Below, in pieces: positions 1-64,000 of a DNA stretch of 64,000 nucleotides (positions are counted from its first letter, which is position 1; every line of letters begins with the position of its first letter). The DNA comes from Fistulifera solaris (lineage: Eukaryota). Below the pieces are notes generated by a model. It did no database searches and had not been told where the DNA came from. It was given only the letters and a program-made list of their open reading frames with translations. A program made the translations under genes and the position numbers. The DNA is taken from contig AP026152.1 of the NCBI GenBank assembly GCA_030295235.1, positions 124,001 to 188,000 of the forward strand, given 5' to 3'.

Positions 1-53
1 ATAGATTAGTAGCCTATACTTAGCTCATCAAACATATCTATGATTACAAATCT

Positions 54-1953
54 CTATGGCCCCCAATAGCTTCGATACTTCCATTCAAAACCTTCATTGA
101 GACTCATGTCGTTGTTGGCACACTCCGCGTCCGCACAAAGCACACAACACGAACATTCCTCGGCATTGCTCACCAGTACGGAGGAAGCCGCATTCTGGCA
201 CATGAACTGCCAATTCCCAGCAATCCCCGTCTCTATGAAAAAGGCTTGCTTGAGATTCGACAATGATTGAAACGATTCCGGAAGTGGCCCCGTGATTTGT
301 GCGTTGTGACTCAAGAAGAGATATTCGAGTTGGGGCAGTTCACCCCATGACTCGGGTATTCCGCCCGTGAAATTGTTGCGACTCATGTCTAACAGCTCCA
401 TTCGAGTCCAATTTTGTCCCAACCAGGCCGGCAAGTCCCCCGTTCGGTCACTACCACCGATATGAAACGCGACCATGTTACTCATGGCAGCCCAGTCGTC
501 GGGAATGGGTCCAGCCGTAAAAGGATTATCATTGAGAAACAGCGATTGCAGATTCGTGGACAACGTCAGTGGCAACGGCCCCGTCAAATGATTGTGATGC
601 CCAATGAGATGTGTCAAGGCCGTCAAATTCGCCAAAGAGGGAGGAAGAATTCCTTCAATATCATTGTTATGAATCGACAAGAACCGCAATTTGTCGTTGT
701 ACGGAATAGTCCACGTCAATTTTCCCGCAATCGCATTGTCCCCCAACGACAGCACCTCCAAGTTGGGAGCGTTGTACAACAACTTGTGCGGAAACGCTCC
801 ACGGAGTTGTTGATTCCCCATGACATCCAACAAGACCAACTGTTCCGCGAGATGATCAAACGCCAATTCAATATCTCCGTAGAATTGATTTTCTCGGGCC
901 GACAGAATTTTCAAATACGGCATTGCCGCCACGAACGACGGTAAATCTTGCGCAAAATCATTCATATTGAGATACAATTCCGTGAGATTCGCTAGCACAG
1001 GTAATGCTCCCGTCATTTGATTGAAATTGAGATTGAGAATTTGGAGTTCGGACAAGGAAGAAAAACACGACGGCACCGTTCCGTTGATTTGATTTGAATG
1101 CACGTTAAAAAATTGAAGTTTGGTCAGTTGACACAACTCGGTGGGCAAGGAACCCTGTAAGGCATTTTGACCCAACGAGACATGTTGCAGCGTTGTCAGT
1201 CGACCCAGTGCGGTCGGCAGTTGTCCCGCTAATCCCAAGTTGTCTGTAGATGCAATAAATGAGTACTTGTGTCTTGACAGAAAACTTGTTTGTCATTCTT
1301 GTACGTACCGAAGTGCAGAGCGATCGGAATGTTTTGGGCATCGCATTCGACGCCGGGTTGGCCGTCTTTCGAAAACCAGTCACACACGGACGAATCAAAC
1401 GCAAAGAGAGGTCCTCCGAGGGTGAAAAAGGTCAACACGAGAACATAACGGACCAAAAGGGATAGGCACCGACTTTTGTTCCTCCCGGATGCACCGCCAT
1501 CCAGTGTACTGCCTCGTACTGCGGAGAACCGGCTTGTTGTAAAGCAGTCGATGACGATATTTGATTCTCAATCAAGTATTGATAGATCGCTTGTACTTCC
1601 GCCTCGTAGGCATTCATTGTCGGCTCATCCGCTTTCTCTTCCGGTGGAGGCATCACGACGAGACTCACGACAAGAACTGTCATGAGAATCATTCCGATCC
1701 ACAGCCCACAAAACGGGTTCGGACACGCGGTCCGCTTTCGTCGTAAAGCATCGAGTCGCACAATTCCATCGAGTCCTTGATTGAGATGCAATTCCCCGAA
1801 TTCGTCGGGAATCGCTTCTTCGTCTTCGTGCAATCGCCGTTTCACGGTCCAGACATTGCCGTGCGCGTGCTCCAATTCGCACGTATCTTCCGCAAAGGCC
1901 GTGGAAGAGAAATTAATGTCTTCGAATGCAGGAGGTGGGGATTCCGGAATCAT
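54..1953 (-). CDS. Membrane-anchored leucine-rich repeat (LRR) protein: N-terminal cytosolic tail, one TM helix, LRR ectodomain, Cys-rich C-cap
   Basis: ORF 1432-1953 has a TM (LWIGMILMTVLVVSLVVM) and SPQYEAVHWMA. A frameshift near 1460 leads into RYVLVLTFFTLGG...CDW. A 65-nt GT-AG intron (1244-1308) joins LHF to DNLGLAGQLP. ORF 54-1238 has many LxxLxLxxNxLxGxLP repeats and ends in CSCCVLC. Confidence 0.88.
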
Positions 1954-2431
1954 ATTGCTGTTGTAAAGAAAGAGTGCTGCGGCTCATTTTGCCAATGTAG
2001 ACCCGTATGCCTCGGTTGCATCGTTTCGCGTCGATTATTTATTATATATTTGCATCTGTGTTTCTTTTTTTCGAAACGGCGGAGAGAGTGCTGCGGACGA
2101 ATGTGTGTCGGTTTCGCATTTAGGATGCTGGCACGCCGGCAGGGCTACTGGAGAATTTAATACTGTATAACAAAAAGTAGGAGAAATGGAGGTGCTCCTA
2201 AATACAAATTCAGAAATAAATGAGGCAAAAACTGCCTCCAAGATCCAACTCCGAATGCCAGTACACTCTAACGGAGTCTAATTTATTGGAGGGATCTTTT
2301 CAGTCCCGAATGGAAAGATACGGCACACTCCCGATCGTCCTTGACAACGCAAAGAAAGCGGCGTCGGATGCACCATGAAAGCCATTCATTCAGCGCTTCA
2401 ACTGAACATTTAAGCCGTATTACAAATCATC

Positions 2432-2600
2432 ATGAAAAGACAATTAACATCGGAGAACGGGCAAACGCTAAATAACGATAAGGTATAATAAGCAGAGGAA
2501 TGGCGGCCGCGGTTGCGGTTGCAGTGGATAGACCGTGAATTTTTGACAAGCTGCTTTTTTTAAAAGAGGTCTTTATTATCGAGCGCTCGAGAAGTCATCG
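2432..2600 (+). pseudogene. Internally deleted remnant of the BTB family (N-terminal stub plus C-terminal motif)
   Basis: ATG 2432 gives MKRQLTSENGQTLNNDKV*. About 2525-2585 reads IDREFLTSCF(fs)KRGLYY, matching IDRELLRNCLLSRGLYVV of the 20118 paralogue. No BTB core is present. Confidence 0.5.
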
Positions 2601-2994
2601 AGCGTCAACAAAAACGAGATTTGAAACCATGTAAGATGTGGGAGATTTGATTGCCGACGAAAAGACGCTAGTGCGCTCAATAAAAGGAACGTTCGCTGAA
2701 AAGCGATTGAGAGGTACCGGTAATTCCGAATCCTTCGCTAGTGTATTGCGGAATCTTTCACAAATTCAGGAACAAATCAAATTTAGAGCGATAAAAGGAT
2801 GCTTCGCAAGTAGAGAACTTCCTTGATCATTTCGAGTCTTGCGAGGGCTGGAGGCTGTCCAGATGATTTCGAAGAATTTTACCGTCCGATCAGAGATCGC
2901 ACGAAGAGAACATTGAAAAAGCATCGCATTTTCCTCGCATACATCGATTTACCTCGGTTTCGGTAGCCAATTCAACAGATCTGTTCAATCAATC

Positions 2995-3767
2995 ATGACG
3001 ACAAACGACAAAATTGTTCACTTGGATGTCGGAGGTACACTCTATAAAGTCTCCCGCGATACGCTCGAAGTTGCGAAGGCTCCATGCTAGCGAGTTTGAT
3101 CTCGGATCAATGGAAAGAAGGCAATTCGCATGAACCCATCTTCATCGATCGCAACGGTCGTTTGTTTGAGTACGTTCTCGATTATTTGCGAACGAACGAA
3201 GTATACTTACCATCCACGGTCAACGTTGCTGCTGTGCACAAAGACTTTGAGTACTACGGCCTCAATGTGGATATGAACCAAGTACAGGTAACGAATGACG
3301 ATAAAAAGCTTCATGAGCTCCAAACAAAGGTGCTTACACTGTTGGAGACCATCACACCCAAAAATGTTGCGAGCAACGACATCGTCCATTTCAATGTCGG
3401 AGGTACTCAGTATGACGCATCTCCGAATCTGTTCGGATATCATTGCGGAAGCCACGTGCTGGCGAGCTTGGTGAGGAACTCAAACGTTTCCGAGAAACAA
3501 TCCATTTTCATTGATCGCAACGGCCATTTATTTGCCTATGTCCTGGAATATTTGCGAACCGGCAAATGCAATTTGCCTATATCAGTGAGTCGTGACGCTG
3601 TTCGAGAGGAATTTGAATACTACGGTATACGTTTTGTGCCGCAGTATGACCAGGCATGTTTTGACGGCATTGCAAAGAAGCTTAACCAATTACTTCGCGA
3701 CCAAATTTGGAGCGACTCCATCGAGAAATCTAATCGGACGGTGATGTCCCATTGGCGGACGTCATGA
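2995..3767 (+). CDS. KCTD/T1-type BTB/POZ protein with two tandem BTB domains (1 frameshift near 3070)
   Basis: MTTNDKIVHLDVGGTLYKVSRDTL then MLASLIS...IFIDRNGRLFEYVLDYLR...FEYYG. Second domain: VHFNVGG...IFIDRNGHLFAYVLEYLRTG...EEFEYYGI. Confidence 0.88.
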
Positions 3768-4056
3768 CTATTTTTCGAATTGATAGTGAGAAGACCCTTG
3801 CGTACGTGATTTGAAGAGACAGGAAGATATCGAATTTTCGCATAACCTTACACTGCCGAGACTTTTGGACTTGGTATTATTTTCTATAGTGTGGTATTAG
3901 CAACGATCCAGCAAGTTTCAATGACAGTCGGCATAAGAAATACTTCGCTGTTATTTCCAGTTCAGCGGCCGGTGATAAGGGTTTTGCGCGTCAAACAGTT
4001 TTCTCAACAAAGTCAACAAAACTCTCAACGCCGATCGTAGAGTGACGAAAGACACC

Positions 4057-4733
4057 ATGTCCAAGATTGTCCAGTTGGATGTCGGAGGAACGCTTTACAA
4101 GGTCTCACGCGACACGCTCGAACGATGCGAGGGCTCCATGTTGGCCAGTTTGATATCGGAAGATTGGAGGGAAGGAAATTCGGATGAGCCGATCTTTATT
4201 GATCGTAACGGTCGACTCTTTGAGTATGTGCTGGACTACTTGCGGAACAACGAGATCCATGTGCCACCTTCTGTAAGTATTGCTGTCTCAAGAAAGAGTT
4301 TGAGTATTTCGGACTCTTGGAAAGCATTGTGGCAGAGGAAGTCCCAGCCGTCGTTGAGTTGGACGTCGGAGGCATGCTTTATAAAGTTTCACGCCAGGTC
4401 TTGGAGCGCTATAAGGATTCCAAGCTTTGGAAAATCGTATCAAGCCACTTTCAAACAGGTGTATTCGACAGCAATGGTCCCGTCTTCATTGACCGCAACG
4501 GTCGCTTGTTTGAGTATGTTTTGGAGCACGTGCGCACCGACGCATTGAGACTTCCCCCCTCAGTGAGTAACATTGCTGTTAACAAAGAATTGAGATATTA
4601 TGGAGTTGCACCCTATCAGATAATACAGTATGACACACGGTTCGACGAACTGGCGGAACAGATTCTATACGAGCTACTGGCAGTTACAGATTTGGGAAAC
4701 GAAATGGTTCACGAATTGCGATTCAATCGGTAG
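4057..4733 (+). CDS. KCTD/T1-type BTB/POZ protein with two tandem BTB domains (frameshift near 4290)
   Basis: VQLDVGGTLYKVSRDTL...IFIDRNGRLFEYVLDYLR. The second frame gives VELDVGGMLYKVSR...VFIDRNGRLFEYVLEHVR...ELRYYG. Confidence 0.88.
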
Positions 4734-5334
4734 TTTATGTACGAGCGGATCCTGCTGAACTTTTGCTTTAACCTTGGCACGTCTTTTTCGTGGTCTCATC
4801 ATCAGTGTCACGAAATTCACTAGCATAGCTGTTGAGATTTTTTAGTGAAAACAACGATGCTTCGTCAACATTTTCCTCTAAAGCAAATGTTCCATTCTAT
4901 GCTACTAATAACAATCTACAATATATTTGAGGTCTTTGTCGTTGGATTTTCGTGATGGTAACCTTGCACGTGAAGTTTTTGATGGGTCATCATTCTGGTT
5001 TGTGCGAGTCCCTAGACATTATTTAGAATCTCAAGGGACTTGAGGACGCATGCTTGAAAGGTGGGGTCGAGGTTATGCCAGTCCGCATTCACGAAAAGCT
5101 CCGCCGCGCTAGACCTCGAGTGAGCGCCCGTGATCCTCTCCAATTCACAAATCTTATGCATCATGTTCTTACGGTCTAGTATGGATCGTGCAATACACAT
5201 CACGTCAAACCAGCCGCATGTTTCTAGCGTCGACGCAAATTGAGCCGCATTGTCGTTGCCGCTACATCGTTTCAAATACGGCAGCTTGCGAGGAATTTGT
5301 CTCATAAATCTGGGCGACCTTACAATCATACACG

Positions 5335-5983
5335 ATGAGGAACGATTGTGAGAAACTGGTGCGATTCAACGTAGGAGGTACACACTATGATGTGTCGTAT
5401 GACACTCTGAAGCGCTGCAAAGACTTCGTCTATCCTTCTCAAGCTGGCGAGCTTAGTATCCGGCAAATGGGAAGAAGGCAATGGTAACAAGAAATCCACC
5501 TTCATTGACTGTGACAAGCAACCTTTTTCGATTGAGCGTGACGGAGTATTGTTTCAGTACGCGCTCGAGTATTTGCGAACGGGTCAGCTTTGCTTGCCGC
5601 CGTCCGTGAGCCGTGCTGCAATGAAGGAAGAGTTTGAATATTACGACATTGATGTTGATATGACGAGAGTCAAAGAGAGAAACGATGATGTTCATCTCGG
5701 CGATTCGATTATCAAGGACCTCAGCATGATTCTTGCCGAAAAACTGGCATTGCAGGTTGCGGCATACGTCGAGTATGATTTCATTCGAAGAAATTTACCT
5801 TCGACGGGCGGTGAAAGTGATTCTTCCTACTTACGATTACTCTCATTTAAAGACCCACGAAGACTTGTTGAGCGAGCGTTTACTTGCCAGAGGATTGGAA
5901 TACGTATCGAGCGAGTTCGATGGTACGCGAATTGGGTTACCGCCAAGAAGGCGGAAGACAACAGCAAATCGTTGAGAAAGTAG
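5335..5983 (+). pseudogene. BTB/POZ gene copy, disrupted (several frameshifts, small insertions)
   Basis: ATG 5335 gives MRNDCEKLVRFNVGGTHYDVSYDTL. After a shift: LASLVSGKWEEG, a duplicated FID/IERDG segment, LFQYALEYLRTG...EEFEYYDI. The C-terminal LLSERLLARGLEYV is in another frame. Confidence 0.75.
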
Positions 5984-6349
5984 ATATTCGTATGCGTTTA
6001 CGGCGAGCGTTCACGATGTTTCGAAAGTCCACCACCTAGCTAAGTTATCTGATAGCTGCGCGTGGATCTCTGCTTCAGATGAATTAGATAGATAACCTTA
6101 GCCTCGTTCTTCTTTCTTCAGTATGTGAGTGGCGAATGGCGATGACGTCAAACTGAATTTAGGAACCCCTTACTTTCTGCCAAACGGAAATGTCGCGTTG
6201 TTGACGCGTAATTTTGTACGAGGCTTAGCTATTTACCACGTGTTCACGGAAAAGCCACGCCTTCGATGCGGAAAGCCGGCGCTTGCGCACGTATTTTGTG
6301 CGTGGATTACTTGTGGTTCAAGAAAGGCCACGCGTTTTAAAGTGGTGGT

Positions 6350-6646
6350 GTGAAACGTGACATCGCGTAGACAGAGGTTAACCGGTACTGGATACGTGTA
6401 CATTCCTTTATAGTAGAAATAAGACTATCGGGTTAAATGTATGCTTAGGAAGAAAGGCTGCGTATCATCAATCATCAACGTGTTTTGTGAAAGTCTTTCT
6501 CGATTGTGACGTTGGGGGAGAAACGCCACGCAGACGTTGCGAGAAAGTCTCCCAAAATGACTCTTGAATGACAGAAACTCTCCCGAAATGACGCTCGAAA
6601 GGAGAAACGATGGTGGCACACGACAAAAGCGCCACGCGGACTTTCC
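6350..6646 (+). promoter_or_regulatory. Conserved non-coding module, copy A
   Basis: Ordered blocks CGGTACT...GAAAGGCTGCGTATCATCAA...GAAACGCCACG...TCTCCCGAAATGACG...AAAAGCGCCACGCG are shared with 7960-8230, 22171-22460 and 25577-25862. Regulatory function is inferred. Confidence 0.6.
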
Positions 6647-7082
6647 TTATACTTAGAGAGAGGATGCGGCCGAGCCGCAGTGGGTGGGCATGCATGAATG
6701 AGCGAGCATTTTCACGTTTATCTTTCGCGAAGAGGCCGAGCATTACTAATGTTTGAAGGCTATGTGGTGAGCATCTGCCACTCTAGACGCAAATTTAGCA
6801 ACTTTGCAAAGACGAAAAGCCAAGATGAAAACCGGATCGGTCGGACTTTTCCGTCCACATGAATTCGCGGCGTTACTTTCTGTCCGTTTTCGTAGTTTCT
6901 CGCAATCGTGCGACCGTTGTCGAAAACCATCCCCGACGAAGTTGGCTTTCCAGCACCAGTTCGCTGCTCAAAAGAATTCACTATTTTGGAAGAGTCCTAG
7001 TTATCGACTCTTTTAAAGCTTGGCTTTTGAACGATGACGAACGATGTCTCATCTCGAAGCCATGGCCAAACATTAAACACCG

Positions 7083-7751
7083 ATGCGCCGAAGGAAGCCG
7101 ATGAGTTTTCTTTATCAATATCAACGAGTCCACGAGTCAAAGCGAGATGACGTCGTTCACTTGAATGTAGGAGGTACACGCTATGAAGTAGCCCGGAGCA
7201 CGTTGATGCGCTACGAAGGTTCCATGCTGGCCAGTCTTGTTTCCGGCAAATGGAAAGAAGGAAATGGAGAAGAAGAGATCTTTATTGATCACAATGGCCG
7301 TCGCTTTGAATGGGTATTGGACTATTTGCGATCGGATCGAGCGTATGTTCCCGATCTATCGGATCAATCGGCACTCCAAGAGGAGCTGGACTATTTTGGT
7401 ATCGCTACCGATATGAGCAAAGTTTACTTGAAGGATGACTTTCTGACAATCAACGAGCTTAGTAAGGAGATCAAGGAGCTTAAAGCGACTATTGCGCAGA
7501 AAGAAAAGCGAATAGCCGCCATCAAAGAGTCGTATCGCTTGGCCGGTGTGTTCGCTAGCTATTCCGAAAGTGACGAGCTCCTATTTCGTATGAGTGTTGA
7601 CAAGAATGTCGACAAAGAGATGCTTCGCAGCTGCTTGTTATCTCGCGGACTCCACATTGTTCGATCCGGCAGTAAGAAATCCGGCGAAACGACAGTAACT
7701 GTATGTGCCTTTGGACAGAAGGAGAAATTTACGGCCAAGACGAAAAAGTAG
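7083..7751 (+). CDS. KCTD/T1-type BTB protein with coiled coil and C-terminal CLLSRGL domain (intact)
   Basis: Uninterrupted 222-aa ORF: VHLNVGGTRYEVARSTL...IFIDHNGRRFEWVLDYLR...ELDYFGI, heptad stretch ELSKEIKELKATIAQKEKRI, then MLRSCLLSRGLHIV. Confidence 0.92.
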   Translation: MRRRKPMSFLYQYQRVHESKRDDVVHLNVGGTRYEVARSTLMRYEGSMLASLVSGKWKEGNGEEEIFIDHNGRRFEWVLDYLRSDRAYVPDLSDQSALQEELDYFGIATDMSKVYLKDDFLTINELSKEIKELKATIAQKEKRIAAIKESYRLAGVFASYSESDELLFRMSVDKNVDKEMLRSCLLSRGLHIVRSGSKKSGETTVTVCAFGQKEKFTAKTKK

Positions 7752-7959
7752 AAAGAAACTGGTTGGACGCCGAATGTATCTTGAATTATTCACCTGCCTA
7801 TTTCAGTTTTATGCTTGTGTCAGTGCAGCTTTTATAATCGATGGCGTGTGATTTTTCTTTTAAGATTATCTTGTATTTTCTCTGCGTCTCTATCGATTGT
7901 AGTTTTATCTAAATGTAGGACCTTTAGTGATGATTGATGATGATTCGTGAAACAGCCGT

Positions 7960-8230
7960 TAATGTGACTCACGCATGAGATCTCACGAACAAAGTCAACC
8001 GGTACTCGCTGGTCAAGTAGTACTTCAAAAATCGTTTTTCGGTATGACGATTTTTGTACCGAAACGAAGAAACGCTGCGTATCATCAACGTGTTTTCTCG
8101 GAAACTTTCGCATTTTCGACGTTTTCGAGGAAACGCCACGTAAAGTGGGACGAAACTCTCCCGAAATGACGGAAAACAAAACGAGAACTCGGACACCATG
8201 AGAAAATGCCACGCGAAGCTATTATCCGCA
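7960..8230 (+). promoter_or_regulatory. Conserved non-coding module, copy B
   Basis: ACCGGTACT...GAAACGCTGCGTATCATCAACGTGTTTT...GAAACGCCACG...AAACTCTCCCGAAATGACG...GGACAC...AAATGCCACGCG. Closest to copy A. Confidence 0.6.
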
Positions 8231-9231
8231 TGTGACGATGAGCCTGTCGTGCGACAGCAGCACCACATTACGTCTTCACTTAGACTAGTTGGTCTTCCTA
8301 ATAGATAATGAATGAATGTTCATTGATTAATCGGCGAGATGGGCGAACTAATTTAGAAGCGCAGGGCGAAATATTCAGCGACCAATTAAATGAAGGCAAG
8401 ATAGTGACGACGAGTTCGCAAGAAGCGACAACCTTCCGGCTTCGTCTAGATTGCAAGAAAGAGCTTCCATTTTATTACGACGACAGGAATTGCAGCATGA
8501 TGAGCAACGACCAAGGCAATGACGAACGCATGATTGTTGGGTTCGATATGAGGAGAGCGATAGCCAAAGAAATGAGCGGCACGCATACTCAAGGGATAGC
8601 ATCCATGTCGACGGTTCATTCTCCTATCGATATCAATGAAGAAGAGAATTCGATCGTGACGAAAAATTTTTTATCATACAAGACGATCAGCAACCTCTCG
8701 GCGCCGACGGGAAAGAGGATTTTCCTCCACGCATGCTCCAACACTCGCCTCTAAGTGATCGAGCCGCGATTTATAAACAGGCTGGATACCATGATATGGA
8801 TGCAGTTTGGAATCATAGAGGGAGAGAGATGGTCGTGTCGTACAACCCGTCGACCACAGGAAACCAGAGTTCAGCAATTATCGAGAGCTCTTCGTCTACA
8901 AACAGGCTTGCAGAGATTGGTAACGAACGAACCTGGTTGAGTCGATTATCGACTTCTTGCCATCGATCAGCAATCCTACGCATCGTGAAATTCGTTTGGA
9001 TCGGCTACGCCAGCTTGTATATGCCACAGGTTTGGTATACGTCGCAAATGATTTGGCGGTTTGAATTTGGGCCGATGACGAGAACGCACGCGACAAACGA
9101 AAACGATCATGCAAGTGATGATATCGGGGAATGCAGGACGGATTGTTGCAATAAAATTGCTCCGTCGACTGCTGCTAAAAGGTGCCAAAGGAAGGAGACA
9201 ACTCATTGTCGAGAGGCGCCTCTCGCGGCAG

Positions 9232-9487
9232 GATCTTAGTGCGTCCGTTGCGGAAAAACTTGCAGCACAGGTATCTGCCGTTGTCGAATCACGATTTCAT
9301 ACGGAAGAATTTGCCGCATGCAGGTGTCAAGACCATCCTACCGACCAATGATTACTCTCATCTAGAACAACATCTGGATTTGTTGCGCGATCGATTACTT
9401 TCGAGAGGACTGGAGTATATTTCAAGTGATGTTGTGTCGAGTCGATCGTGGGTCTCCGTTCAGAACGCTGAAAATTGTTACTGGTAA
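9232..9487 (+). pseudogene. C-terminal remnant of a BTB-family gene (5335 subfamily), joined to unrelated upstream sequence
   Basis: DLSASVAEKLAAQVSAVVE / HDFIRKNLP...ILPTNDYSHLEQHLDLLRDRLLSRGLEYISS aligns with 5715-5940 (DLSMILAEKLALQVAAYVE...LPTYDYSHLKTHEDLLSERLLARGLEYVSS). No BTB core is found upstream. Confidence 0.72.
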
Positions 9488-9921
9488 GCAAGATGAGCGG
9501 ACAGCATTCAACGAGAAGTTTCCGACTGCAAACCATGGATGTTGATCCGTGTACACAGGTAGATTGAAGCGCTTCTGAGACCAATGAACGATCCGACTCC
9601 CGCTGACGGTGCCGTCTTGGAAAGCAGCTACCAGTACGATTCGGATTCTGATGATTAAGACGCTGAACTTGAATATTCATTGTTTGTTGATAACTCATAC
9701 TTTGTAACTTGAATGAATCAAAAGGCTTTGTAAAGCTGTTGATGTTATTTTTTTATAAAATGTGCTTTCGCCCGCGACTTGTTTCCAGTCATGAGATGAT
9801 ACTCAACGGACGCTGTGCACGAAAGCAAGATATAATGCGACGAGATGTATTTTATATTTCAAAGCAAAATACATGGTACGATCGTTTTTTTCACTATTCG
9901 ACACTACCTTAATACAATACA

Positions 9922-11832
9922 ATGAAGAGAAGTATTGAAGACCTGTCTCCGACGATTCGAGAAAACGCGATGCTGTTGTCTCTTGACGACGACGCTCATG
10001 GCAGTGTTGCTGCGTACGCGAGCCAGCGATCATCCGAGTATGAGACTTTCTTGTAAGCGCATTCGCGACATGATCGACTCGTTTCAATACCGAAAAGAAC
10101 GCAGCGTGCAAGGTTTTGCGGAAGTGAATGTCGATCTGCTCTCTGGTTTCGAGCAGTATCAGCTGTCAAAGAAATCGATGGGGAAGATCCTCCCAGTGAG
10201 GAAGATGATTACTTCGATGAAAATTACGATACATTTGGATACATTCATGAATACGGCGACCACTCATTTGAAAGAGATTGTTTTCGCGTGTTTGTAGACG
10301 GCCGTCCGCTGCACAAGCTTCGCAAAAGGGAAGAATTTAATTTGCATGTACGGCTTTTGCCACTCTGTGCCCCATTTTGGGATCTATGTGATTGCTACAA
10401 CCAAACCCTCTGCGATCTGGGAACTTCTTTATTTATCGATAAAGGCAAGCCCAAGGTCGCGTCGATCAAAAACGCAGTTGCTTGTAATGACGATTTCCCT
10501 TTACCAAGTCTGTTGTATATTCAAGACTTTGTCCTTCCTTTTGAACACCGATTTATTGGAGTCAACCGTTGGGCCGTTGCTCATCAAGGAAGTCCTGAAG
10601 CTCTTACTAGGAATGTACTCAATATCCATGTACGTCCCGTATAGAGAAACACAATTTACCAAAGAGGAAGCCGATGCTGAGAGAAACACACGCTTTCGTT
10701 TTGACGAAGAAAAGACGGATGAAGATATCTAAGCCGAAGAAGAGCGGCAAATTCGTTATGAAGCTTACAAGCACCAAGACATGCGACAGTTCTTTAGGGC
10801 TGGGTTTCAGCAAGTAAATGACCGATCAGTCGTAGAGAAGTCTGACTACAGCTATGTTTTCGCCTCTCCTGAAGACGCAAACGAGTCGATTTTAACGCTG
10901 GAAGAAACATTGAAAATACCTATCGCACGCAAAACGCCCACGCGACCGGAACCGAGGGGTTTAGCAAGGGAATTTTGGCTTCTCGTCAGAAAACAAATTT
11001 GCGAATGGGATGTCATGACCGAAGAGTTGAATAATCTACGCATACCTCCCCTCGAGAAGCCTTTGTTCAGCCCAAATGATTGAGGACTTTAACGGCAATG
11101 TGCAGCAATTAAGAGATCAAGAGGACGTGCTCAATACATCAATACAGGAGCGTGCACTGATGGCTCAAGACGTTAGCGCATTGGAGGAATCCAGAGAGAC
11201 TGTGCGCGATCTCGTCGTGACCTAGAAGAGAAGATCGACAAGTTGTGCAGTACATTGCAAACCGGATTTGCTGAAGCGGTAATTTGAAAGGAGGCAGAAA
11301 TGAAAACTTGGCAGGATGAAGCTCGAAACGAAGTAAAGACTATTATTGAGAAGGCGGAAAATATCCTGCAGCTGTTCTATGAATCGGATGTGATTCACGT
11401 TGCTGCAGCTGGGAAGAATTTGGATCAACTTTTGATGCTGCTTGATTTCGTGCCAGACTCCGACAAGCCAAAGGCTGTGAACGCACTTGATCGCTTAGGG
11501 CTAACACCTCTTATGGTATTGGCGAGCATCGCGCCTAGTGCTGGTTGACCAAATGTCGACAAACAATGGAGGCTCTAATCAAAATGGGCGCTGATACTGG
11601 TATCGTTCATGCTTCTAACGGTTTATCAGCTTTTGGACACTTTCGCGACAGTCACAAGCAAGAAGAAATGCCCGAATCATGTTTCGCTTACCAGAGCCAT
11701 CCGGCTGAAGTTAAAGCAGAAGTTTTATGAATTGAAGCGCTTCTACGCCCTGCCGATGGCCCAACCCCTGCCGACGGCTATATAGAAACAAAGAAAGAGT
11801 CAAATTCGGATGACGACGAATCTGATTATTGA
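9922..11832 (+). pseudogene. F-box-like / GNAT-like / coiled-coil / ankyrin-repeat protein, copy 1 (many indels, one in-frame TAA)
   Basis: Reconstructed start MKRSIEDLSPTIRENAMLLSLDDDA-LMAVLLRTRASDHPSMRLSCKRIRDMIDS (F-box-like). Then FWDLCDCY...LLYIQDFVLPFEHR...DMRQFFRAGFQQV, and ankyrin IHVAAAG...VNALDRLGLTPLM...LIKMGAD. TAA at 10730-10732 corresponds to CAA in the paralogue. Confidence 0.7.
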
Positions 11833-12082
11833 AAAGAGTATTTTGACTTCGGTTTAAATTTGCTCTTATATTTTATACGGAGTAAACCCTTTTTTCACCG
11901 TAGCCGCTGACACGACAGGTTTTAGTCACGAGAAAAATTCAGTGCCGCAAAAGATCTCCTCCGCCGCCTTCAGCGTTCGCGAAAATCGCGTCGCAGGCAA
12001 CAAATATAAACGATTAAGCATTCCGAATTTTGATCAAAACAAAAAGAGTGTGTGTTAGATTTTATGTTATTACTTCAGCAAT

Positions 12083-13981
12083 ATGCAGCAAAGTAAGGAA
12101 GATCTGGCTCTTCGTCGGCGAACGGCACTACTTTGCTCTCCCTTGATGACGACGCTCATGGCAGTGTTGCTGCGGACTCGAGCCAGCGATCATCCGAGTT
12201 TGCGACTCTCTTGTAAGCGCATCCGTGATATTATCGACTCGTTTCAATTTCGGAAAGAGAGAAGTGTGCAAGGTTCCGCGGAAGTGAATGTCGAACTGTT
12301 ATCGCCCGTTTGAGCAGTATAAGAAAACATCATCGTTCAGGGAAGATCCTCCCTCGGAAGACGACGATTACTTCCGTGATCACTACGATGAACTGGGGTT
12401 TATTTATGAATACGAAGACTATTATTTTGAAACATTTTGCTTTCGAGTGTTTGTGGACGGTCGTCCGTTGCACAAGCTCAAGACCGACGACTTCCAGTTG
12501 CAAGTCCGGATCCTGCCGCTTCAGTCTCCCTTCTGGAGCGCGTGTGATTGCTACAGTCAAGAACTCTGCGATCTTGGAACATCCTTGTTTACGAATAGTG
12601 GTGAGCCAAAGGTAGAATCGCTCAAAGGTCTCATTGATCCTGACTTTGGGCCTTATTACTTGCTCTATATTCAAGAGTTTATGTTGCCGTATGAATATCG
12701 ATCTCTCGGAGTCCACCGTCGGGCCAAATCTCATCAAGAGCATGCTGTGGACTTTTGGTGGATGGTACTCAATTGCTCTCTACATCCCTTATAAAGATAC
12801 ACAGTTTACAATGGAAGAGGCTGACGCTAGGAGATATAGAGAAAAGTTCACTTTTCGGCGATGAAGATGAAAGAACCGATGAAGAAATCCAAGCGGAGGA
12901 AGAACAACAGAAACGGCATGAAGTTTTGAGAGAGCAAGATATGCGTCAATTTTTCAAAGCTGGATTTCATCAAGTCAATGACCGGTCTATTATCGAGACC
13001 TCGGAGTACAGCTACGTTTTTACAACCCCTAAAGATGCCGAGAAGCCGATTCTATCCGTGGAAGACGCATTGAACAAGCCTATTGCACGCAAGACACCCA
13101 CAAAGCCGGAAGCGACAGGTCTAGCACGGGAACTTCAGCTTTTCGTCAAAAAGAAAGCTATCGAATGGAATGGCATGGTGGAAGAGCTAAAACGATTACG
13201 GGACCCCTCTTGGGGGTTCTAGTATCGCCAGTGAGTTTGACGCTTTTCTGGCCAATTGCAGCAGCTACGAAATCAGGAAGACATGCTCACCAATGCTATG
13301 CACCAGCGTACACTGATGGGCATGGATAACCGTGAGCCGGAGGAAGAGACGTAGTTCGCTCGGCGCGAGTCGCGATAGAACAGAAAATTGATCAAATGCG
13401 CAATCTATTGCAAACAGGGTTCGCTGAAGCATCACAGCGCAAAGAGGTTGAGTTCGAGGCTTTAAAAGCAAGCACTCGCGGAGAAATAAAGTCAATTGTT
13501 GACAAGTCGGAGAGCTCCTTGCAGCTTTTTCTGGATTCTGATGTGATCCACTTTGCGGCAGCGGGGAATACTATGGATTTGCTGGAGATGCTGCTGGAGT
13601 TATTGCCCGCTTCAGAAAGGTCAAAGGCGTTGAACGGGTTCGATCGCTTAGGACTCCACGCCTCTCATGGTTGTAGCAAGCATAACTCCCAGCGCAGGTA
13701 TATCCACTGGTCGTCGTATTATGGAGACTTTAATCAACATGGGAGCAGACAAGAACATCGTTCATGCTTCTCAGGGTCTCTCCGCATTGGGACAATTCCG
13801 AAGTCACTACAAGGCCGCACAGTTACCTCGTATACTTTTTGGCTTGCAACAGCCGTCTTCCGAGGTCCAAGATGAAGTGTCGCGGATTGAAGCGCTTTTG
13901 AGGCCTGTCAATGGCCCCACTCCTGAGGACGATGCTCAGTTAAACAAAAAGTCCGAGGCAGATTCAGATGGCGATTTTTGA
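12083..13981 (+). CDS. F-box-like / GNAT-like / coiled-coil / ankyrin-repeat protein, copy 2 (frameshifted as assembled)
   Basis: Colinear paralogue of 9922-11832 with many synonymous third-position differences. Motifs: LLSLDDDA-LMAVLLRTRASDHPSLRLSCKRIRDIIDS, LLYIQEFMLPYEYR, DMRQFFKAGFHQV, IHFAAAG...LNGFDRLGL, LINMGAD. Confidence 0.7.
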
Positions 13982-14500
13982 AACGACCGATAGCGAGTAC
14001 ATCGAAATGTCGTCCCCAATGGCTTACTGCTATCCTTGAAAAAGTGCTCTCAACGGCTCAAAAAATAGCCAAATAGCCCGAGAACGGTTCACAACAGCCA
14101 TCCCCAAAATTTGTTTCGTTGAAATGCATTGCTAAAAAAGCATAAAGCCACGCGGTAACTTTTGACATTGCTCTTGACGTCTGAGTATCCCGGAACAAAA
14201 GAACTTATCAGCAGGCAAGTATGCTCTCGCAAAAAAGACCGCCGTGTCCGCTTTAGAATGCATTTTCTCACAACTTAGATTTAGATCGCGAAGCCGGATC
14301 CGTGACTTGAGAACATGTCCCCTACCACTTCAATCTACACAGGAAAATTTCGACGTCCAATCATAATTCATGAAATTGAATACGGGTCTTCACTTTTTTT
14401 ATAAAAAAATATCTAGCCAGGACCGTTCCTTCAAGTCATGTTCGAAATCCTCGAGCTGCTCTTCTGTTGACACAATTTTTCATCAAATTCACACCCCAAC

Positions 14501-15642
14501 ATGAGGTGGATAAAACCGAAGCCCGAGATCGTCTCGCTGGATGTGGGAGGTGTGGAGTATAAAGTATCGATCGATACGCTGAAGCGCTCCAACTGTTACT
14601 GCTTGCTCAATCTAGTTCGAACATATCGGAGTGATGTTGATGGGCCTATCCACATTGACCGCAATGGTCGTTTGTTTGGTTATGTTCTCGATTATCTGCG
14701 GACCGGTAAGCTGCTATTGCCTTCTAATGTTAGTGAAAAAGATGTCGAGGAAGAGCTTGACTACTGTTACTTTGGCAATGGCAATGATGATAGCCCTAAG
14801 AGCCCCATATATTGGTACGGCGAAGAAGCTATCGAGATGTACTCCTCTTATGAAGAAAAACCAAAATATGGATTGGAATATCTCAAAGAGCTTGAAGAGA
14901 GAGTCCTTGTATTGGAACACAGCCTGGCACAATGGAAGGAAAGGGTGCGGTCGGTGGAAGCTACCATGCGTCATGACTTCTCGTCGGAAAAGCCAAAAAC
15001 CACTGTCCGGTTGGATGTCGGGGGTGTCTTGTATAAGGCCTCTTATCATACAGTGATGCACTCGCGAAGTCTCCTTGTTAGCCAGCTTGGTATCAGAACA
15101 CTTGAAAGGAGAAGATTCAGACAAACCAATCTTCATTGACCGCAACGGCCGTTTGTTCGAGTATGTCCTTCATTACTTGGAAACGAGTGATTTGAATGTA
15201 CCTTCTTGGGTTAGCCGCAAAGCCGTTCAAGAAGAGCTCAAGTTCTATGACATTGATAAGGATATGATGATGACCACGGAAAAGTGATGATCACGGGAAC
15301 ATGTGGATTGAAGTATCTCAGAGAGCTCAACAATAATGTTGGTAAACTGGAAAAGAATTTGGACTTGTGGAAGATGAAAGCTCGAGCTGTTGAAGCTGCA
15401 ATCTCACGTCGATCTTGAGTCTTCCCGGGTGGACCTACCGGCGTATCCGAATCACTGATGCCTATCTGCCCTCGGATATGGAAACACTTCGATCTTGTTT
15501 ACAACTGAACGGGTTGGTGGTCACTTTTCCCTGTTATGCGACGCGTTACCGTCGGCCGACGAAGATGGTTGACGAGTCCGATTGGCAATTAAAACCTCAG
15601 CGTTCGTGCCGAATGAGACTGAAACTGTCAAGGATAAATTGA
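14501..15642 (+). CDS. KCTD/T1-type protein with two BTB domains, coiled coils and C-terminal domain (frameshifts near 15070, 15285, 15410)
   Basis: VSLDVGGVEYKVS...IHIDRNGRLFGYVLDYLRTG. Second domain VRLDVGG...LASLVS...IFIDRNGRLFEYVLHYL. GLE/KYLxEL coiled coil occurs after each BTB. C-terminal TLRSCLQLNGLVVT. Confidence 0.8.
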
Positions 15643-15902
15643 TGTTAATCTTATAACTAGCTCATTTGATTACCTGGTAGTTTGTAGTCCATGAACTTGA
15701 TTTTGTCAGTTTTCGTAGATCTTATAGCTCCTTCATAGAACCACTCGGCACTCGCAAAAAATCAGTCACGAAAACAGCCTTAACCCTATACGGGTGCGCC
15801 GACCTATAGCAACTCCGCCTTCAAAAAACTTCGCGACAGCATTTGCAATAAAAAACGAAAAGGAATTATCATTATTGTTCATTTGATAGCTCTTAAGGCA
15901 CG

Positions 15903-16681
15903 ATGAGTACTTCTCATGACGAAATACTGCTAGAGGATCAAGGGGGCAGCCGCGAAAAGAGCAGCCAACGGCAACACAAAAGTAGATTACTCTTCTTCTC
16001 CTTTATCGGCTCGCATGGAATCAAAAGGCAGCGCAAGAAGCGAAATTATTCGACTGAACGTCGGAGGTACACATTATGAAGTATCTCTTGACACGCTGGA
16101 ACGTTGTAAGGGCTCCATGCTAGCGAAATTGGTGTCGGGGCAGTGGAAAGAAGGCAGTTCGGAAGAGCCCATCTTTATTGACCGCAACGGTTTATTGTTT
16201 CAGTATGTGCTCGAAAATTTACGCACCACCAAGTTCCATTTGCCTGATTCGGTGAGTCCAGGCGCTGTTCAAGAAGAACTCGAGTATTTTGGAATAGATG
16301 CCGATATGGGCCTTGAGTCCGGGAGATACAACAACCATTATTTCCTCGAAAAGGCAAAAGATATCATCGACAGCATGCAAGGGCAAGCGGCGTACCGAGC
16401 TGCCGAGGAAAGCTCTCGAGTGACGGAAAAAAATCATAGAAAAGCAAGAACTCGTGTTTTTTGTCATGATTGAATATTACAAGATAAATCCATCCCCTGG
16501 AGCTGAACTTCTGCTCAAAATACCTTTGAAGTATCGCCGAATTTGTGATTCCTCTTGGGTTAAAGAAGATTTGCGAAGACGAGGATTCGAAATCTTGGCG
16601 ATAGGCGAATCGTCTGAAACCATGCGGATCCGAAAGATAACGCAAGCAAACGAAGGTATGAAAAAACGACGAATTTCTTAA
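15903..16681 (+). CDS. KCTD/T1-type BTB protein, IEYY subfamily (frameshifts at the G-run near 15945 and the A-run near 16430)
   Basis: ATG 15903, AKRAANGNTK leader, IIRLNVGGTHYEVS...IFIDRNGLLFQYVLENLR...ELEYFGI. C-terminal MIEYYKINPSPG...KEDLRRRGFEIL. Confidence 0.82.
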
Positions 16682-17758
16682 GAATGTCTGATGTAATTTG
16701 GACGCGGCAATGAACGACTCGCTCTCTCCTGACAAGAAAACTGCTTTATTTTAAGTGAATTGACAATAAATACATCACATTGTTAGGTTTTCATAGTAAG
16801 TAGAGGATCATTTCCTTTGCCCATTTCGGTTGGGTGTCGACGAGAGACAAGTTAGGTAATCGAGGGACTTCACTCGCTACGGCACTCCAAACGATAGATT
16901 GCTAGCAATAACCATGAACGTTTACGAATCCTTTATTGCCGGAAAAACGACTGCTTTCACTGTGAAAATAGTCTTAAGATGTACAAAGACCGGCAATGTT
17001 TCGAAACGAACAGGAAAGTGCAAGTCGCCAAGCAATAGTAACGTCAAATGATTTGTAAAAGTCCTGTCGCTTCTCTACATTCTTCCAAACTTTGTAGCAA
17101 CCATGCAGAAATACTGCAAAGATGCAGTTATGAGTGAAATTCATGATTTTGCCTGAAAATGCTGTCCTTTGCAATAAGCGGCCTCTCTGTCATGACGTAC
17201 AGGAAGAAGGTAAGCTCTTCTTCATCATCGTGTTGCAACAACTAAATGAACGGAGCGCGGTATCCATTTCTATTCTGGAAATACCGAGTTGTTTCACGCC
17301 CGCTCTGCATAGCATACCTTGTTCGTATCCTCTCTTTTCCAAACGTGCTGCCCAGCAAAGGGCTACACTGAAACTCCCAGAGCTCGTGATCTGATCTGAA
17401 CCTCATCGCCGTCTACCTGCATCTCATCCCGAAGGCATTAAAGCTCTTCTTTTGATGATTCATGGTAAGCATCGTCCCAAGTCGCTTTCCATTTCGATAA
17501 CAAAGTTTGGTTGGAAATGATACGGAGTAATTCTTTTTTTGTTCAACGGTCCAAGGCCCAAGATACTTTTTCCAACGCAACCGGCACCCACTCGTACTTT
17601 CAGTACTCATTTTATTATTGAGCGATCCGTGCTCTTCACATGAAATTCACAAAGCTACCAAAGTTCCCAACGGAACTTAAGGAAAGGAAAAAACACGTTG
17701 ACGACGATATCATAATAAACATTCATGTTTATGCACTTGATATCGTTATTCCAACAAA

Positions 17759-18460
17759 ATGCCTGTAATTTCGCAAGAGGATGCTTCTGTTAGCGATTAT
17801 CACCGATCCGGCAAAAGGGATGCGGAGGGTAATGCTAAAAAAGATTATGATGATTCTTCTGCTTCCTCAAATGGCAGGCCCGATCGACAACGAAGGCATA
17901 AGATTGTTCAGCTAAACGTGGGAGGGAAGCATTACGAAGTTTCAAGGGACACCCTTGAACGCTGCAAGGGTTCCATGCTGGCGAGCTTGATTTCCAGCAA
18001 CTGGAGAGAAGGAAACTCGGACGATAGCGAACCGATCTTCATTGACCGCAACGGTCGCCTTTTTGAGTACGTACTCGACTACTTACGAACCAACAAAGTA
18101 CACGTGCCGCTTTCGGTAAGCCGATCGGCCTTACAAGAGGAGCTAGAATACTTCGGTGTCGACGCAGACATGAGTCAAGTGATTGACATGTATAGCGTGC
18201 GTTATCTTCGGGTGATTGAAGAAAAACAACAATTCCACGAAGCGAGATCATTGCATTATCTGAGAGAAGCTAATGCAATAAAGGCATCCGTGCATCTTGA
18301 GAACAAAGCGGTCATCCATAGACTACCACCAAGGATTAGCATACCTGAAGAGTATCGGCCATTCGACTTGGAGACATTAGAAAAATGCTCGGAGCTACGC
18401 GGACTAAGAGTGTCCCTCCCTGCTGGCAACACGAATACTGTCGAAGTAGCTCTTAATTGA
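17759..18460 (+). CDS. KCTD/T1-type BTB protein (intact)
   Basis: 233-aa ORF: KRDAEG leader, VQLNVGGKHYEVSRDTL...IFIDRNGRLFEYVLDYLR...ELEYFGV, C-terminal TLEKCSELRGLRVS. Confidence 0.92.
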   Translation: MPVISQEDASVSDYHRSGKRDAEGNAKKDYDDSSASSNGRPDRQRRHKIVQLNVGGKHYEVSRDTLERCKGSMLASLISSNWREGNSDDSEPIFIDRNGRLFEYVLDYLRTNKVHVPLSVSRSALQEELEYFGVDADMSQVIDMYSVRYLRVIEEKQQFHEARSLHYLREANAIKASVHLENKAVIHRLPPRISIPEEYRPFDLETLEKCSELRGLRVSLPAGNTNTVEVALN

Positions 18461-18882
18461 TTATGTCGAGCTAAATCTGGCATTGGTTAACCTATGCGTC
18501 GACTGCTCGCTGGTATCTTATTTCAGACGTTTTATCTCTTACTTTCGTAAAGTTTTATGTGTATTTATTTCTCTCATCTTAGCGCAAAATAGCAAGTACA
18601 TACGATTAATCTATCGGTGGATTTCTTCGTCTTTTTCAAACAAGATATGAACCTCTTGGATGCGCAATCACTAATCACTTATTATTTGTGCTTTAACTTT
18701 AGCCTCCGGTCATAATCATAACTCGAAGCCCTATTTATTCCCGAACTCTACTTTTTATCCCATACATAGAGACACCTTTCATCTCGCATCGAGAAACACA
18801 CATTAGTCGGATCTCATTCTATTTTCTGTTGCCATTTAAACATCGATCTTGTTGTTGAACACTCTCATCAAATTCATCAGCA

Positions 18883-19587
18883 ATGAAAGTATCTCAATCA
18901 CCCACAACTGAACAAAACAGAGTCGCAAAGAGAAACGCAGATGGTAGCTTAAAGTTCGATGTTGAACCATCGACGACAGTTGGCTCTCCAGCTAAAACGA
19001 ATATCGATATCGTACGTTTGAATGTCGGAGGCATCCGCTATGAAGCATCCCGTGATACTTTGACAAGATACAAGGAATCCATGTTAGCAAAACTCGTATC
19101 CGGTACATGGAAAGAAGGCGACGGCGCAAACGAGATCTTTATTGATCGCGATGGCGAGCGTTTCAAATACATTTTGGACTATCTACGCAACGATCGTGTC
19201 CATTTGCCCGACATTCCTAGCCAGAAAGCTCTCGAAGCTGACTTTGATTACTTTGGTATTGATGCCGACATGAGTAAGATTTCCGTGATGGACGACTTTT
19301 CCGCCATCGAGGAACTCAACTTGCAAATCTTGGAGCATATAAAAGACATTAAGGAGAAAAAGATGAGGGTCGCTGCCATTCGAGAATCGTATCGCTTGGC
19401 TAACAAATTTTCTCGCTTCGCTGAAGGGGGGTCACGCCAGGCTTCTTATCGAGGAAGATATTAACAAGAAGATACTCAGTAGTTGTTTGCTAGCACGCGG
19501 ACTGCACGTTATTCGTTTCGATATGAAAAGGAGTCGGGCACACATGTGCTTTTATGCATTCCCAGCATGAAGAGTACGTGGGTGTAG
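18883..19587 (+). CDS. KCTD/T1-type BTB protein (frameshift in the G-run near 19428)
   Basis: KRNADG leader, VRLNVGGIRYEASRDTL...IFIDRDGERFKYILDYLR, coiled coil. The shifted frame gives EEDINKKILSSCLLARGLHVI. Confidence 0.88.
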
Positions 19588-20117
19588 TCGATTTGACAGA
19601 GAAAGAAGGAAAAAAGCGGCTGCTTTTTGTCGCGAATTCAGATCCGGGACAAAGCGATGAGAATCGAACTTAACGTAGGCATAACTTCACAGCTTTCTGG
19701 ATTGCATGCTGTAACATTTCAACTTGTTAATTGAGATCGCACCGTATCATTCGACTGTCAAAGCTTGCACTACACCTTGTAGCTAGAACGTTTCACAGCC
19801 CTTGTACCTAAAACGTCCAAGTCCAACGGCGTCACTCGGCAAAATCAACCCTTAGCCATAAGCGGCCCGCAACAGCATGAGCAAAAGATACGTTTTTCCT
19901 TCCTTTTTCACGATAAAATCTTACGAGGTCGCAGAATTCGTGTGGCATTCTACGAAGATAGACGTAAAGGCTCATCGTCACACCAGAATTTAACGCCAAA
20001 TGCCGGCCGTCTACTCCCGCTGGTCAACAGCAACACGACACTCTTCGACGCAACAACTCTTTGCATTCGAGCGTCTTGACATTCACACATCTCATCTTTC
20101 ATCATTAGTCAAATAAA

Positions 20118-20858
20118 ATGCCCAATACTCGACGCGAATTACTTCGTGCAAATAATCTGCGCCGATCGAAGCGAAATGCGGACGGTCAACCCAAGCAAGA
20201 TGATGCTTCGTCTCGCGCAAACACCATTTCACCGACAAATGATCAATTGCCGGCCACCGTTCGTTTAAATGTCGGGGGTACGCATTATCAGGTAGCGCGC
20301 GACACGTTGATGCGCTATGAAGGATCGATGCTGGCGACGCTGGTATCGGGCAACTGGCGCGAAGGGGACGGGCGAGAAGAGATCTTTGTGGACCGCGATG
20401 GAAAACTTTTCGGATTAGTCTTGACCTATCTCCGATGCTTTCGAGTCTACGTATCCGATTTCGCCGAACAAGCAGCTCTGAAAGCTGAACTGGATTACTT
20501 TGGAATCGATGTGGATCTGAGCAAAGTTATGGTGAAGGATGACTTTGCGACTATTCACGAACTTAGTAACGAAAACAAGAACTACGAGCGACTCATCGAA
20601 GCAAACAAGAAGAAAATTGCAGCCATTCAAGAGTCGTATCGCATTGCGGGGAGTTTTTCGAGATTGATCGAGAAGCATGATCGGCTTTACGTGCGTCACT
20701 GTCTTACCAACGGTATTGATCGAGAGTTGCTACGTAACTGCTTGCTATCTCGTGGATTGTATGTTGTTGCTTTCAGCCAAAGAGAGTCGGGCCAGGACGC
20801 AGCCGACATTTGTGTGGTAAGCATGAAAGATAAAATCCGCCCGGCTTCAGCAAATTAG
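20118..20858 (+). CDS. KCTD/T1-type BTB protein (intact)
   Basis: 246-aa ORF: KRNADG leader, VRLNVGGTHYQVARDTL...IFVDRDGKLFGLVLTYLR...ELDYFGI, coiled coil, IDRELLRNCLLSRGLYVV. Confidence 0.92.
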   Translation: MPNTRRELLRANNLRRSKRNADGQPKQDDASSRANTISPTNDQLPATVRLNVGGTHYQVARDTLMRYEGSMLATLVSGNWREGDGREEIFVDRDGKLFGLVLTYLRCFRVYVSDFAEQAALKAELDYFGIDVDLSKVMVKDDFATIHELSNENKNYERLIEANKKKIAAIQESYRIAGSFSRLIEKHDRLYVRHCLTNGIDRELLRNCLLSRGLYVVAFSQRESGQDAADICVVSMKDKIRPASAN

Positions 20859-21135
20859 GTCCGGCAGTGTTGGTGCTTGAAAGTACAACTTGCTCGAAAT
20901 ATTCCGTGATCTGTAGCCTCGACACCTAAACTGCATGTAGAACCGTTTATTTCATTTGTACTCCTAGATAGCAATTCCCATCACATTTCACAACAGCAAA
21001 CAAGAAAAGGCGAAAGCTTAAATGTTCGATTTGCTTGAACGCGCGAGTTCTTTGTTCGCGAAATGAAGAAACCATGACGCTGCGGCAATGATCTTTAAAG
21101 AGCGAGGTCAAAAAAGCCGACAACTGTAAAAATAA

Positions 21136-22167
21136 GGCATTGGCCATTGGTGACGCAAAAAAAGAGAAAAAGTAGAAAAAAGAAACCGGTTCTCAATGCA
21201 AAACGTACGCTCGGACAGACGAATTTTTCAGCATCGGCCATTGGTAAAACGCTCAAAAAACAAAAAGGACGAAAAATAAAAAACTAGTGATTCAATCTTA
21301 TGAGTCTTATAAACTTAAGGCACTACAATAAAGGTGAATAACCGCATCAAAAGGCGTCTTCTGATAATAAAAACTCGCCTACAAATTTATTCTTGGTCAA
21401 AATAAAAGGTTTGAGAGAAATAGCATCGAGAAAAGGCTTATTGGATGAGTTTTATGTCGCTGAAGTATCAGAGGGCGACCGAAAACAACAGCACGACCTT
21501 CTGTTAGCCTGGAACGAAAGATAAAACCAAATTGCGTGCGTTCTCTCCCTCTCTTTCGTAAATTTATATTAAATTGAAGTGATAGTGAGAAGAACTGGTC
21601 TTGAGAGATTGATTTTTACAAATAATCAGGCCTTCAACAACTGGTCGACGACAGTGCTTGGGAGGGGTCCTTTTGCCCGCTTCAAACGAGACGAAGATGA
21701 TATCTGACCTTTCAAGTATTGATTTCGATTTCAAATAGTGATAGACGTCAAATCACTAGGAAACCATGTCGATTGGATGAGTTTCAAAGAAATTAAACAT
21801 CAAAAACATTATCCTTTCGGGCTGTTTTACTGCTAGCGAACTTTAACGCCTTGCAGTAAACGATCTACACCCTTTGAGCAAAATAAAAGGTATCATGAGG
21901 TCCGCTATATAATGATTTATGAAATACAATGAAGAAGTGTGCCAATCGGATGAAATTTGATAAAGTTATTGCACAACAAGGGTCATCTTTCTTTTTGTTG
22001 CAACTTGATTTTTTCAACTTGATATTTTTCGTCGCTCCCACTCAACATTTTTGACCGGGAGGTCCCAACTCAAAAAAAAGGACTTTGCTGACGTGGATGA
22101 CCAGAAAAAACTTTTTTAGCTTCCTTTTTCACTGAAAAATTTTTTTCGGTCACCAATGGCCAATGCC
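21136..22167. mobile_element. Non-autonomous DNA transposon (PIF/Harbinger-type, Tourist-like MITE), 1,032 bp
   Basis: Perfect 19-bp terminal inverted repeats GGCATTGGCCATTGGTGAC (21136-21154, reverse complement 22149-22167). Flanking 3-bp TAA duplication (21133-21135, 22168-22170). AT-rich interior with no ORF of 60 aa or more. A degenerate TIR copy lies at 21231-21247. Confidence 0.88.
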
Positions 22168-22170
22168 TAA

Positions 22171-22460
22171 GTGCGTGCGTTTTTTGCGCGAAATTTCAAA
22201 CGACACAAACAAGGTGCAGCGGCACTCAGTCGGTACTATGATAGGCTAAGTACACAACGCCTTCGCTTCAATGTATAGTAGTTAGAGTAGACAGAAGAGG
22301 AAAGCCCGCGTTTCTTAACGTCACCTTGCGCGAGGCTTTCTCGCTTTGAACTTTGAACAGGAAATGCCACGTCGTTTTCGAGAAAGCATCTCCCAAACTG
22401 ACGTGACGGATACGACAAAGCGGACACTTTTGTCAAACGCCACGCGTGCGCCTTGTCCGC
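22171..22460 (+). promoter_or_regulatory. Conserved non-coding module, copy C
   Basis: Aligns end to end with 25577-25862 (TGCGTGCGTTTTTTGCGCGAA...CGGTACTA...GCTAAG.ACACAACGCCT...GAGGAAAGCC.GCGT...GGAAATGCCACGTC...CTGACGTGACGGATA...CGGACAC...CAAACGCCACG...TGTCCG). Confidence 0.65.
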
Positions 22461-22717
22461 GTGTAGTGACAACATTGTTGTCATAATTACGCATGCACAT
22501 GAAACCAAACAATTATCAGAGGCAAACGCACCTCGTGCTCTTCGCTCCAAAGAATGAGTTGCACCGTGGTACTCAATTTACTGTGAGGGAGCATTACAAG
22601 AGGATGATGAACGACATTGTTAGGCCTGCAGCGCTATTTCTCTCCCAACCGTCACGGGCGAGTTTGATTTCGTTCCTTTCATTTCTCGCATAATTTTTCC
22701 CGGTTCATCGCATTCCT

Positions 22718-23518
22718 ATGTTATCTCCGAGCAATAAAACTTCTGCGAAAATGGGTTCCTTTGTTGAAGACTTGTTTTATTCCCTGGTCGCCGCTTTTGC
22801 TTGGTTGCGAGTACCCATAATGAACTTTCTAGTCAAGGCCTCTGGCGCCGACGATATCAAATTCCTGTCAAAGGGCGAAGCACACAACAAATTGGATGGT
22901 TTTTTGTCGTCAGGTGTGTCTTGTATTCAAGCACGGAACGAGACTATTCGATTGAATGTCGGAGGCCTACGCTACGAGGTATCCCGTGATACTTTGACTA
23001 GATACAAGAAATTCCATGTTAGCAAGTCTTATTTCAGGGAAATGGAAAGAAGGCGATGGTGAAAGCGAAATCTTTATAGATCGTGATGGTGGGCGTTTCA
23101 AGTACGTGCTGGACTACCTTCGCTCGGATCGAGTTTCGGTGATCGATCGACTGGACCGCGCTGCGCTTCAAGAGGAGTTCGATTATTTCGGTATCGATGC
23201 CGATACGAGCAAAATCTTCATGATGGATGATTTTCTGTCAATCGACGCACTCGCGAAAGAGATCAAGGCTTATGAAGCGGTTATCGAGGAGAAAAAGAAG
23301 ACAATTGCTGTCATTCAGGAATCGTATCGCTTTGCTGGAAAGTTTGCAACCGCTGTTGATCTCAATGGGACTTGTCTGAAATTTGAATTGGAGAAAGACG
23401 TTGATAAAGAGCTTATTCGTGGTTGTTTGCTGTCGCGTGGGCTGTCCGTCGTTTCTTACGGCATCAAAAGCAAGATGTATTTACTGTGAATCTACGTCCC
23501 GCCGGCGAGAAGGCTTAA
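22718..23518 (+). CDS. KCTD/T1-type BTB protein with hydrophobic N-terminal extension (frameshifts near 23010 and 23470)
   Basis: LFYSLVAAFAWLRVPIMNFLV leader, IRLNVGGLRYEVSRDTL, MLASLISGKWKEG...IFIDRDGGRFKYVLDYLR, LIRGCLLSRGLSVV. Confidence 0.85.
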
Positions 23519-23975
23519 CAATAAGGTCATACCCAAAGTAGGCAAGGTTTGCTTATTTACATTTGCTCGACGTGTCATTCAGCACAAGAGCTTCGTTCCG
23601 GTCAATACGGATTTCGTAAAGCGAAGATCTCAACTCCATCCACTTTTAGGACTAAGAGCGCTAGGTCCAAACAAGAATAAGCAGCTCATCGTTCGCTTTT
23701 CCTCGGTATTGGAAGAAATAAATTGGTGAAGTTTGCTCAAACTCAATCATCCGTAATAGAGTCACGAGTGCTGGCGACTGAACATATTAGTACCGCTCAG
23801 CTGAGTAGACGTTCTGTATAAAAGGCCCGAAAAATCATGCCAACAATAAACAAAATGCAAAACCGTGTCCGTTTGTTCGTTGACGAAGATACGAGTTTGC
23901 GGGAAACGAACACATATGTTCACAACAAGTATTCATTCTCTTTCATTTCTTTTACCTTACAAAAATCGAGTAACC

Positions 23976-24701
23976 ATGTCAAGTTTTCAAGACGAAACCT
24001 CTCCGATGAAACGCCACAAAACCGCGAAAAGCGATGCGGGAGGTACGAAGACAAGCAATGCTTCTCCTCGGTCGTACATCGCCAATGCCACTTCACCAGA
24101 CAGCAAATTGGCTCCAATCGTTCAGCTGAATGTAGGAGGCACACTTTACAAAGTATCCCGCGACACGCTGATGCGCTATGAGGACTCGATGCTAGCAAAT
24201 CTCGTTTCGGGCAAGTGGAAAGAAGGTGAAGGCGACGACGAAATCTTTATAGATCGCAACGGACGACGTTTCGAATGGGTAGTTGACTACTTGCGCTCGG
24301 ATCGTGTGTATGTACCATCTTTATCGGATCAATCGGCACTAAAAGATGAATTTGACTTTTTTTGTATTGATGCCGAGATGAGCAAAGTATCGGTCGTGGA
24401 CGACTTTATGTCAATTGAACAACTTACGAAAGAGATCAAGGCGCACAAAGGGATCATTGAGCATAAAAAGAAGAAGATAGCTGCCATGAAAGAGTCGTAT
24501 AAGCTGGCGGGAAGATTTGCGAATGCTGTCGATCGTCATGGGACGTTTATGGAGATGACAATCGAAAAGGACGTCGATCAAGATCTGCTCAGCAAATGCT
24601 TGCTATCGCGCGGACTGCACCTTGTTTCCTACGCCAGCAACGAGACGGGTGCACCTGTGGTAAACGTCTGCCCTATCGGAGAGAAACATCATTTTCTTTA
24701 G
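23976..24701 (+). CDS. KCTD/T1-type BTB protein (intact)
   Basis: MSSFQDETSPMKRHK...VQLNVGGTLYKVSRDTL...IFIDRNGRRFEWVVDYLR...coiled coil...LLSKCLLSRGLHLV. Confidence 0.92.
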   Translation: MSSFQDETSPMKRHKTAKSDAGGTKTSNASPRSYIANATSPDSKLAPIVQLNVGGTLYKVSRDTLMRYEDSMLANLVSGKWKEGEGDDEIFIDRNGRRFEWVVDYLRSDRVYVPSLSDQSALKDEFDFFCIDAEMSKVSVVDDFMSIEQLTKEIKAHKGIIEHKKKKIAAMKESYKLAGRFANAVDRHGTFMEMTIEKDVDQDLLSKCLLSRGLHLVSYASNETGAPVVNVCPIGEKHHFL

Positions 24702-24859
24702 ATTTTCCCAGAGCGTCGGATGGCTGAGACGATCTCTGTGTTCGAATTGACCCCAAATGACAATGCGATTCGTTGGTGTGATTGCTTGTCGGGTTGATCA
24801 TTTTTCATAACAGCGAAATAGAAAACCATAATTGATGTACGCGTTCGAGGTGCCAGCTA

Positions 24860-25130
24860 GTCGTTTAGCTTTGAAGTAGGCTTTCACCACGAGGTCGAGC
24901 AGTATGCGACCAAGACTTCATTCAATTAGGAAAAGAATTGGAAATGATAATTGACAGCGCGCCGCAATGAATGCGGCGAAGAATAGTGCCCAGGCAGAGC
25001 CGCAATCGAGTATTACATGGTCAACCCCGCACCTGGGCTTGGCGTAGATTTCCGGAAAAGTATTGCAGACACACCTTTGGGTGAAAAATGATTAAAGAAC
25101 TAGCTGCGTCATTGTTCCTCTTCGCTATGA
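24860..25130 (+). pseudogene. Decayed C-terminal remnant, IEYY subfamily
   Basis: About 25005-25070 reads IEYYMVNPAPGLGV-(fs)-PEKYC, similar to IEYYKINPSPG...IPLKY (16468 onward) and IEYYKVIPSLG...IPEKYC (26108 onward). Flanking similarity is weak. Confidence 0.5.
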
Positions 25131-25576
25131 CCGTATCACTTCCATCGTCCGAAGAGCAGCAAGAAGAAGATAGGTGTATGAAATCTTAACACCATGGTGG
25201 GTTGAATTCTCTGTTCATCTGCATACTAACCGTACTAATGTGGCATGTGGCATGCAGATCTCTCAGAAGCCGCACCACACAGTTGACCTTACTCAGGAAT
25301 TTGTATTTCATTGTGATATGCCACGAGCGCCATAGTTCTCAGAGCTTGCGTATCCGTCGGTAGTTAAAACTGAAAAAATTCGATTGCGATCTTGTTCGGT
25401 GGTCACATATCTTCGCGACAAAGATATTGATGCATCGTTTTACGTTCTCCGCCGATCGATGATCATCGTCAAAGGAGCTCATCATCGTTACCAGGTAATC
25501 CATCGCTCATCGTTCAATAAATCATTGTCACCGCGTTCATCGTTCGCATTCATTCATCGTCACGATCTCGGAAAAT

Positions 25577-25862
25577 TGCGTGCGTTTTTTTTTTTGCGCG
25601 AAGCTTCAAACGTCACAAAAAAAGTCACAAAAAAGAAGCGGTACTCATACGGTACTAGTTCGCTAAGAACACAACGCCTCCGCACTATGTATCGTATAGA
25701 GAGTAGCCTGGTGAGGAAAGCCTGCGTATTTTGACGTCACGCTGCACGAGGTTTTCTCGTTTTCACGGAAATGCCACGTCCCGTTCAAGAAAGGGTCTCC
25801 CCCTGACGTGACGGATAGCAAATTTCGGACACGTTTGACAAACGCCACGTGCGCCTGTCCGT
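25577..25862 (+). promoter_or_regulatory. Conserved non-coding module, copy D
   Basis: See copy C. Same block order and orientation, with no transposon at its 5' edge. Confidence 0.65.
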
Positions 25863-26057
25863 TAATTGCAATGAAAGACAAAGGTGCCGCAATCGCAATT
25901 TCTATTTAATAGAATCTGATTCTTCGAGACGACCTAATCTGACACCTCTGGTCGATTGTCGTCGGGGGGAAGCGTGAAACGTCGTGATCATTCTTTCGTA
26001 GCCGTGGAGAGTGTTTTGACACCGAAAATGAATCCTTTGCTTCAAGCATACCTCTTG

Positions 26058-26281
26058 CTCGAACGGTAAAATCTTAAAAAAAAAACAAAATGGTCTTTTT
26101 CTCAATGATCGAGTATTACAAGGTCATTCCCTCCCTTGGAACTCCCATGTCAATTATTATTCCGGAAAAGTACTGCGGAAGAAATGTTCAATGGTTTTTC
26201 GCGAATAATCAAGGAAGAGTTTGGGAAAACGAGGACTTGAAAGTCGACAATAGGCGTTACGAAAACACCAATATCATATAA
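26058..26281 (+). pseudogene. C-terminal remnant, IEYY subfamily
   Basis: VFFSMIEYYKVIPSLGTPMSIIIPEKYC aligns with VFFVMIEYYKINPSPGAELLLKIPLKYR (16454 onward). The BTB core is absent. Confidence 0.65.
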
Positions 26282-26590
26282 AGAGCAATCCTTTCCCGCT
26301 GGTGATAAGTCACCCTTTGATATCGAGCGTGGCTTTATTTTGCGAAGATTCAAAGCATGTGTGTGTTAAGCAGGGTATTTCTTCTGAATTCACTATGTTT
26401 CAATATCAAGGGACGGTCAACTATGTGTAAAACACGGACACGACGACGTATACATTCAGCGAGGGATGAATATTCGCCGACCCTGTTCAAAACGGATCCA
26501 ACTTTCATGCAACACATTGATAGAAAGCATTGCCTCCCTTCACAATTTTGAGCCTTACGAAGGAGGGATTGATAAACCAAACGTTCCGAC

Positions 26591-27199
26591 ATGACGACGA
26601 AAGACACGAAAACGAACCGACAAAAGGTTCGTTTCAACGTCGGTGGTACGCATTACGACGTATCTCGCGATACGGTCGAGCGTTGCGAAGGCTCCATGCG
26701 GGCGAGTCTAATATCGGATCGTTGGAAGGAAGGGAGCACAAAGAGTGACGATCCCATCTTCATTGACCGCAATGGGTTGCTGTTTCAGTATGTCCTGGAT
26801 TACTTGCGCAACGACAAGCTGCTGCTCCCTAGCTCAGTGAGCCGAGCTGCCGTCGCACAAGAGTTCGAGTACTACGGAATCGACGCGGATGTCGCGAAAG
26901 TGAGTGAGAAATACGGACCTATGTATCTTAGAGAGCTCAAAGAAAGGATTTGCGAGCAGAAAATTTACTTGGAATTGCTGGAAAATGAAGCTCGTGCAAT
27001 TCAGGCGTCCACATTCGTTGAAAACGAGTCGTTTAAGCATCAATTACCAGTCGATATTCGCATACCGACTGAATTTGTGCCTTTTGATGCGGAAACGCTT
27101 CGTGAATGCTCGGATCTCAAGGGGCTGATTGTGACCCTTGTACAATCCTCTGGTTCATCTAGCAGTACATCTGTTACTGTCAAAGAGAAGTCCCGCTAG
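26591..27199 (+). CDS. KCTD/T1-type BTB protein (intact)
   Basis: 202-aa ORF: VRFNVGGTHYDVSRDTV...IFIDRNGLLFQYVLDYLR...EFEYYGI, YLRELKERI coiled coil, TLRECSDLKGLIVT. Confidence 0.92.
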   Translation: MTTKDTKTNRQKVRFNVGGTHYDVSRDTVERCEGSMRASLISDRWKEGSTKSDDPIFIDRNGLLFQYVLDYLRNDKLLLPSSVSRAAVAQEFEYYGIDADVAKVSEKYGPMYLRELKERICEQKIYLELLENEARAIQASTFVENESFKHQLPVDIRIPTEFVPFDAETLRECSDLKGLIVTLVQSSGSSSSTSVTVKEKSR

Positions 27200-27879
27200 T
27201 GGTGTCCTACTCAATCGATCAGGCGTAAAAGTTGATGGTGTGTCTTTTATCCTTTACCGTTCTCGATTGCCGGTGCTTTAGTCTTCATGAATTGTAGTTG
27301 GATTGCAATAACTGTAGTATAATGTAATCGATGACTATGACAAATTTGTAACAGACTTAAGCATCCCTTCGCACCTCATCACTGAACGCGAGGGTCCTGC
27401 AAGGCCTTGCAGCAAAGGTGCTCGATGTGAGGTACTGTCGTTAATGTTGATCGGTGAGTCGCCCTAGGTGTTAGAATTAATTATCTCTCTTAATATTATG
27501 GTTTTGTTCGCCGTCGTTCGTACCGACTGAGCAGACTAAGGGATCGGTGACTCGCTTCTTGAGGAGTCCTTTTTAGTTTTCTGTCAACAACTTTTTCAAA
27601 GCCGGAACCCTATTGAAAGGGGGGTTCCTGGTAAAAATAAGCGACAAAATAATAAAATACACGATGGTCTTTTGGACAAAGAGTTTCATTGAACCAATAC
27701 AGTGACAAAATTGTTTCCAATACTGTAATTAGGCTGTTAAGATGATGATCGGAAACAGCATTAGTTTACCCTCTCGATTCTGTATTGACTTACGACGGTT
27801 TCTTCTGTCCGTTTCTTTCTCAATCATCGTCGAAAACAATCATCAACGAAGAAACATCGTTTCAAGAAAACCTTCGGCT

Positions 27880-28316
27880 CCGTGGAAGAAACGAAATTTG
27901 TATTGATCGCAATGGACGACGTTTCGAGTGGATCTTGGACTATCTTCGCTCGGATCGAGTCTACTTGCCTGACCTCTCGTGTCAAGCAGCTCCGAAGGAT
28001 GGATTTGACTATTTCAACAGACGACTTCGTTGCCATTGATGAACTCGCCGAGGATCAAAGTGCATGAAGCGATCATTGATCGAAAAAGAAGAAAATAGCC
28101 GCCATCAAGAAATCGCATCGCGTGGCGTCCGAGTTCTCGAATGTTGTTGAAAAGTACGGGCTGTATTTGCAATTTTACAAGATCGGTGAAGATATCGACC
28201 AGGAGGTGCTCCGGAGCTGCTTTCTGGCTTGGGGACTGCACGTTCTTTGTGACGGCAGCAAACAGGGTAGTGGTATTACTGTCAATATATGTCTCCCTTC
28301 AAGGAAAGACGAATAG
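27880..28316 (+). pseudogene. 5'-truncated BTB pseudogene (7083/23976 subfamily)
   Basis: EICIDRNGRRFEWILDYLRSDRVYLPDLS...FDYF, an internal deletion and frameshifts, then DIDQEVLRSCFLAWGLHVL. The NVGG start is missing. Confidence 0.8.
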
Positions 28317-28375
28317 TACGCTGGTGGCATATTATTCTCATTAGACCCATAACAGCTTTCCATGAACTCGGTTTT

Positions 28376-29809
28376 TCATTTACTGTTGCCCCGAACCCCA
28401 TAGGGCTCCTGTATTAACTGATAACCTTTTTGCCAAACGCGGTACAATACCCGTAGAAATGATCTTCGTCAAACGATCCTGATCCTCTCCCACTTCGTCC
28501 CCACGACTCTTCCATCAAACTCCGTTCTCGAAACCACGCGCGATGAAATTGACGACACAGGCGATTTTCGAGGGCATCCGCGGCGTGCCGCATACACAAC
28601 CACGGTTTCTGACATACCGTATAATGAACCAACGTGACACTGGAAATATCCCGTGCTCGACAATCTTCACAATCATCGGTTCCCGTATAACATGCACCGT
28701 GCGGCTGGTCGTTCACAATCCCATCATTCCGTGATGGCGATCCCATGTTGTTGAAGGTACACCAATTCAACGCAATCGACTGTTCTGGATGCAGGATGTG
28801 ATAATAGTACGGCATGATCCCCTGAAAGGTTTGACCGCCCCAGAATTTGCCCGTTTGTCCGCCCCAACCTCCGTGGTCTCGGAAATCGCCTTCCTTGACG
28901 ATTTGAACAAATTCATCGTACACCGCTCGGTTCGGTCTCAAAATAACGAATCCTCCTTGAAAGGGTTTAATCTTTCGTGATGGTGGGACCATGGCATAAT
29001 CCATTGTATGCATGACTTGTAGATTGCCGCTTTTCAAAAGCTTTCGTGTTTGATCTTCCTCCTGTTCGTCGTGAACCATGAACATGTGCTTTAGTTGTTC
29101 CGTGGAGAACGTCGCGTCCGTTCTCTGTAACAAAATATCAAACAGTGGATCCAGCGGTTGCAGCAGCAAAGTATCCAAATCGAGCAATACCACAATGTCA
29201 TGTTGTGTCAATGTATACGCTTCCAATTTCAACAATTCCTTTTCCCCACAACACCCATTTTTTCTGAATGTGCGTTCGCAGAAATTCTCCCTGAATATCT
29301 TCGACCGCGACCAAGACGTTTCGTTCCAGCAATTCATATCCCAACGGTTGCAAGGTTTGCGCACAGGCGTGGGCAGCGGGATGATACAAGGCGTACATTT
29401 GATATCTCGAAAGAGAATGTCGCTGAATGGAATGTTGCAAGACGGCGGCGCCTTCGGCAATCGGAAAGGGTTCTTCGTCGCGCATCGGTGTCCCACAACC
29501 GGTAATGGTGACAACGTAGGCAACCGTAATGGTGTTTTGTGATGACATTTGGGTTGTATTCGTTGTCATGATGGGGAAGTTCCGTGAGGATGCTGATTGG
29601 TGATTAGTTGATAATGAAGACGATGTGTTGTGATGATTCGACGAAACGGAATGCCACGTTTGTGTGTAGAAGAACACGAAGAGAGTAAGAACCGACACTA
29701 AAAAAACGACTTTCGGTGAACGCGATGCCGGTCGTTTCCGTTTCGAAGGCATTGCTGTGACGAGTGCGTTAAAATCATCCTCGCGCGTCGGTCGCACTCG
29801 TTGTTGCAT
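28376..29809 (-). CDS. Glycosyltransferase family 8 (glycogenin-like fold) type II membrane protein; homopolymer frameshifts near 29260 and 28428
   Basis: N-terminal TM VVFLVSVLTLFVFFY, AYVVTITGC, GCCGEKELLKLEAY, DxD motif VLLDLD, GGFVILRP, QG, VHYTVCQKPW. Restoring one A gives GKKGYQ..., matching the paralogue's GKEGYV. Confidence 0.85.
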
Positions 29810-30832
29810 CTTTTGCACGTTCTACTGCAAGCCGATGCGTCACACTTTTCAAAGCAGATGCACCGGAAAATGAAGAAGCCGATCAAATAAAAGGCATTGC
29901 GCGATGTTGAATGAATAAGAATGACGACAACACATACAACTTCGCGTCATTGTCATTCTTATCAGTGCCTCTTCCGTCGATAATCTTCTATACAACCTAA
30001 ATGTACCGGGACGACAGGTTTTCAGTCATGAATAGTCAACCTTGAGGTCCAGCTTGATGTTGTCGCAAGGTCATCCATGCCCCGGAACCAAAATACGGTT
30101 CATTTCAATCCCCCCTTTTGGATTGAATGTTCTGGACCATTTCGTGCAAGGCACCTATGGCGAAAGTTCCTATCAAATCGTGCCTGTTAGTTTTTACTAT
30201 CCTTCAAAGTGTCGGCGACATTTTGTCGTGACTGGTTCTTCAAAAGCGAGTCACGCGGTCGTCTATTCTTCGGCACATTGGCTTCTGCAAGCAACTGAAT
30301 TTCCAAATCTTATACTGCATGCATTTTTACCATGAACCCCTTGTTTTAAAATCTGCCCAAGAGGAAATTGGTCTGCCCTTCTTAACCGACTATAGCCCCA
30401 GAGACTTATCACTCTTTGCCCCAGAGTGCTGTCCGTTTTTGGTCACGACTGCAGTTCAGTCATGAGTCAATATAGTTCAATTATTTGCGTTTGCAGCGTT
30501 CACGTAATGCTTCTTGCAACAGTCAAAATTTAATGGGTATTTTACTTTGTGTGTAAATAGAGTTGCTATGAGTATGAATCTCTTTGTCAGACGATCATCT
30601 ATTTTAAAGATTGAAGCAACCATTATTTATTTCATCGGATTTTGTTGGCAAAATCTTGTACCGGTAGGAGTGGAAGTGAAAAACTATAGCTCGCAGTCAT
30701 TGCTACGCGACGCGGTCACAAAATTTCGCATTCCGATGAAAACAAAAACGAACATCAAACTTGTCGGCCAAAATATTTGATGTAATACAGTCCATTGTAT
30801 CCGTAGCAACACAAACAGCACACACAACTAAA

Positions 30833-32164
30833 ATGGTACACGTCCGCTCCACTCAACAACGGAGACGACAAGCCGCATCAAAAGGAATCGTCTTAATGGG
30901 TGTGTGCGTCGTCACCGTTCTCGTCTTTTCCTTTGTGACTATTACGCTTTTGAATATTTTGCATTTTTATCACTTTGTGACCTTTGATAATGATTCCATA
31001 CTCGAGACTTCTTCGAATGGATTACGGAACAAGCCACGACCGTCTTTCAACGGCAACACAGTATTACGCGTTCCACCGAGAACGAATGTGACCATCGCGT
31101 ATGCCGTCACCGTCACGGGCTGTGGGAAAGATCCATTAATTGAAGGAGCAGCGGTTTTGCAACATTCGATAAAGACCCGAGCCAGTCGTCGTTATGGTGC
31201 TCATTTTGTCGTCTTTTATCCACCGGAAGCGGCAACGTGTGCCGAACCGTTGCAAGCGCTCGGTTTCGAATTGATGCCCCGACACGTGTTTGTGAATGTC
31301 TCGGACATTGAGGGTGATTTCTTGCGGACACAAATTATCAGTAATGGGTGTTGTGGGGAAAAGGAATTGTTGAAATTGGAAGCCTATACGTTGGTGCAAT
31401 ATCCGATCGTCGTGCATTTGGATTTGGATGTATTGATCTTGCAATCGATGGATGCGTTGTTTGATGCCATGTTGTTGCAACAACCGATACCCTCTACCAT
31501 TTTGCAACAACCATCCCAGTCCATACCCAACTTGGTGAATGCTTTCTTTACGTACGATTACAATATGGTGCAACCACATGTACAATACAAACCGGTGCAA
31601 GGAGGATTTCTGGTATTGCGTCCGAGTTTACAAGTCTATCAAGAATACAAAGACATTGTTTTGAAGGGAGACTTTCGACAAAACAAAGGATGGGGTGGAT
31701 TGGTCGGTCCGTTTTACGGGAGTATGACGTTTCAAGGCATTGTTCCGTATTATTACAATGTCTTGAAAGAGGGCAAGCAATCCGTCGAATTGAACCGTTG
31801 CATTTACAATCAAATGGCCGACAATCCACGCACGGGTAAAACGGTCAATGATCAAGTCAGTGGGAAGTGTCGGACGAATACCGAAGTGTGTGAAGATTGT
31901 CGGGAACGGTCGATCCAGGATATTGTTACGACGCATTATACGTTGTGTCAAAAACCGTGGTGGTGTGTCCCCCATAACGCCAACAATTTGCAACATCGTT
32001 TGTGTCGTCAATTGACGCACGTGTGGTATCAAGTACGGAGTGAATTGGAACAATCGTGGGGACGGCCCGGACAAGGTCCGGGAACGTATGATGTGGAACA
32101 ATTTTATGGCTTTTGTACCAAACCAGGGAAAGAAGGATATGTTCCCATGGTGCTGCCAGAATGA
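30833..32164 (+). CDS. Glycosyltransferase family 8 type II membrane protein (intact paralogue)
   Basis: TM IVLMGVCVVTVLVFSFVTITLL, AYAVTVTGC, NGCCGEKELLKLEAY, HLDLD, QGGFLVLRP, THYTLCQKPW. Confidence 0.88.
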   Translation: MVHVRSTQQRRRQAASKGIVLMGVCVVTVLVFSFVTITLLNILHFYHFVTFDNDSILETSSNGLRNKPRPSFNGNTVLRVPPRTNVTIAYAVTVTGCGKDPLIEGAAVLQHSIKTRASRRYGAHFVVFYPPEAATCAEPLQALGFELMPRHVFVNVSDIEGDFLRTQIISNGCCGEKELLKLEAYTLVQYPIVVHLDLDVLILQSMDALFDAMLLQQPIPSTILQQPSQSIPNLVNAFFTYDYNMVQPHVQYKPVQGGFLVLRPSLQVYQEYKDIVLKGDFRQNKGWGGLVGPFYGSMTFQGIVPYYYNVLKEGKQSVELNRCIYNQMADNPRTGKTVNDQVSGKCRTNTEVCEDCRERSIQDIVTTHYTLCQKPWWCVPHNANNLQHRLCRQLTHVWYQVRSELEQSWGRPGQGPGTYDVEQFYGFCTKPGKEGYVPMVLPE

Positions 32165-32389
32165 GAACAAAACAACGACTAGCTACCAAAACATACTCAT
32201 AAGCTTATTTGTTATCGTGTAGTTAGTTAGAGTGGGAGAGAAAATACTGCAGGATCGTCTATGGTTCACGTATTCATCTCTTGTGTCTTTTTTACTAAAA
32301 AGGAATGAGTGTGGTCGTTCCTCCTATGATGTGTTTGTCGTTTCCACGAATGGAGCATGCGTGATGGTGAAAGAAAAAGAGCGCGACGT

Positions 32390-34229
32390 TTATTCTACAC
32401 GACAAGTACCATCCCAGCACGACGGACCCGCGGCCGGTACAATGCGAATAATGTTGGCAGCACCGGGTGTACCGAACGGCAAACCCGCCGTCACCACCAA
32501 CAAATCGTCCGGGTCACTCACCAATCCCTTTTTTAGGGCGGCACGGCACGCATTGCGCAAGACCAAATCAAAATCATCGGTCGACTGTTCTTGCAAGGCA
32601 CTGTCGTACGTCATGGCATTCTCGTCTTGCACAATGTATCCGTACGAACCGGCCGTGGGCAGATCTGGGTACACACCCCAGCTGAGGGCCAACTGACGAC
32701 TGGTTTCTTTGAAGGGACACAATGCCATGATGGGGACGGCCGGTCGAGCCTTACTGGCACGCAGCACGGTCGAACCGCGGAGCGAAAAAGCACACAATAC
32801 TCTTGGCCTTGATGGTTTGACTGATTTGGTACGCCGCATGAATGACCGCATCTGTGGGAGTATTCTCGGGCGCAGGGGCGTTTTGTGCCAAGTACGAGCG
32901 GTAATGACTATCACTTTCGACGCGATTGATGATGCGCTGTTGCATCGTGACACTTTCTTCCGGATACTTGCCCGCCGCCGACTCGGCCGACAACATGATG
33001 GCATCGGCTCCATCGTAAATCGCCGTCGCGACATCACTGGCTTCGGCGCGGGTGGGCGTCGGCGCTTCAATCATACTTTCCAACATTTGCGTCGCCACAA
33101 TCACCGGTCGACCCTTTTGACGACACGTATCAATGATTTGTTTCTGCAACAAGGGCACATCCTCGGGAGGACATTCGACACCCAAATCACCACGTGCCAC
33201 CATGATGCCGTTGCACAATTCGACGATGCGTTCCAAATTGTCGCCAATGAAACAACTGGGTTTTTCAATTTTGGCCATGACGGCGGGTTTGAAAGCTCCC
33301 TGCGGCAATTTCGCATCAATGAGGGCATTGATTTCGACAATATCCGCGGGTGTTTGTACAAACGACAAGGCGACCCAATCCACACCAATCGATAACATGT
33401 AATCCAAATCACTGCGATCTTTGGGAGTGAGGGCACTGATCGCCAAGACACTGTCTGGGGTATTGACACCCTTGCGGTCCTTGACACGGCCTTCGACATC
33501 GACGCGGCAATCAAGGTAACCGGGGCCTTTGCCAATGACCGTGAATTTGACTTTCCCGTCATCAATCAAAAGATTGTGTCCGACTTCACTGGCTTCAATG
33601 ATTTCGGGATGGGGCAATTGACAACGTGTGTTATCACCCTTGGTCGGATCCAAATCGAGACGAAAGGTTTGACCCGCCTGCAACACATAACCATCCGGAT
33701 GACTGAATTCACCCAACTGTTTTGGAGAAAGAAGAAGAAGAATGTTAGAAGATCGAAAAGAAGGAAAGAAAGGAACGATGCATAATCCTTCACTTACGCG
33801 CAACTTCGGGCCTTGCAAATCCCCCCAAAATGGCAATCGGATGGCTGTATTTCTCTTCGACACTGCGAATCATATCGAGCAATTCTTTCTTTTGTTCTTG
33901 AGATCCGTGACTGAAATTGAGACGAAAGACATCGGCACCGGCGAGGAACAATTTTTCAATCATTTCAAGGTTCGACGACGCCGGACCCAATGTGACGACT
34001 TGTTTCGTCGATTTGCGCCAACGTTGAGCTACTTTGGGAGCGACGGCGACATTGGAAATGGCGGGGGCACTGTTGGAGGCGCCGCCGCCGTACGTATAAC
34101 CCATATTGCCGTTCACCGGGGGCGGCATCGTCGCAAAGAGTGCCTTGGCGGTCGCCGGAGAGGACGGCGTCAAAAGGCCGAAGCCGTCGACACGCAGGCG
34201 ACAAATACGATAGACGAAGAAAATTTCAT
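32390..34229 (-). CDS. PK: Pyruvate kinase, plastid-targeted; intron 33717-33797; homopolymer frameshifts near 34172, 33823, 32785
   Basis: MKFSSSIVFVACVSTASA|F presequence. Motifs TKQVVTLGPAS, GADVFRLNFSHG, DLQGPKLR, LLIDDG, KGVNTP, ALSFVQ, AKIE, MVARGDLGVE, ATQMLESM, PTRAEASDVA, MLSAESAAGKYP, GLPFGTPGAANIIRI. Confidence 0.96.
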
Positions 34230-34791
34230 TCTAGAAGAGGGAGTAGTAGAGATAGAATGAATAGCAAGAGACGAGAAACAAACGATCTCTCGAATTTCTA
34301 ATGATGAATAAAAGGTGATCGACGTCAACAAACGACAGAACAAACAAAATCTTGCATGTGTCGATGGCGCGAGTTTCGTATGTCACTCTTTCGTCTCGGA
34401 CATTGTTTTCTACTATCTGCAGTCACGAAACGACACAAACATCGAAACGGATCTACAACGTCACTCTGTCTCTCGTCCCGAAATGCGGTACGTCGTTGAA
34501 ATACACAGTGACGTTGGCTTGCCTCTGTGTCGTAGTAGGCATGTTTCTGCTTTCTGTCGCAGTGTTTTGTCCGGATACATAAACTACGATACTACAACAT
34601 AAAATGACGTCACTTTCTCTTGGAGGGAGATAACGAAGTGTTTCCGGACTGGCGACGGACGGAGAGCGCCTAGTCAGTCATGAGGCGTGAGGTTTATTCC
34701 CGAATGTTTTGCTACGGATCGCCATTTTCATCGTCTTATCTCCGACCTTGCAACGTATGATCTGAACCTTACCTTCGAGAACTATGAGAAT

Positions 34792-35546
34792 TCACTTCCA
34801 GGTACGTATCTTGGTATTGACTAAAGAATGAATGCAGAAATTGATCATACAAATTATGGATGAATACATTGATTTACATGGATCATGAAAAATTAATGAC
34901 ACTGGTTCTAGACTCACTCGTGCGATTTCATCCTGATATGCGACAGGGCTTCCAATCACACGTTTTCTCTCACGTCCTTTGTTTGAGCCCTCTGAGTATG
35001 ACCCCTTTTTACACGTTCGTAAAGGAACTCGCCTTAATTTCCATACCGGCTTCTTTCGCATCGGCCACAATCTTTTCAACAAATCTTCACTGGATTGCAG
35101 CGCTGCCTCGATGTTTTTGGTCAGTTGATCCAGTTCTGCATCGTGAGGAATCTCTTTTCGAGGACCTTTTTCCAACTGCTCGGAATGGATTCGAGTAGTA
35201 ATTCGGGTGACTTGGATGAATCATTCTCTGTCTCTGGTAACTTTATTCGGGGTTCAGAAGAGGAGGATTGGGAATTGTCCGTCACAACAGCCGTCGTATG
35301 ATTCGTGTTGGATGAAAGCCATATTCCGCAAACCAAAATGATTGCCAACAGGATAAGCTTTCGAAAGATCGACAAGACTTCTTCTTTTTCGTCTCGATAA
35401 TCCGTAAGCCGACTTGCATTCGCGGGTAACACCCACGTGGATTCTTGGGAAATAGGATCATAGTAATATTCGCGTTGTTTCGCTTTGCTATAATAAACAC
35501 GCCATTCTCGAGGGGATGCGTGACTGTTGTTAATTTGCTCGGTCAT
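34792..35546 (-). CDS. WW-domain protein with one TM helix (frameshifted; 3' end uncertain)
   Basis: PREWRVYYSKAKQREYYYDPISQESTWVLP is a WW domain. TM LILLAIILVCGIWL. The ORF continues in another frame after about 35170. Confidence 0.7.
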
Positions 35547-36134
35547 TCTTCGTCTATTGGGGATACGCGTGCAACAAAAGGAGCCAATGAGACAGAAAGG
35601 ACGGCAAGTTCTTATTATAGGAAGGGAGAGAAACAAATAAATATCTCTTCTTGAATGAATAAATAATATGATAGACTTGTTCGGCCCGTTCTCAACAGCG
35701 CTATGTGCAAAAGCCTTCTTGCTCCTCTTGTGCGGATAATGTCCCCCCAAAAGATCCAATCACGAATTTGGAGCGACCCATTATTTACTCTACTTCTAAC
35801 AGTACGATAATCGCGGTCGAATGTCAGCTCGGAGCAGAAAAAGACTGTTTAAGTAATAGTACCCTGGGTCCCTAAGTATGCAAATCTATTTTCCTAGTAT
35901 CAAACTTGGATACTACTGTGATTCTCTCTTAGCGCAAGCGCGCAGTACCTATGTTGATTTTTCTATAGTGAATGAAAAAACTTTTTTTGTAAATAGATCA
36001 CTGAGTATCGGTTTCGAAGAACACCAAGCGCGTAGGCCCGCAATCCATCGCCGCTCGCCACTTTCTGCGAAACGATCACAAAAGTGAAAGCCAGTCTTCT
36101 TGCAGATCATCCATTCGCACCATCGAAGAAAAGA

Positions 36135-37958
36135 ATGAGTGAGAGATCCACTCCCGTCACCATGAGGAAGGGCATTAGCCCGCTGCGTGAAAGTCCGTCC
36201 AACTACAATGAGTCGCCGCTGCAGCAAGTGCCGCCGCTCTACCCTCTCCGAATGGTAGATTCGGAATTGTCCCACACCAAGATCTGCGGCAAAGGAATGA
36301 TCGACAAGATCTTGGGAAAACAAGAGAACAGTCGACAAGTTGTTCTTCCATTTGGAGGCTATCATCCTTTCGATGGAGTGGAAGTCCCTGATTCTCCCAT
36401 CACATTGTATTCTTCGTACGACGGCAAGGGAGCGATCGGCGATGCCACGCCGGAAACACCTACCGACGAAAACGCACCCCAGTTTAGTCCGGCACAAATT
36501 CGCTTGTCGGCCGATAAGCATGGTGTGGAAGCGCAGCATACGCCGATCCGATCAAATGGCTCCATCGCTTCGCCCATTCATTCGAATGGAGACCACGGGA
36601 GTTACTCGACACCATCGTCTCGTAAAAGTACCAAATCGGTGGGGTCGGCCAAATCGTCGGAGAAACGTAGAATCTCGTCATTGTTTCGTCGCAAACCACC
36701 CACGCCGTACCCAAAATCGGGGCCGTTGCCGGTGGTGGTGGAAGTGCCTTCCAACGATGCTAGTGATTCGAACCCAGATAACAACCACTTGGAGCTAAAG
36801 AGTAATAGCGACATGGCTCCATCGACGGCATCGACGCATCCTGTGAATTCATCCGGCTCCTCCATTTCGTCGGAAACCGACGCAGTGTTGCAAGCGATGC
36901 GCGATCTCGTGTTGAGGCAACAGGAGGCACTCCAGGCGTTGGCGGAAGAGAAGGCACAGTATGCCAAGGAACTGGAACTACAACGAGCTTCGGTAACGAC
37001 GTTACAAACGGTGAATCAAGAACAATCGGAAAAAATCAATTTGCTTGCCAGCACGAATCAACAGGTGCAATCCGAGTCGGAGTGGTTGCGCGAACAAATA
37101 CAGGCAATACGCCAAGAAGTGATGTCGCTTCATAAGAGCTCGTCCCAGCAGGATACACTAGACGGGAACCAGTCGCCCTCCACTCACCACGGTGATACTG
37201 TGGCCGACAAAGTCTCCGTGACAGTGAGCGGGGATAGTCGCGAAGCTAGAAAGAGCGGTGACTTTGACAATGCTAAAGCTGACAATCACCTTGGCATTTC
37301 ATCAAAAGACAAATTCAGCTATACCACAGATAGTGATTCCTTGACGAATGAAAGTGGCGCTGGCCCCTTTCCCATGTGGACAAACGTGGGAGGCATTAAG
37401 GATCTTTATCACAGCGAAAAGATGAACAACACCACTTCCAACCAATCACTATCGATGCAGCCAGCTACTTCGACAACAGTAAGTCGTCCAGCCAAAAATA
37501 GGGACGAGGCGCGATTGGCTTGGGATGATTCAGAGTCAATGTTCGCTTCAATCAACGACCAGAGTCAACACAGCGGCTTCAGTGCGGCGTCGACCCAATT
37601 GTGTTATGTGTTCCAATCCAACCAAGGCCATACTACCACCACGAAAAAACTCAAACCCGCTTTGAGAGCAGCGAAAGTTACGGTCTCCACGGTAGAACCT
37701 TCATTTCAACGCTCTGTCACATTTAACAGTCCACTAAGTGAAACTAACATGATCTCGCGTTTCGGTGACGAAAACTTCGGGGACAAGTCCTCGTCTAACA
37801 AGTCTTCTTCTCGCGAAGAAATTGGGGCGTACCGAAATCGGCTGGAAGCACTTCAAGAGCGTAGAGAGCAGCGAAAGACGCGACAAACGACGATACGTTG
37901 GGATGAAAAGTTTCTCAAAGAGTCAAAGGAAGACCAGCATAGATTCGGATACTGTTAG
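36135..37958 (+). CDS. Hypothetical Ser-rich disordered protein with central coiled coil
   Basis: Long uninterrupted ORF (624 aa from the upstream GTG). Heptad region LQAMRDLVLRQQEALQALAEEKAQYAKELELQ.... Confidence 0.75.
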   Translation: MSERSTPVTMRKGISPLRESPSNYNESPLQQVPPLYPLRMVDSELSHTKICGKGMIDKILGKQENSRQVVLPFGGYHPFDGVEVPDSPITLYSSYDGKGAIGDATPETPTDENAPQFSPAQIRLSADKHGVEAQHTPIRSNGSIASPIHSNGDHGSYSTPSSRKSTKSVGSAKSSEKRRISSLFRRKPPTPYPKSGPLPVVVEVPSNDASDSNPDNNHLELKSNSDMAPSTASTHPVNSSGSSISSETDAVLQAMRDLVLRQQEALQALAEEKAQYAKELELQRASVTTLQTVNQEQSEKINLLASTNQQVQSESEWLREQIQAIRQEVMSLHKSSSQQDTLDGNQSPSTHHGDTVADKVSVTVSGDSREARKSGDFDNAKADNHLGISSKDKFSYTTDSDSLTNESGAGPFPMWTNVGGIKDLYHSEKMNNTTSNQSLSMQPATSTTVSRPAKNRDEARLAWDDSESMFASINDQSQHSGFSAASTQLCYVFQSNQGHTTTTKKLKPALRAAKVTVSTVEPSFQRSVTFNSPLSETNMISRFGDENFGDKSSSNKSSSREEIGAYRNRLEALQERREQRKTRQTTIRWDEKFLKESKEDQHRFGYC

Positions 37959-38258
37959 TTTGATAGGTTAAAAATGTAGAGATCGTGTGAACACATTAAC
38001 TCTCGTTTGGACAAAAGAAGTGCTATCGATAGCTAGACGACAATGTTGCTTGCGCTAATTCTTTAGAAAGTGTTCGATTTGGCATAACACATCCTTGTAT
38101 TCCCGCCTTTCCGATTAAAGAAGCTACAGCAATGAAGTGATTGAGTAGCTCTAAACTTAGAACTGCGTAGAGATGCAACCTTTCTGGTAAAAACTGGATT
38201 ATTACGAAAATATTATACAACATCAATTCTTATGAACCACTGCTCCGAATTATACACA

Positions 38259-38927
38259 TCATTGGCGTTGAGGTGAGAGAATACTTCTCAGTCTGTTCGT
38301 AAATGACAAAGCAGGTTTCGTGGGTGACAAAAGGGCCGGATCGTCGTTTGCTTTCGACTCGGCGAGAAGGCGTTCCGCAAGCTTTTCTCGACGGATCGGA
38401 CTCATCAAAAGGTCTTTCCCGTGACGTCGTTTGGTGCGAATCGATTCAAAATCGTCTACCGTCAAGGGAGGATGCTCAATGTGCTTCCAATCCATTGTAA
38501 TGCTGGGTCCGCCCGAAGGGTGCACTGTTGCACCCAAAATTCGGGGGTATTCTCGAACGACAACTTGGTCAAACATTACAGAGAGCTTTCCAGCGTGTTG
38601 CACGGCAGGATGGAGAGAATCTCTCTTGGCTGTGACATCAGAGGAGGAGGATTTAAACGTCTTTCTGGTTGACTTCTTCTTTGCTGAGCTTCGCTTTGCG
38701 CATAGAGGGTCGCTTTCGATTGCCTGTAGAAGGTTTTCGGCTTCGTGAACGATATCGAGAACGCCAAGGCGTGGTATTTCCGAGAGATTGGGATTCACCT
38801 TCACAGATCCCACTATGTTCTCTGACAATCGATACGACAGTCGATCAATTTCAATGGCAGCAAAGCCATCGACCACGTTCGAATCCTTGGAGAAAGAGCT
38901 GCGTTGCTCGGCGACAAAATGAATCAT
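38259..38927 (-). CDS. Hypothetical protein with the widespread diatom V.F..V.VREY...LG...GP.I..DW motif
   Basis: SVMFDQVVVREYPRILGATVHPSGGPSITMDW...LTVDDFESIR...DLLMSPIRREKL in a 222-aa ORF. The family was recognised from memory; function is unknown. Confidence 0.72.
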   Translation of the reverse strand: MIHFVAEQRSSFSKDSNVVDGFAAIEIDRLSYRLSENIVGSVKVNPNLSEIPRLGVLDIVHEAENLLQAIESDPLCAKRSSAKKKSTRKTFKSSSSDVTAKRDSLHPAVQHAGKLSVMFDQVVVREYPRILGATVHPSGGPSITMDWKHIEHPPLTVDDFESIRTKRRHGKDLLMSPIRREKLAERLLAESKANDDPALLSPTKPALSFTNRLRSILSPQRQ

Positions 38928-40165
38928 TCCTGTGTTTTATAAGAAAGAAATGGAGAGAAATTCAAAGTCAAAGCGACTATTTGCTCCTGTAGATCAGTTT
39001 CGAAGCGAAGATTTGTGTGGGAAGTGGGGAAAGAATCGAAAAGAAAGAGAAAACAAAGACCAGCAAAGAGTGTAATAAAGTTCGTTTTCTCCTTTCTCCT
39101 CCTCGCAAAAAAATGGAAAAAGGCGTGGCGCGTTGGTGGCATTGATGGCACGTGGCAGGCTCGCCTGCTCGCCTTCTTTCTTCCGCTTTGAGAAACGGAA
39201 ATTGAAGGTCTTGGCATCGTTTCGCAGGTCTTAAAGTCACATGACGCTACTTTATCAATGACTCAAAACTTCAATCGTAAAAAGTTCGGTCTTTATTTGC
39301 ACTATGGAAAATTGAGGGACTTCAGTAGTTCATTCGGGTTTATTCGTTTATTCATCAAATGACTTAATATCGGACATAGACACAAGTACAAGTACTGTAG
39401 ATCGTGATTTTGTCTTCGTTCGGATAGTGGAGAGTAGGAAGCTGTGTCCGAAGGAAGAAGGGTTTTCCGATCGTCGTTTGCCCACTAAATAGCTTACAGT
39501 CACAGATTGTATCGGAAAGAAAGAAGAATTCACTCTTGAAACTTGAAATAATCCGTAATAAGGATTTGTTTTTTGGTTTTGGTTTTTATGGTGCAAAAAG
39601 TAAGGAGGCTTTTGTCTTCTTCGACATCACGTATTTCTAAAACGTAACGAAGTACATTTCCTTGACGACTCCCAGCTCCCAGACGTCCCAGACCCCAGAC
39701 TCACAGAAACCGAGGCGCTATCCCAGGATCTAAGTTGTCTAAGGATCTAAGTTGTCTAAGGCGTAAGGCGTAAGGCCAACTCTTGACTCCTCCTCTAGAC
39801 TCAGAGAGATAGCTGGCTAGAGGCTGAACCGGGGCCAATAACCCATGGCCACTGCCCATGGTTGTTTCTAGACAGCAAAGAAGAAATACTGGTCTTGCAG
39901 CCTTGTAACGACGAAGTGAATCATCAATCGGCCCGGCAACGAAATAGACAGTCTTGGATCTTGGCATTTTTAGGTTTGGGATGCTGTGCTCTGAAATGAT
40001 TACGATCAAATCTGCCCTTGATGAATGAAATTTTCGCTTATGATCAAATTCTAGGAAATGCAAGTAATCAATTATTCTACAGCTTTCTATGTGTTCAATT
40101 GCGTTCGCCCCCCTGCTATCATGACTTTGCTTTTTTAAATTGTAGTCATTGATCTCACAAAACTT

Positions 40166-43100
40166 CTATTTGTAAGGAAATGTCCCGCGGGGGAAGTGCT
40201 TTTTTCTCCATCGACTTCGCCTCAACGAACTTGTCAAGTCGGGGGTCACGAGGGTAATCTTTTCGCCTATTTTCAGTTTCATGTTGCGTATTCTTCCGCA
40301 CTGGGGTGCTTTGTCAAACAACGATTCACTGTCGGATTCTTCGTCGGGTAAGACGTCACCTAGCTCGAAAGCAGTAGGCTCTACAGATCCGCTCAAGTTG
40401 CTCTGAATCCGCGCAAGACTTTTCTTAGTGTACCACTCTTGTGTCCATTCCCCAGCTACAGGCATTGGAAAGGAATCAGGTCGGCAAATGGGCTGTGGGA
40501 TATCATGATTGCTATGCACTGGCACCAAAATTCCAAACCAGTTTTTGCAGAAGGAGACACTTTGCTCGTGTAGAAATCGTTGCTTCACGGGACGACTCTC
40601 CCAAGGAAGAGAATCGCGAGGATCACGTTCATTGCGACAAGAGGTGGATACGTAGAGTGAGTTTATGTGGACATCAAGGTATCCGGGATGCGCCATCGTC
40701 CTATCGGCATAAATCTCTTTCCATACGCTTGTTAAAGGATCGATTTTCGAGCGCTTGAGAAACGATCCACGATGAAAAAACTTGGCTGTGGTGTGAACGG
40801 CATCGATTTCTTTCGGTGGATGGACGTCCGCTATAATGAACCTTTGTGACTCGGTCCACACCATGTTCTGCTTGTTTCCATACATCGCCATGCTTCTTCG
40901 AATAATCCAAGCGTCCTCCATCATATCGAAACTGGAAGCATGTGACGCCGTCACAAACGATAGAGTGTCATTATCATCGTGTGAATACGATTCGGCGATT
41001 GAGCGGACTGTTTTGCTGGGGTAACCAAAACGCTTTTTCTTTTGCATTTGCTGCTCCTTCCAAAATTTCATTATGTGTTTGTCGAACGTAGCCTCTGTGT
41101 GATAAGAAACATTTTCGCTTATGTCTCCAAGTCCCCCTTTCAGATTTTTGTTGAGGGTTTGATCTCTCTGCAGTTGGCGGGTCAAGATGTTCGGAATGGG
41201 TCCGGCTTGGTGGCTTATCAGCGTATTCAGAGGATGTTGAACTGAAATTATCCAGATCATTGACACTGCCGGACATCAAAAGATTCGTCGCGAAATTATG
41301 CCACCGATTCTGATCGTTGCGCCGATAGTCTGACGTGAGAGCTCCGCAAAGCAGATCTACCTCGATTGCATCTATTCCATCTTCGCCTCCACTTCCTGAA
41401 TTCACAAGAATGTCGACGTAAGCCTGGTTGTCGTCAATACCGTCATTACCATCATGTTCCTCCACGCGTGACATAAACATAGAACTTCTTGTTGCAGCCT
41501 CTACCAGACGCGAAACAAAAACTTGAAATCCGCGAAGAACAGAGCCAGAAATTGGCATGGATCCTTGCGATGGCACGCGAGGCGAACCTGCTTCATCGGA
41601 GGGTACGGCTTCTATTTCTATATTTTGACGGCGCTCCTCCAGTAACAACTGTGCTAAGTTGAGAAACCTGTCCGCGGCATCAAGAGGCAGTCCTAGTTCA
41701 TCGGCTTTGCACATGATATTGGACACAGAGGTAGCTCGGGGCTCTTTATCGGCGACTAATGGATAGCAGAATTGTGCAAAAGCTTTTACAGTGGCTTCGT
41801 CATCCAAAGTAGACTGTTGCAATGATGTGACCAACATAGTCAGGGTTCGGACATCGTTTTTGAATTTTTCCTCCAATTCGCCTGGATTAGTCGTTTCTGG
41901 CTCGGGATCGATCAGTATAGGAGATTCGAATGTGCTCGCTGTTACGTTTGTTAGGTCATGAACTTCGTATGATTGCTCATGGGATTCAAATGTCTGTGAC
42001 TCTTCTTGCAATGTTTTATCGTGCTTTTCCTTGGTATAGTTTTTATTTTCTGGTATTGGTGGAAGCTTTTTGACAAGCCTAAGAGGCATCCGTTATCTTC
42101 TTTCTGAGATTTATCAATAATAGATTCCTCTGCAATGGCTCCGTCGCTACTTTCTTCACTGCCGAACTGGTGCATAATCTTTCCTATGCGGTTGCTCTTC
42201 ACTAGCATCTCAGGGCCGCCCATCCTGTCGCGCGCTCGTCCCTGAATGGTTGCCGTTTCGATCTCAACTTGTTCAATCATTTGTAAATTCTCCTTAGAAT
42301 CGCTGTCGAGTTCCATCTGCCTGGCTTTCTCACCAGTGGTGTCAAAGACGAGATCCGCGGACACCTCTGGGTCACGACTCGGTTTCATACCTAAGTTCAG
42401 GGAGCGCTCTTGATCATAGCGTAATATTGATCTCTGATTCATAGCTTTCTTTTCGTTCTCTCCCCTATCTTCGTCAACCGTTTGTAACGATTGCTGCGTG
42501 GACGATTCCGGATCTTGGCGCTTCTTTGGGTGATTTTCCGACGAAAAGTCGTTCTCGTCGTCGTCGGACCTTACCGAAAGGAAAGTAGCTGGAGGGTCCG
42601 CGGGTGAGGCATATCTCGGTTGGTATTTTGTGCTTTCCTTATCATGAAGTAAGTACGAAGGAAGCGTTTCGAGGTCAGATTCAACGCAGTTGTGTCGTTT
42701 TGCGCTCATTTCACTGCTTAGTTCCCGAGAGCCTTGCTGTTGATTGTCATAAACGGTTTGTAAATTGTCGGGTACCTCCTTTACCGCATTCATACCGTTG
42801 GTCTTGGCCAATTGGTCGATATAGGCCTCCAAGGACGCCAGCAATCCTGGACTGGCATTCAACGCCAAACTGGCGTCTTCCGACAATTGCGTCAAAATAT
42901 CCTCGTCGATCGTACTCGCACCTATGGAATTCGCTCCTTCTTCCACGTCTAACGCATTCGATGCCAAAGCCTTTTTGTTGCGTTTCGCGACCAAGTCAAT
43001 GAAGGCACCAATTTGGGACAATGTTTCCGGACTGATGTGTGCCGTCAAATCGTCCGAGAAAACGGTATCGTTCCTCTCGATAGTTTCCGTTTCGTCATCA

Positions 43101-43627
43101 TTTTGGAACTCGGCGATTTGCGAGGACGTTTCGGTATCCATGTCGCTCTCACATGCTTCCCTACGTGCCTCCAAAACCTTTCGCTTTTCCATTCCGCTGG
43201 GATCTTTGTTCGCTAGTGTGTAATCAATGTAATTCGAGATGGATTTGAGCATATCCGGGTGTTCATTTTCCAGTATAACAGTGCCGGGTAGAGTGCTACC
43301 ATCATCCTCTTCTTCGTCATGGCTAAGATAATTATTTGTTTTCGCATGAATGTATTTTCCGAGAGACGAGAGTGTTTCTTGCCGCCATTGGGCATGTACC
43401 ATCCCATCTTCCAATTCCTGCGCCAACGGTTCGTCTTCTTTTGAAAGTACCCGAATCAGTTTCTCCATACTTTGAACGGTTTCAATATCAATTTTGCCTA
43501 AACTAATCAAATCATCATTCGAATCCGTTAATTCGAACGTTCGTTTCGAGTACAGCTCGTCGACGTAACGCGACAATCGATCGAGCGATTCTGCGTCCAG
43601 CGGAACGTTCTCTTCCGCGTAATCCAT
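40166..43627 (-). CDS. Large acidic hypothetical protein (about 1,150 aa), split by frameshifts near 42085 and 41260
   Basis: Three overlapping long same-strand ORFs (558, 371, 366 aa). Repeated L..L..YID helices N-terminally. Trp-rich C-terminus (LPWESRPVKQRFL...KNWFG...GEWTQEWY...SLRRSRWRKK). Confidence 0.72.
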
Positions 43628-44070
43628 CTTTCTGTTCCAGTGAATGTTACGTTCCAGCTAATTGATTTGAATGATAGACTGTGTATTCAATTCTTACGAC
43701 AAGAAGATGATGAACCAGCGTTTATCATTCGACCACGCAGTTTTCTGTGTGTCTCTTGAAGGGCAACAAAGGGAATTTGACGGTCCGTAAATACGCATCG
43801 CGCGGCCGTAAGTGTTGATCTTCGCCGATTTTATTTGTCTAAAAACACATCGTGTCAGCCAAAATGATCCTAAGTAAGACGTCTGTTGGTTATCCGTTGT
43901 TATGATCTCTGCTTTAAGTATTCGTAAAGATATTTTCGAAATAATGCAATCAGTACCGGTCTCGTACACATGGCGCAAAACCTCACCCACTTCACAATTC
44001 TTTCACCATGTAACACACACAAGAGTTAGTTAACCTAAAACTGTTTTATAAAGTATACTGTAAACGTATG

Positions 44071-45578
44071 CTATCTACTACGTTTCTTGGACGGAATAAA
44101 GAGTCCACTCGATTCCTGCACCACCATTTCATCTGACAAGTCCTCCAAGTCCTCATCTTTCTTGAGTGCATCCAAACCCGCCAGGTCCCCCAGTTCATTC
44201 ATGTCGTCATCGTCCAATGCGAACGTAAAGACTTGTCGCAGTTGCCGTTCCCGCGGTGTACGGACGCGGCCGTCGTCGGGATAGACCAATTGGCATGTGA
44301 CAATCGTTCCAGATACCTTGTCGAGTTGTAACATCCATCGGAGTACGATACTCGATATCGAAACCGAGTGCTTACGCGCAATCCGATGCAAAGCCGACAG
44401 TACCTGAGTTTGATACATTTCCCACAATTTGCGCTTGTCCAAGTTGTTGACAATGGCATCCTCTAGGTCTACGGATGGGACACCTGTTCGCGTGGGCGTG
44501 CCTTTCACCGCCCTTTGCTGAGCCCACGTTGCGTACACTGTATTCCAGTAGTATCGTTCCCTGTACCGGAATTCCCACGATGGCATCACGTTGCGTTGTC
44601 CAAAATATCGTTCCGTCAGTAATCCACCCGCCAACGGTGATGCCACAATCAAAGGATGGTCCAATTTCGTCTGTTGCAAGTGATCAACTTGGTCTTGATA
44701 CTGCGACAGATCAAACAGATTGGCGTCGCAGTGCATGGTATCCAACAAAAACCCATATTCGTGAGCCAACATCTGTTGCACCGAGGATAATTGATGTGCA
44801 TCGATGGCAGCCAAATAGCCTTCACGTTGCAGATCTTGCAAAGTGTCCAAAATGTAAACAAATAAGGTGATGACACTCCTCTCAGCTGCAAACAATCAAT
44901 AACTTCAGCTCCGGTCCGGTCTAGAATTTCGGAGATGGATTGTCGTATGATACGACTATGACTGCGTGGTCCAGAAGTCATCAGTTCTTGTACGATGGTC
45001 GCCATTGGATAAGGAATGGTAAAATGACACTGGTTGTGACAAAAGGATGGTGTTTCGCGGTAAAATTTCCCCACAATGTTACTTTCCGCCCATTGCTGCT
45101 GTTCCACGGATTGACTCCGCAGATGGAAGGTCGGAAAGCCCGACTCTACATAATTCTGCAGAGCTTTGACGACACTGTCGTTCTCAATTCGTTCTTCCTT
45201 GAGATTGACCCATAAGGACGGAATATCGAGTGCCACACCAATCCTACAGCGTTGTAAATTGTGCAAGGATGAAAAATACGCACCCTCGGGCAAAGGTCCG
45301 TTGTGATCCAATGTGGGGACACTGGGAAGCTTCGATTTAAGCTTTTCCTGAGTCACCGTGCCCCAGAAATTTGTCGACAACACTTCGGGACGATCCGACG
45401 ACTCTGCTCGGGGTGAATGGCGATTGAATGCATCCGGTGCTCGATGTCGCGAAAAGAAAGGACGATTCTGCCAACATAGTTGCTTCTGTCGTGAATGGGT
45501 GCCATCCTGCACGTGTAGGAAAGCATCGCTAAGAAACAACAATATTTCGAATAGTAAGAGCCGTACGGGTCGAACCAT
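44071..45578 (-). CDS. Aldo-keto reductase-fold protein, probably plastid-targeted (frameshift near 44858)
   Basis: Signal peptide ending SDA|F. Motifs IIRQSISEILDRTG..IDCLQL, ILDTLQDLQREG, SPLAGGLLTERY, LHRIARKHSVSISSIVLRWMLQ, VFTFALDDDDMNEL. Confidence 0.78.
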
Positions 45579-46342
45579 GTTTCCGCTTGTCTAGAAAGGG
45601 CATTATGAGATCAGAACATGGGGATTTTTGTTCAAATTACAAAAAAGAAGTAAAGCAGAGAAAGGCCATGGTCGACGCGAAAAAGCAAAAACATCATCCT
45701 GTCGAATTCTCGGCAGTTCTTCGTACAACGGACGAACGCTACACAATGACGTAGGTGTCGTGACTCATATTAAGCTAAGGTTAGTATGTACTACGTACGG
45801 AGTACGTAGTCTACGTCTACCAGCTACCAGGTCTTGTGTTTTGCGGTTTCAATTCGTGACTCGTGACAGTTGGTACTGTGTTTCGGGTTTTGGGTTTTGG
45901 AGTTAAGGTAAAAAGAAAAAAATTATAATTGACACTTCCTACCTGGTACAGTCACGCATACGGAAAAGATTTTGCCATCTGCCCAACGGTAAACCACGTT
46001 GCCTCCAAACGTGCAGCCTGGAAACTCCCAGTCTCTTTCGAACTAATAACCAGTCAATGATTTATGGCATCCCTTTTTCCTCGTATTCTCCACTTACGAG
46101 TTATGCCGGCCGGCGACCCGCAGTGATGTTATGTCTCAACGAGAAGTAGAGTTAAATCCTACTCAATTTTGCTTCTTTTGAAATCACAAACCAGAGACTC
46201 CCTCCATTGTTTTATTCGTTTGTTTTTGAATATCACAAAAACGGCGCATGAAATTGTTGCATTGCAAGAATAATTGCATGTTACACAAACAACGAATACT
46301 TCTTATCCTAAGCTCATTCTTCAATGACTTTACGCTGTTGTC

Positions 46343-48147
46343 ATGAAAGGACATCATTCAAAACAACCGACTGTAGAAGGGCCCCGAGTGCAAAATAATG
46401 ATGATGATTCTTCTTCCAACTCCGCGTATCGCGTGCACTTTTCCTGCGAAAACACGGGCCGCTACATTCGCAAATCGAAGCGACGAATACGATGGTGAGT
46501 TCCTTGCCTGCTGAAGTATTGCTGGTCGACAAGTGTCATTATCATCGTTTGCTTCCGAGTTTTCCGGCGGGAGGTTATTCACGTCTTGCAACGAAGTCAA
46601 TCGATTTCTTTTGAAATGCGTTTGGGTTTTACTTATGACTTTGATGGGAGCGGCCCGCGTAGCTGTTTTCTACTTAGTGTGTGCATCTGGATGTGTGATC
46701 TTTAAAGTAGTCTGGAGTATACCTTTTGCGTCACACTCGAGTCTCGCATGCATCATCGGATCCCGATCATCGCGTGCGAAAATAATGTTCTTTTATTTGT
46801 TGCTCTCGAAGTGTTGTTGTTATGCTGGCAACCGAAATCAGCCTTTTCGCAAAGCATCAATTTCTCTTCTGATATTGCTTTATTGACAGGGTATTCGGCT
46901 TTAGTCGAGAACACACCGCCAAAGAAGAACACGACATTGAGCTCATTTGGAGTTTCAAAAGTGGCAAAACACGGATCTTTTGGAACAAATGTAATATTTC
47001 GAGCATCATTCGAGAAGGTGGTGAAGCGGAGGTTGTCGAATTCACCTGGAAAACTAATGCCGGTGACACTCTCAAAGTGATTGCTCACGCTTCTCCCGGA
47101 GCCGTTCGGCAATATGATTTACTGGTGAATGGCGTTAGCTTCTTTGACCTCTCAACGCTCTCGGAGCTTGTTCGAAAGAGAAACGAAGAGGTCAAGGCAG
47201 CAATAGAAACAAGATGCGATAAGAATCCCGTGAGGCGCGTCGATTCATGTGGTTCCCTCGATAGCATCCTGTCGCTGGAATATCCGAACGAGATTCCGCC
47301 GTCTTCTAGCTTTCGATTGGCCATGGTAGGACTGCATTCCGGGGACATTGACGACGAACTACGATCCGAGTTGTATTCTTCATCACTCGATGAAGTTCGA
47401 TTGTCGGTTACCAGCTTTCTTCCGCAAACAGAGGATATGATATCCAGAGCAATTATGGAAGCATTTATCGGCGACGATGATACCGGTCATTCCTCGTCAT
47501 CATCGTTTCTATGTGTCCCCCGAGACGAAGATTGTTTTCCACTCGAAGTCAATGCTTTACATGAGACACTTGAATGGGTTCGCGCATTGAATAGAAAGGA
47601 TTTTAGGTGTCCGGAGGACCGCGAAGAAACGATATTGGCATTCTTGCAAAAGCAAATCACGAACACGATTCGCCAGATCCGCAATGAACAAACTACGTGT
47701 CATACTGCCATTCGTATCATTGTGGGAGTGGCGGCATTGCTGGATATTCCATTTGTCCGGCCGATGGTCCAAGATACAGTCATTTTGGAAGGAGACGTTC
47801 AACAAAGTGGTGAAGTACGAAAATTCCTATCACGTTTCGGCACTGTCGAACGCTTTTTCTTTTCCAGAAAAACTCCTGACGTAGCATGCTGTCGATTTGT
47901 GAATGAACTGTCGGTTGCGGCTCTTCTGCAGACAGCGCGTAACAAACAGTTACCCGAGGTCTTTTCTCGCATACGGTTCATAACGCTTTCTCAGTGTGCG
48001 ATATCCGAAAACGACGATAGTTCCTCCAATGACGATTCCGAAGTGATGATCAAACCGCATTTGCTATCACACGATCAACAAACAGCCTCCTCCACTTGTG
48101 CGTCGCCGCTCTCTCAATGCTCCCTTTATACCCTTCTCGAAGGATGA
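46343..48147 (+). CDS. Protein with N-terminal FAIM-like beta domain and C-terminal RRM-like region; intron 46495-46889
   Basis: Exon 1 MKGHH...YRVHFSCENTGRYIRKSKRRIR-TG|GTGAGT, acceptor GACAG|G. Exon 2 VFGFS...EEHDIELIWSFKSGK...RQYDLLVNGVSFFDL. Later VRKFLSRFGTVE...ACCRF (RRM-like). Confidence 0.75.
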
Positions 48148-48465
48148 CCTTTTCTACATATCTACATATTTCACAATTTTCTATAAGTTGTTTCTATAAG
48201 AAATTCATTGTATAAACTAAAACTAATTTTGCGGAATAAAATGATTTGTCAAATGAAATCATAGTTTCGTCCTAGCTAAAAACAGGTTCAGTCGTACCGT
48301 TAGTGGAAAGACTACGTAATTCAGTGCCGGTTTGAGAAGGCGCTCTCGCATATTTTTCGCGTCTCGCATTCATTTTCATGTTTTCTCAAAAATGCTTTCA
48401 AACAATATGAAGAAAGAATAAAGGCAACGCGTTATGACACACCTTCTTCGTAAATGTAAAGTATC

Positions 48466-49492
48466 ATGACGCAACATCAAACAAGAACGAAGGAATTCGA
48501 TTCACAGACCATTGAAATGTACGACAACTGTGATCCGTGGCTCAGCCGAGCGGCCCGCAAAATTCTTCGCCAGCATTTATCGCATTATCTGTCAGGCTCC
48601 GGTGACCATCAAGACACACCAGTATGGGATTATATCACTCAAATGACAGGGAACCACAATTTCAATGCTACACAAGATTGTCCTCTTCGTGGTGTAGATG
48701 TACTTCGACAACACGAAGAACAGTCTCGATCCATTCCTTCTCGTAAATTACCATCGGCTTATGCGTCGTCATATAGGATGAAAAAGAAACATTACTCGAA
48801 AGAAGGTGCTTCATGGTATCAATGTGGTCTGTGTCAAAAGCAGTTCTTGACGCGGTATTATTTGGATCGTCACCTGGAGGGGGAAGCATCGGGAAGAATT
48901 GTTACCACCCGAGACTGAATCATCACGACTCATCTGCCCGGCACAACATTGGTGTGAGTTCCTGGTCGACTGCTATGATGTAGCCGTCGACCGAGAACCG
49001 TATTATAGTGCCGGAAGTGGTGGTTGGAGTGACTACCATCGGCATTCTGTGGCTTCTTCAGTGCGGCAACGCATACCGCCCTGTCACGAGGAACGTTTAC
49101 AACAGCAACTGCGAGCTTGTCGCTCGATGGTCGATTCTTGTTTCTCGCACGATGTAGGATTACAAGAATATTTGCGGAGACTATTGTGTGCACCACAGAC
49201 GTGTCAAGATCGTTTGCATCGTATCCTTGTTCAATCTTCTCGGTCATCGTTTTTTGTGTTTCCTTGGCCGTCGCTGGACCATTGGAATAAGTATGGAATG
49301 TTCTACAGCCTGATTGTTGCACTTGCATTGCTTCTGGGGTCTGTTGTGGTGTATGGTGGCTTTTTCCGTCGTCGGTACGATCGACCACGGAGCCGTCTTC
49401 TGCACAAGGCAAGCCACCGAAAGAGTACGACGCGCACAAGCTATTTATTCGTTGATAAGAACGACAAACAAAGTAAACCGAAATCATCGTGA
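48466..49492 (+). CDS. Cys-rich C2H2 zinc-finger protein with C-terminal TM (frameshift near 48885)
   Basis: WYQCGLCQKQFLTRYYLDRHL, CPAQHWCEFLVDC, CRSMVDSCF, LCAPQTC, TM YSLIVALALLLGSVVVYGGFF, basic tail. Confidence 0.75.
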
Positions 49493-49609
49493 TGCACTCG
49501 CTAAATAGTACACAAATGGGCCCACTGTCGAGCGAATGTCATATCTTTTCGTAGAAGACAAAGTTTCTATTAATGCATACATATTGTTGATGAGTAGAAG
49601 TGAATAGTT

Positions 49610-50767
49610 CTATCGAGTCGCCGGTGACAGACCGATCCGTCTTCGACCAAAGTAAGCCAGGACCAGAACCGCCCAAACGCCTTGCAGTTTACGTGCACGT
49701 TCGGACTGAACCAAAGACTTCACGAGACTCTTCATCCCTTGACCGGAATTTCGAAAGTTTTCCAGACAAAAGAAGGAATGTCTTGAAAAGTACGAGTCGA
49801 CCGGAGATGATGGTCTCGCGTCCTGTAGTTGATGTCGCAACCATACAGCCAACAACGAACCGGTCAGGAAGGCCGTACCCGTCATGGAGAACGATGCATG
49901 AACGACGGTCCAGACAATGTCTCGTGCTCGTTTACTATACCGCAGTTGCGCCCACAGGAGTGCCGCCGCCGCCACACTCGTCATTTCCAAGCTCCGACTG
50001 GGGAAACGGTTGAGTAGGTCTTGTAACTGACGAGTCGCCACATCGCCTATAATTGATCCCAACAATTCCATGGGTGTCAAAGAAGATTGTGTTGTCGATG
50101 GATGCACGGGTGAGTTGCATTCTTCTGACACGACACTACTGTCATCGTCTTCATGTTCGCTGTGAAAATCCGAGAGCAACGTTACATTGACACTTTCGGG
50201 TTCGCTTTGCGACGATAGGACCGGGGAAAGGTCGGTTGGAATGATGTTGCGAAGCTTCTCAGGATCCTGTTTGTTATTCTTACGATTTCCGGAAAAATTA
50301 TCTTCCGCTAGCCATGCCTGAACACTGTGGGGAAGTAATTCTGTGAAACCACCGGGAGCTGTCAAAATTCGTTCCGCTACGTCCGGACTTTCATCCAACG
50401 CATACTCCCACAGTTGCACGCGTTGTTCGGACGTCGTCGGTAAGGCATACATGGCAAAATTGCCCAAACAAGCAGTCGCGCTGACGGCCAAGAGACCGTG
50501 TTGCGGATGAAACAAGGCCCTCAAAATGTCCTCCAAAACAATCTTTTGCAAATTTTGTTTCCAAAGAATGACGGGAAGACTGAATTATCCAGTGTTTGAA
50601 ATCATGAACCATGATAGCGCCAGCGAGACACAGGAGCAGTAGTTGAGTCGTCGTAAGGAGAGACAATTGTTGCAGATACGGGCCGAGCATGACCGCCACC
50701 ATCAACGCTACCGCCGCGGGTCCTCGCAACGGAATCGCCGATGATTGTGGTTTGATTCCTTTTTCAT
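49610..50767 (-). CDS. Hypothetical membrane protein (start uncertain, frameshifted near 50550)
   Basis: 313-aa ORF plus an overlapping upstream hydrophobic ORF, with several TM-like stretches. Confidence 0.6.
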
Positions 50768-51239
50768 TGTAATATTTCGTCAAGTGAGAAAATAAAAAAG
50801 GAAATGAAATATATAACAAAGATAAAGAAGATCTTATTGTGTTGCGTTATTTGAGTTTTGACATGCATTCGCATCATGGTGACGCGTTCAAAGGAGAGCG
50901 TCGCGAAAGGAACAACAGCATTAGAGGTGGGGGTAAGCCTCGTTGAGTCCCGAACATATTTTGAGTCCTGTGAAGTACAGTTCGTTCGATAGTACGACGG
51001 AGTCGTGTAAACGGATGAGGCCAATCCCCTTATTAGTAGTAGTGCGACATCGAGTATTGAGCAAAATGTAGGCAGATTTTTTTGCGCCGAAACGGATCTC
51101 GCGTAAAAAAGCTTCGCTCGTTGTTGCCACGCTCCCATCGTGCGCACACGCCTCGGCAGCAATCCTTTGCATTCTTGCATCGGTTGTTGTTTGTTATTGA
51201 TTGTTGGCTATCGTTAATTCATTGCTTCATTCAATCAAG

Positions 51240-53017
51240 ATGTCACTTCCCGTGTATCAGATTGATTTTACCGCCGCTGCTGCGGGGAAGCGTGTGGCGG
51301 CAACGAAACGTCGTGTGCGTTGGTACGTACGTTGGGGGGAGATGCATCGTATAAAGACGGAAGCGGCGGCTCTTTCTCGGTCGTTTTATCTATAGTTTCT
51401 TTCATAAATGTTTTTCATGTTTTCATTCATTCTTTCTGACTCATTCAATCCCTCGAATGGACACACAGGCGCTTCGGATTCCCCAACAAACAAGCTCTCG
51501 CGCAGGGACTCTCGGGCACGGACTGTCGCGGAGAAGAGCACGAGATTGTGGTCGTGTGGTCCGTGACCAGCGGAAAACGACAAATCATGTACGATGGCAA
51601 GGAAATTCATTATTCGGCGACTCGTACCAGTGTCATTGATCACACTTGGTCCGGAAAAGGCAATCACGTCATGAAAGTCGTGTGTCATGCCGCTCCCCCC
51701 ATGTCGGCCAATCCAGGCTTTCGTCAGTACGACATGTTCATTGATGGGCAGAGTTTCTTCTCCATGCCCAAAGTGTACGAGTTGGGTATCAAAGGAGGCA
51801 CTGCCGCTACGTCGTCGACAGCGGTGAGGGGGATATTCGTTGCCGCCGGCGATTCATGCTCCGCAAACTCCCGATGAGGAAGAGGCCGAGTTGCAGCGGG
51901 CCATTACGGCTTCGTTGCAAGAAACGAAACAGCATTTGAATCGGGCGGCTCCCGCTTCACCACCGGAAGTGGACTTGTTGGGAGGAAGCGGAGGCAACGA
52001 CTTTTTGCGGCTCCGCCAGCGGCGTCTCAGCCACCTGCACTGCCACACAGTGATGCTTCCGTCATGTCCTACACGTCGGCACCCACTCTGTACGCCCCGG
52101 CGCCGTATCCCGGAGCTCCTCCGCAGCAGCCACCGGCGTATCCCGGTGCACCCCCGCCGCCGCAGCCGTACAATCAGCCGTACACTTCGGCGCCGGTGCC
52201 GGGCCTGTTGGCGTTGCCCTCGACGCAACCGGGCAGTAGTTATCCTCCTCCTCCCAGTCCAGCGGTATCGGCTTACACGGCTCCGACGTACTTTGCTCCG
52301 GCTCCCGCACCCGTGTATGCGAGTAACGATTTCGCTCCCGTCTTGAATGGAGGAGCGGATGATCCGTTTGCGCCCAAGCCTCCCAGTCGCAATGACCTGG
52401 CGAGTGAAATTCTCAAGGGTTACAACGGTATGCCGCCCGCGAGTCCGGCAGGAATGTATCCTCCGGCGTCTCCGTATTCAAACGGTGGACCGCCGCCGGA
52501 ACCGGCAGCGGTAGAGACGCCGACCTTGTCGATGAACGGCTTGATTACGGCGGAAGACGACGATGCGAATCTTTCGGAATTAGAAAAGGCCATGCGAAAT
52601 TTAGTCAATGTCGATCGCATTGATGAACCGGCCGAACAAAAAATGAAACTGACCATGAAGCGTCAAGAGGAAGAAAAATCGAAGAAGAAGAGCAACAAGA
52701 GCGAGCCGTTGCCGCCAGCGGCACACCGCTTGGTGGGATCCCATGCCACGTTGGGACAAATCAGTACCGTCAAGCCAAAGAAGGAAATCAAGGAGGGTAT
52801 TATGAGCACTCCGCCGTGGGATCCGGCGGCCGCGCAAGCGGGCATGTTGGTGTTGCACGGACAATCCAACCAGGGCGGTCCCCCTCCTTTGGCTCCGCGT
52901 GGTTTTGGAGTCGTTCACGGACAGCAGCCGTACACGTATGGACAAATGGCCCCGCCTCCGCCTCAGCAACAACAACAACAATATTATGGAGGATACCAGC
53001 AGCCTCAGTATCGTTGA
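51240..53017 (+). CDS. FAIM-like domain + UIM + Pro/Tyr-rich protein (epsin-like adaptor architecture); intron 51323-51468; frameshifts near 51835 and 52005
   Basis: [10 protein letters not shown]...KRRVR-TG|GTACGT...CACAG|G-RFGF...[25 protein letters not shown]...[33 protein letters not shown], then VDLLG, DPF and a Pro-rich region. Confidence 0.8.
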
Positions 53018-53457
53018 AGGGACGAATGAAACATTTTAGGAAAATGAGTCGTCAGACGAGATATGTTATTGTTTGCTGTAGTGTAGACATTCTGTGGCAG
53101 ATTTCACAAACTTCTTATCAACGGAAAAGTAGCAGTCTTCTCTTGTTTGCTTTGTTTTGCTCTGCTTTCAAACCACTTATTCGTGGTGTTCTAGTCTCGC
53201 AATACCAGTACCTTAGCTCCATTTCCCATTATTTTCCCATTGATTGGGTACCGGTACGACTATGTTTTGCTCAAGTCTTTAATATTACTTGTCCGTTGAA
53301 AGCGCCGGGCTACATTCATCCGGTCCGTTCGCTCAACGTCCACAATGTCTCTTTTTCTTCTTATTATTGTAGTGCAATTGATTGCGATCATCTCTTCTTC
53401 GGATCGTTATTTGCAACCAATATTTTCTATTTTATTCATTCATTCCTCAGAAATAGC

Positions 53458-53877
53458 ATGTTCAGTGACAACACCAAAATCGGGACAGGCCTGCTCTTTA
53501 TGGGATGTTTGTTTCTGTTCTTGGGGTGTCTCTTTTTGTTTGATTCCGCAATGCTCGCGCTTGGAGACATTCTCTTCTTGACGGGTCTCACTTTAACGAT
53601 TGGAGTGTCACGGACGATTCGGTTCTTCAGTCGACCCGATCGGATGCAAGGCATTGTGGCATTCTTTGGTGGCGTCTTTTTAGTTCTAATGAGATGGCCT
53701 ATTTTCGGAATGATTTTGCAGTTCTATGGATTGGTGTATTTGTTTGGGCAGTTCTTTCCGATTGCGGCGCAATCGATGCGAGATACTCCGGTGATTGGGG
53801 AAATCTTCAAAATACCAGCCATTGAACGATTTTTTGCTTCCTTTGGTGGTTCGCAAAGTCGTAGAGCGCCGGTGTAA
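53458..53877 (+). CDS. GOT1: Got1/GOLT1 vesicle-transport membrane protein
   Basis: [12 protein letters not shown]...[21 protein letters not shown]...FF...FFGG..LVL.RWP..G.....YG...LFG.FFP. 139 aa with four TM segments. Confidence 0.92.
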
Positions 53878-53912
53878 TATTGTGAGTGTGGGTTCAAGCA
53901 TAGAAAAAAACA

Positions 53913-55741
53913 TTAGTTACTCTGTATTAATCTATCAATCAAATCCGTTTTCGTTCCGGAAAGTTTCAAGCCGCGTTCTCGAAGCATTTCTTTCAAAACT
54001 GGCACAGTGCATTTGGAAAGGCTGTCCGAGTTCAGCGGAGTGGTTCGTGTCGTGGATGTAGACGTGGCAGGCGGTATTTCATCAAACACAGTCCCGGCCT
54101 TTTTCGGTCGTTCGTTCGAGAGCTCCGATTCCAACTGCGAGAAAAATTGAGACGAATCATCGTTGCTTCCGTCCAATTCCGCTTCCAAGGCCGCAAAAAG
54201 TCGTCGTCACCGTCTCGATTCTTCGTCTCATCGAATGTGGTATCCAAATCGTCCAACAACGAATCAAAAAAGAGACTATCTTCCGGTGATTCAATTGGTG
54301 TGGATCGCGCCCGCTTGTTGTTTAGAGACTTTTCTTCCTGCTGTTCGAGCAACGAATCGAAGAAACTACTGTCTTCCGTTGCATCTTGTGATACCTTGTC
54401 GGCATTTTTTAAATCCTTTTCAAATCATTCATTAAGGAAGCAAAAAGTCGTCTTCCTCTTTTCCGAAGCTGGGCTGGTGGCAGATGAAACAAAGGCACTC
54501 CAGTCCTCGTCCGCCTTTCGATTGTTACGTTCATTGCGGCGCTGTTGCCGTTGTGGTGGTTGCCGGCCCCATTGGCTGTCGACATCACCCATAGCCCATT
54601 CGGATGAATCGGATGATGATACGCCGGAACCCGCCGTCCAAGCCTGTTTCGAACCAGATGATTTTTGTTGTTGTTCTTGATACCAGTTCCAGTTACGATC
54701 GTTCGCTTGCTGTTCCGAAAGACTGCCACCGTCCCGGAACCGATCGGCGGTGCGGTCCTGACGTCGATTTCGTTGTTGTTGCGGACGGAGTTGTTGTCGC
54801 TGAAAATCGGGATTGCTGGCCGCATCAAACGAATCGCGGCCCCGTACCGGACCGTCCAAGTCGCGCTGCGTAATGGGCTGTGTGGGTCCCGACAAACCAC
54901 GCAGGGCCTCCAATTCGGTCAATTTGCGGACATCGGATGGATCCAGCCACTCTTCAAACATGGTACCGTACGTTAAAAAGCGAACCATAATTTTTCCATC
55001 TTTGAGTCGGCGGATCACGCCGTCTTCATTGAAGAATTTGTTCCGAGCCGTGACTTTCACCATGTCATTGACTTTGAGTCCAAGAAACGACTTGATGGCT
55101 TCCGTGTCGACTTGGGGAATGGATGGATCGTCCTCTCCATTGTCCAAAATCGCATCGTCAGTTTCGCCCACTCCTCCCAAACTATCTTCTTCGTCGACCC
55201 ATTCTTCAAGTCCAAAACTAGCAATCTCGTCATCATTCAACGCCAATGGCGACGGTGGAAGTTTTCGATATCCTTTATGATTCACGGTCCCCATCCACGA
55301 TCGACACAGATCCAGTGATTGAATGCGTTCGTACGTTTCTTTGCAGAGACGCAATTTGGCAAACACATAACCCAGATACTTGACCTTGTGCTCGGTCACC
55401 ATGCGTTTGGCCCCGTGCGATCGGGTCTTTTTCACGGTGGGTACAATGAACTTGACCACATCTTCCATGTTTCCGCACACTTCTCGACACTGATACAATA
55501 ATTCCATTTCCGATCCGGCCACACAATTCAGTAGATACCACATCGGTTCTTCATCTTCTTCAATTTCGAGACGTTCCCACAATCGATCACGTAGTTGTGT
55601 GTCGTGCATGCGGGGAGAGTTTGTTGTTGCTTTCGGCAGTTGTACGGATAGCGTCCTCGATAGAGGGCAAAAGGCGGAACTGAACGAGTGAAAGCATAGT
55701 AGGAGTGCCGTCGAACTGAAAAACCAAATCGGTCGTCTCAT
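53913..55741 (-). CDS. nusG: Plastid-targeted NusG-family transcription factor (NGN + KOW) with C-terminal SAP domain; homopolymer frameshifts near 54445 and 54195
   Basis: Presequence ending SSA|FCP. NGN WYLLNCVAGSE...FIVPT...KYLGYVFAKL. KOW LKVNDMVKVT...F..EDGVI...VRFLTYG. SAP LSKCTVPVLKEMLRERGLKLSGTKTDLIDRL. Confidence 0.85.
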
Positions 55742-56152
55742 TTTTGCGCTTCGTTTCGAGCGAAACTAACAACTACAGCAACGGCTAAGTAGCGAGTGTA
55801 TCGTTTGTGGGAGTCCTTTCTCGTTTTAGAATGATTCGTAGTTGTGATTCGATTATGACAACAACATGGTGAAGGTCAGCTTTTTGTTGATTGATGGCAA
55901 AACGCCGAAAGAAATTTCGTCAGTGGAGAGGAGCAGCGTCTGTCTGTCGATCCTGTAGTTACTGACAAACGGATAGTAAAAGGCCCTCTAATTATACAAG
56001 CGTTGTATACCAGTTTGTGTCCCGGTCCGACCAGCGCGCCAGGCGGTCTTCTCAGCGATCGTCGCCAAAAAGTCACGCGCGACACGACGATGTAAGATGT
56101 TATACAACAACAACAAGAATGTCGTCGTTTTAAGAGAGAAACAGCAACGACC

Positions 56153-59100
56153 ATGAGGAGAACAAGACCCGAAGCACCACTGTCCGTGACGGGACGCATA
56201 CGGGGTATGGCGAATCAAAAGAGCCACGAGCCGTCGAAGAGAAGGGGGATTTTCGGTATTCCATTGCGAAAACCAAGAAAGTCATCGTCGTCCTCGGTAT
56301 CCAGTCACTCGATAATGAAGGCAACCAAAGACAACAGGGCTGTGACGTTTGCGGTGACAGAAGAAAAGGAAAATCCTGTCGATCGAATTTCTCAACAATC
56401 TGCGTCGCAACCTTCCGAGGAAAGTGCCAGGAGTGATGTCAGTACCAGTTCCGACGCATTGATTCACATTGATCAAAAAAATCAACAAACTGATGAATCA
56501 TTTGTACCGGCTTGAACCACCCGAGGGGGCCTCGAGCTTTGAGACACAAGAATTTCAACAACTCATGGGGATTGCTTCGTCGGCGTATTCGTATTCGGTG
56601 GCGCGTAAGAAGGAGCGGCCATCGTATTCGGGGATTATTGGGGCGCGGAGACGCATCGATGATGAACGGGGAATGGATACCCGATCGTCGTTAGGGAACA
56701 CGACGATCACGACGCTCGAGCCGATTGCATCGCAGCAGCCAGGATACAACACTCACGAATTCACCTACGAGACGGAGGATGACGCAACATCGATTGGGTC
56801 CAGGTCCGTCGGGAGTCGGAGAAGGATGCATTGGGGAGATGCGAGCGAAGAGGGCGACGAAGCTAGTTTATTCGATGTTGCAACAGATCGATCTGTCGCG
56901 GACTCGCTAGATGACTATTCGAAGTCCTCTAGTAAACAAAAAATTCCACAGAAGAAGGTTCCAAGTATTGCTCGAAGTAAAAAAGACACTGCGCCACGAT
57001 TTGCGTACAATGCCAAAGTAAGGAAGCATGAGAGGGGACGTGAATCCCGAGATGACAGTGTCGCGACAGATAGATCCGTTGCAGACTCTCTCGGTCACTC
57101 TTCAATCCAGTCCGATAAGAAGAGGTTGTTACCACAGAAAAAGGTCCCGGGCATTAACCGAAGTAAGGAGGAGTCTGTGCCACGATCTACCTACAATGCC
57201 ACATTGTCGGACGATATTTGGGGGGAAGCATGTAATGATAGCGCGATGGATAGATCGTTAGCAGACTCTCGAAATCAAGATTGGAATCACTCTTTTCAAG
57301 AACAGCTGCAAGGGACGAAGGTTCCAAGTACTGTCCACAGCAAGAAGGACACAGTACCCCGTTTCGCTTACAATGGCAGACTATTGGAGGGTAAAAATGA
57401 AGAAAGCAGAGATGAGACGACAGGTGGTGAATCATTCTCAGACTCCCAAAAAGGCAACTATTCGAATCCTTCCAATAATCTACCGTTTTCACAGAAAAAG
57501 ATTCTCTCCCCGGGTATACCACCGAGTAAAAAAGATACTGCACCTAGTTTCGTGTATCACGGTATACTATCGAGGAGCCAAAGCGAAGAAGAAAACAAAG
57601 ATGAAGTGGCGGCTGCCGATTCAAACTCAGACACTCAAAGTCATTATTCAAATCCTTCCTTTGATCGACCAAATTCACAAGAAAACCTTTTCTCGCCCAA
57701 TGATGCACAGAGTAAGGAAGACACTACGTCCCACTTCGCGTATAATGCCAGACTATTGGAGAGCGATAACGAACAAGATAGCAAAATTGATGTCATGACA
57801 AATCAAGGCGCGATCGCGGCCTCTCGAAGTTATAGTTCAAATTCTTTCCATCAGCAATCGCTCCCTCAGCAAAAGGTTCTTTTCCAGGTATTGCACAGAG
57901 TAAGAAAGATACTGCGCCTCGTTTCGCACTGAATACTAAAGTGTCAGGTGCAGAGTCGCAACAGGCAAGCTTTCGATCGGAATCCAAGGTTTTCGGCAAA
58001 ACAAGCACTGCCGAACCATCAGATTGTAACGCGCATCGTTCCATAACATTGACGAAGGATAACAGAAGCAGCGTGGCAAAATTCGAAGAAAGTTTACTAG
58101 GTACCACAAATATGTTTCATCAAGCATCAGTCCGTTTGCGACCAGAGGTTCGGCCAAGGATGGTTGAAGTCAATACGTGTACCGGAAACAGATCGCATCA
58201 GCTATTTGTTTCTCAACAAACGGATCTGAACCCTAAAAGCTTCTGCAATGAAAAGATGACGATCCCTCTTTAGCGTACCAAGCCAGAATACCGAAGGATA
58301 CAAAAACACAGCGTGGACGAATTCTTAGATCACACTCTGATATATCAAGCGCTGCGTTTAGTGCCAAAGCTTCAGACATTAGCTTTGGTTTCGTCATTCC
58401 GAAATCACCAACGTACGATGTTGCAATCGGTCGGAGAAACGACGGGTTTGACTCTGAACGTCGTGATGTGTCTGGTGAGCAAAGACAATCACGAGTTACG
58501 GCTTTGAGTTTCGGTATCGCACGAGGTGGTGAAGATACTTCTTCCAGTTTCAGATACGCGACAAAATTAAACGAAAAAAGAAATCTGCCACAACGACGCA
58601 TTGTTCGGTCACGATCGGATGTGTCAAACGCAACATCGTCTGCAAACTATTCCGATGGTTCTATGATGAGTGAAGTAATTCCCCGATCGTCAACGTATGA
58701 TAATGCAGCCAATCTACATCAACGGATTCCCAGTCAAACACTCAAGGACAAGTTTTCGCCTCTAAGCCCCGAAGAGATGGCACGATCTCAAGTGACGTAT
58801 GTTAAGAATATCTTGCGCACTATGAACACCTTAGAATCTCGGGAGGAGCCGAGAAGGGTAACGGGCCAATCTTCGGTAATGACGGTTGGAAAGAAGCCTC
58901 AATCCAGACAAGGCCAAGCAATGCCACCCGAAGAACTGTTTTCAGAAATGGAATTGAAACGCTTGAAAAGACTCTGGGTTCAAAGCCGACGACGCGCATC
59001 GGATCAAGCAGTAAGCGATGCAGACAACTTGCTTAATTCGGCATGTCAAGGCACGTCTCCTGCGCAAACATTGAAAGAAAAACAGTTGCCCCATCCAAGC

Positions 59101-61579
59101 AGCCAAGACGCACCTGCTCAGGATGTTAATGTAGCAGGAAATGATCGAACCATTAGCAAGGAAAAAGTTGCAGGAGATTGCCACGACAGTTCGCTAGCTA
59201 CCGGATCGGGGTCGTCCATAGATGTTTCCGATTACATGAACGGATTATGGGAACAGACACTGTCCGCTTCGGAAACAGGTGGTTCTCATTATAGTAAAGA
59301 CTCGCTCTCAACCCATGATTTTGATATGGGCCAATCCACAGAATCAACGGAAGAATTTCGAAGGACGCTGAATGATTTACTTTTACAATTTGCCAACGAA
59401 AACAAGTATGTGTCTTGGCCGAATAACAGCAAAGGAGAGGAGATGCAATGGTGTCATGAAAAACGGACATTTGTACCCTCTATAGGCCTTCGAAAGGGAA
59501 GTGGTCTTCCGCTTAAAGAGAACGTGAGTGCTTCAAATGAAGAACGGACTAGTCTGGACAACATTACCACGTCTTCAGTAGTGGAAGAGAAGGCGGAAAC
59601 AAAGCCTCGCATGGACGCTTCTACTTTGGCATTTCTTGAGTTCGCCGAAGCCTGGCGGCACACACGAACACCTCTAGCCAACCAGATTTCCACGGGAATT
59701 CCTTCGCTGATCGACGGGGATACCGAGAGTCAAAGTGAAGCTAATGAATTCCCTTGGAAGCGAGAAGGACGTCAAAAACGTCGGCGTCTTCAAATGCTAG
59801 CGAACTAAGCGACTTTCGCAGTGACACTTTTTTCGAAGCGTTGACGAAAGAGGCTTTGGCAGACGCAAATGCATCAAGGGCTGTTGTTGAAGACGTTCTC
59901 AAAGCGGAGAACGATTGCGACAGTAGGTATTCATTTGAGCAAGCAGAGACGGTTATGAGCGATTATATTGAAGGGCTTGGTTTGGAGATAAAGCTACCTT
60001 CTGAAAGCTTCAACGCGGGAAATCCACAGGGAGACCAAGGCCAGCAGTTAACCGAAAGCAATGTACTTTCATTCGACATCAGCGATGCTGGGCCGTTGCG
60101 TATTTCACACGTCAACCCAGCCAATTACTTTCCAGGCTCGTTGATCACCAAAAACATTTTTCGAAGTGGTGGCTGTGGCTCTTCATTTTTTACGTGTGAC
60201 GACCACATAGAGCCTTCTCAGCGGATCCAAACGTCTCTGGATAGTAGTTCTAACGCTCTGCCTTCTACGGTGAACGAGGTGATTGTGCCCAATAGTCTCG
60301 AGTGTGTTAGCACTAACGCGAGCGTCGTATCTTCTATGAAATCGGACAAGGCGCGCCGAAGCGGAGATTTTTCGATTGGCTCAAGTATCGATTCGGAGCC
60401 GACGCCTGGAGAGCTCACTTCCCAGGAATTGCAAAATGGGTCTTTGCACAACAATATACGCGAAGTTACGATTTCCTCTCCTATCAAGCAATCTCCTTGG
60501 CAGCCAAAGCAACCCCTTAGCAAGCCGTCTAGTTCGTATTGGAAGAACCTTCCACAAATGAGTAAACTCGGCTCGTTCGACAGTACTCTCGTAAACGAAG
60601 AAATCAATACGGATGGACGACAGAATCCTTATGTTTTTCGTGACAGAGTGATTGAGGATTTTAGCTCCGCAAAAGAATTTCATCTCCCGATGATGCTTTC
60701 TTTACGCCTTATCAACCGGCGTTCCAGGCCGAGCAAGAAACACGTAACCCACAACCGACGTATCAACCTGTGCAACAACTATCTCCGGTACAATTACCAC
60801 CTTTCCCGTATCATTCGTCGCCAACCCCGCCAGCGAAAGAAACGCTTCATCAACGCCCGACATCTCATCCTACACAACAACCAGTAAAGTTTCCGCCGAT
60901 CCAGTATCCGTCACCAACACCGCCAATGCAACACGAGCGGCCTGTGGCCCAGTACCAGTCGCCATTTCAGCCATATCAGCAACATGCTTACCCTTCCCAA
61001 CAACATCAGCAACAGATTGCGCAGCAACCTTCGCCATTTCTGCCACACGAACAGTACGTGCATCCGAACCCACCCGAATACTATGCACCTCCGCAACAAC
61101 AGCAGACACAGATTTTGCACCAACAACAGCCTTTGCCACATGTGCAACACGAGCCACCTGTCCATCCAAGCCCATCGCGAGTGCCACAGGCACAGCCACA
61201 GTCACCTCCGGCACCGACAACGAATCAGCAACCGCAGCAATCTACGACTAATCCAAGTGTGGCTCCGCTAAGGACGGATCCGGTGGCAACCACGGTCGAG
61301 GCACCGCTGACGACGGCAACAACCGCAACGACCCCCATTTACCACAAGGCTTCAACAAAGAAAAGTCGTCGTAACGTCTCCTCCAACAAGTCCTTAATGG
61401 ATGAAGATGAATCATCTTTGGAGGAGTCATCCCATCGTCATACGATTTCGTTTCGCACCGAAGCGACCGATGAAGATGAGACCTTTTTGACGGAAGACGA
61501 CCGTGCCAAGTCGTCGCAGTGGTGGTGCAGCGATTTCCATCTCGCGGATTGGCTTCCCACGTTTTGTTCTCATTCTTGA
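56153..61579 (+). CDS. Very large disordered Ser/Gln/Pro-rich hypothetical protein (about 1,800 aa if joined), split by several frameshifts
   Basis: Chain of overlapping or abutting long + strand ORFs (120, 487, 110, 446, 377, 269 aa) with no intergenic gaps and similar composition. Confidence 0.6.
56860..57940 (+). repeat. Six degenerate coding tandem repeats of about 58-63 aa
   Basis: Recurring Q[KE]K[VI]P....SK[KE]DT.PRFAYN[AG] near 56950, 57135, 57310, 57490, 57680 and 57870. The first three are preceded by A[TM]DRS[VL]ADS. Confidence 0.8.
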
Positions 61580-61892
61580 TAGTATTATATAAACTATATT
61601 TATTCTAAGTGTGTGTATATTAAAACACAAGAATGATTTTCATCGATGGGTTAGGACTTTTGTGGAATCCGTCATTACTAAGCTTGGATGGTTTCGAGTT
61701 CGTGGATGGTGTGAAATAATGGGAGAGATGGTCGAGTGATGGGGTCCTTTCGTGTCCTATATAGTTTCGTTCGTGACAGAACGGACGATGGAAGGACAAC
61801 AGTCGAGATCCAAGCAATAAACGATAAACGACGACGCAGCGAGAACGAGATCCTTCTCGCACTATACTTCTTTTCTTCGTCTGCCTATCTAA

Positions 61893-63314
<1,422 letters not shown>

Positions 63315-63573
63315 GAGTAGAAACAAAAAAGAATACTTGAACCTTAGCTTCTTTCTCGATGCTCGATTACGGTTGTGTCCGTCAGTCGTCAGTCTTCAGT
63401 CGTCTGTCCTTGACTACGCACCGTGCGTCTTCCACCGTCCAAAAAATAAACCAACGGCATCATCGGCAGACACGCGAAGAAGCGCTCTTCGTTTGCTTCT
63501 TTACTTTTGCAACGGATCGAAAAAGACACAAACGACCAACGAACGTCTCTTTGTTGTTCTTGTGTCGTTCATC

Positions 63574-64000
63574 ATGAAGTTTAGTGCATCCGCTGTAGCC
63601 ACTGCCCTTATATTTGGTGCTACTTCTTCCTTTGCTTTTACACCGATTGCGAATTCGCTGCAATCACGCAGCGCCGTCGTTGTCAACTCATCTTCCTTCA
63701 CTCCCTCTAGCCAGAACAATAACAAAATGCCCATTCGTGCTCCTCCGGCTTTACAAATGTCGTATACGGTCGGTATTGTCGGTGCCACGGGTGCTGTCGG
63801 AAAAGAAATCAAGGATTGTTTGGAGAAACGAAATTTTCCCGTTTCGCAATTGCGCATCTTTGGGAGTGCCCGATCGGCCGGCACGACCGTCCAAACCGAA
63901 AAATATGGCAGTGTGACGGTCGAATTGTTCGATCGGGCCGCGGCCCGTGAATGCGATGTCGTCTTTTTGGCCGTCAGTGGTGATTTTGCCTTGGAACACG
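63574..64000 (+). CDS. asd: Aspartate-semialdehyde dehydrogenase, plastid-targeted (runs off the window end)
   Basis: MKFSASAVATALIFGATSSFA|FTP presequence, then YTVGIVGATGAVGKEI..CLEKRNFPV..LRIFGSARSAG...CDVVFLAVSGDFA. Confidence 0.93.
   Translation, partial: MKFSASAVATALIFGATSSFAFTPIANSLQSRSAVVVNSSSFTPSSQNNNKMPIRAPPALQMSYTVGIVGATGAVGKEIKDCLEKRNFPVSQLRIFGSARSAGTTVQTEKYGSVTVELFDRAAARECDVVFLAVSGDFALEH

Follow-up and report, generated by a model that had tools for sequence, protein, structure and literature searches.

Clustered expansions of the F-box and MATH-BTB families in nematodes and plants are among the closest described systems, and for the immune arrays of nematodes the available part of the source gives positive selection in the substrate-binding domains as the defining signature (PMC4334554). 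The human KCTD family is another. According to the sections available, residues M76, M80, H85, D98 and Y131 of KCTD7 contact CUL3, several KCTDs do not bind CUL3 and global similarity cannot tell binders from non-binders (PMC10856315). Among diatoms, the accounts to hand describe common lineage-specific tandem expansions in Seminavis robusta, LRR proteins and ubiquitin ligases among them (4594 tandem genes; PMC7335047), and KCTD-like families of varying size (PMC13149256); the KCTD array, the shared module and the F-box-ankyrin family presented here do not appear in the available parts of either. A search of the literature by titles and abstract starts, with most subscription papers outside its scope, returned no description of the array. 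Little of diatom defence or regulated proteolysis has been mapped. Genome editing is reported in Fistulifera solaris (available part of PMC13276009).

The window analysed, a 64,000-nucleotide stretch of contig AP026152.1 of the hybrid diatom F. solaris, takes in the right-hand end of a tandem array that is both large and old and is made up of small KCTD-type BTB genes. Pfam matches and frameshift-aware mapping placed this ~61-kb array between about 90.9 kb and 152.3 kb of C32 (G000:C32), with its right 26 kb in the window. The original prediction had the cluster begin at 2432, which proved wrong, as the array runs further left; the region between 2160 and 3000, including the ATG at 2432, had no match to the BTB family. 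The expected dozen near-complete, intronless, plus-strand T1/KCTD-type genes were all recovered between 2995 and 27,199 (Pfam BTB_2), three of them with two BTB domains each (15 domains in total), together with two F-box genes and three confirmed remnants rather than about five (Table 1). An LRR gene, a U32-peptidase-like gene and one more unrelated gene were also found inside the array. There were 35 full BTB domains in the C32 array compared to 10 on the homoeologous chromosome, and the two homoeologous arrays together held 46 of the 53 BTB_2 matches in the genome. The locus unites most T1-BTB genes of the species, the F-box-ankyrin family and a candidate shared control module. The 62 loci that turned up in a metagenome scan were all distant, and an array was present in none of them. 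A viral origin was unsupported, with no BTB relative and no upstream module in viral contigs.

Table 1. Features of the window; positions are counted from its first nucleotide.
Feature	Position	Strand	Basis and remarks
TM-LRR gene, N-terminal TM segment and LRRs, no kinase domain seen	54..1953	-	Pfam LRR_1/4/8
Tandem-BTB gene, two BTB domains, without C-terminal domain	2995..3767	+	frameshift near 3070 real in run X1
Tandem-BTB gene	4057..4733	+	frameshift near 4285 real in run X1; P0019 has the same two-BTB layout
BTB gene, divergent core	5335..5983	+	frameshifts are assembly errors; indels 5425, 5806 and 5929 in both X1 and X2
Upstream module (ACGT-box cluster)	6448..6645	+	about 510 bp ahead of 7034 gene
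BTB-coiled coil-CTD gene, intact, FisN_14Hu057 / P0063	7034..7751	+	homoeologue present; 2-base error at 7141
Upstream module	8062..8231	+	decayed remains of BTB and F-box genes follow
Remnant, C-terminal tail of BTB family, BTB absent	9179..9484	+	tail HMM E 6e-8; blastx
Remnant, 3' end of third F-box-ankyrin gene	9562..9612	+	family D17 repeat; ends of the two F-box genes 63% and 75% identical
F-box/GNAT-like/coiled-coil/ankyrin gene 1, pseudogene in run X1	9922..11832	+	82% to P0056; two in-frame stops (10730, 11285)
F-box/GNAT-like/coiled-coil/ankyrin gene 2, probably intact	12083..13981	+	9 frameshifts, no stops; F-box 21.7 bits
Tandem-BTB gene, divergent cores and tail	14501..15600 (end approximate)	+	Pfam, frameshift-aware mapping
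BTB-coiled coil-CTD gene	15903..16681	+	frameshifts probably errors
BTB-coiled coil-CTD gene, intact	17759..18460	+	100% identical to P0025
BTB-coiled coil-CTD gene	18883..19590 (end approximate)	+	3' frameshifts probably errors
BTB-coiled coil-CTD gene, intact	20118..20858	+	open frame, Pfam
Upstream module	22296..22461	+	ahead of 22.7-23.5 kb gene
BTB-coiled coil-CTD gene, two frameshifts	22718..23519	+	frameshift-aware mapping; beyond read-compared stretch
BTB-coiled coil-CTD gene, intact	23976..24701	+	homoeologue FisN_14Lh065, 89% identical
Upstream module	25712..25855	+	ahead of 26591 gene
BTB-coiled coil-CTD gene, open frame	26591..27199	+	Pfam
Remnant, BTB gene without N-terminal half of BTB	27815..28316	+	frameshift-aware mapping

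We read the locus, with moderate confidence, as a co-regulated and partly redundant cluster of KCTD-type adaptors for stress or physiological proteolysis, an ancient array linked to CUL3. Proteins made of a T1-BTB domain, a coiled coil and a small, family-specific C-terminal domain would oligomerise via the BTB domain and recruit CUL3, while the tail would pick substrates or partners. Unequal recombination would have assembled the array ahead of the divergence of the allopolyploid's two parents; since then core copies have been kept under ordinary purifying selection and redundant ones lost, mostly on one subgenome. Stress or a physiological cue would probably act through a bZIP-type factor that switches many copies together via the module, and the small F-box-ankyrin family, whose members would probably act as SCF adaptors via SKP1, shares both the locus and the mode of decay.

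Many of the frameshifts in the window were long-read indel errors, with 70 indel rows in 20 kb against short-read contigs; ordinary neighbour genes were also frameshifted, at 0.75-3.6 per kb. Three window genes were truly broken in run X1, the 2995 and 4057 genes by frameshifts and F-box gene 1 by stops. The frameshift near 3070 is real in X1 because the 11 gap letters of the contig spanning 2117-8140 in that run fall elsewhere, and both stops of F-box gene 1 are real because X1 contig 5 has 0 other letters there. X1 also had many gaps in the stretch of F-box gene 2, a gene that is probably intact. The locus is a caution that a raw long-read array can resemble an immune birth-and-death cluster when its apparent decay is partly indel errors and the arms-race signal is absent. 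Contigs from two possible RNA runs covered 1631-1827 and, as a spliced piece, 17,063-17,410; none lay on BTB genes, which is uninformative either way.

The evolutionary pattern of the array is one of ancient birth and recent death. Judged from sequence divergence, every BTB duplication predates the subgenome split: no within-contig pair of BTB paralogues was younger than the homoeologue pairs, paralogues matching at ≤81% nucleotide identity over the core only and homoeologues at 80-90% over about 600-690 bp. Terminal pairs alone were used from the BTB tree, a quick tree of 105 columns that was mostly unresolved. The birth-and-death originally proposed stands for the deaths, seen in the unequal domain counts, the remnants and the three broken genes, but not for the births, as young BTB duplicates were absent. 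Homoeologue dN/dS was 0.104 for the core and 0.172 for the tail (0.14-0.21) compared to a median of 0.13 for neighbour controls (23 ORFs, one dropped for want of a homoeologue match), values that are biased towards conserved genes because an intact homoeologue is missing for 10 of the 12 window genes. M0 omega was 0.12 for the core, 0.19 for the coiled coil and 0.27 for the C-terminal domain, in line with the conserved cores and divergent C-termini noted at the outset, but the tails are homologous, one C-terminal-domain HMM matching most members of both subfamilies. The mostly open frames of old paralogues without homoeologues and a subfamily-wide omega of 0.11-0.27 indicate that most copies were long under selection. 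The codon-alignment site models that had been suggested as a check returned no class with omega>1 (M7 vs M8, p=1; 16 subfamily-A genes), and surviving homoeologue pairs are under purifying selection in core and tail. For some members, other samples contained orthologues that were close to one-to-one over the tail as well, at 87-90% and 81% identity; the 117.2k gene was 97% identical across the two subgenomes and matched other samples at 87-90%. P0027 and P0017, which come from other samples, reached 60% and 58% in their best matches and had no counterpart in the array regions compared. Uniform purifying selection with stable one-to-one orthologues, the outcome that the original prediction had set against itself, was therefore found in part: selection resembled that on neighbours, some orthologues were near one-to-one and recent duplicates were absent, but copy number was unstable (35 vs 10).

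These results bear most directly on the anti-pathogen proteolysis island of that prediction, in which a constant cullin-binding module, diversifying tails and a link to an LRR receptor would reflect an arms race. Tails that evolve about twice as fast as cores, a roughly threefold difference in copy number between subgenomes, the absence of array counterparts for P0027 and P0017, two unrelated adaptor classes at one locus and a common module that would permit joint induction all fit such an island. We nevertheless consider it unlikely, since no omega>1 class was found, the highest tail omega was 0.52 (in 2 of 10 homoeologue pairs, one of them a pseudogene), recent BTB births were lacking, homoeologue omega was like that of neighbours, and both the 117.2k gene and the LRR gene are conserved. 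The LRR gene was indeed present as predicted, but it lies inside the array rather than beside it, because the array extends left on C32 from about 90.9 kb. With one homoeologue (omega 0.116) and at least 142 LRR_8 matches genome-wide, it is a conserved, ordinary member of a family that is large and dispersed, and probably a bystander. Like the nematode and plant expansions, as far as the available part of PMC4334554 describes them, the diatom array consists of clustered putative cullin adaptors with a conserved, predicted cullin-binding module, a variable second domain, losses and copy-number instability. Unlike them, it carries its T1/KCTD BTB domains N-terminally and lacks both a MATH domain and recent BTB births, and positive selection was not detected; its tails are one homologous domain, it has a shared upstream module and it numbers tens, not hundreds, of genes.

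The preferred reading, a cluster of CUL3-linked adaptors, depends on the BTB domain itself. BTB_2 (PF02214) was N-terminal in all 32 aligned members, nearly all of the 46 PDB matches were to KCTD, Kv-T1 or Kelch13 BTB domains, and no channel domain was found in the family. The five KCTD7 contact residues align to M, L, W, D and Y/F in the diatom family; 28 of 45 full BTB domains retain all of them, as do 10 of the 12 window genes. At least one was missing in 17 of 45, tandem genes have lost contact residues from their second BTB, and KCTD7 R65 and D74 were not generally kept. The M-to-D spacing was mostly 21 in array domains vs 22 in KCTD7, and the KCTD16 loop is 5 residues longer. The genome encodes CUL3 with equivalents of F54, Y58, R59, Y62, D121 and R128 (conserved H2/H5 residues) retained. 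With the KCTD7 contact residues retained by 10 of 12 window genes, the array BTB proteins are likely CUL3 adaptors by prediction, and the probable cullin adaptors foreseen at the outset, both KCTD-type BTB and F-box, find CUL3, a CUL1-like cullin and SKP1 encoded in the same genome. They share with human KCTD7 and KCTD5, CUL3 binders in the available part of PMC10856315, the BTB_2 domain, short alpha2-beta3 loop, contact residues, small size and N-terminal BTB with a C-terminal domain. Unlike human KCTDs, the diatom genes have a coiled coil ahead of that domain and are intronless and tandem, some with two BTB domains. The C-terminal domain had no consistent Pfam family match and no match to the KCTD14 tail (P=0.26); its fold gave no usable ESM feature match and weak structure rows only.

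The same proteins could instead be CUL3-independent oligomeric scaffolds or regulators, like KCTD1/15 and KCTD8/12/16, or T1-channel modulators, with the F-box neighbours coincidental. The best PDB matches included KCTD15, KCTD1, Kv4 T1 domains and, at the top, the non-binder KCTD16; the contact residues lost from the second BTB of tandem genes point the same way, as do the basic N-termini of several array members, which we take to be NLS-like. A loop length and contact residues like those of the binder KCTD7 and unlike KCTD16, and the lack of a channel domain, make this rather improbable.

The candidate control element of the adaptor cluster is a ~165-bp ACGT-rich module lying 200-1100 bp 5' of the start codons of many array genes, C32 having 12 clear copies and C33 having 9, without exception on the plus strand. 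It was restricted to the array (14 of 14 BLAST matches) and was clear at only about a third of loci; in 9 of 9 homoeologue pairs its conservation exceeded that of its flanks. Its boxes (TGACGC/TGACGT/CCACGT) resemble diatom CCRE and aureochrome sites, and clustered TGACGT, ACGTCA, TGACGC and G-box-like cores upstream of genes are shared with the Phaeodactylum CCRE and aureo-box elements, unlike which, in the available parts of those papers, the array module is a dyad-symmetric block in about 21 copies (PMC7378808, PMC4937327). As many copies carry the same module, they are probably switched together. A bolder proposal, which we regard as quite doubtful, is a jointly inducible diatom ubiquitin-ligase island in which one bZIP-controlled module turns on many KCTD subunits, KCTD hetero-oligomers serve as mixed CUL3 adaptors and give combinatorial target recognition without fast sequence change, an undescribed F-box/GNAT-like/ankyrin SCF adaptor works alongside, and adaptation to parasites would proceed by presence/absence variation among strains instead of point diversification.

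It is highly improbable that most of the array is neutral, recombination having spread and deleted copies around a few functional genes, with the module a cassette- or MITE-like recombination or mobility site and not a promoter, for while the module forms an inverted repeat, though an imperfect one (78.6% paired vs 31-55% when slid), a 100-bp identical run indicates recent conversion between the modules at C32 102725 and 121014, and transposon ORFs occur where C33 lacks gene blocks, the module has no dispersed copies, old paralogues without homoeologues are mostly open-framed and selection is subfamily-wide. A hairpin, structured-RNA or integron-cassette module was rejected: covariation was 0.099 vs 0.113 in shuffled alignments, with no RNAalifold consensus and no Rfam match. 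Single copies had RNA z-scores of -5.0 to +0.3 (mean -1.7), and some fold well.

The two embedded F-box-like genes were confirmed, PF00646 being above cut-off at 12,146-12,310 and in 4 of 4 full-length relatives (P0055-P0058; 20.6-23.6 bits). Family members matched the F-box in 24 of 43 cases and Ank_2 in 27 of 43 (E<=0.01). The middle domain had no Pfam or PDB match, and its glycine-rich loop appears degenerate; hhalign against GNAT covered 40 columns at P=0.0016 and a probability of 16%, compared to P 0.43-0.62 in three controls, and its ESM features were GNAT-like (0.79-0.81), a lead only. With four SKP1 matches in the genome, the F-box-ankyrin proteins are probably SCF adaptors, a putative role read from their domains. 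In the F. solaris genome the family occurred only at the array locus; beyond the species it is widespread and unannotated, with 338 clusters at 50% identity.

On balance, the tandem array of KCTD-type BTB genes and F-box-ankyrin genes is best read as an old cluster, co-regulated-looking and in part redundant, in which probable CUL3 adaptors are accompanied by a small F-box-ankyrin family and which is now losing members unevenly within its hybrid genome. Proteins encoded in the window matched NCBI entries FisN_14H and FisN_14L of Fistulifera solaris, a diatom whose allopolyploid genome is described as consisting of two subgenomes (PMC5935921). The genome searched comprised 51.7 Mb in 62 contigs, and C32, the contig carrying the window, was homoeologous to C33 with ~75-89% identity across collinear blocks. 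Pfam BTB_2 and frameshift-aware mapping located 12 near-complete BTB genes in the window (2995-27199), all intronless and on the + strand, in agreement with the original prediction. Three of these encoded two BTB domains, a layout also present in P0019 from another sample. About five remnants had been proposed; remnants do exist, but three were confirmed (Table). The extent of 26 kb from position 2432 did not hold, as the C32 array spanned 90.9-152.3 kb (37 units mapped) and 2160-3000 of the window had no match to the BTB family. The LRR gene, which had been placed at the left edge, actually lies within the array. It has a single homoeologue (omega 0.116), and at least 142 LRR_8 matches were present in the genome when 150 of 382 candidates were scored.

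Remnants in the window
Feature	Position (bp)	Basis
BTB-family tail remnant	9179-9484	confirmed
F-box 3' end remnant	9562-9612	confirmed
Half-BTB remnant	27815-28316	frameshift-aware mapping

Within-contig BTB paralogue matches longer than 150 bp reached 81% identity at most, in the core only, whereas nine full homoeologue pairs showed 80-89% identity across ~600-690 bp. With overlapping windows on tandem genes set aside, no within-contig BTB pair was as close as the homoeologue pairs, which indicates that all BTB duplications predate the parental split, with loss since. The birth-and-death originally proposed thus stands for the losses (a full BTB in 35 units on C32 and in 10 of the 14 units mapped on C33) but not for births after the split. 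An intact C33 partner was retained by 2 of the 12 window BTB genes. Two gene blocks absent from C33 had transposon ORFs in their place (L041-L043; 108.7-112.3 kb and 122.8-125.2 kb). These included a Copia-type retroelement (RVT_2, zf-CCHC, Pol_BBD) and a transposon-like ORF without a Pfam match, with relatives on contigs C24, C31 and C37, which presumably bears a tyrosine-recombinase-like motif. P0027 and P0017, proteins from other samples, had no counterpart within the array regions compared, which suggests presence/absence variation.

Nei-Gojobori analysis of ten homoeologue pairs, a set biased in that surviving pairs are the conserved ones, gave an omega of 0.104 (0.081-0.130) for the core and 0.172 (0.14-0.21) for the tail; 22 of 23 control ORFs gave 0.02-0.33 (median 0.13). 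Tail omega was 0.52 in two pairs, one of them a tail-only pseudogene. Among 16 subfamily-A genes, M0 omega rose from 0.12 in the core to 0.19 in the coiled coil and 0.27 in the C-terminal domain, bearing out the predicted conserved core and divergent tail. M8 brought no improvement over M7 in the same genes (p=1), using a fixed topology, scaled branch lengths and our own implementation; old paralogues reduce the power of this test, which was limited to subfamily A, subfamily-B tails aligning too poorly. For the 117.2k gene, the two subgenome copies were 97% identical and those of other samples 87-90%, a similarity that took in the tail. An arms-race immune island is unlikely: although the tails evolve faster than the cores, its defining marks are absent.

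A typical array BTB protein has the BTB domain, a coiled coil predicted from sequence (Pfam coiled-coil matches were weak only) and a ~70-residue C-terminal domain. A single HMM of this domain matched most members of both subfamilies, so their tails are diverged homologues. The domain matched no Pfam family consistently, had no match to the KCTD14 tail and gave no usable ESM feature match. PDB relatives of the family include both proteins that bind CUL3 and proteins that do not (KCTD16, KCTD7, Kelch13, KCTD15), which global identity is reported to be unable to tell apart (PMC10856315). The same source names the KCTD7 residues contacting CUL3, of which M76, M80, H85, D98 and Y131 aligned with M, L, W, D and Y/F in the array family, the H85-to-W correspondence spanning a one-residue gap. 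The array BTB loop is short as in KCTD7, whereas that of KCTD16 is five residues longer. All five positions were retained in 28 of 45 full domains (in the window, 10 of 15 domains and 10 of 12 genes), and the corresponding residues in helix 2 and helix 5 are retained by diatom CUL3. Unlike these positions, R65 and D74 of KCTD7 were not generally retained. That the BTB proteins are CUL3-independent scaffolds is quite improbable, and the conserved members are likely to bind CUL3. In several BTB genes (15903, 17759, 18883 and 20118) a low-complexity N-terminal extension contained a shared KR-x-A-x-G motif, and relatives begin with basic clusters; we take these to be possible nuclear localisation signals.

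The F-box gene products (~635 residues) contain an F-box, a middle domain, a coiled coil and ankyrin repeats. The two F-box-like genes of the original prediction were upheld: the F-box passed the cut-off in 4/4 full-length relatives and both genes lie on C32, together with one remnant; C33 carries three loci. All 19 genome matches to the family fell within the arrays, and SKP1 is present in the genome. The family, to which P0195-P0342 belong, comprised 338 representatives at 50% clustering; among 43 aligned members, 24 had the F-box and 27 had Ank_2. One member also had zf-MYND. The middle domain is without a Pfam model; a weak match to GNAT (hhalign P=0.0016, probability 16%; ESM 0.79-0.81) offers a lead only that it may be GNAT-like.

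A ~165-bp module was repeated in the array spacers, with 12 copies clearly recognisable on C32, four of them in the window, and nine on C33, all on the + strand. Of the 21 copies, 19 lay 200-1140 bp ahead of the following start codon (eight of them at 510-590 bp); the other two precede remnants. All 14 BLAST matches were within the arrays, and the core pattern matched the genome at 81 sites (23 of them in the arrays), compared with 51 when the pattern was reversed as a control. The module is an imperfect inverted repeat; with no covariation and no Rfam match, it reads as putative double-stranded binding sites. Its TGACGC, TGACGT and CCACGT cores resemble the diatom CCRE and aureochrome sites described in PMC7378808 and PMC4937327. 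The modules at C32 102725 and 121014, 18 kb apart, shared a 100-bp identical run, and the latter was nearer to the 102725 copy than to its own homoeologue, which reflects recent gene conversion between them. Conservation of the module exceeded that of both flanks in 9/9 homoeologue pairs. A mostly neutral recombination array is highly improbable. Tandem expansions, ubiquitin ligases included, are described as common in benthic diatoms (PMC7335047); the cluster of probable adaptors differs from these in being of KCTD type with a C-terminal domain of its own, in having a module confined to the array and in housing two adaptor classes together.

Comparison of the window over 901-20900 with short-read contigs from run X1 and the independent wetland run X2 gave 70 indel rows. 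The frameshifts of the 5335 and 7034 BTB genes are assembly errors. All 11 gap letters of the X1 contig over 2117-8140 were accounted for elsewhere, so X1 truly carries the frameshifts near 3070 and 4285. X2 had seven gap letters over 2294-5904, five common to X1; if the other two correspond to the frameshifts at 3070 and 4285, as they could, both tandem-BTB genes would be intact in the X2 strain. X1 agreed with the window at both stops of F-box gene 1 (10730 and 11285), making this gene a pseudogene in X1. F-box gene 2, with nine frameshifts and zero stops, is probably intact. The remaining frameshifts at 12.5-20.9 kb were compatible with the 23 gap letters of X1 as a total, not position by position. 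Ordinary neighbour genes had 0.75-3.6 frame-changing indels per kb relative to their homoeologues. Those at 28414-33560, including two glycosyltransferase-8-like genes and one that we take to be pyruvate-kinase-like, were also frameshifted, in line with long-read indel error.

A 217-nt contig from X3, a possible RNA run, aligned to the minus strand at 17063-17410, skipping 17187-17317 with GT..AG ends. This spliced antisense transcript lies between two BTB genes and has no long ORF. Two local inversions relative to C33 were present (window 49626-53000 and 61931-64000). The genome contained at least 53 BTB_2 matches, a lower bound for large families, and 46 of those 53 were in the C32 and C33 arrays. 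A second small cluster of three matches was on C9 (1160317-1163834), with further matches on C10 at 591504 and 1140931. An orphan BTB-family member lay ~270 kb from the array on both homoeologues (C32 419820, C33 422443), with an omega of 0.30 in the core and 0.37 in the tail.
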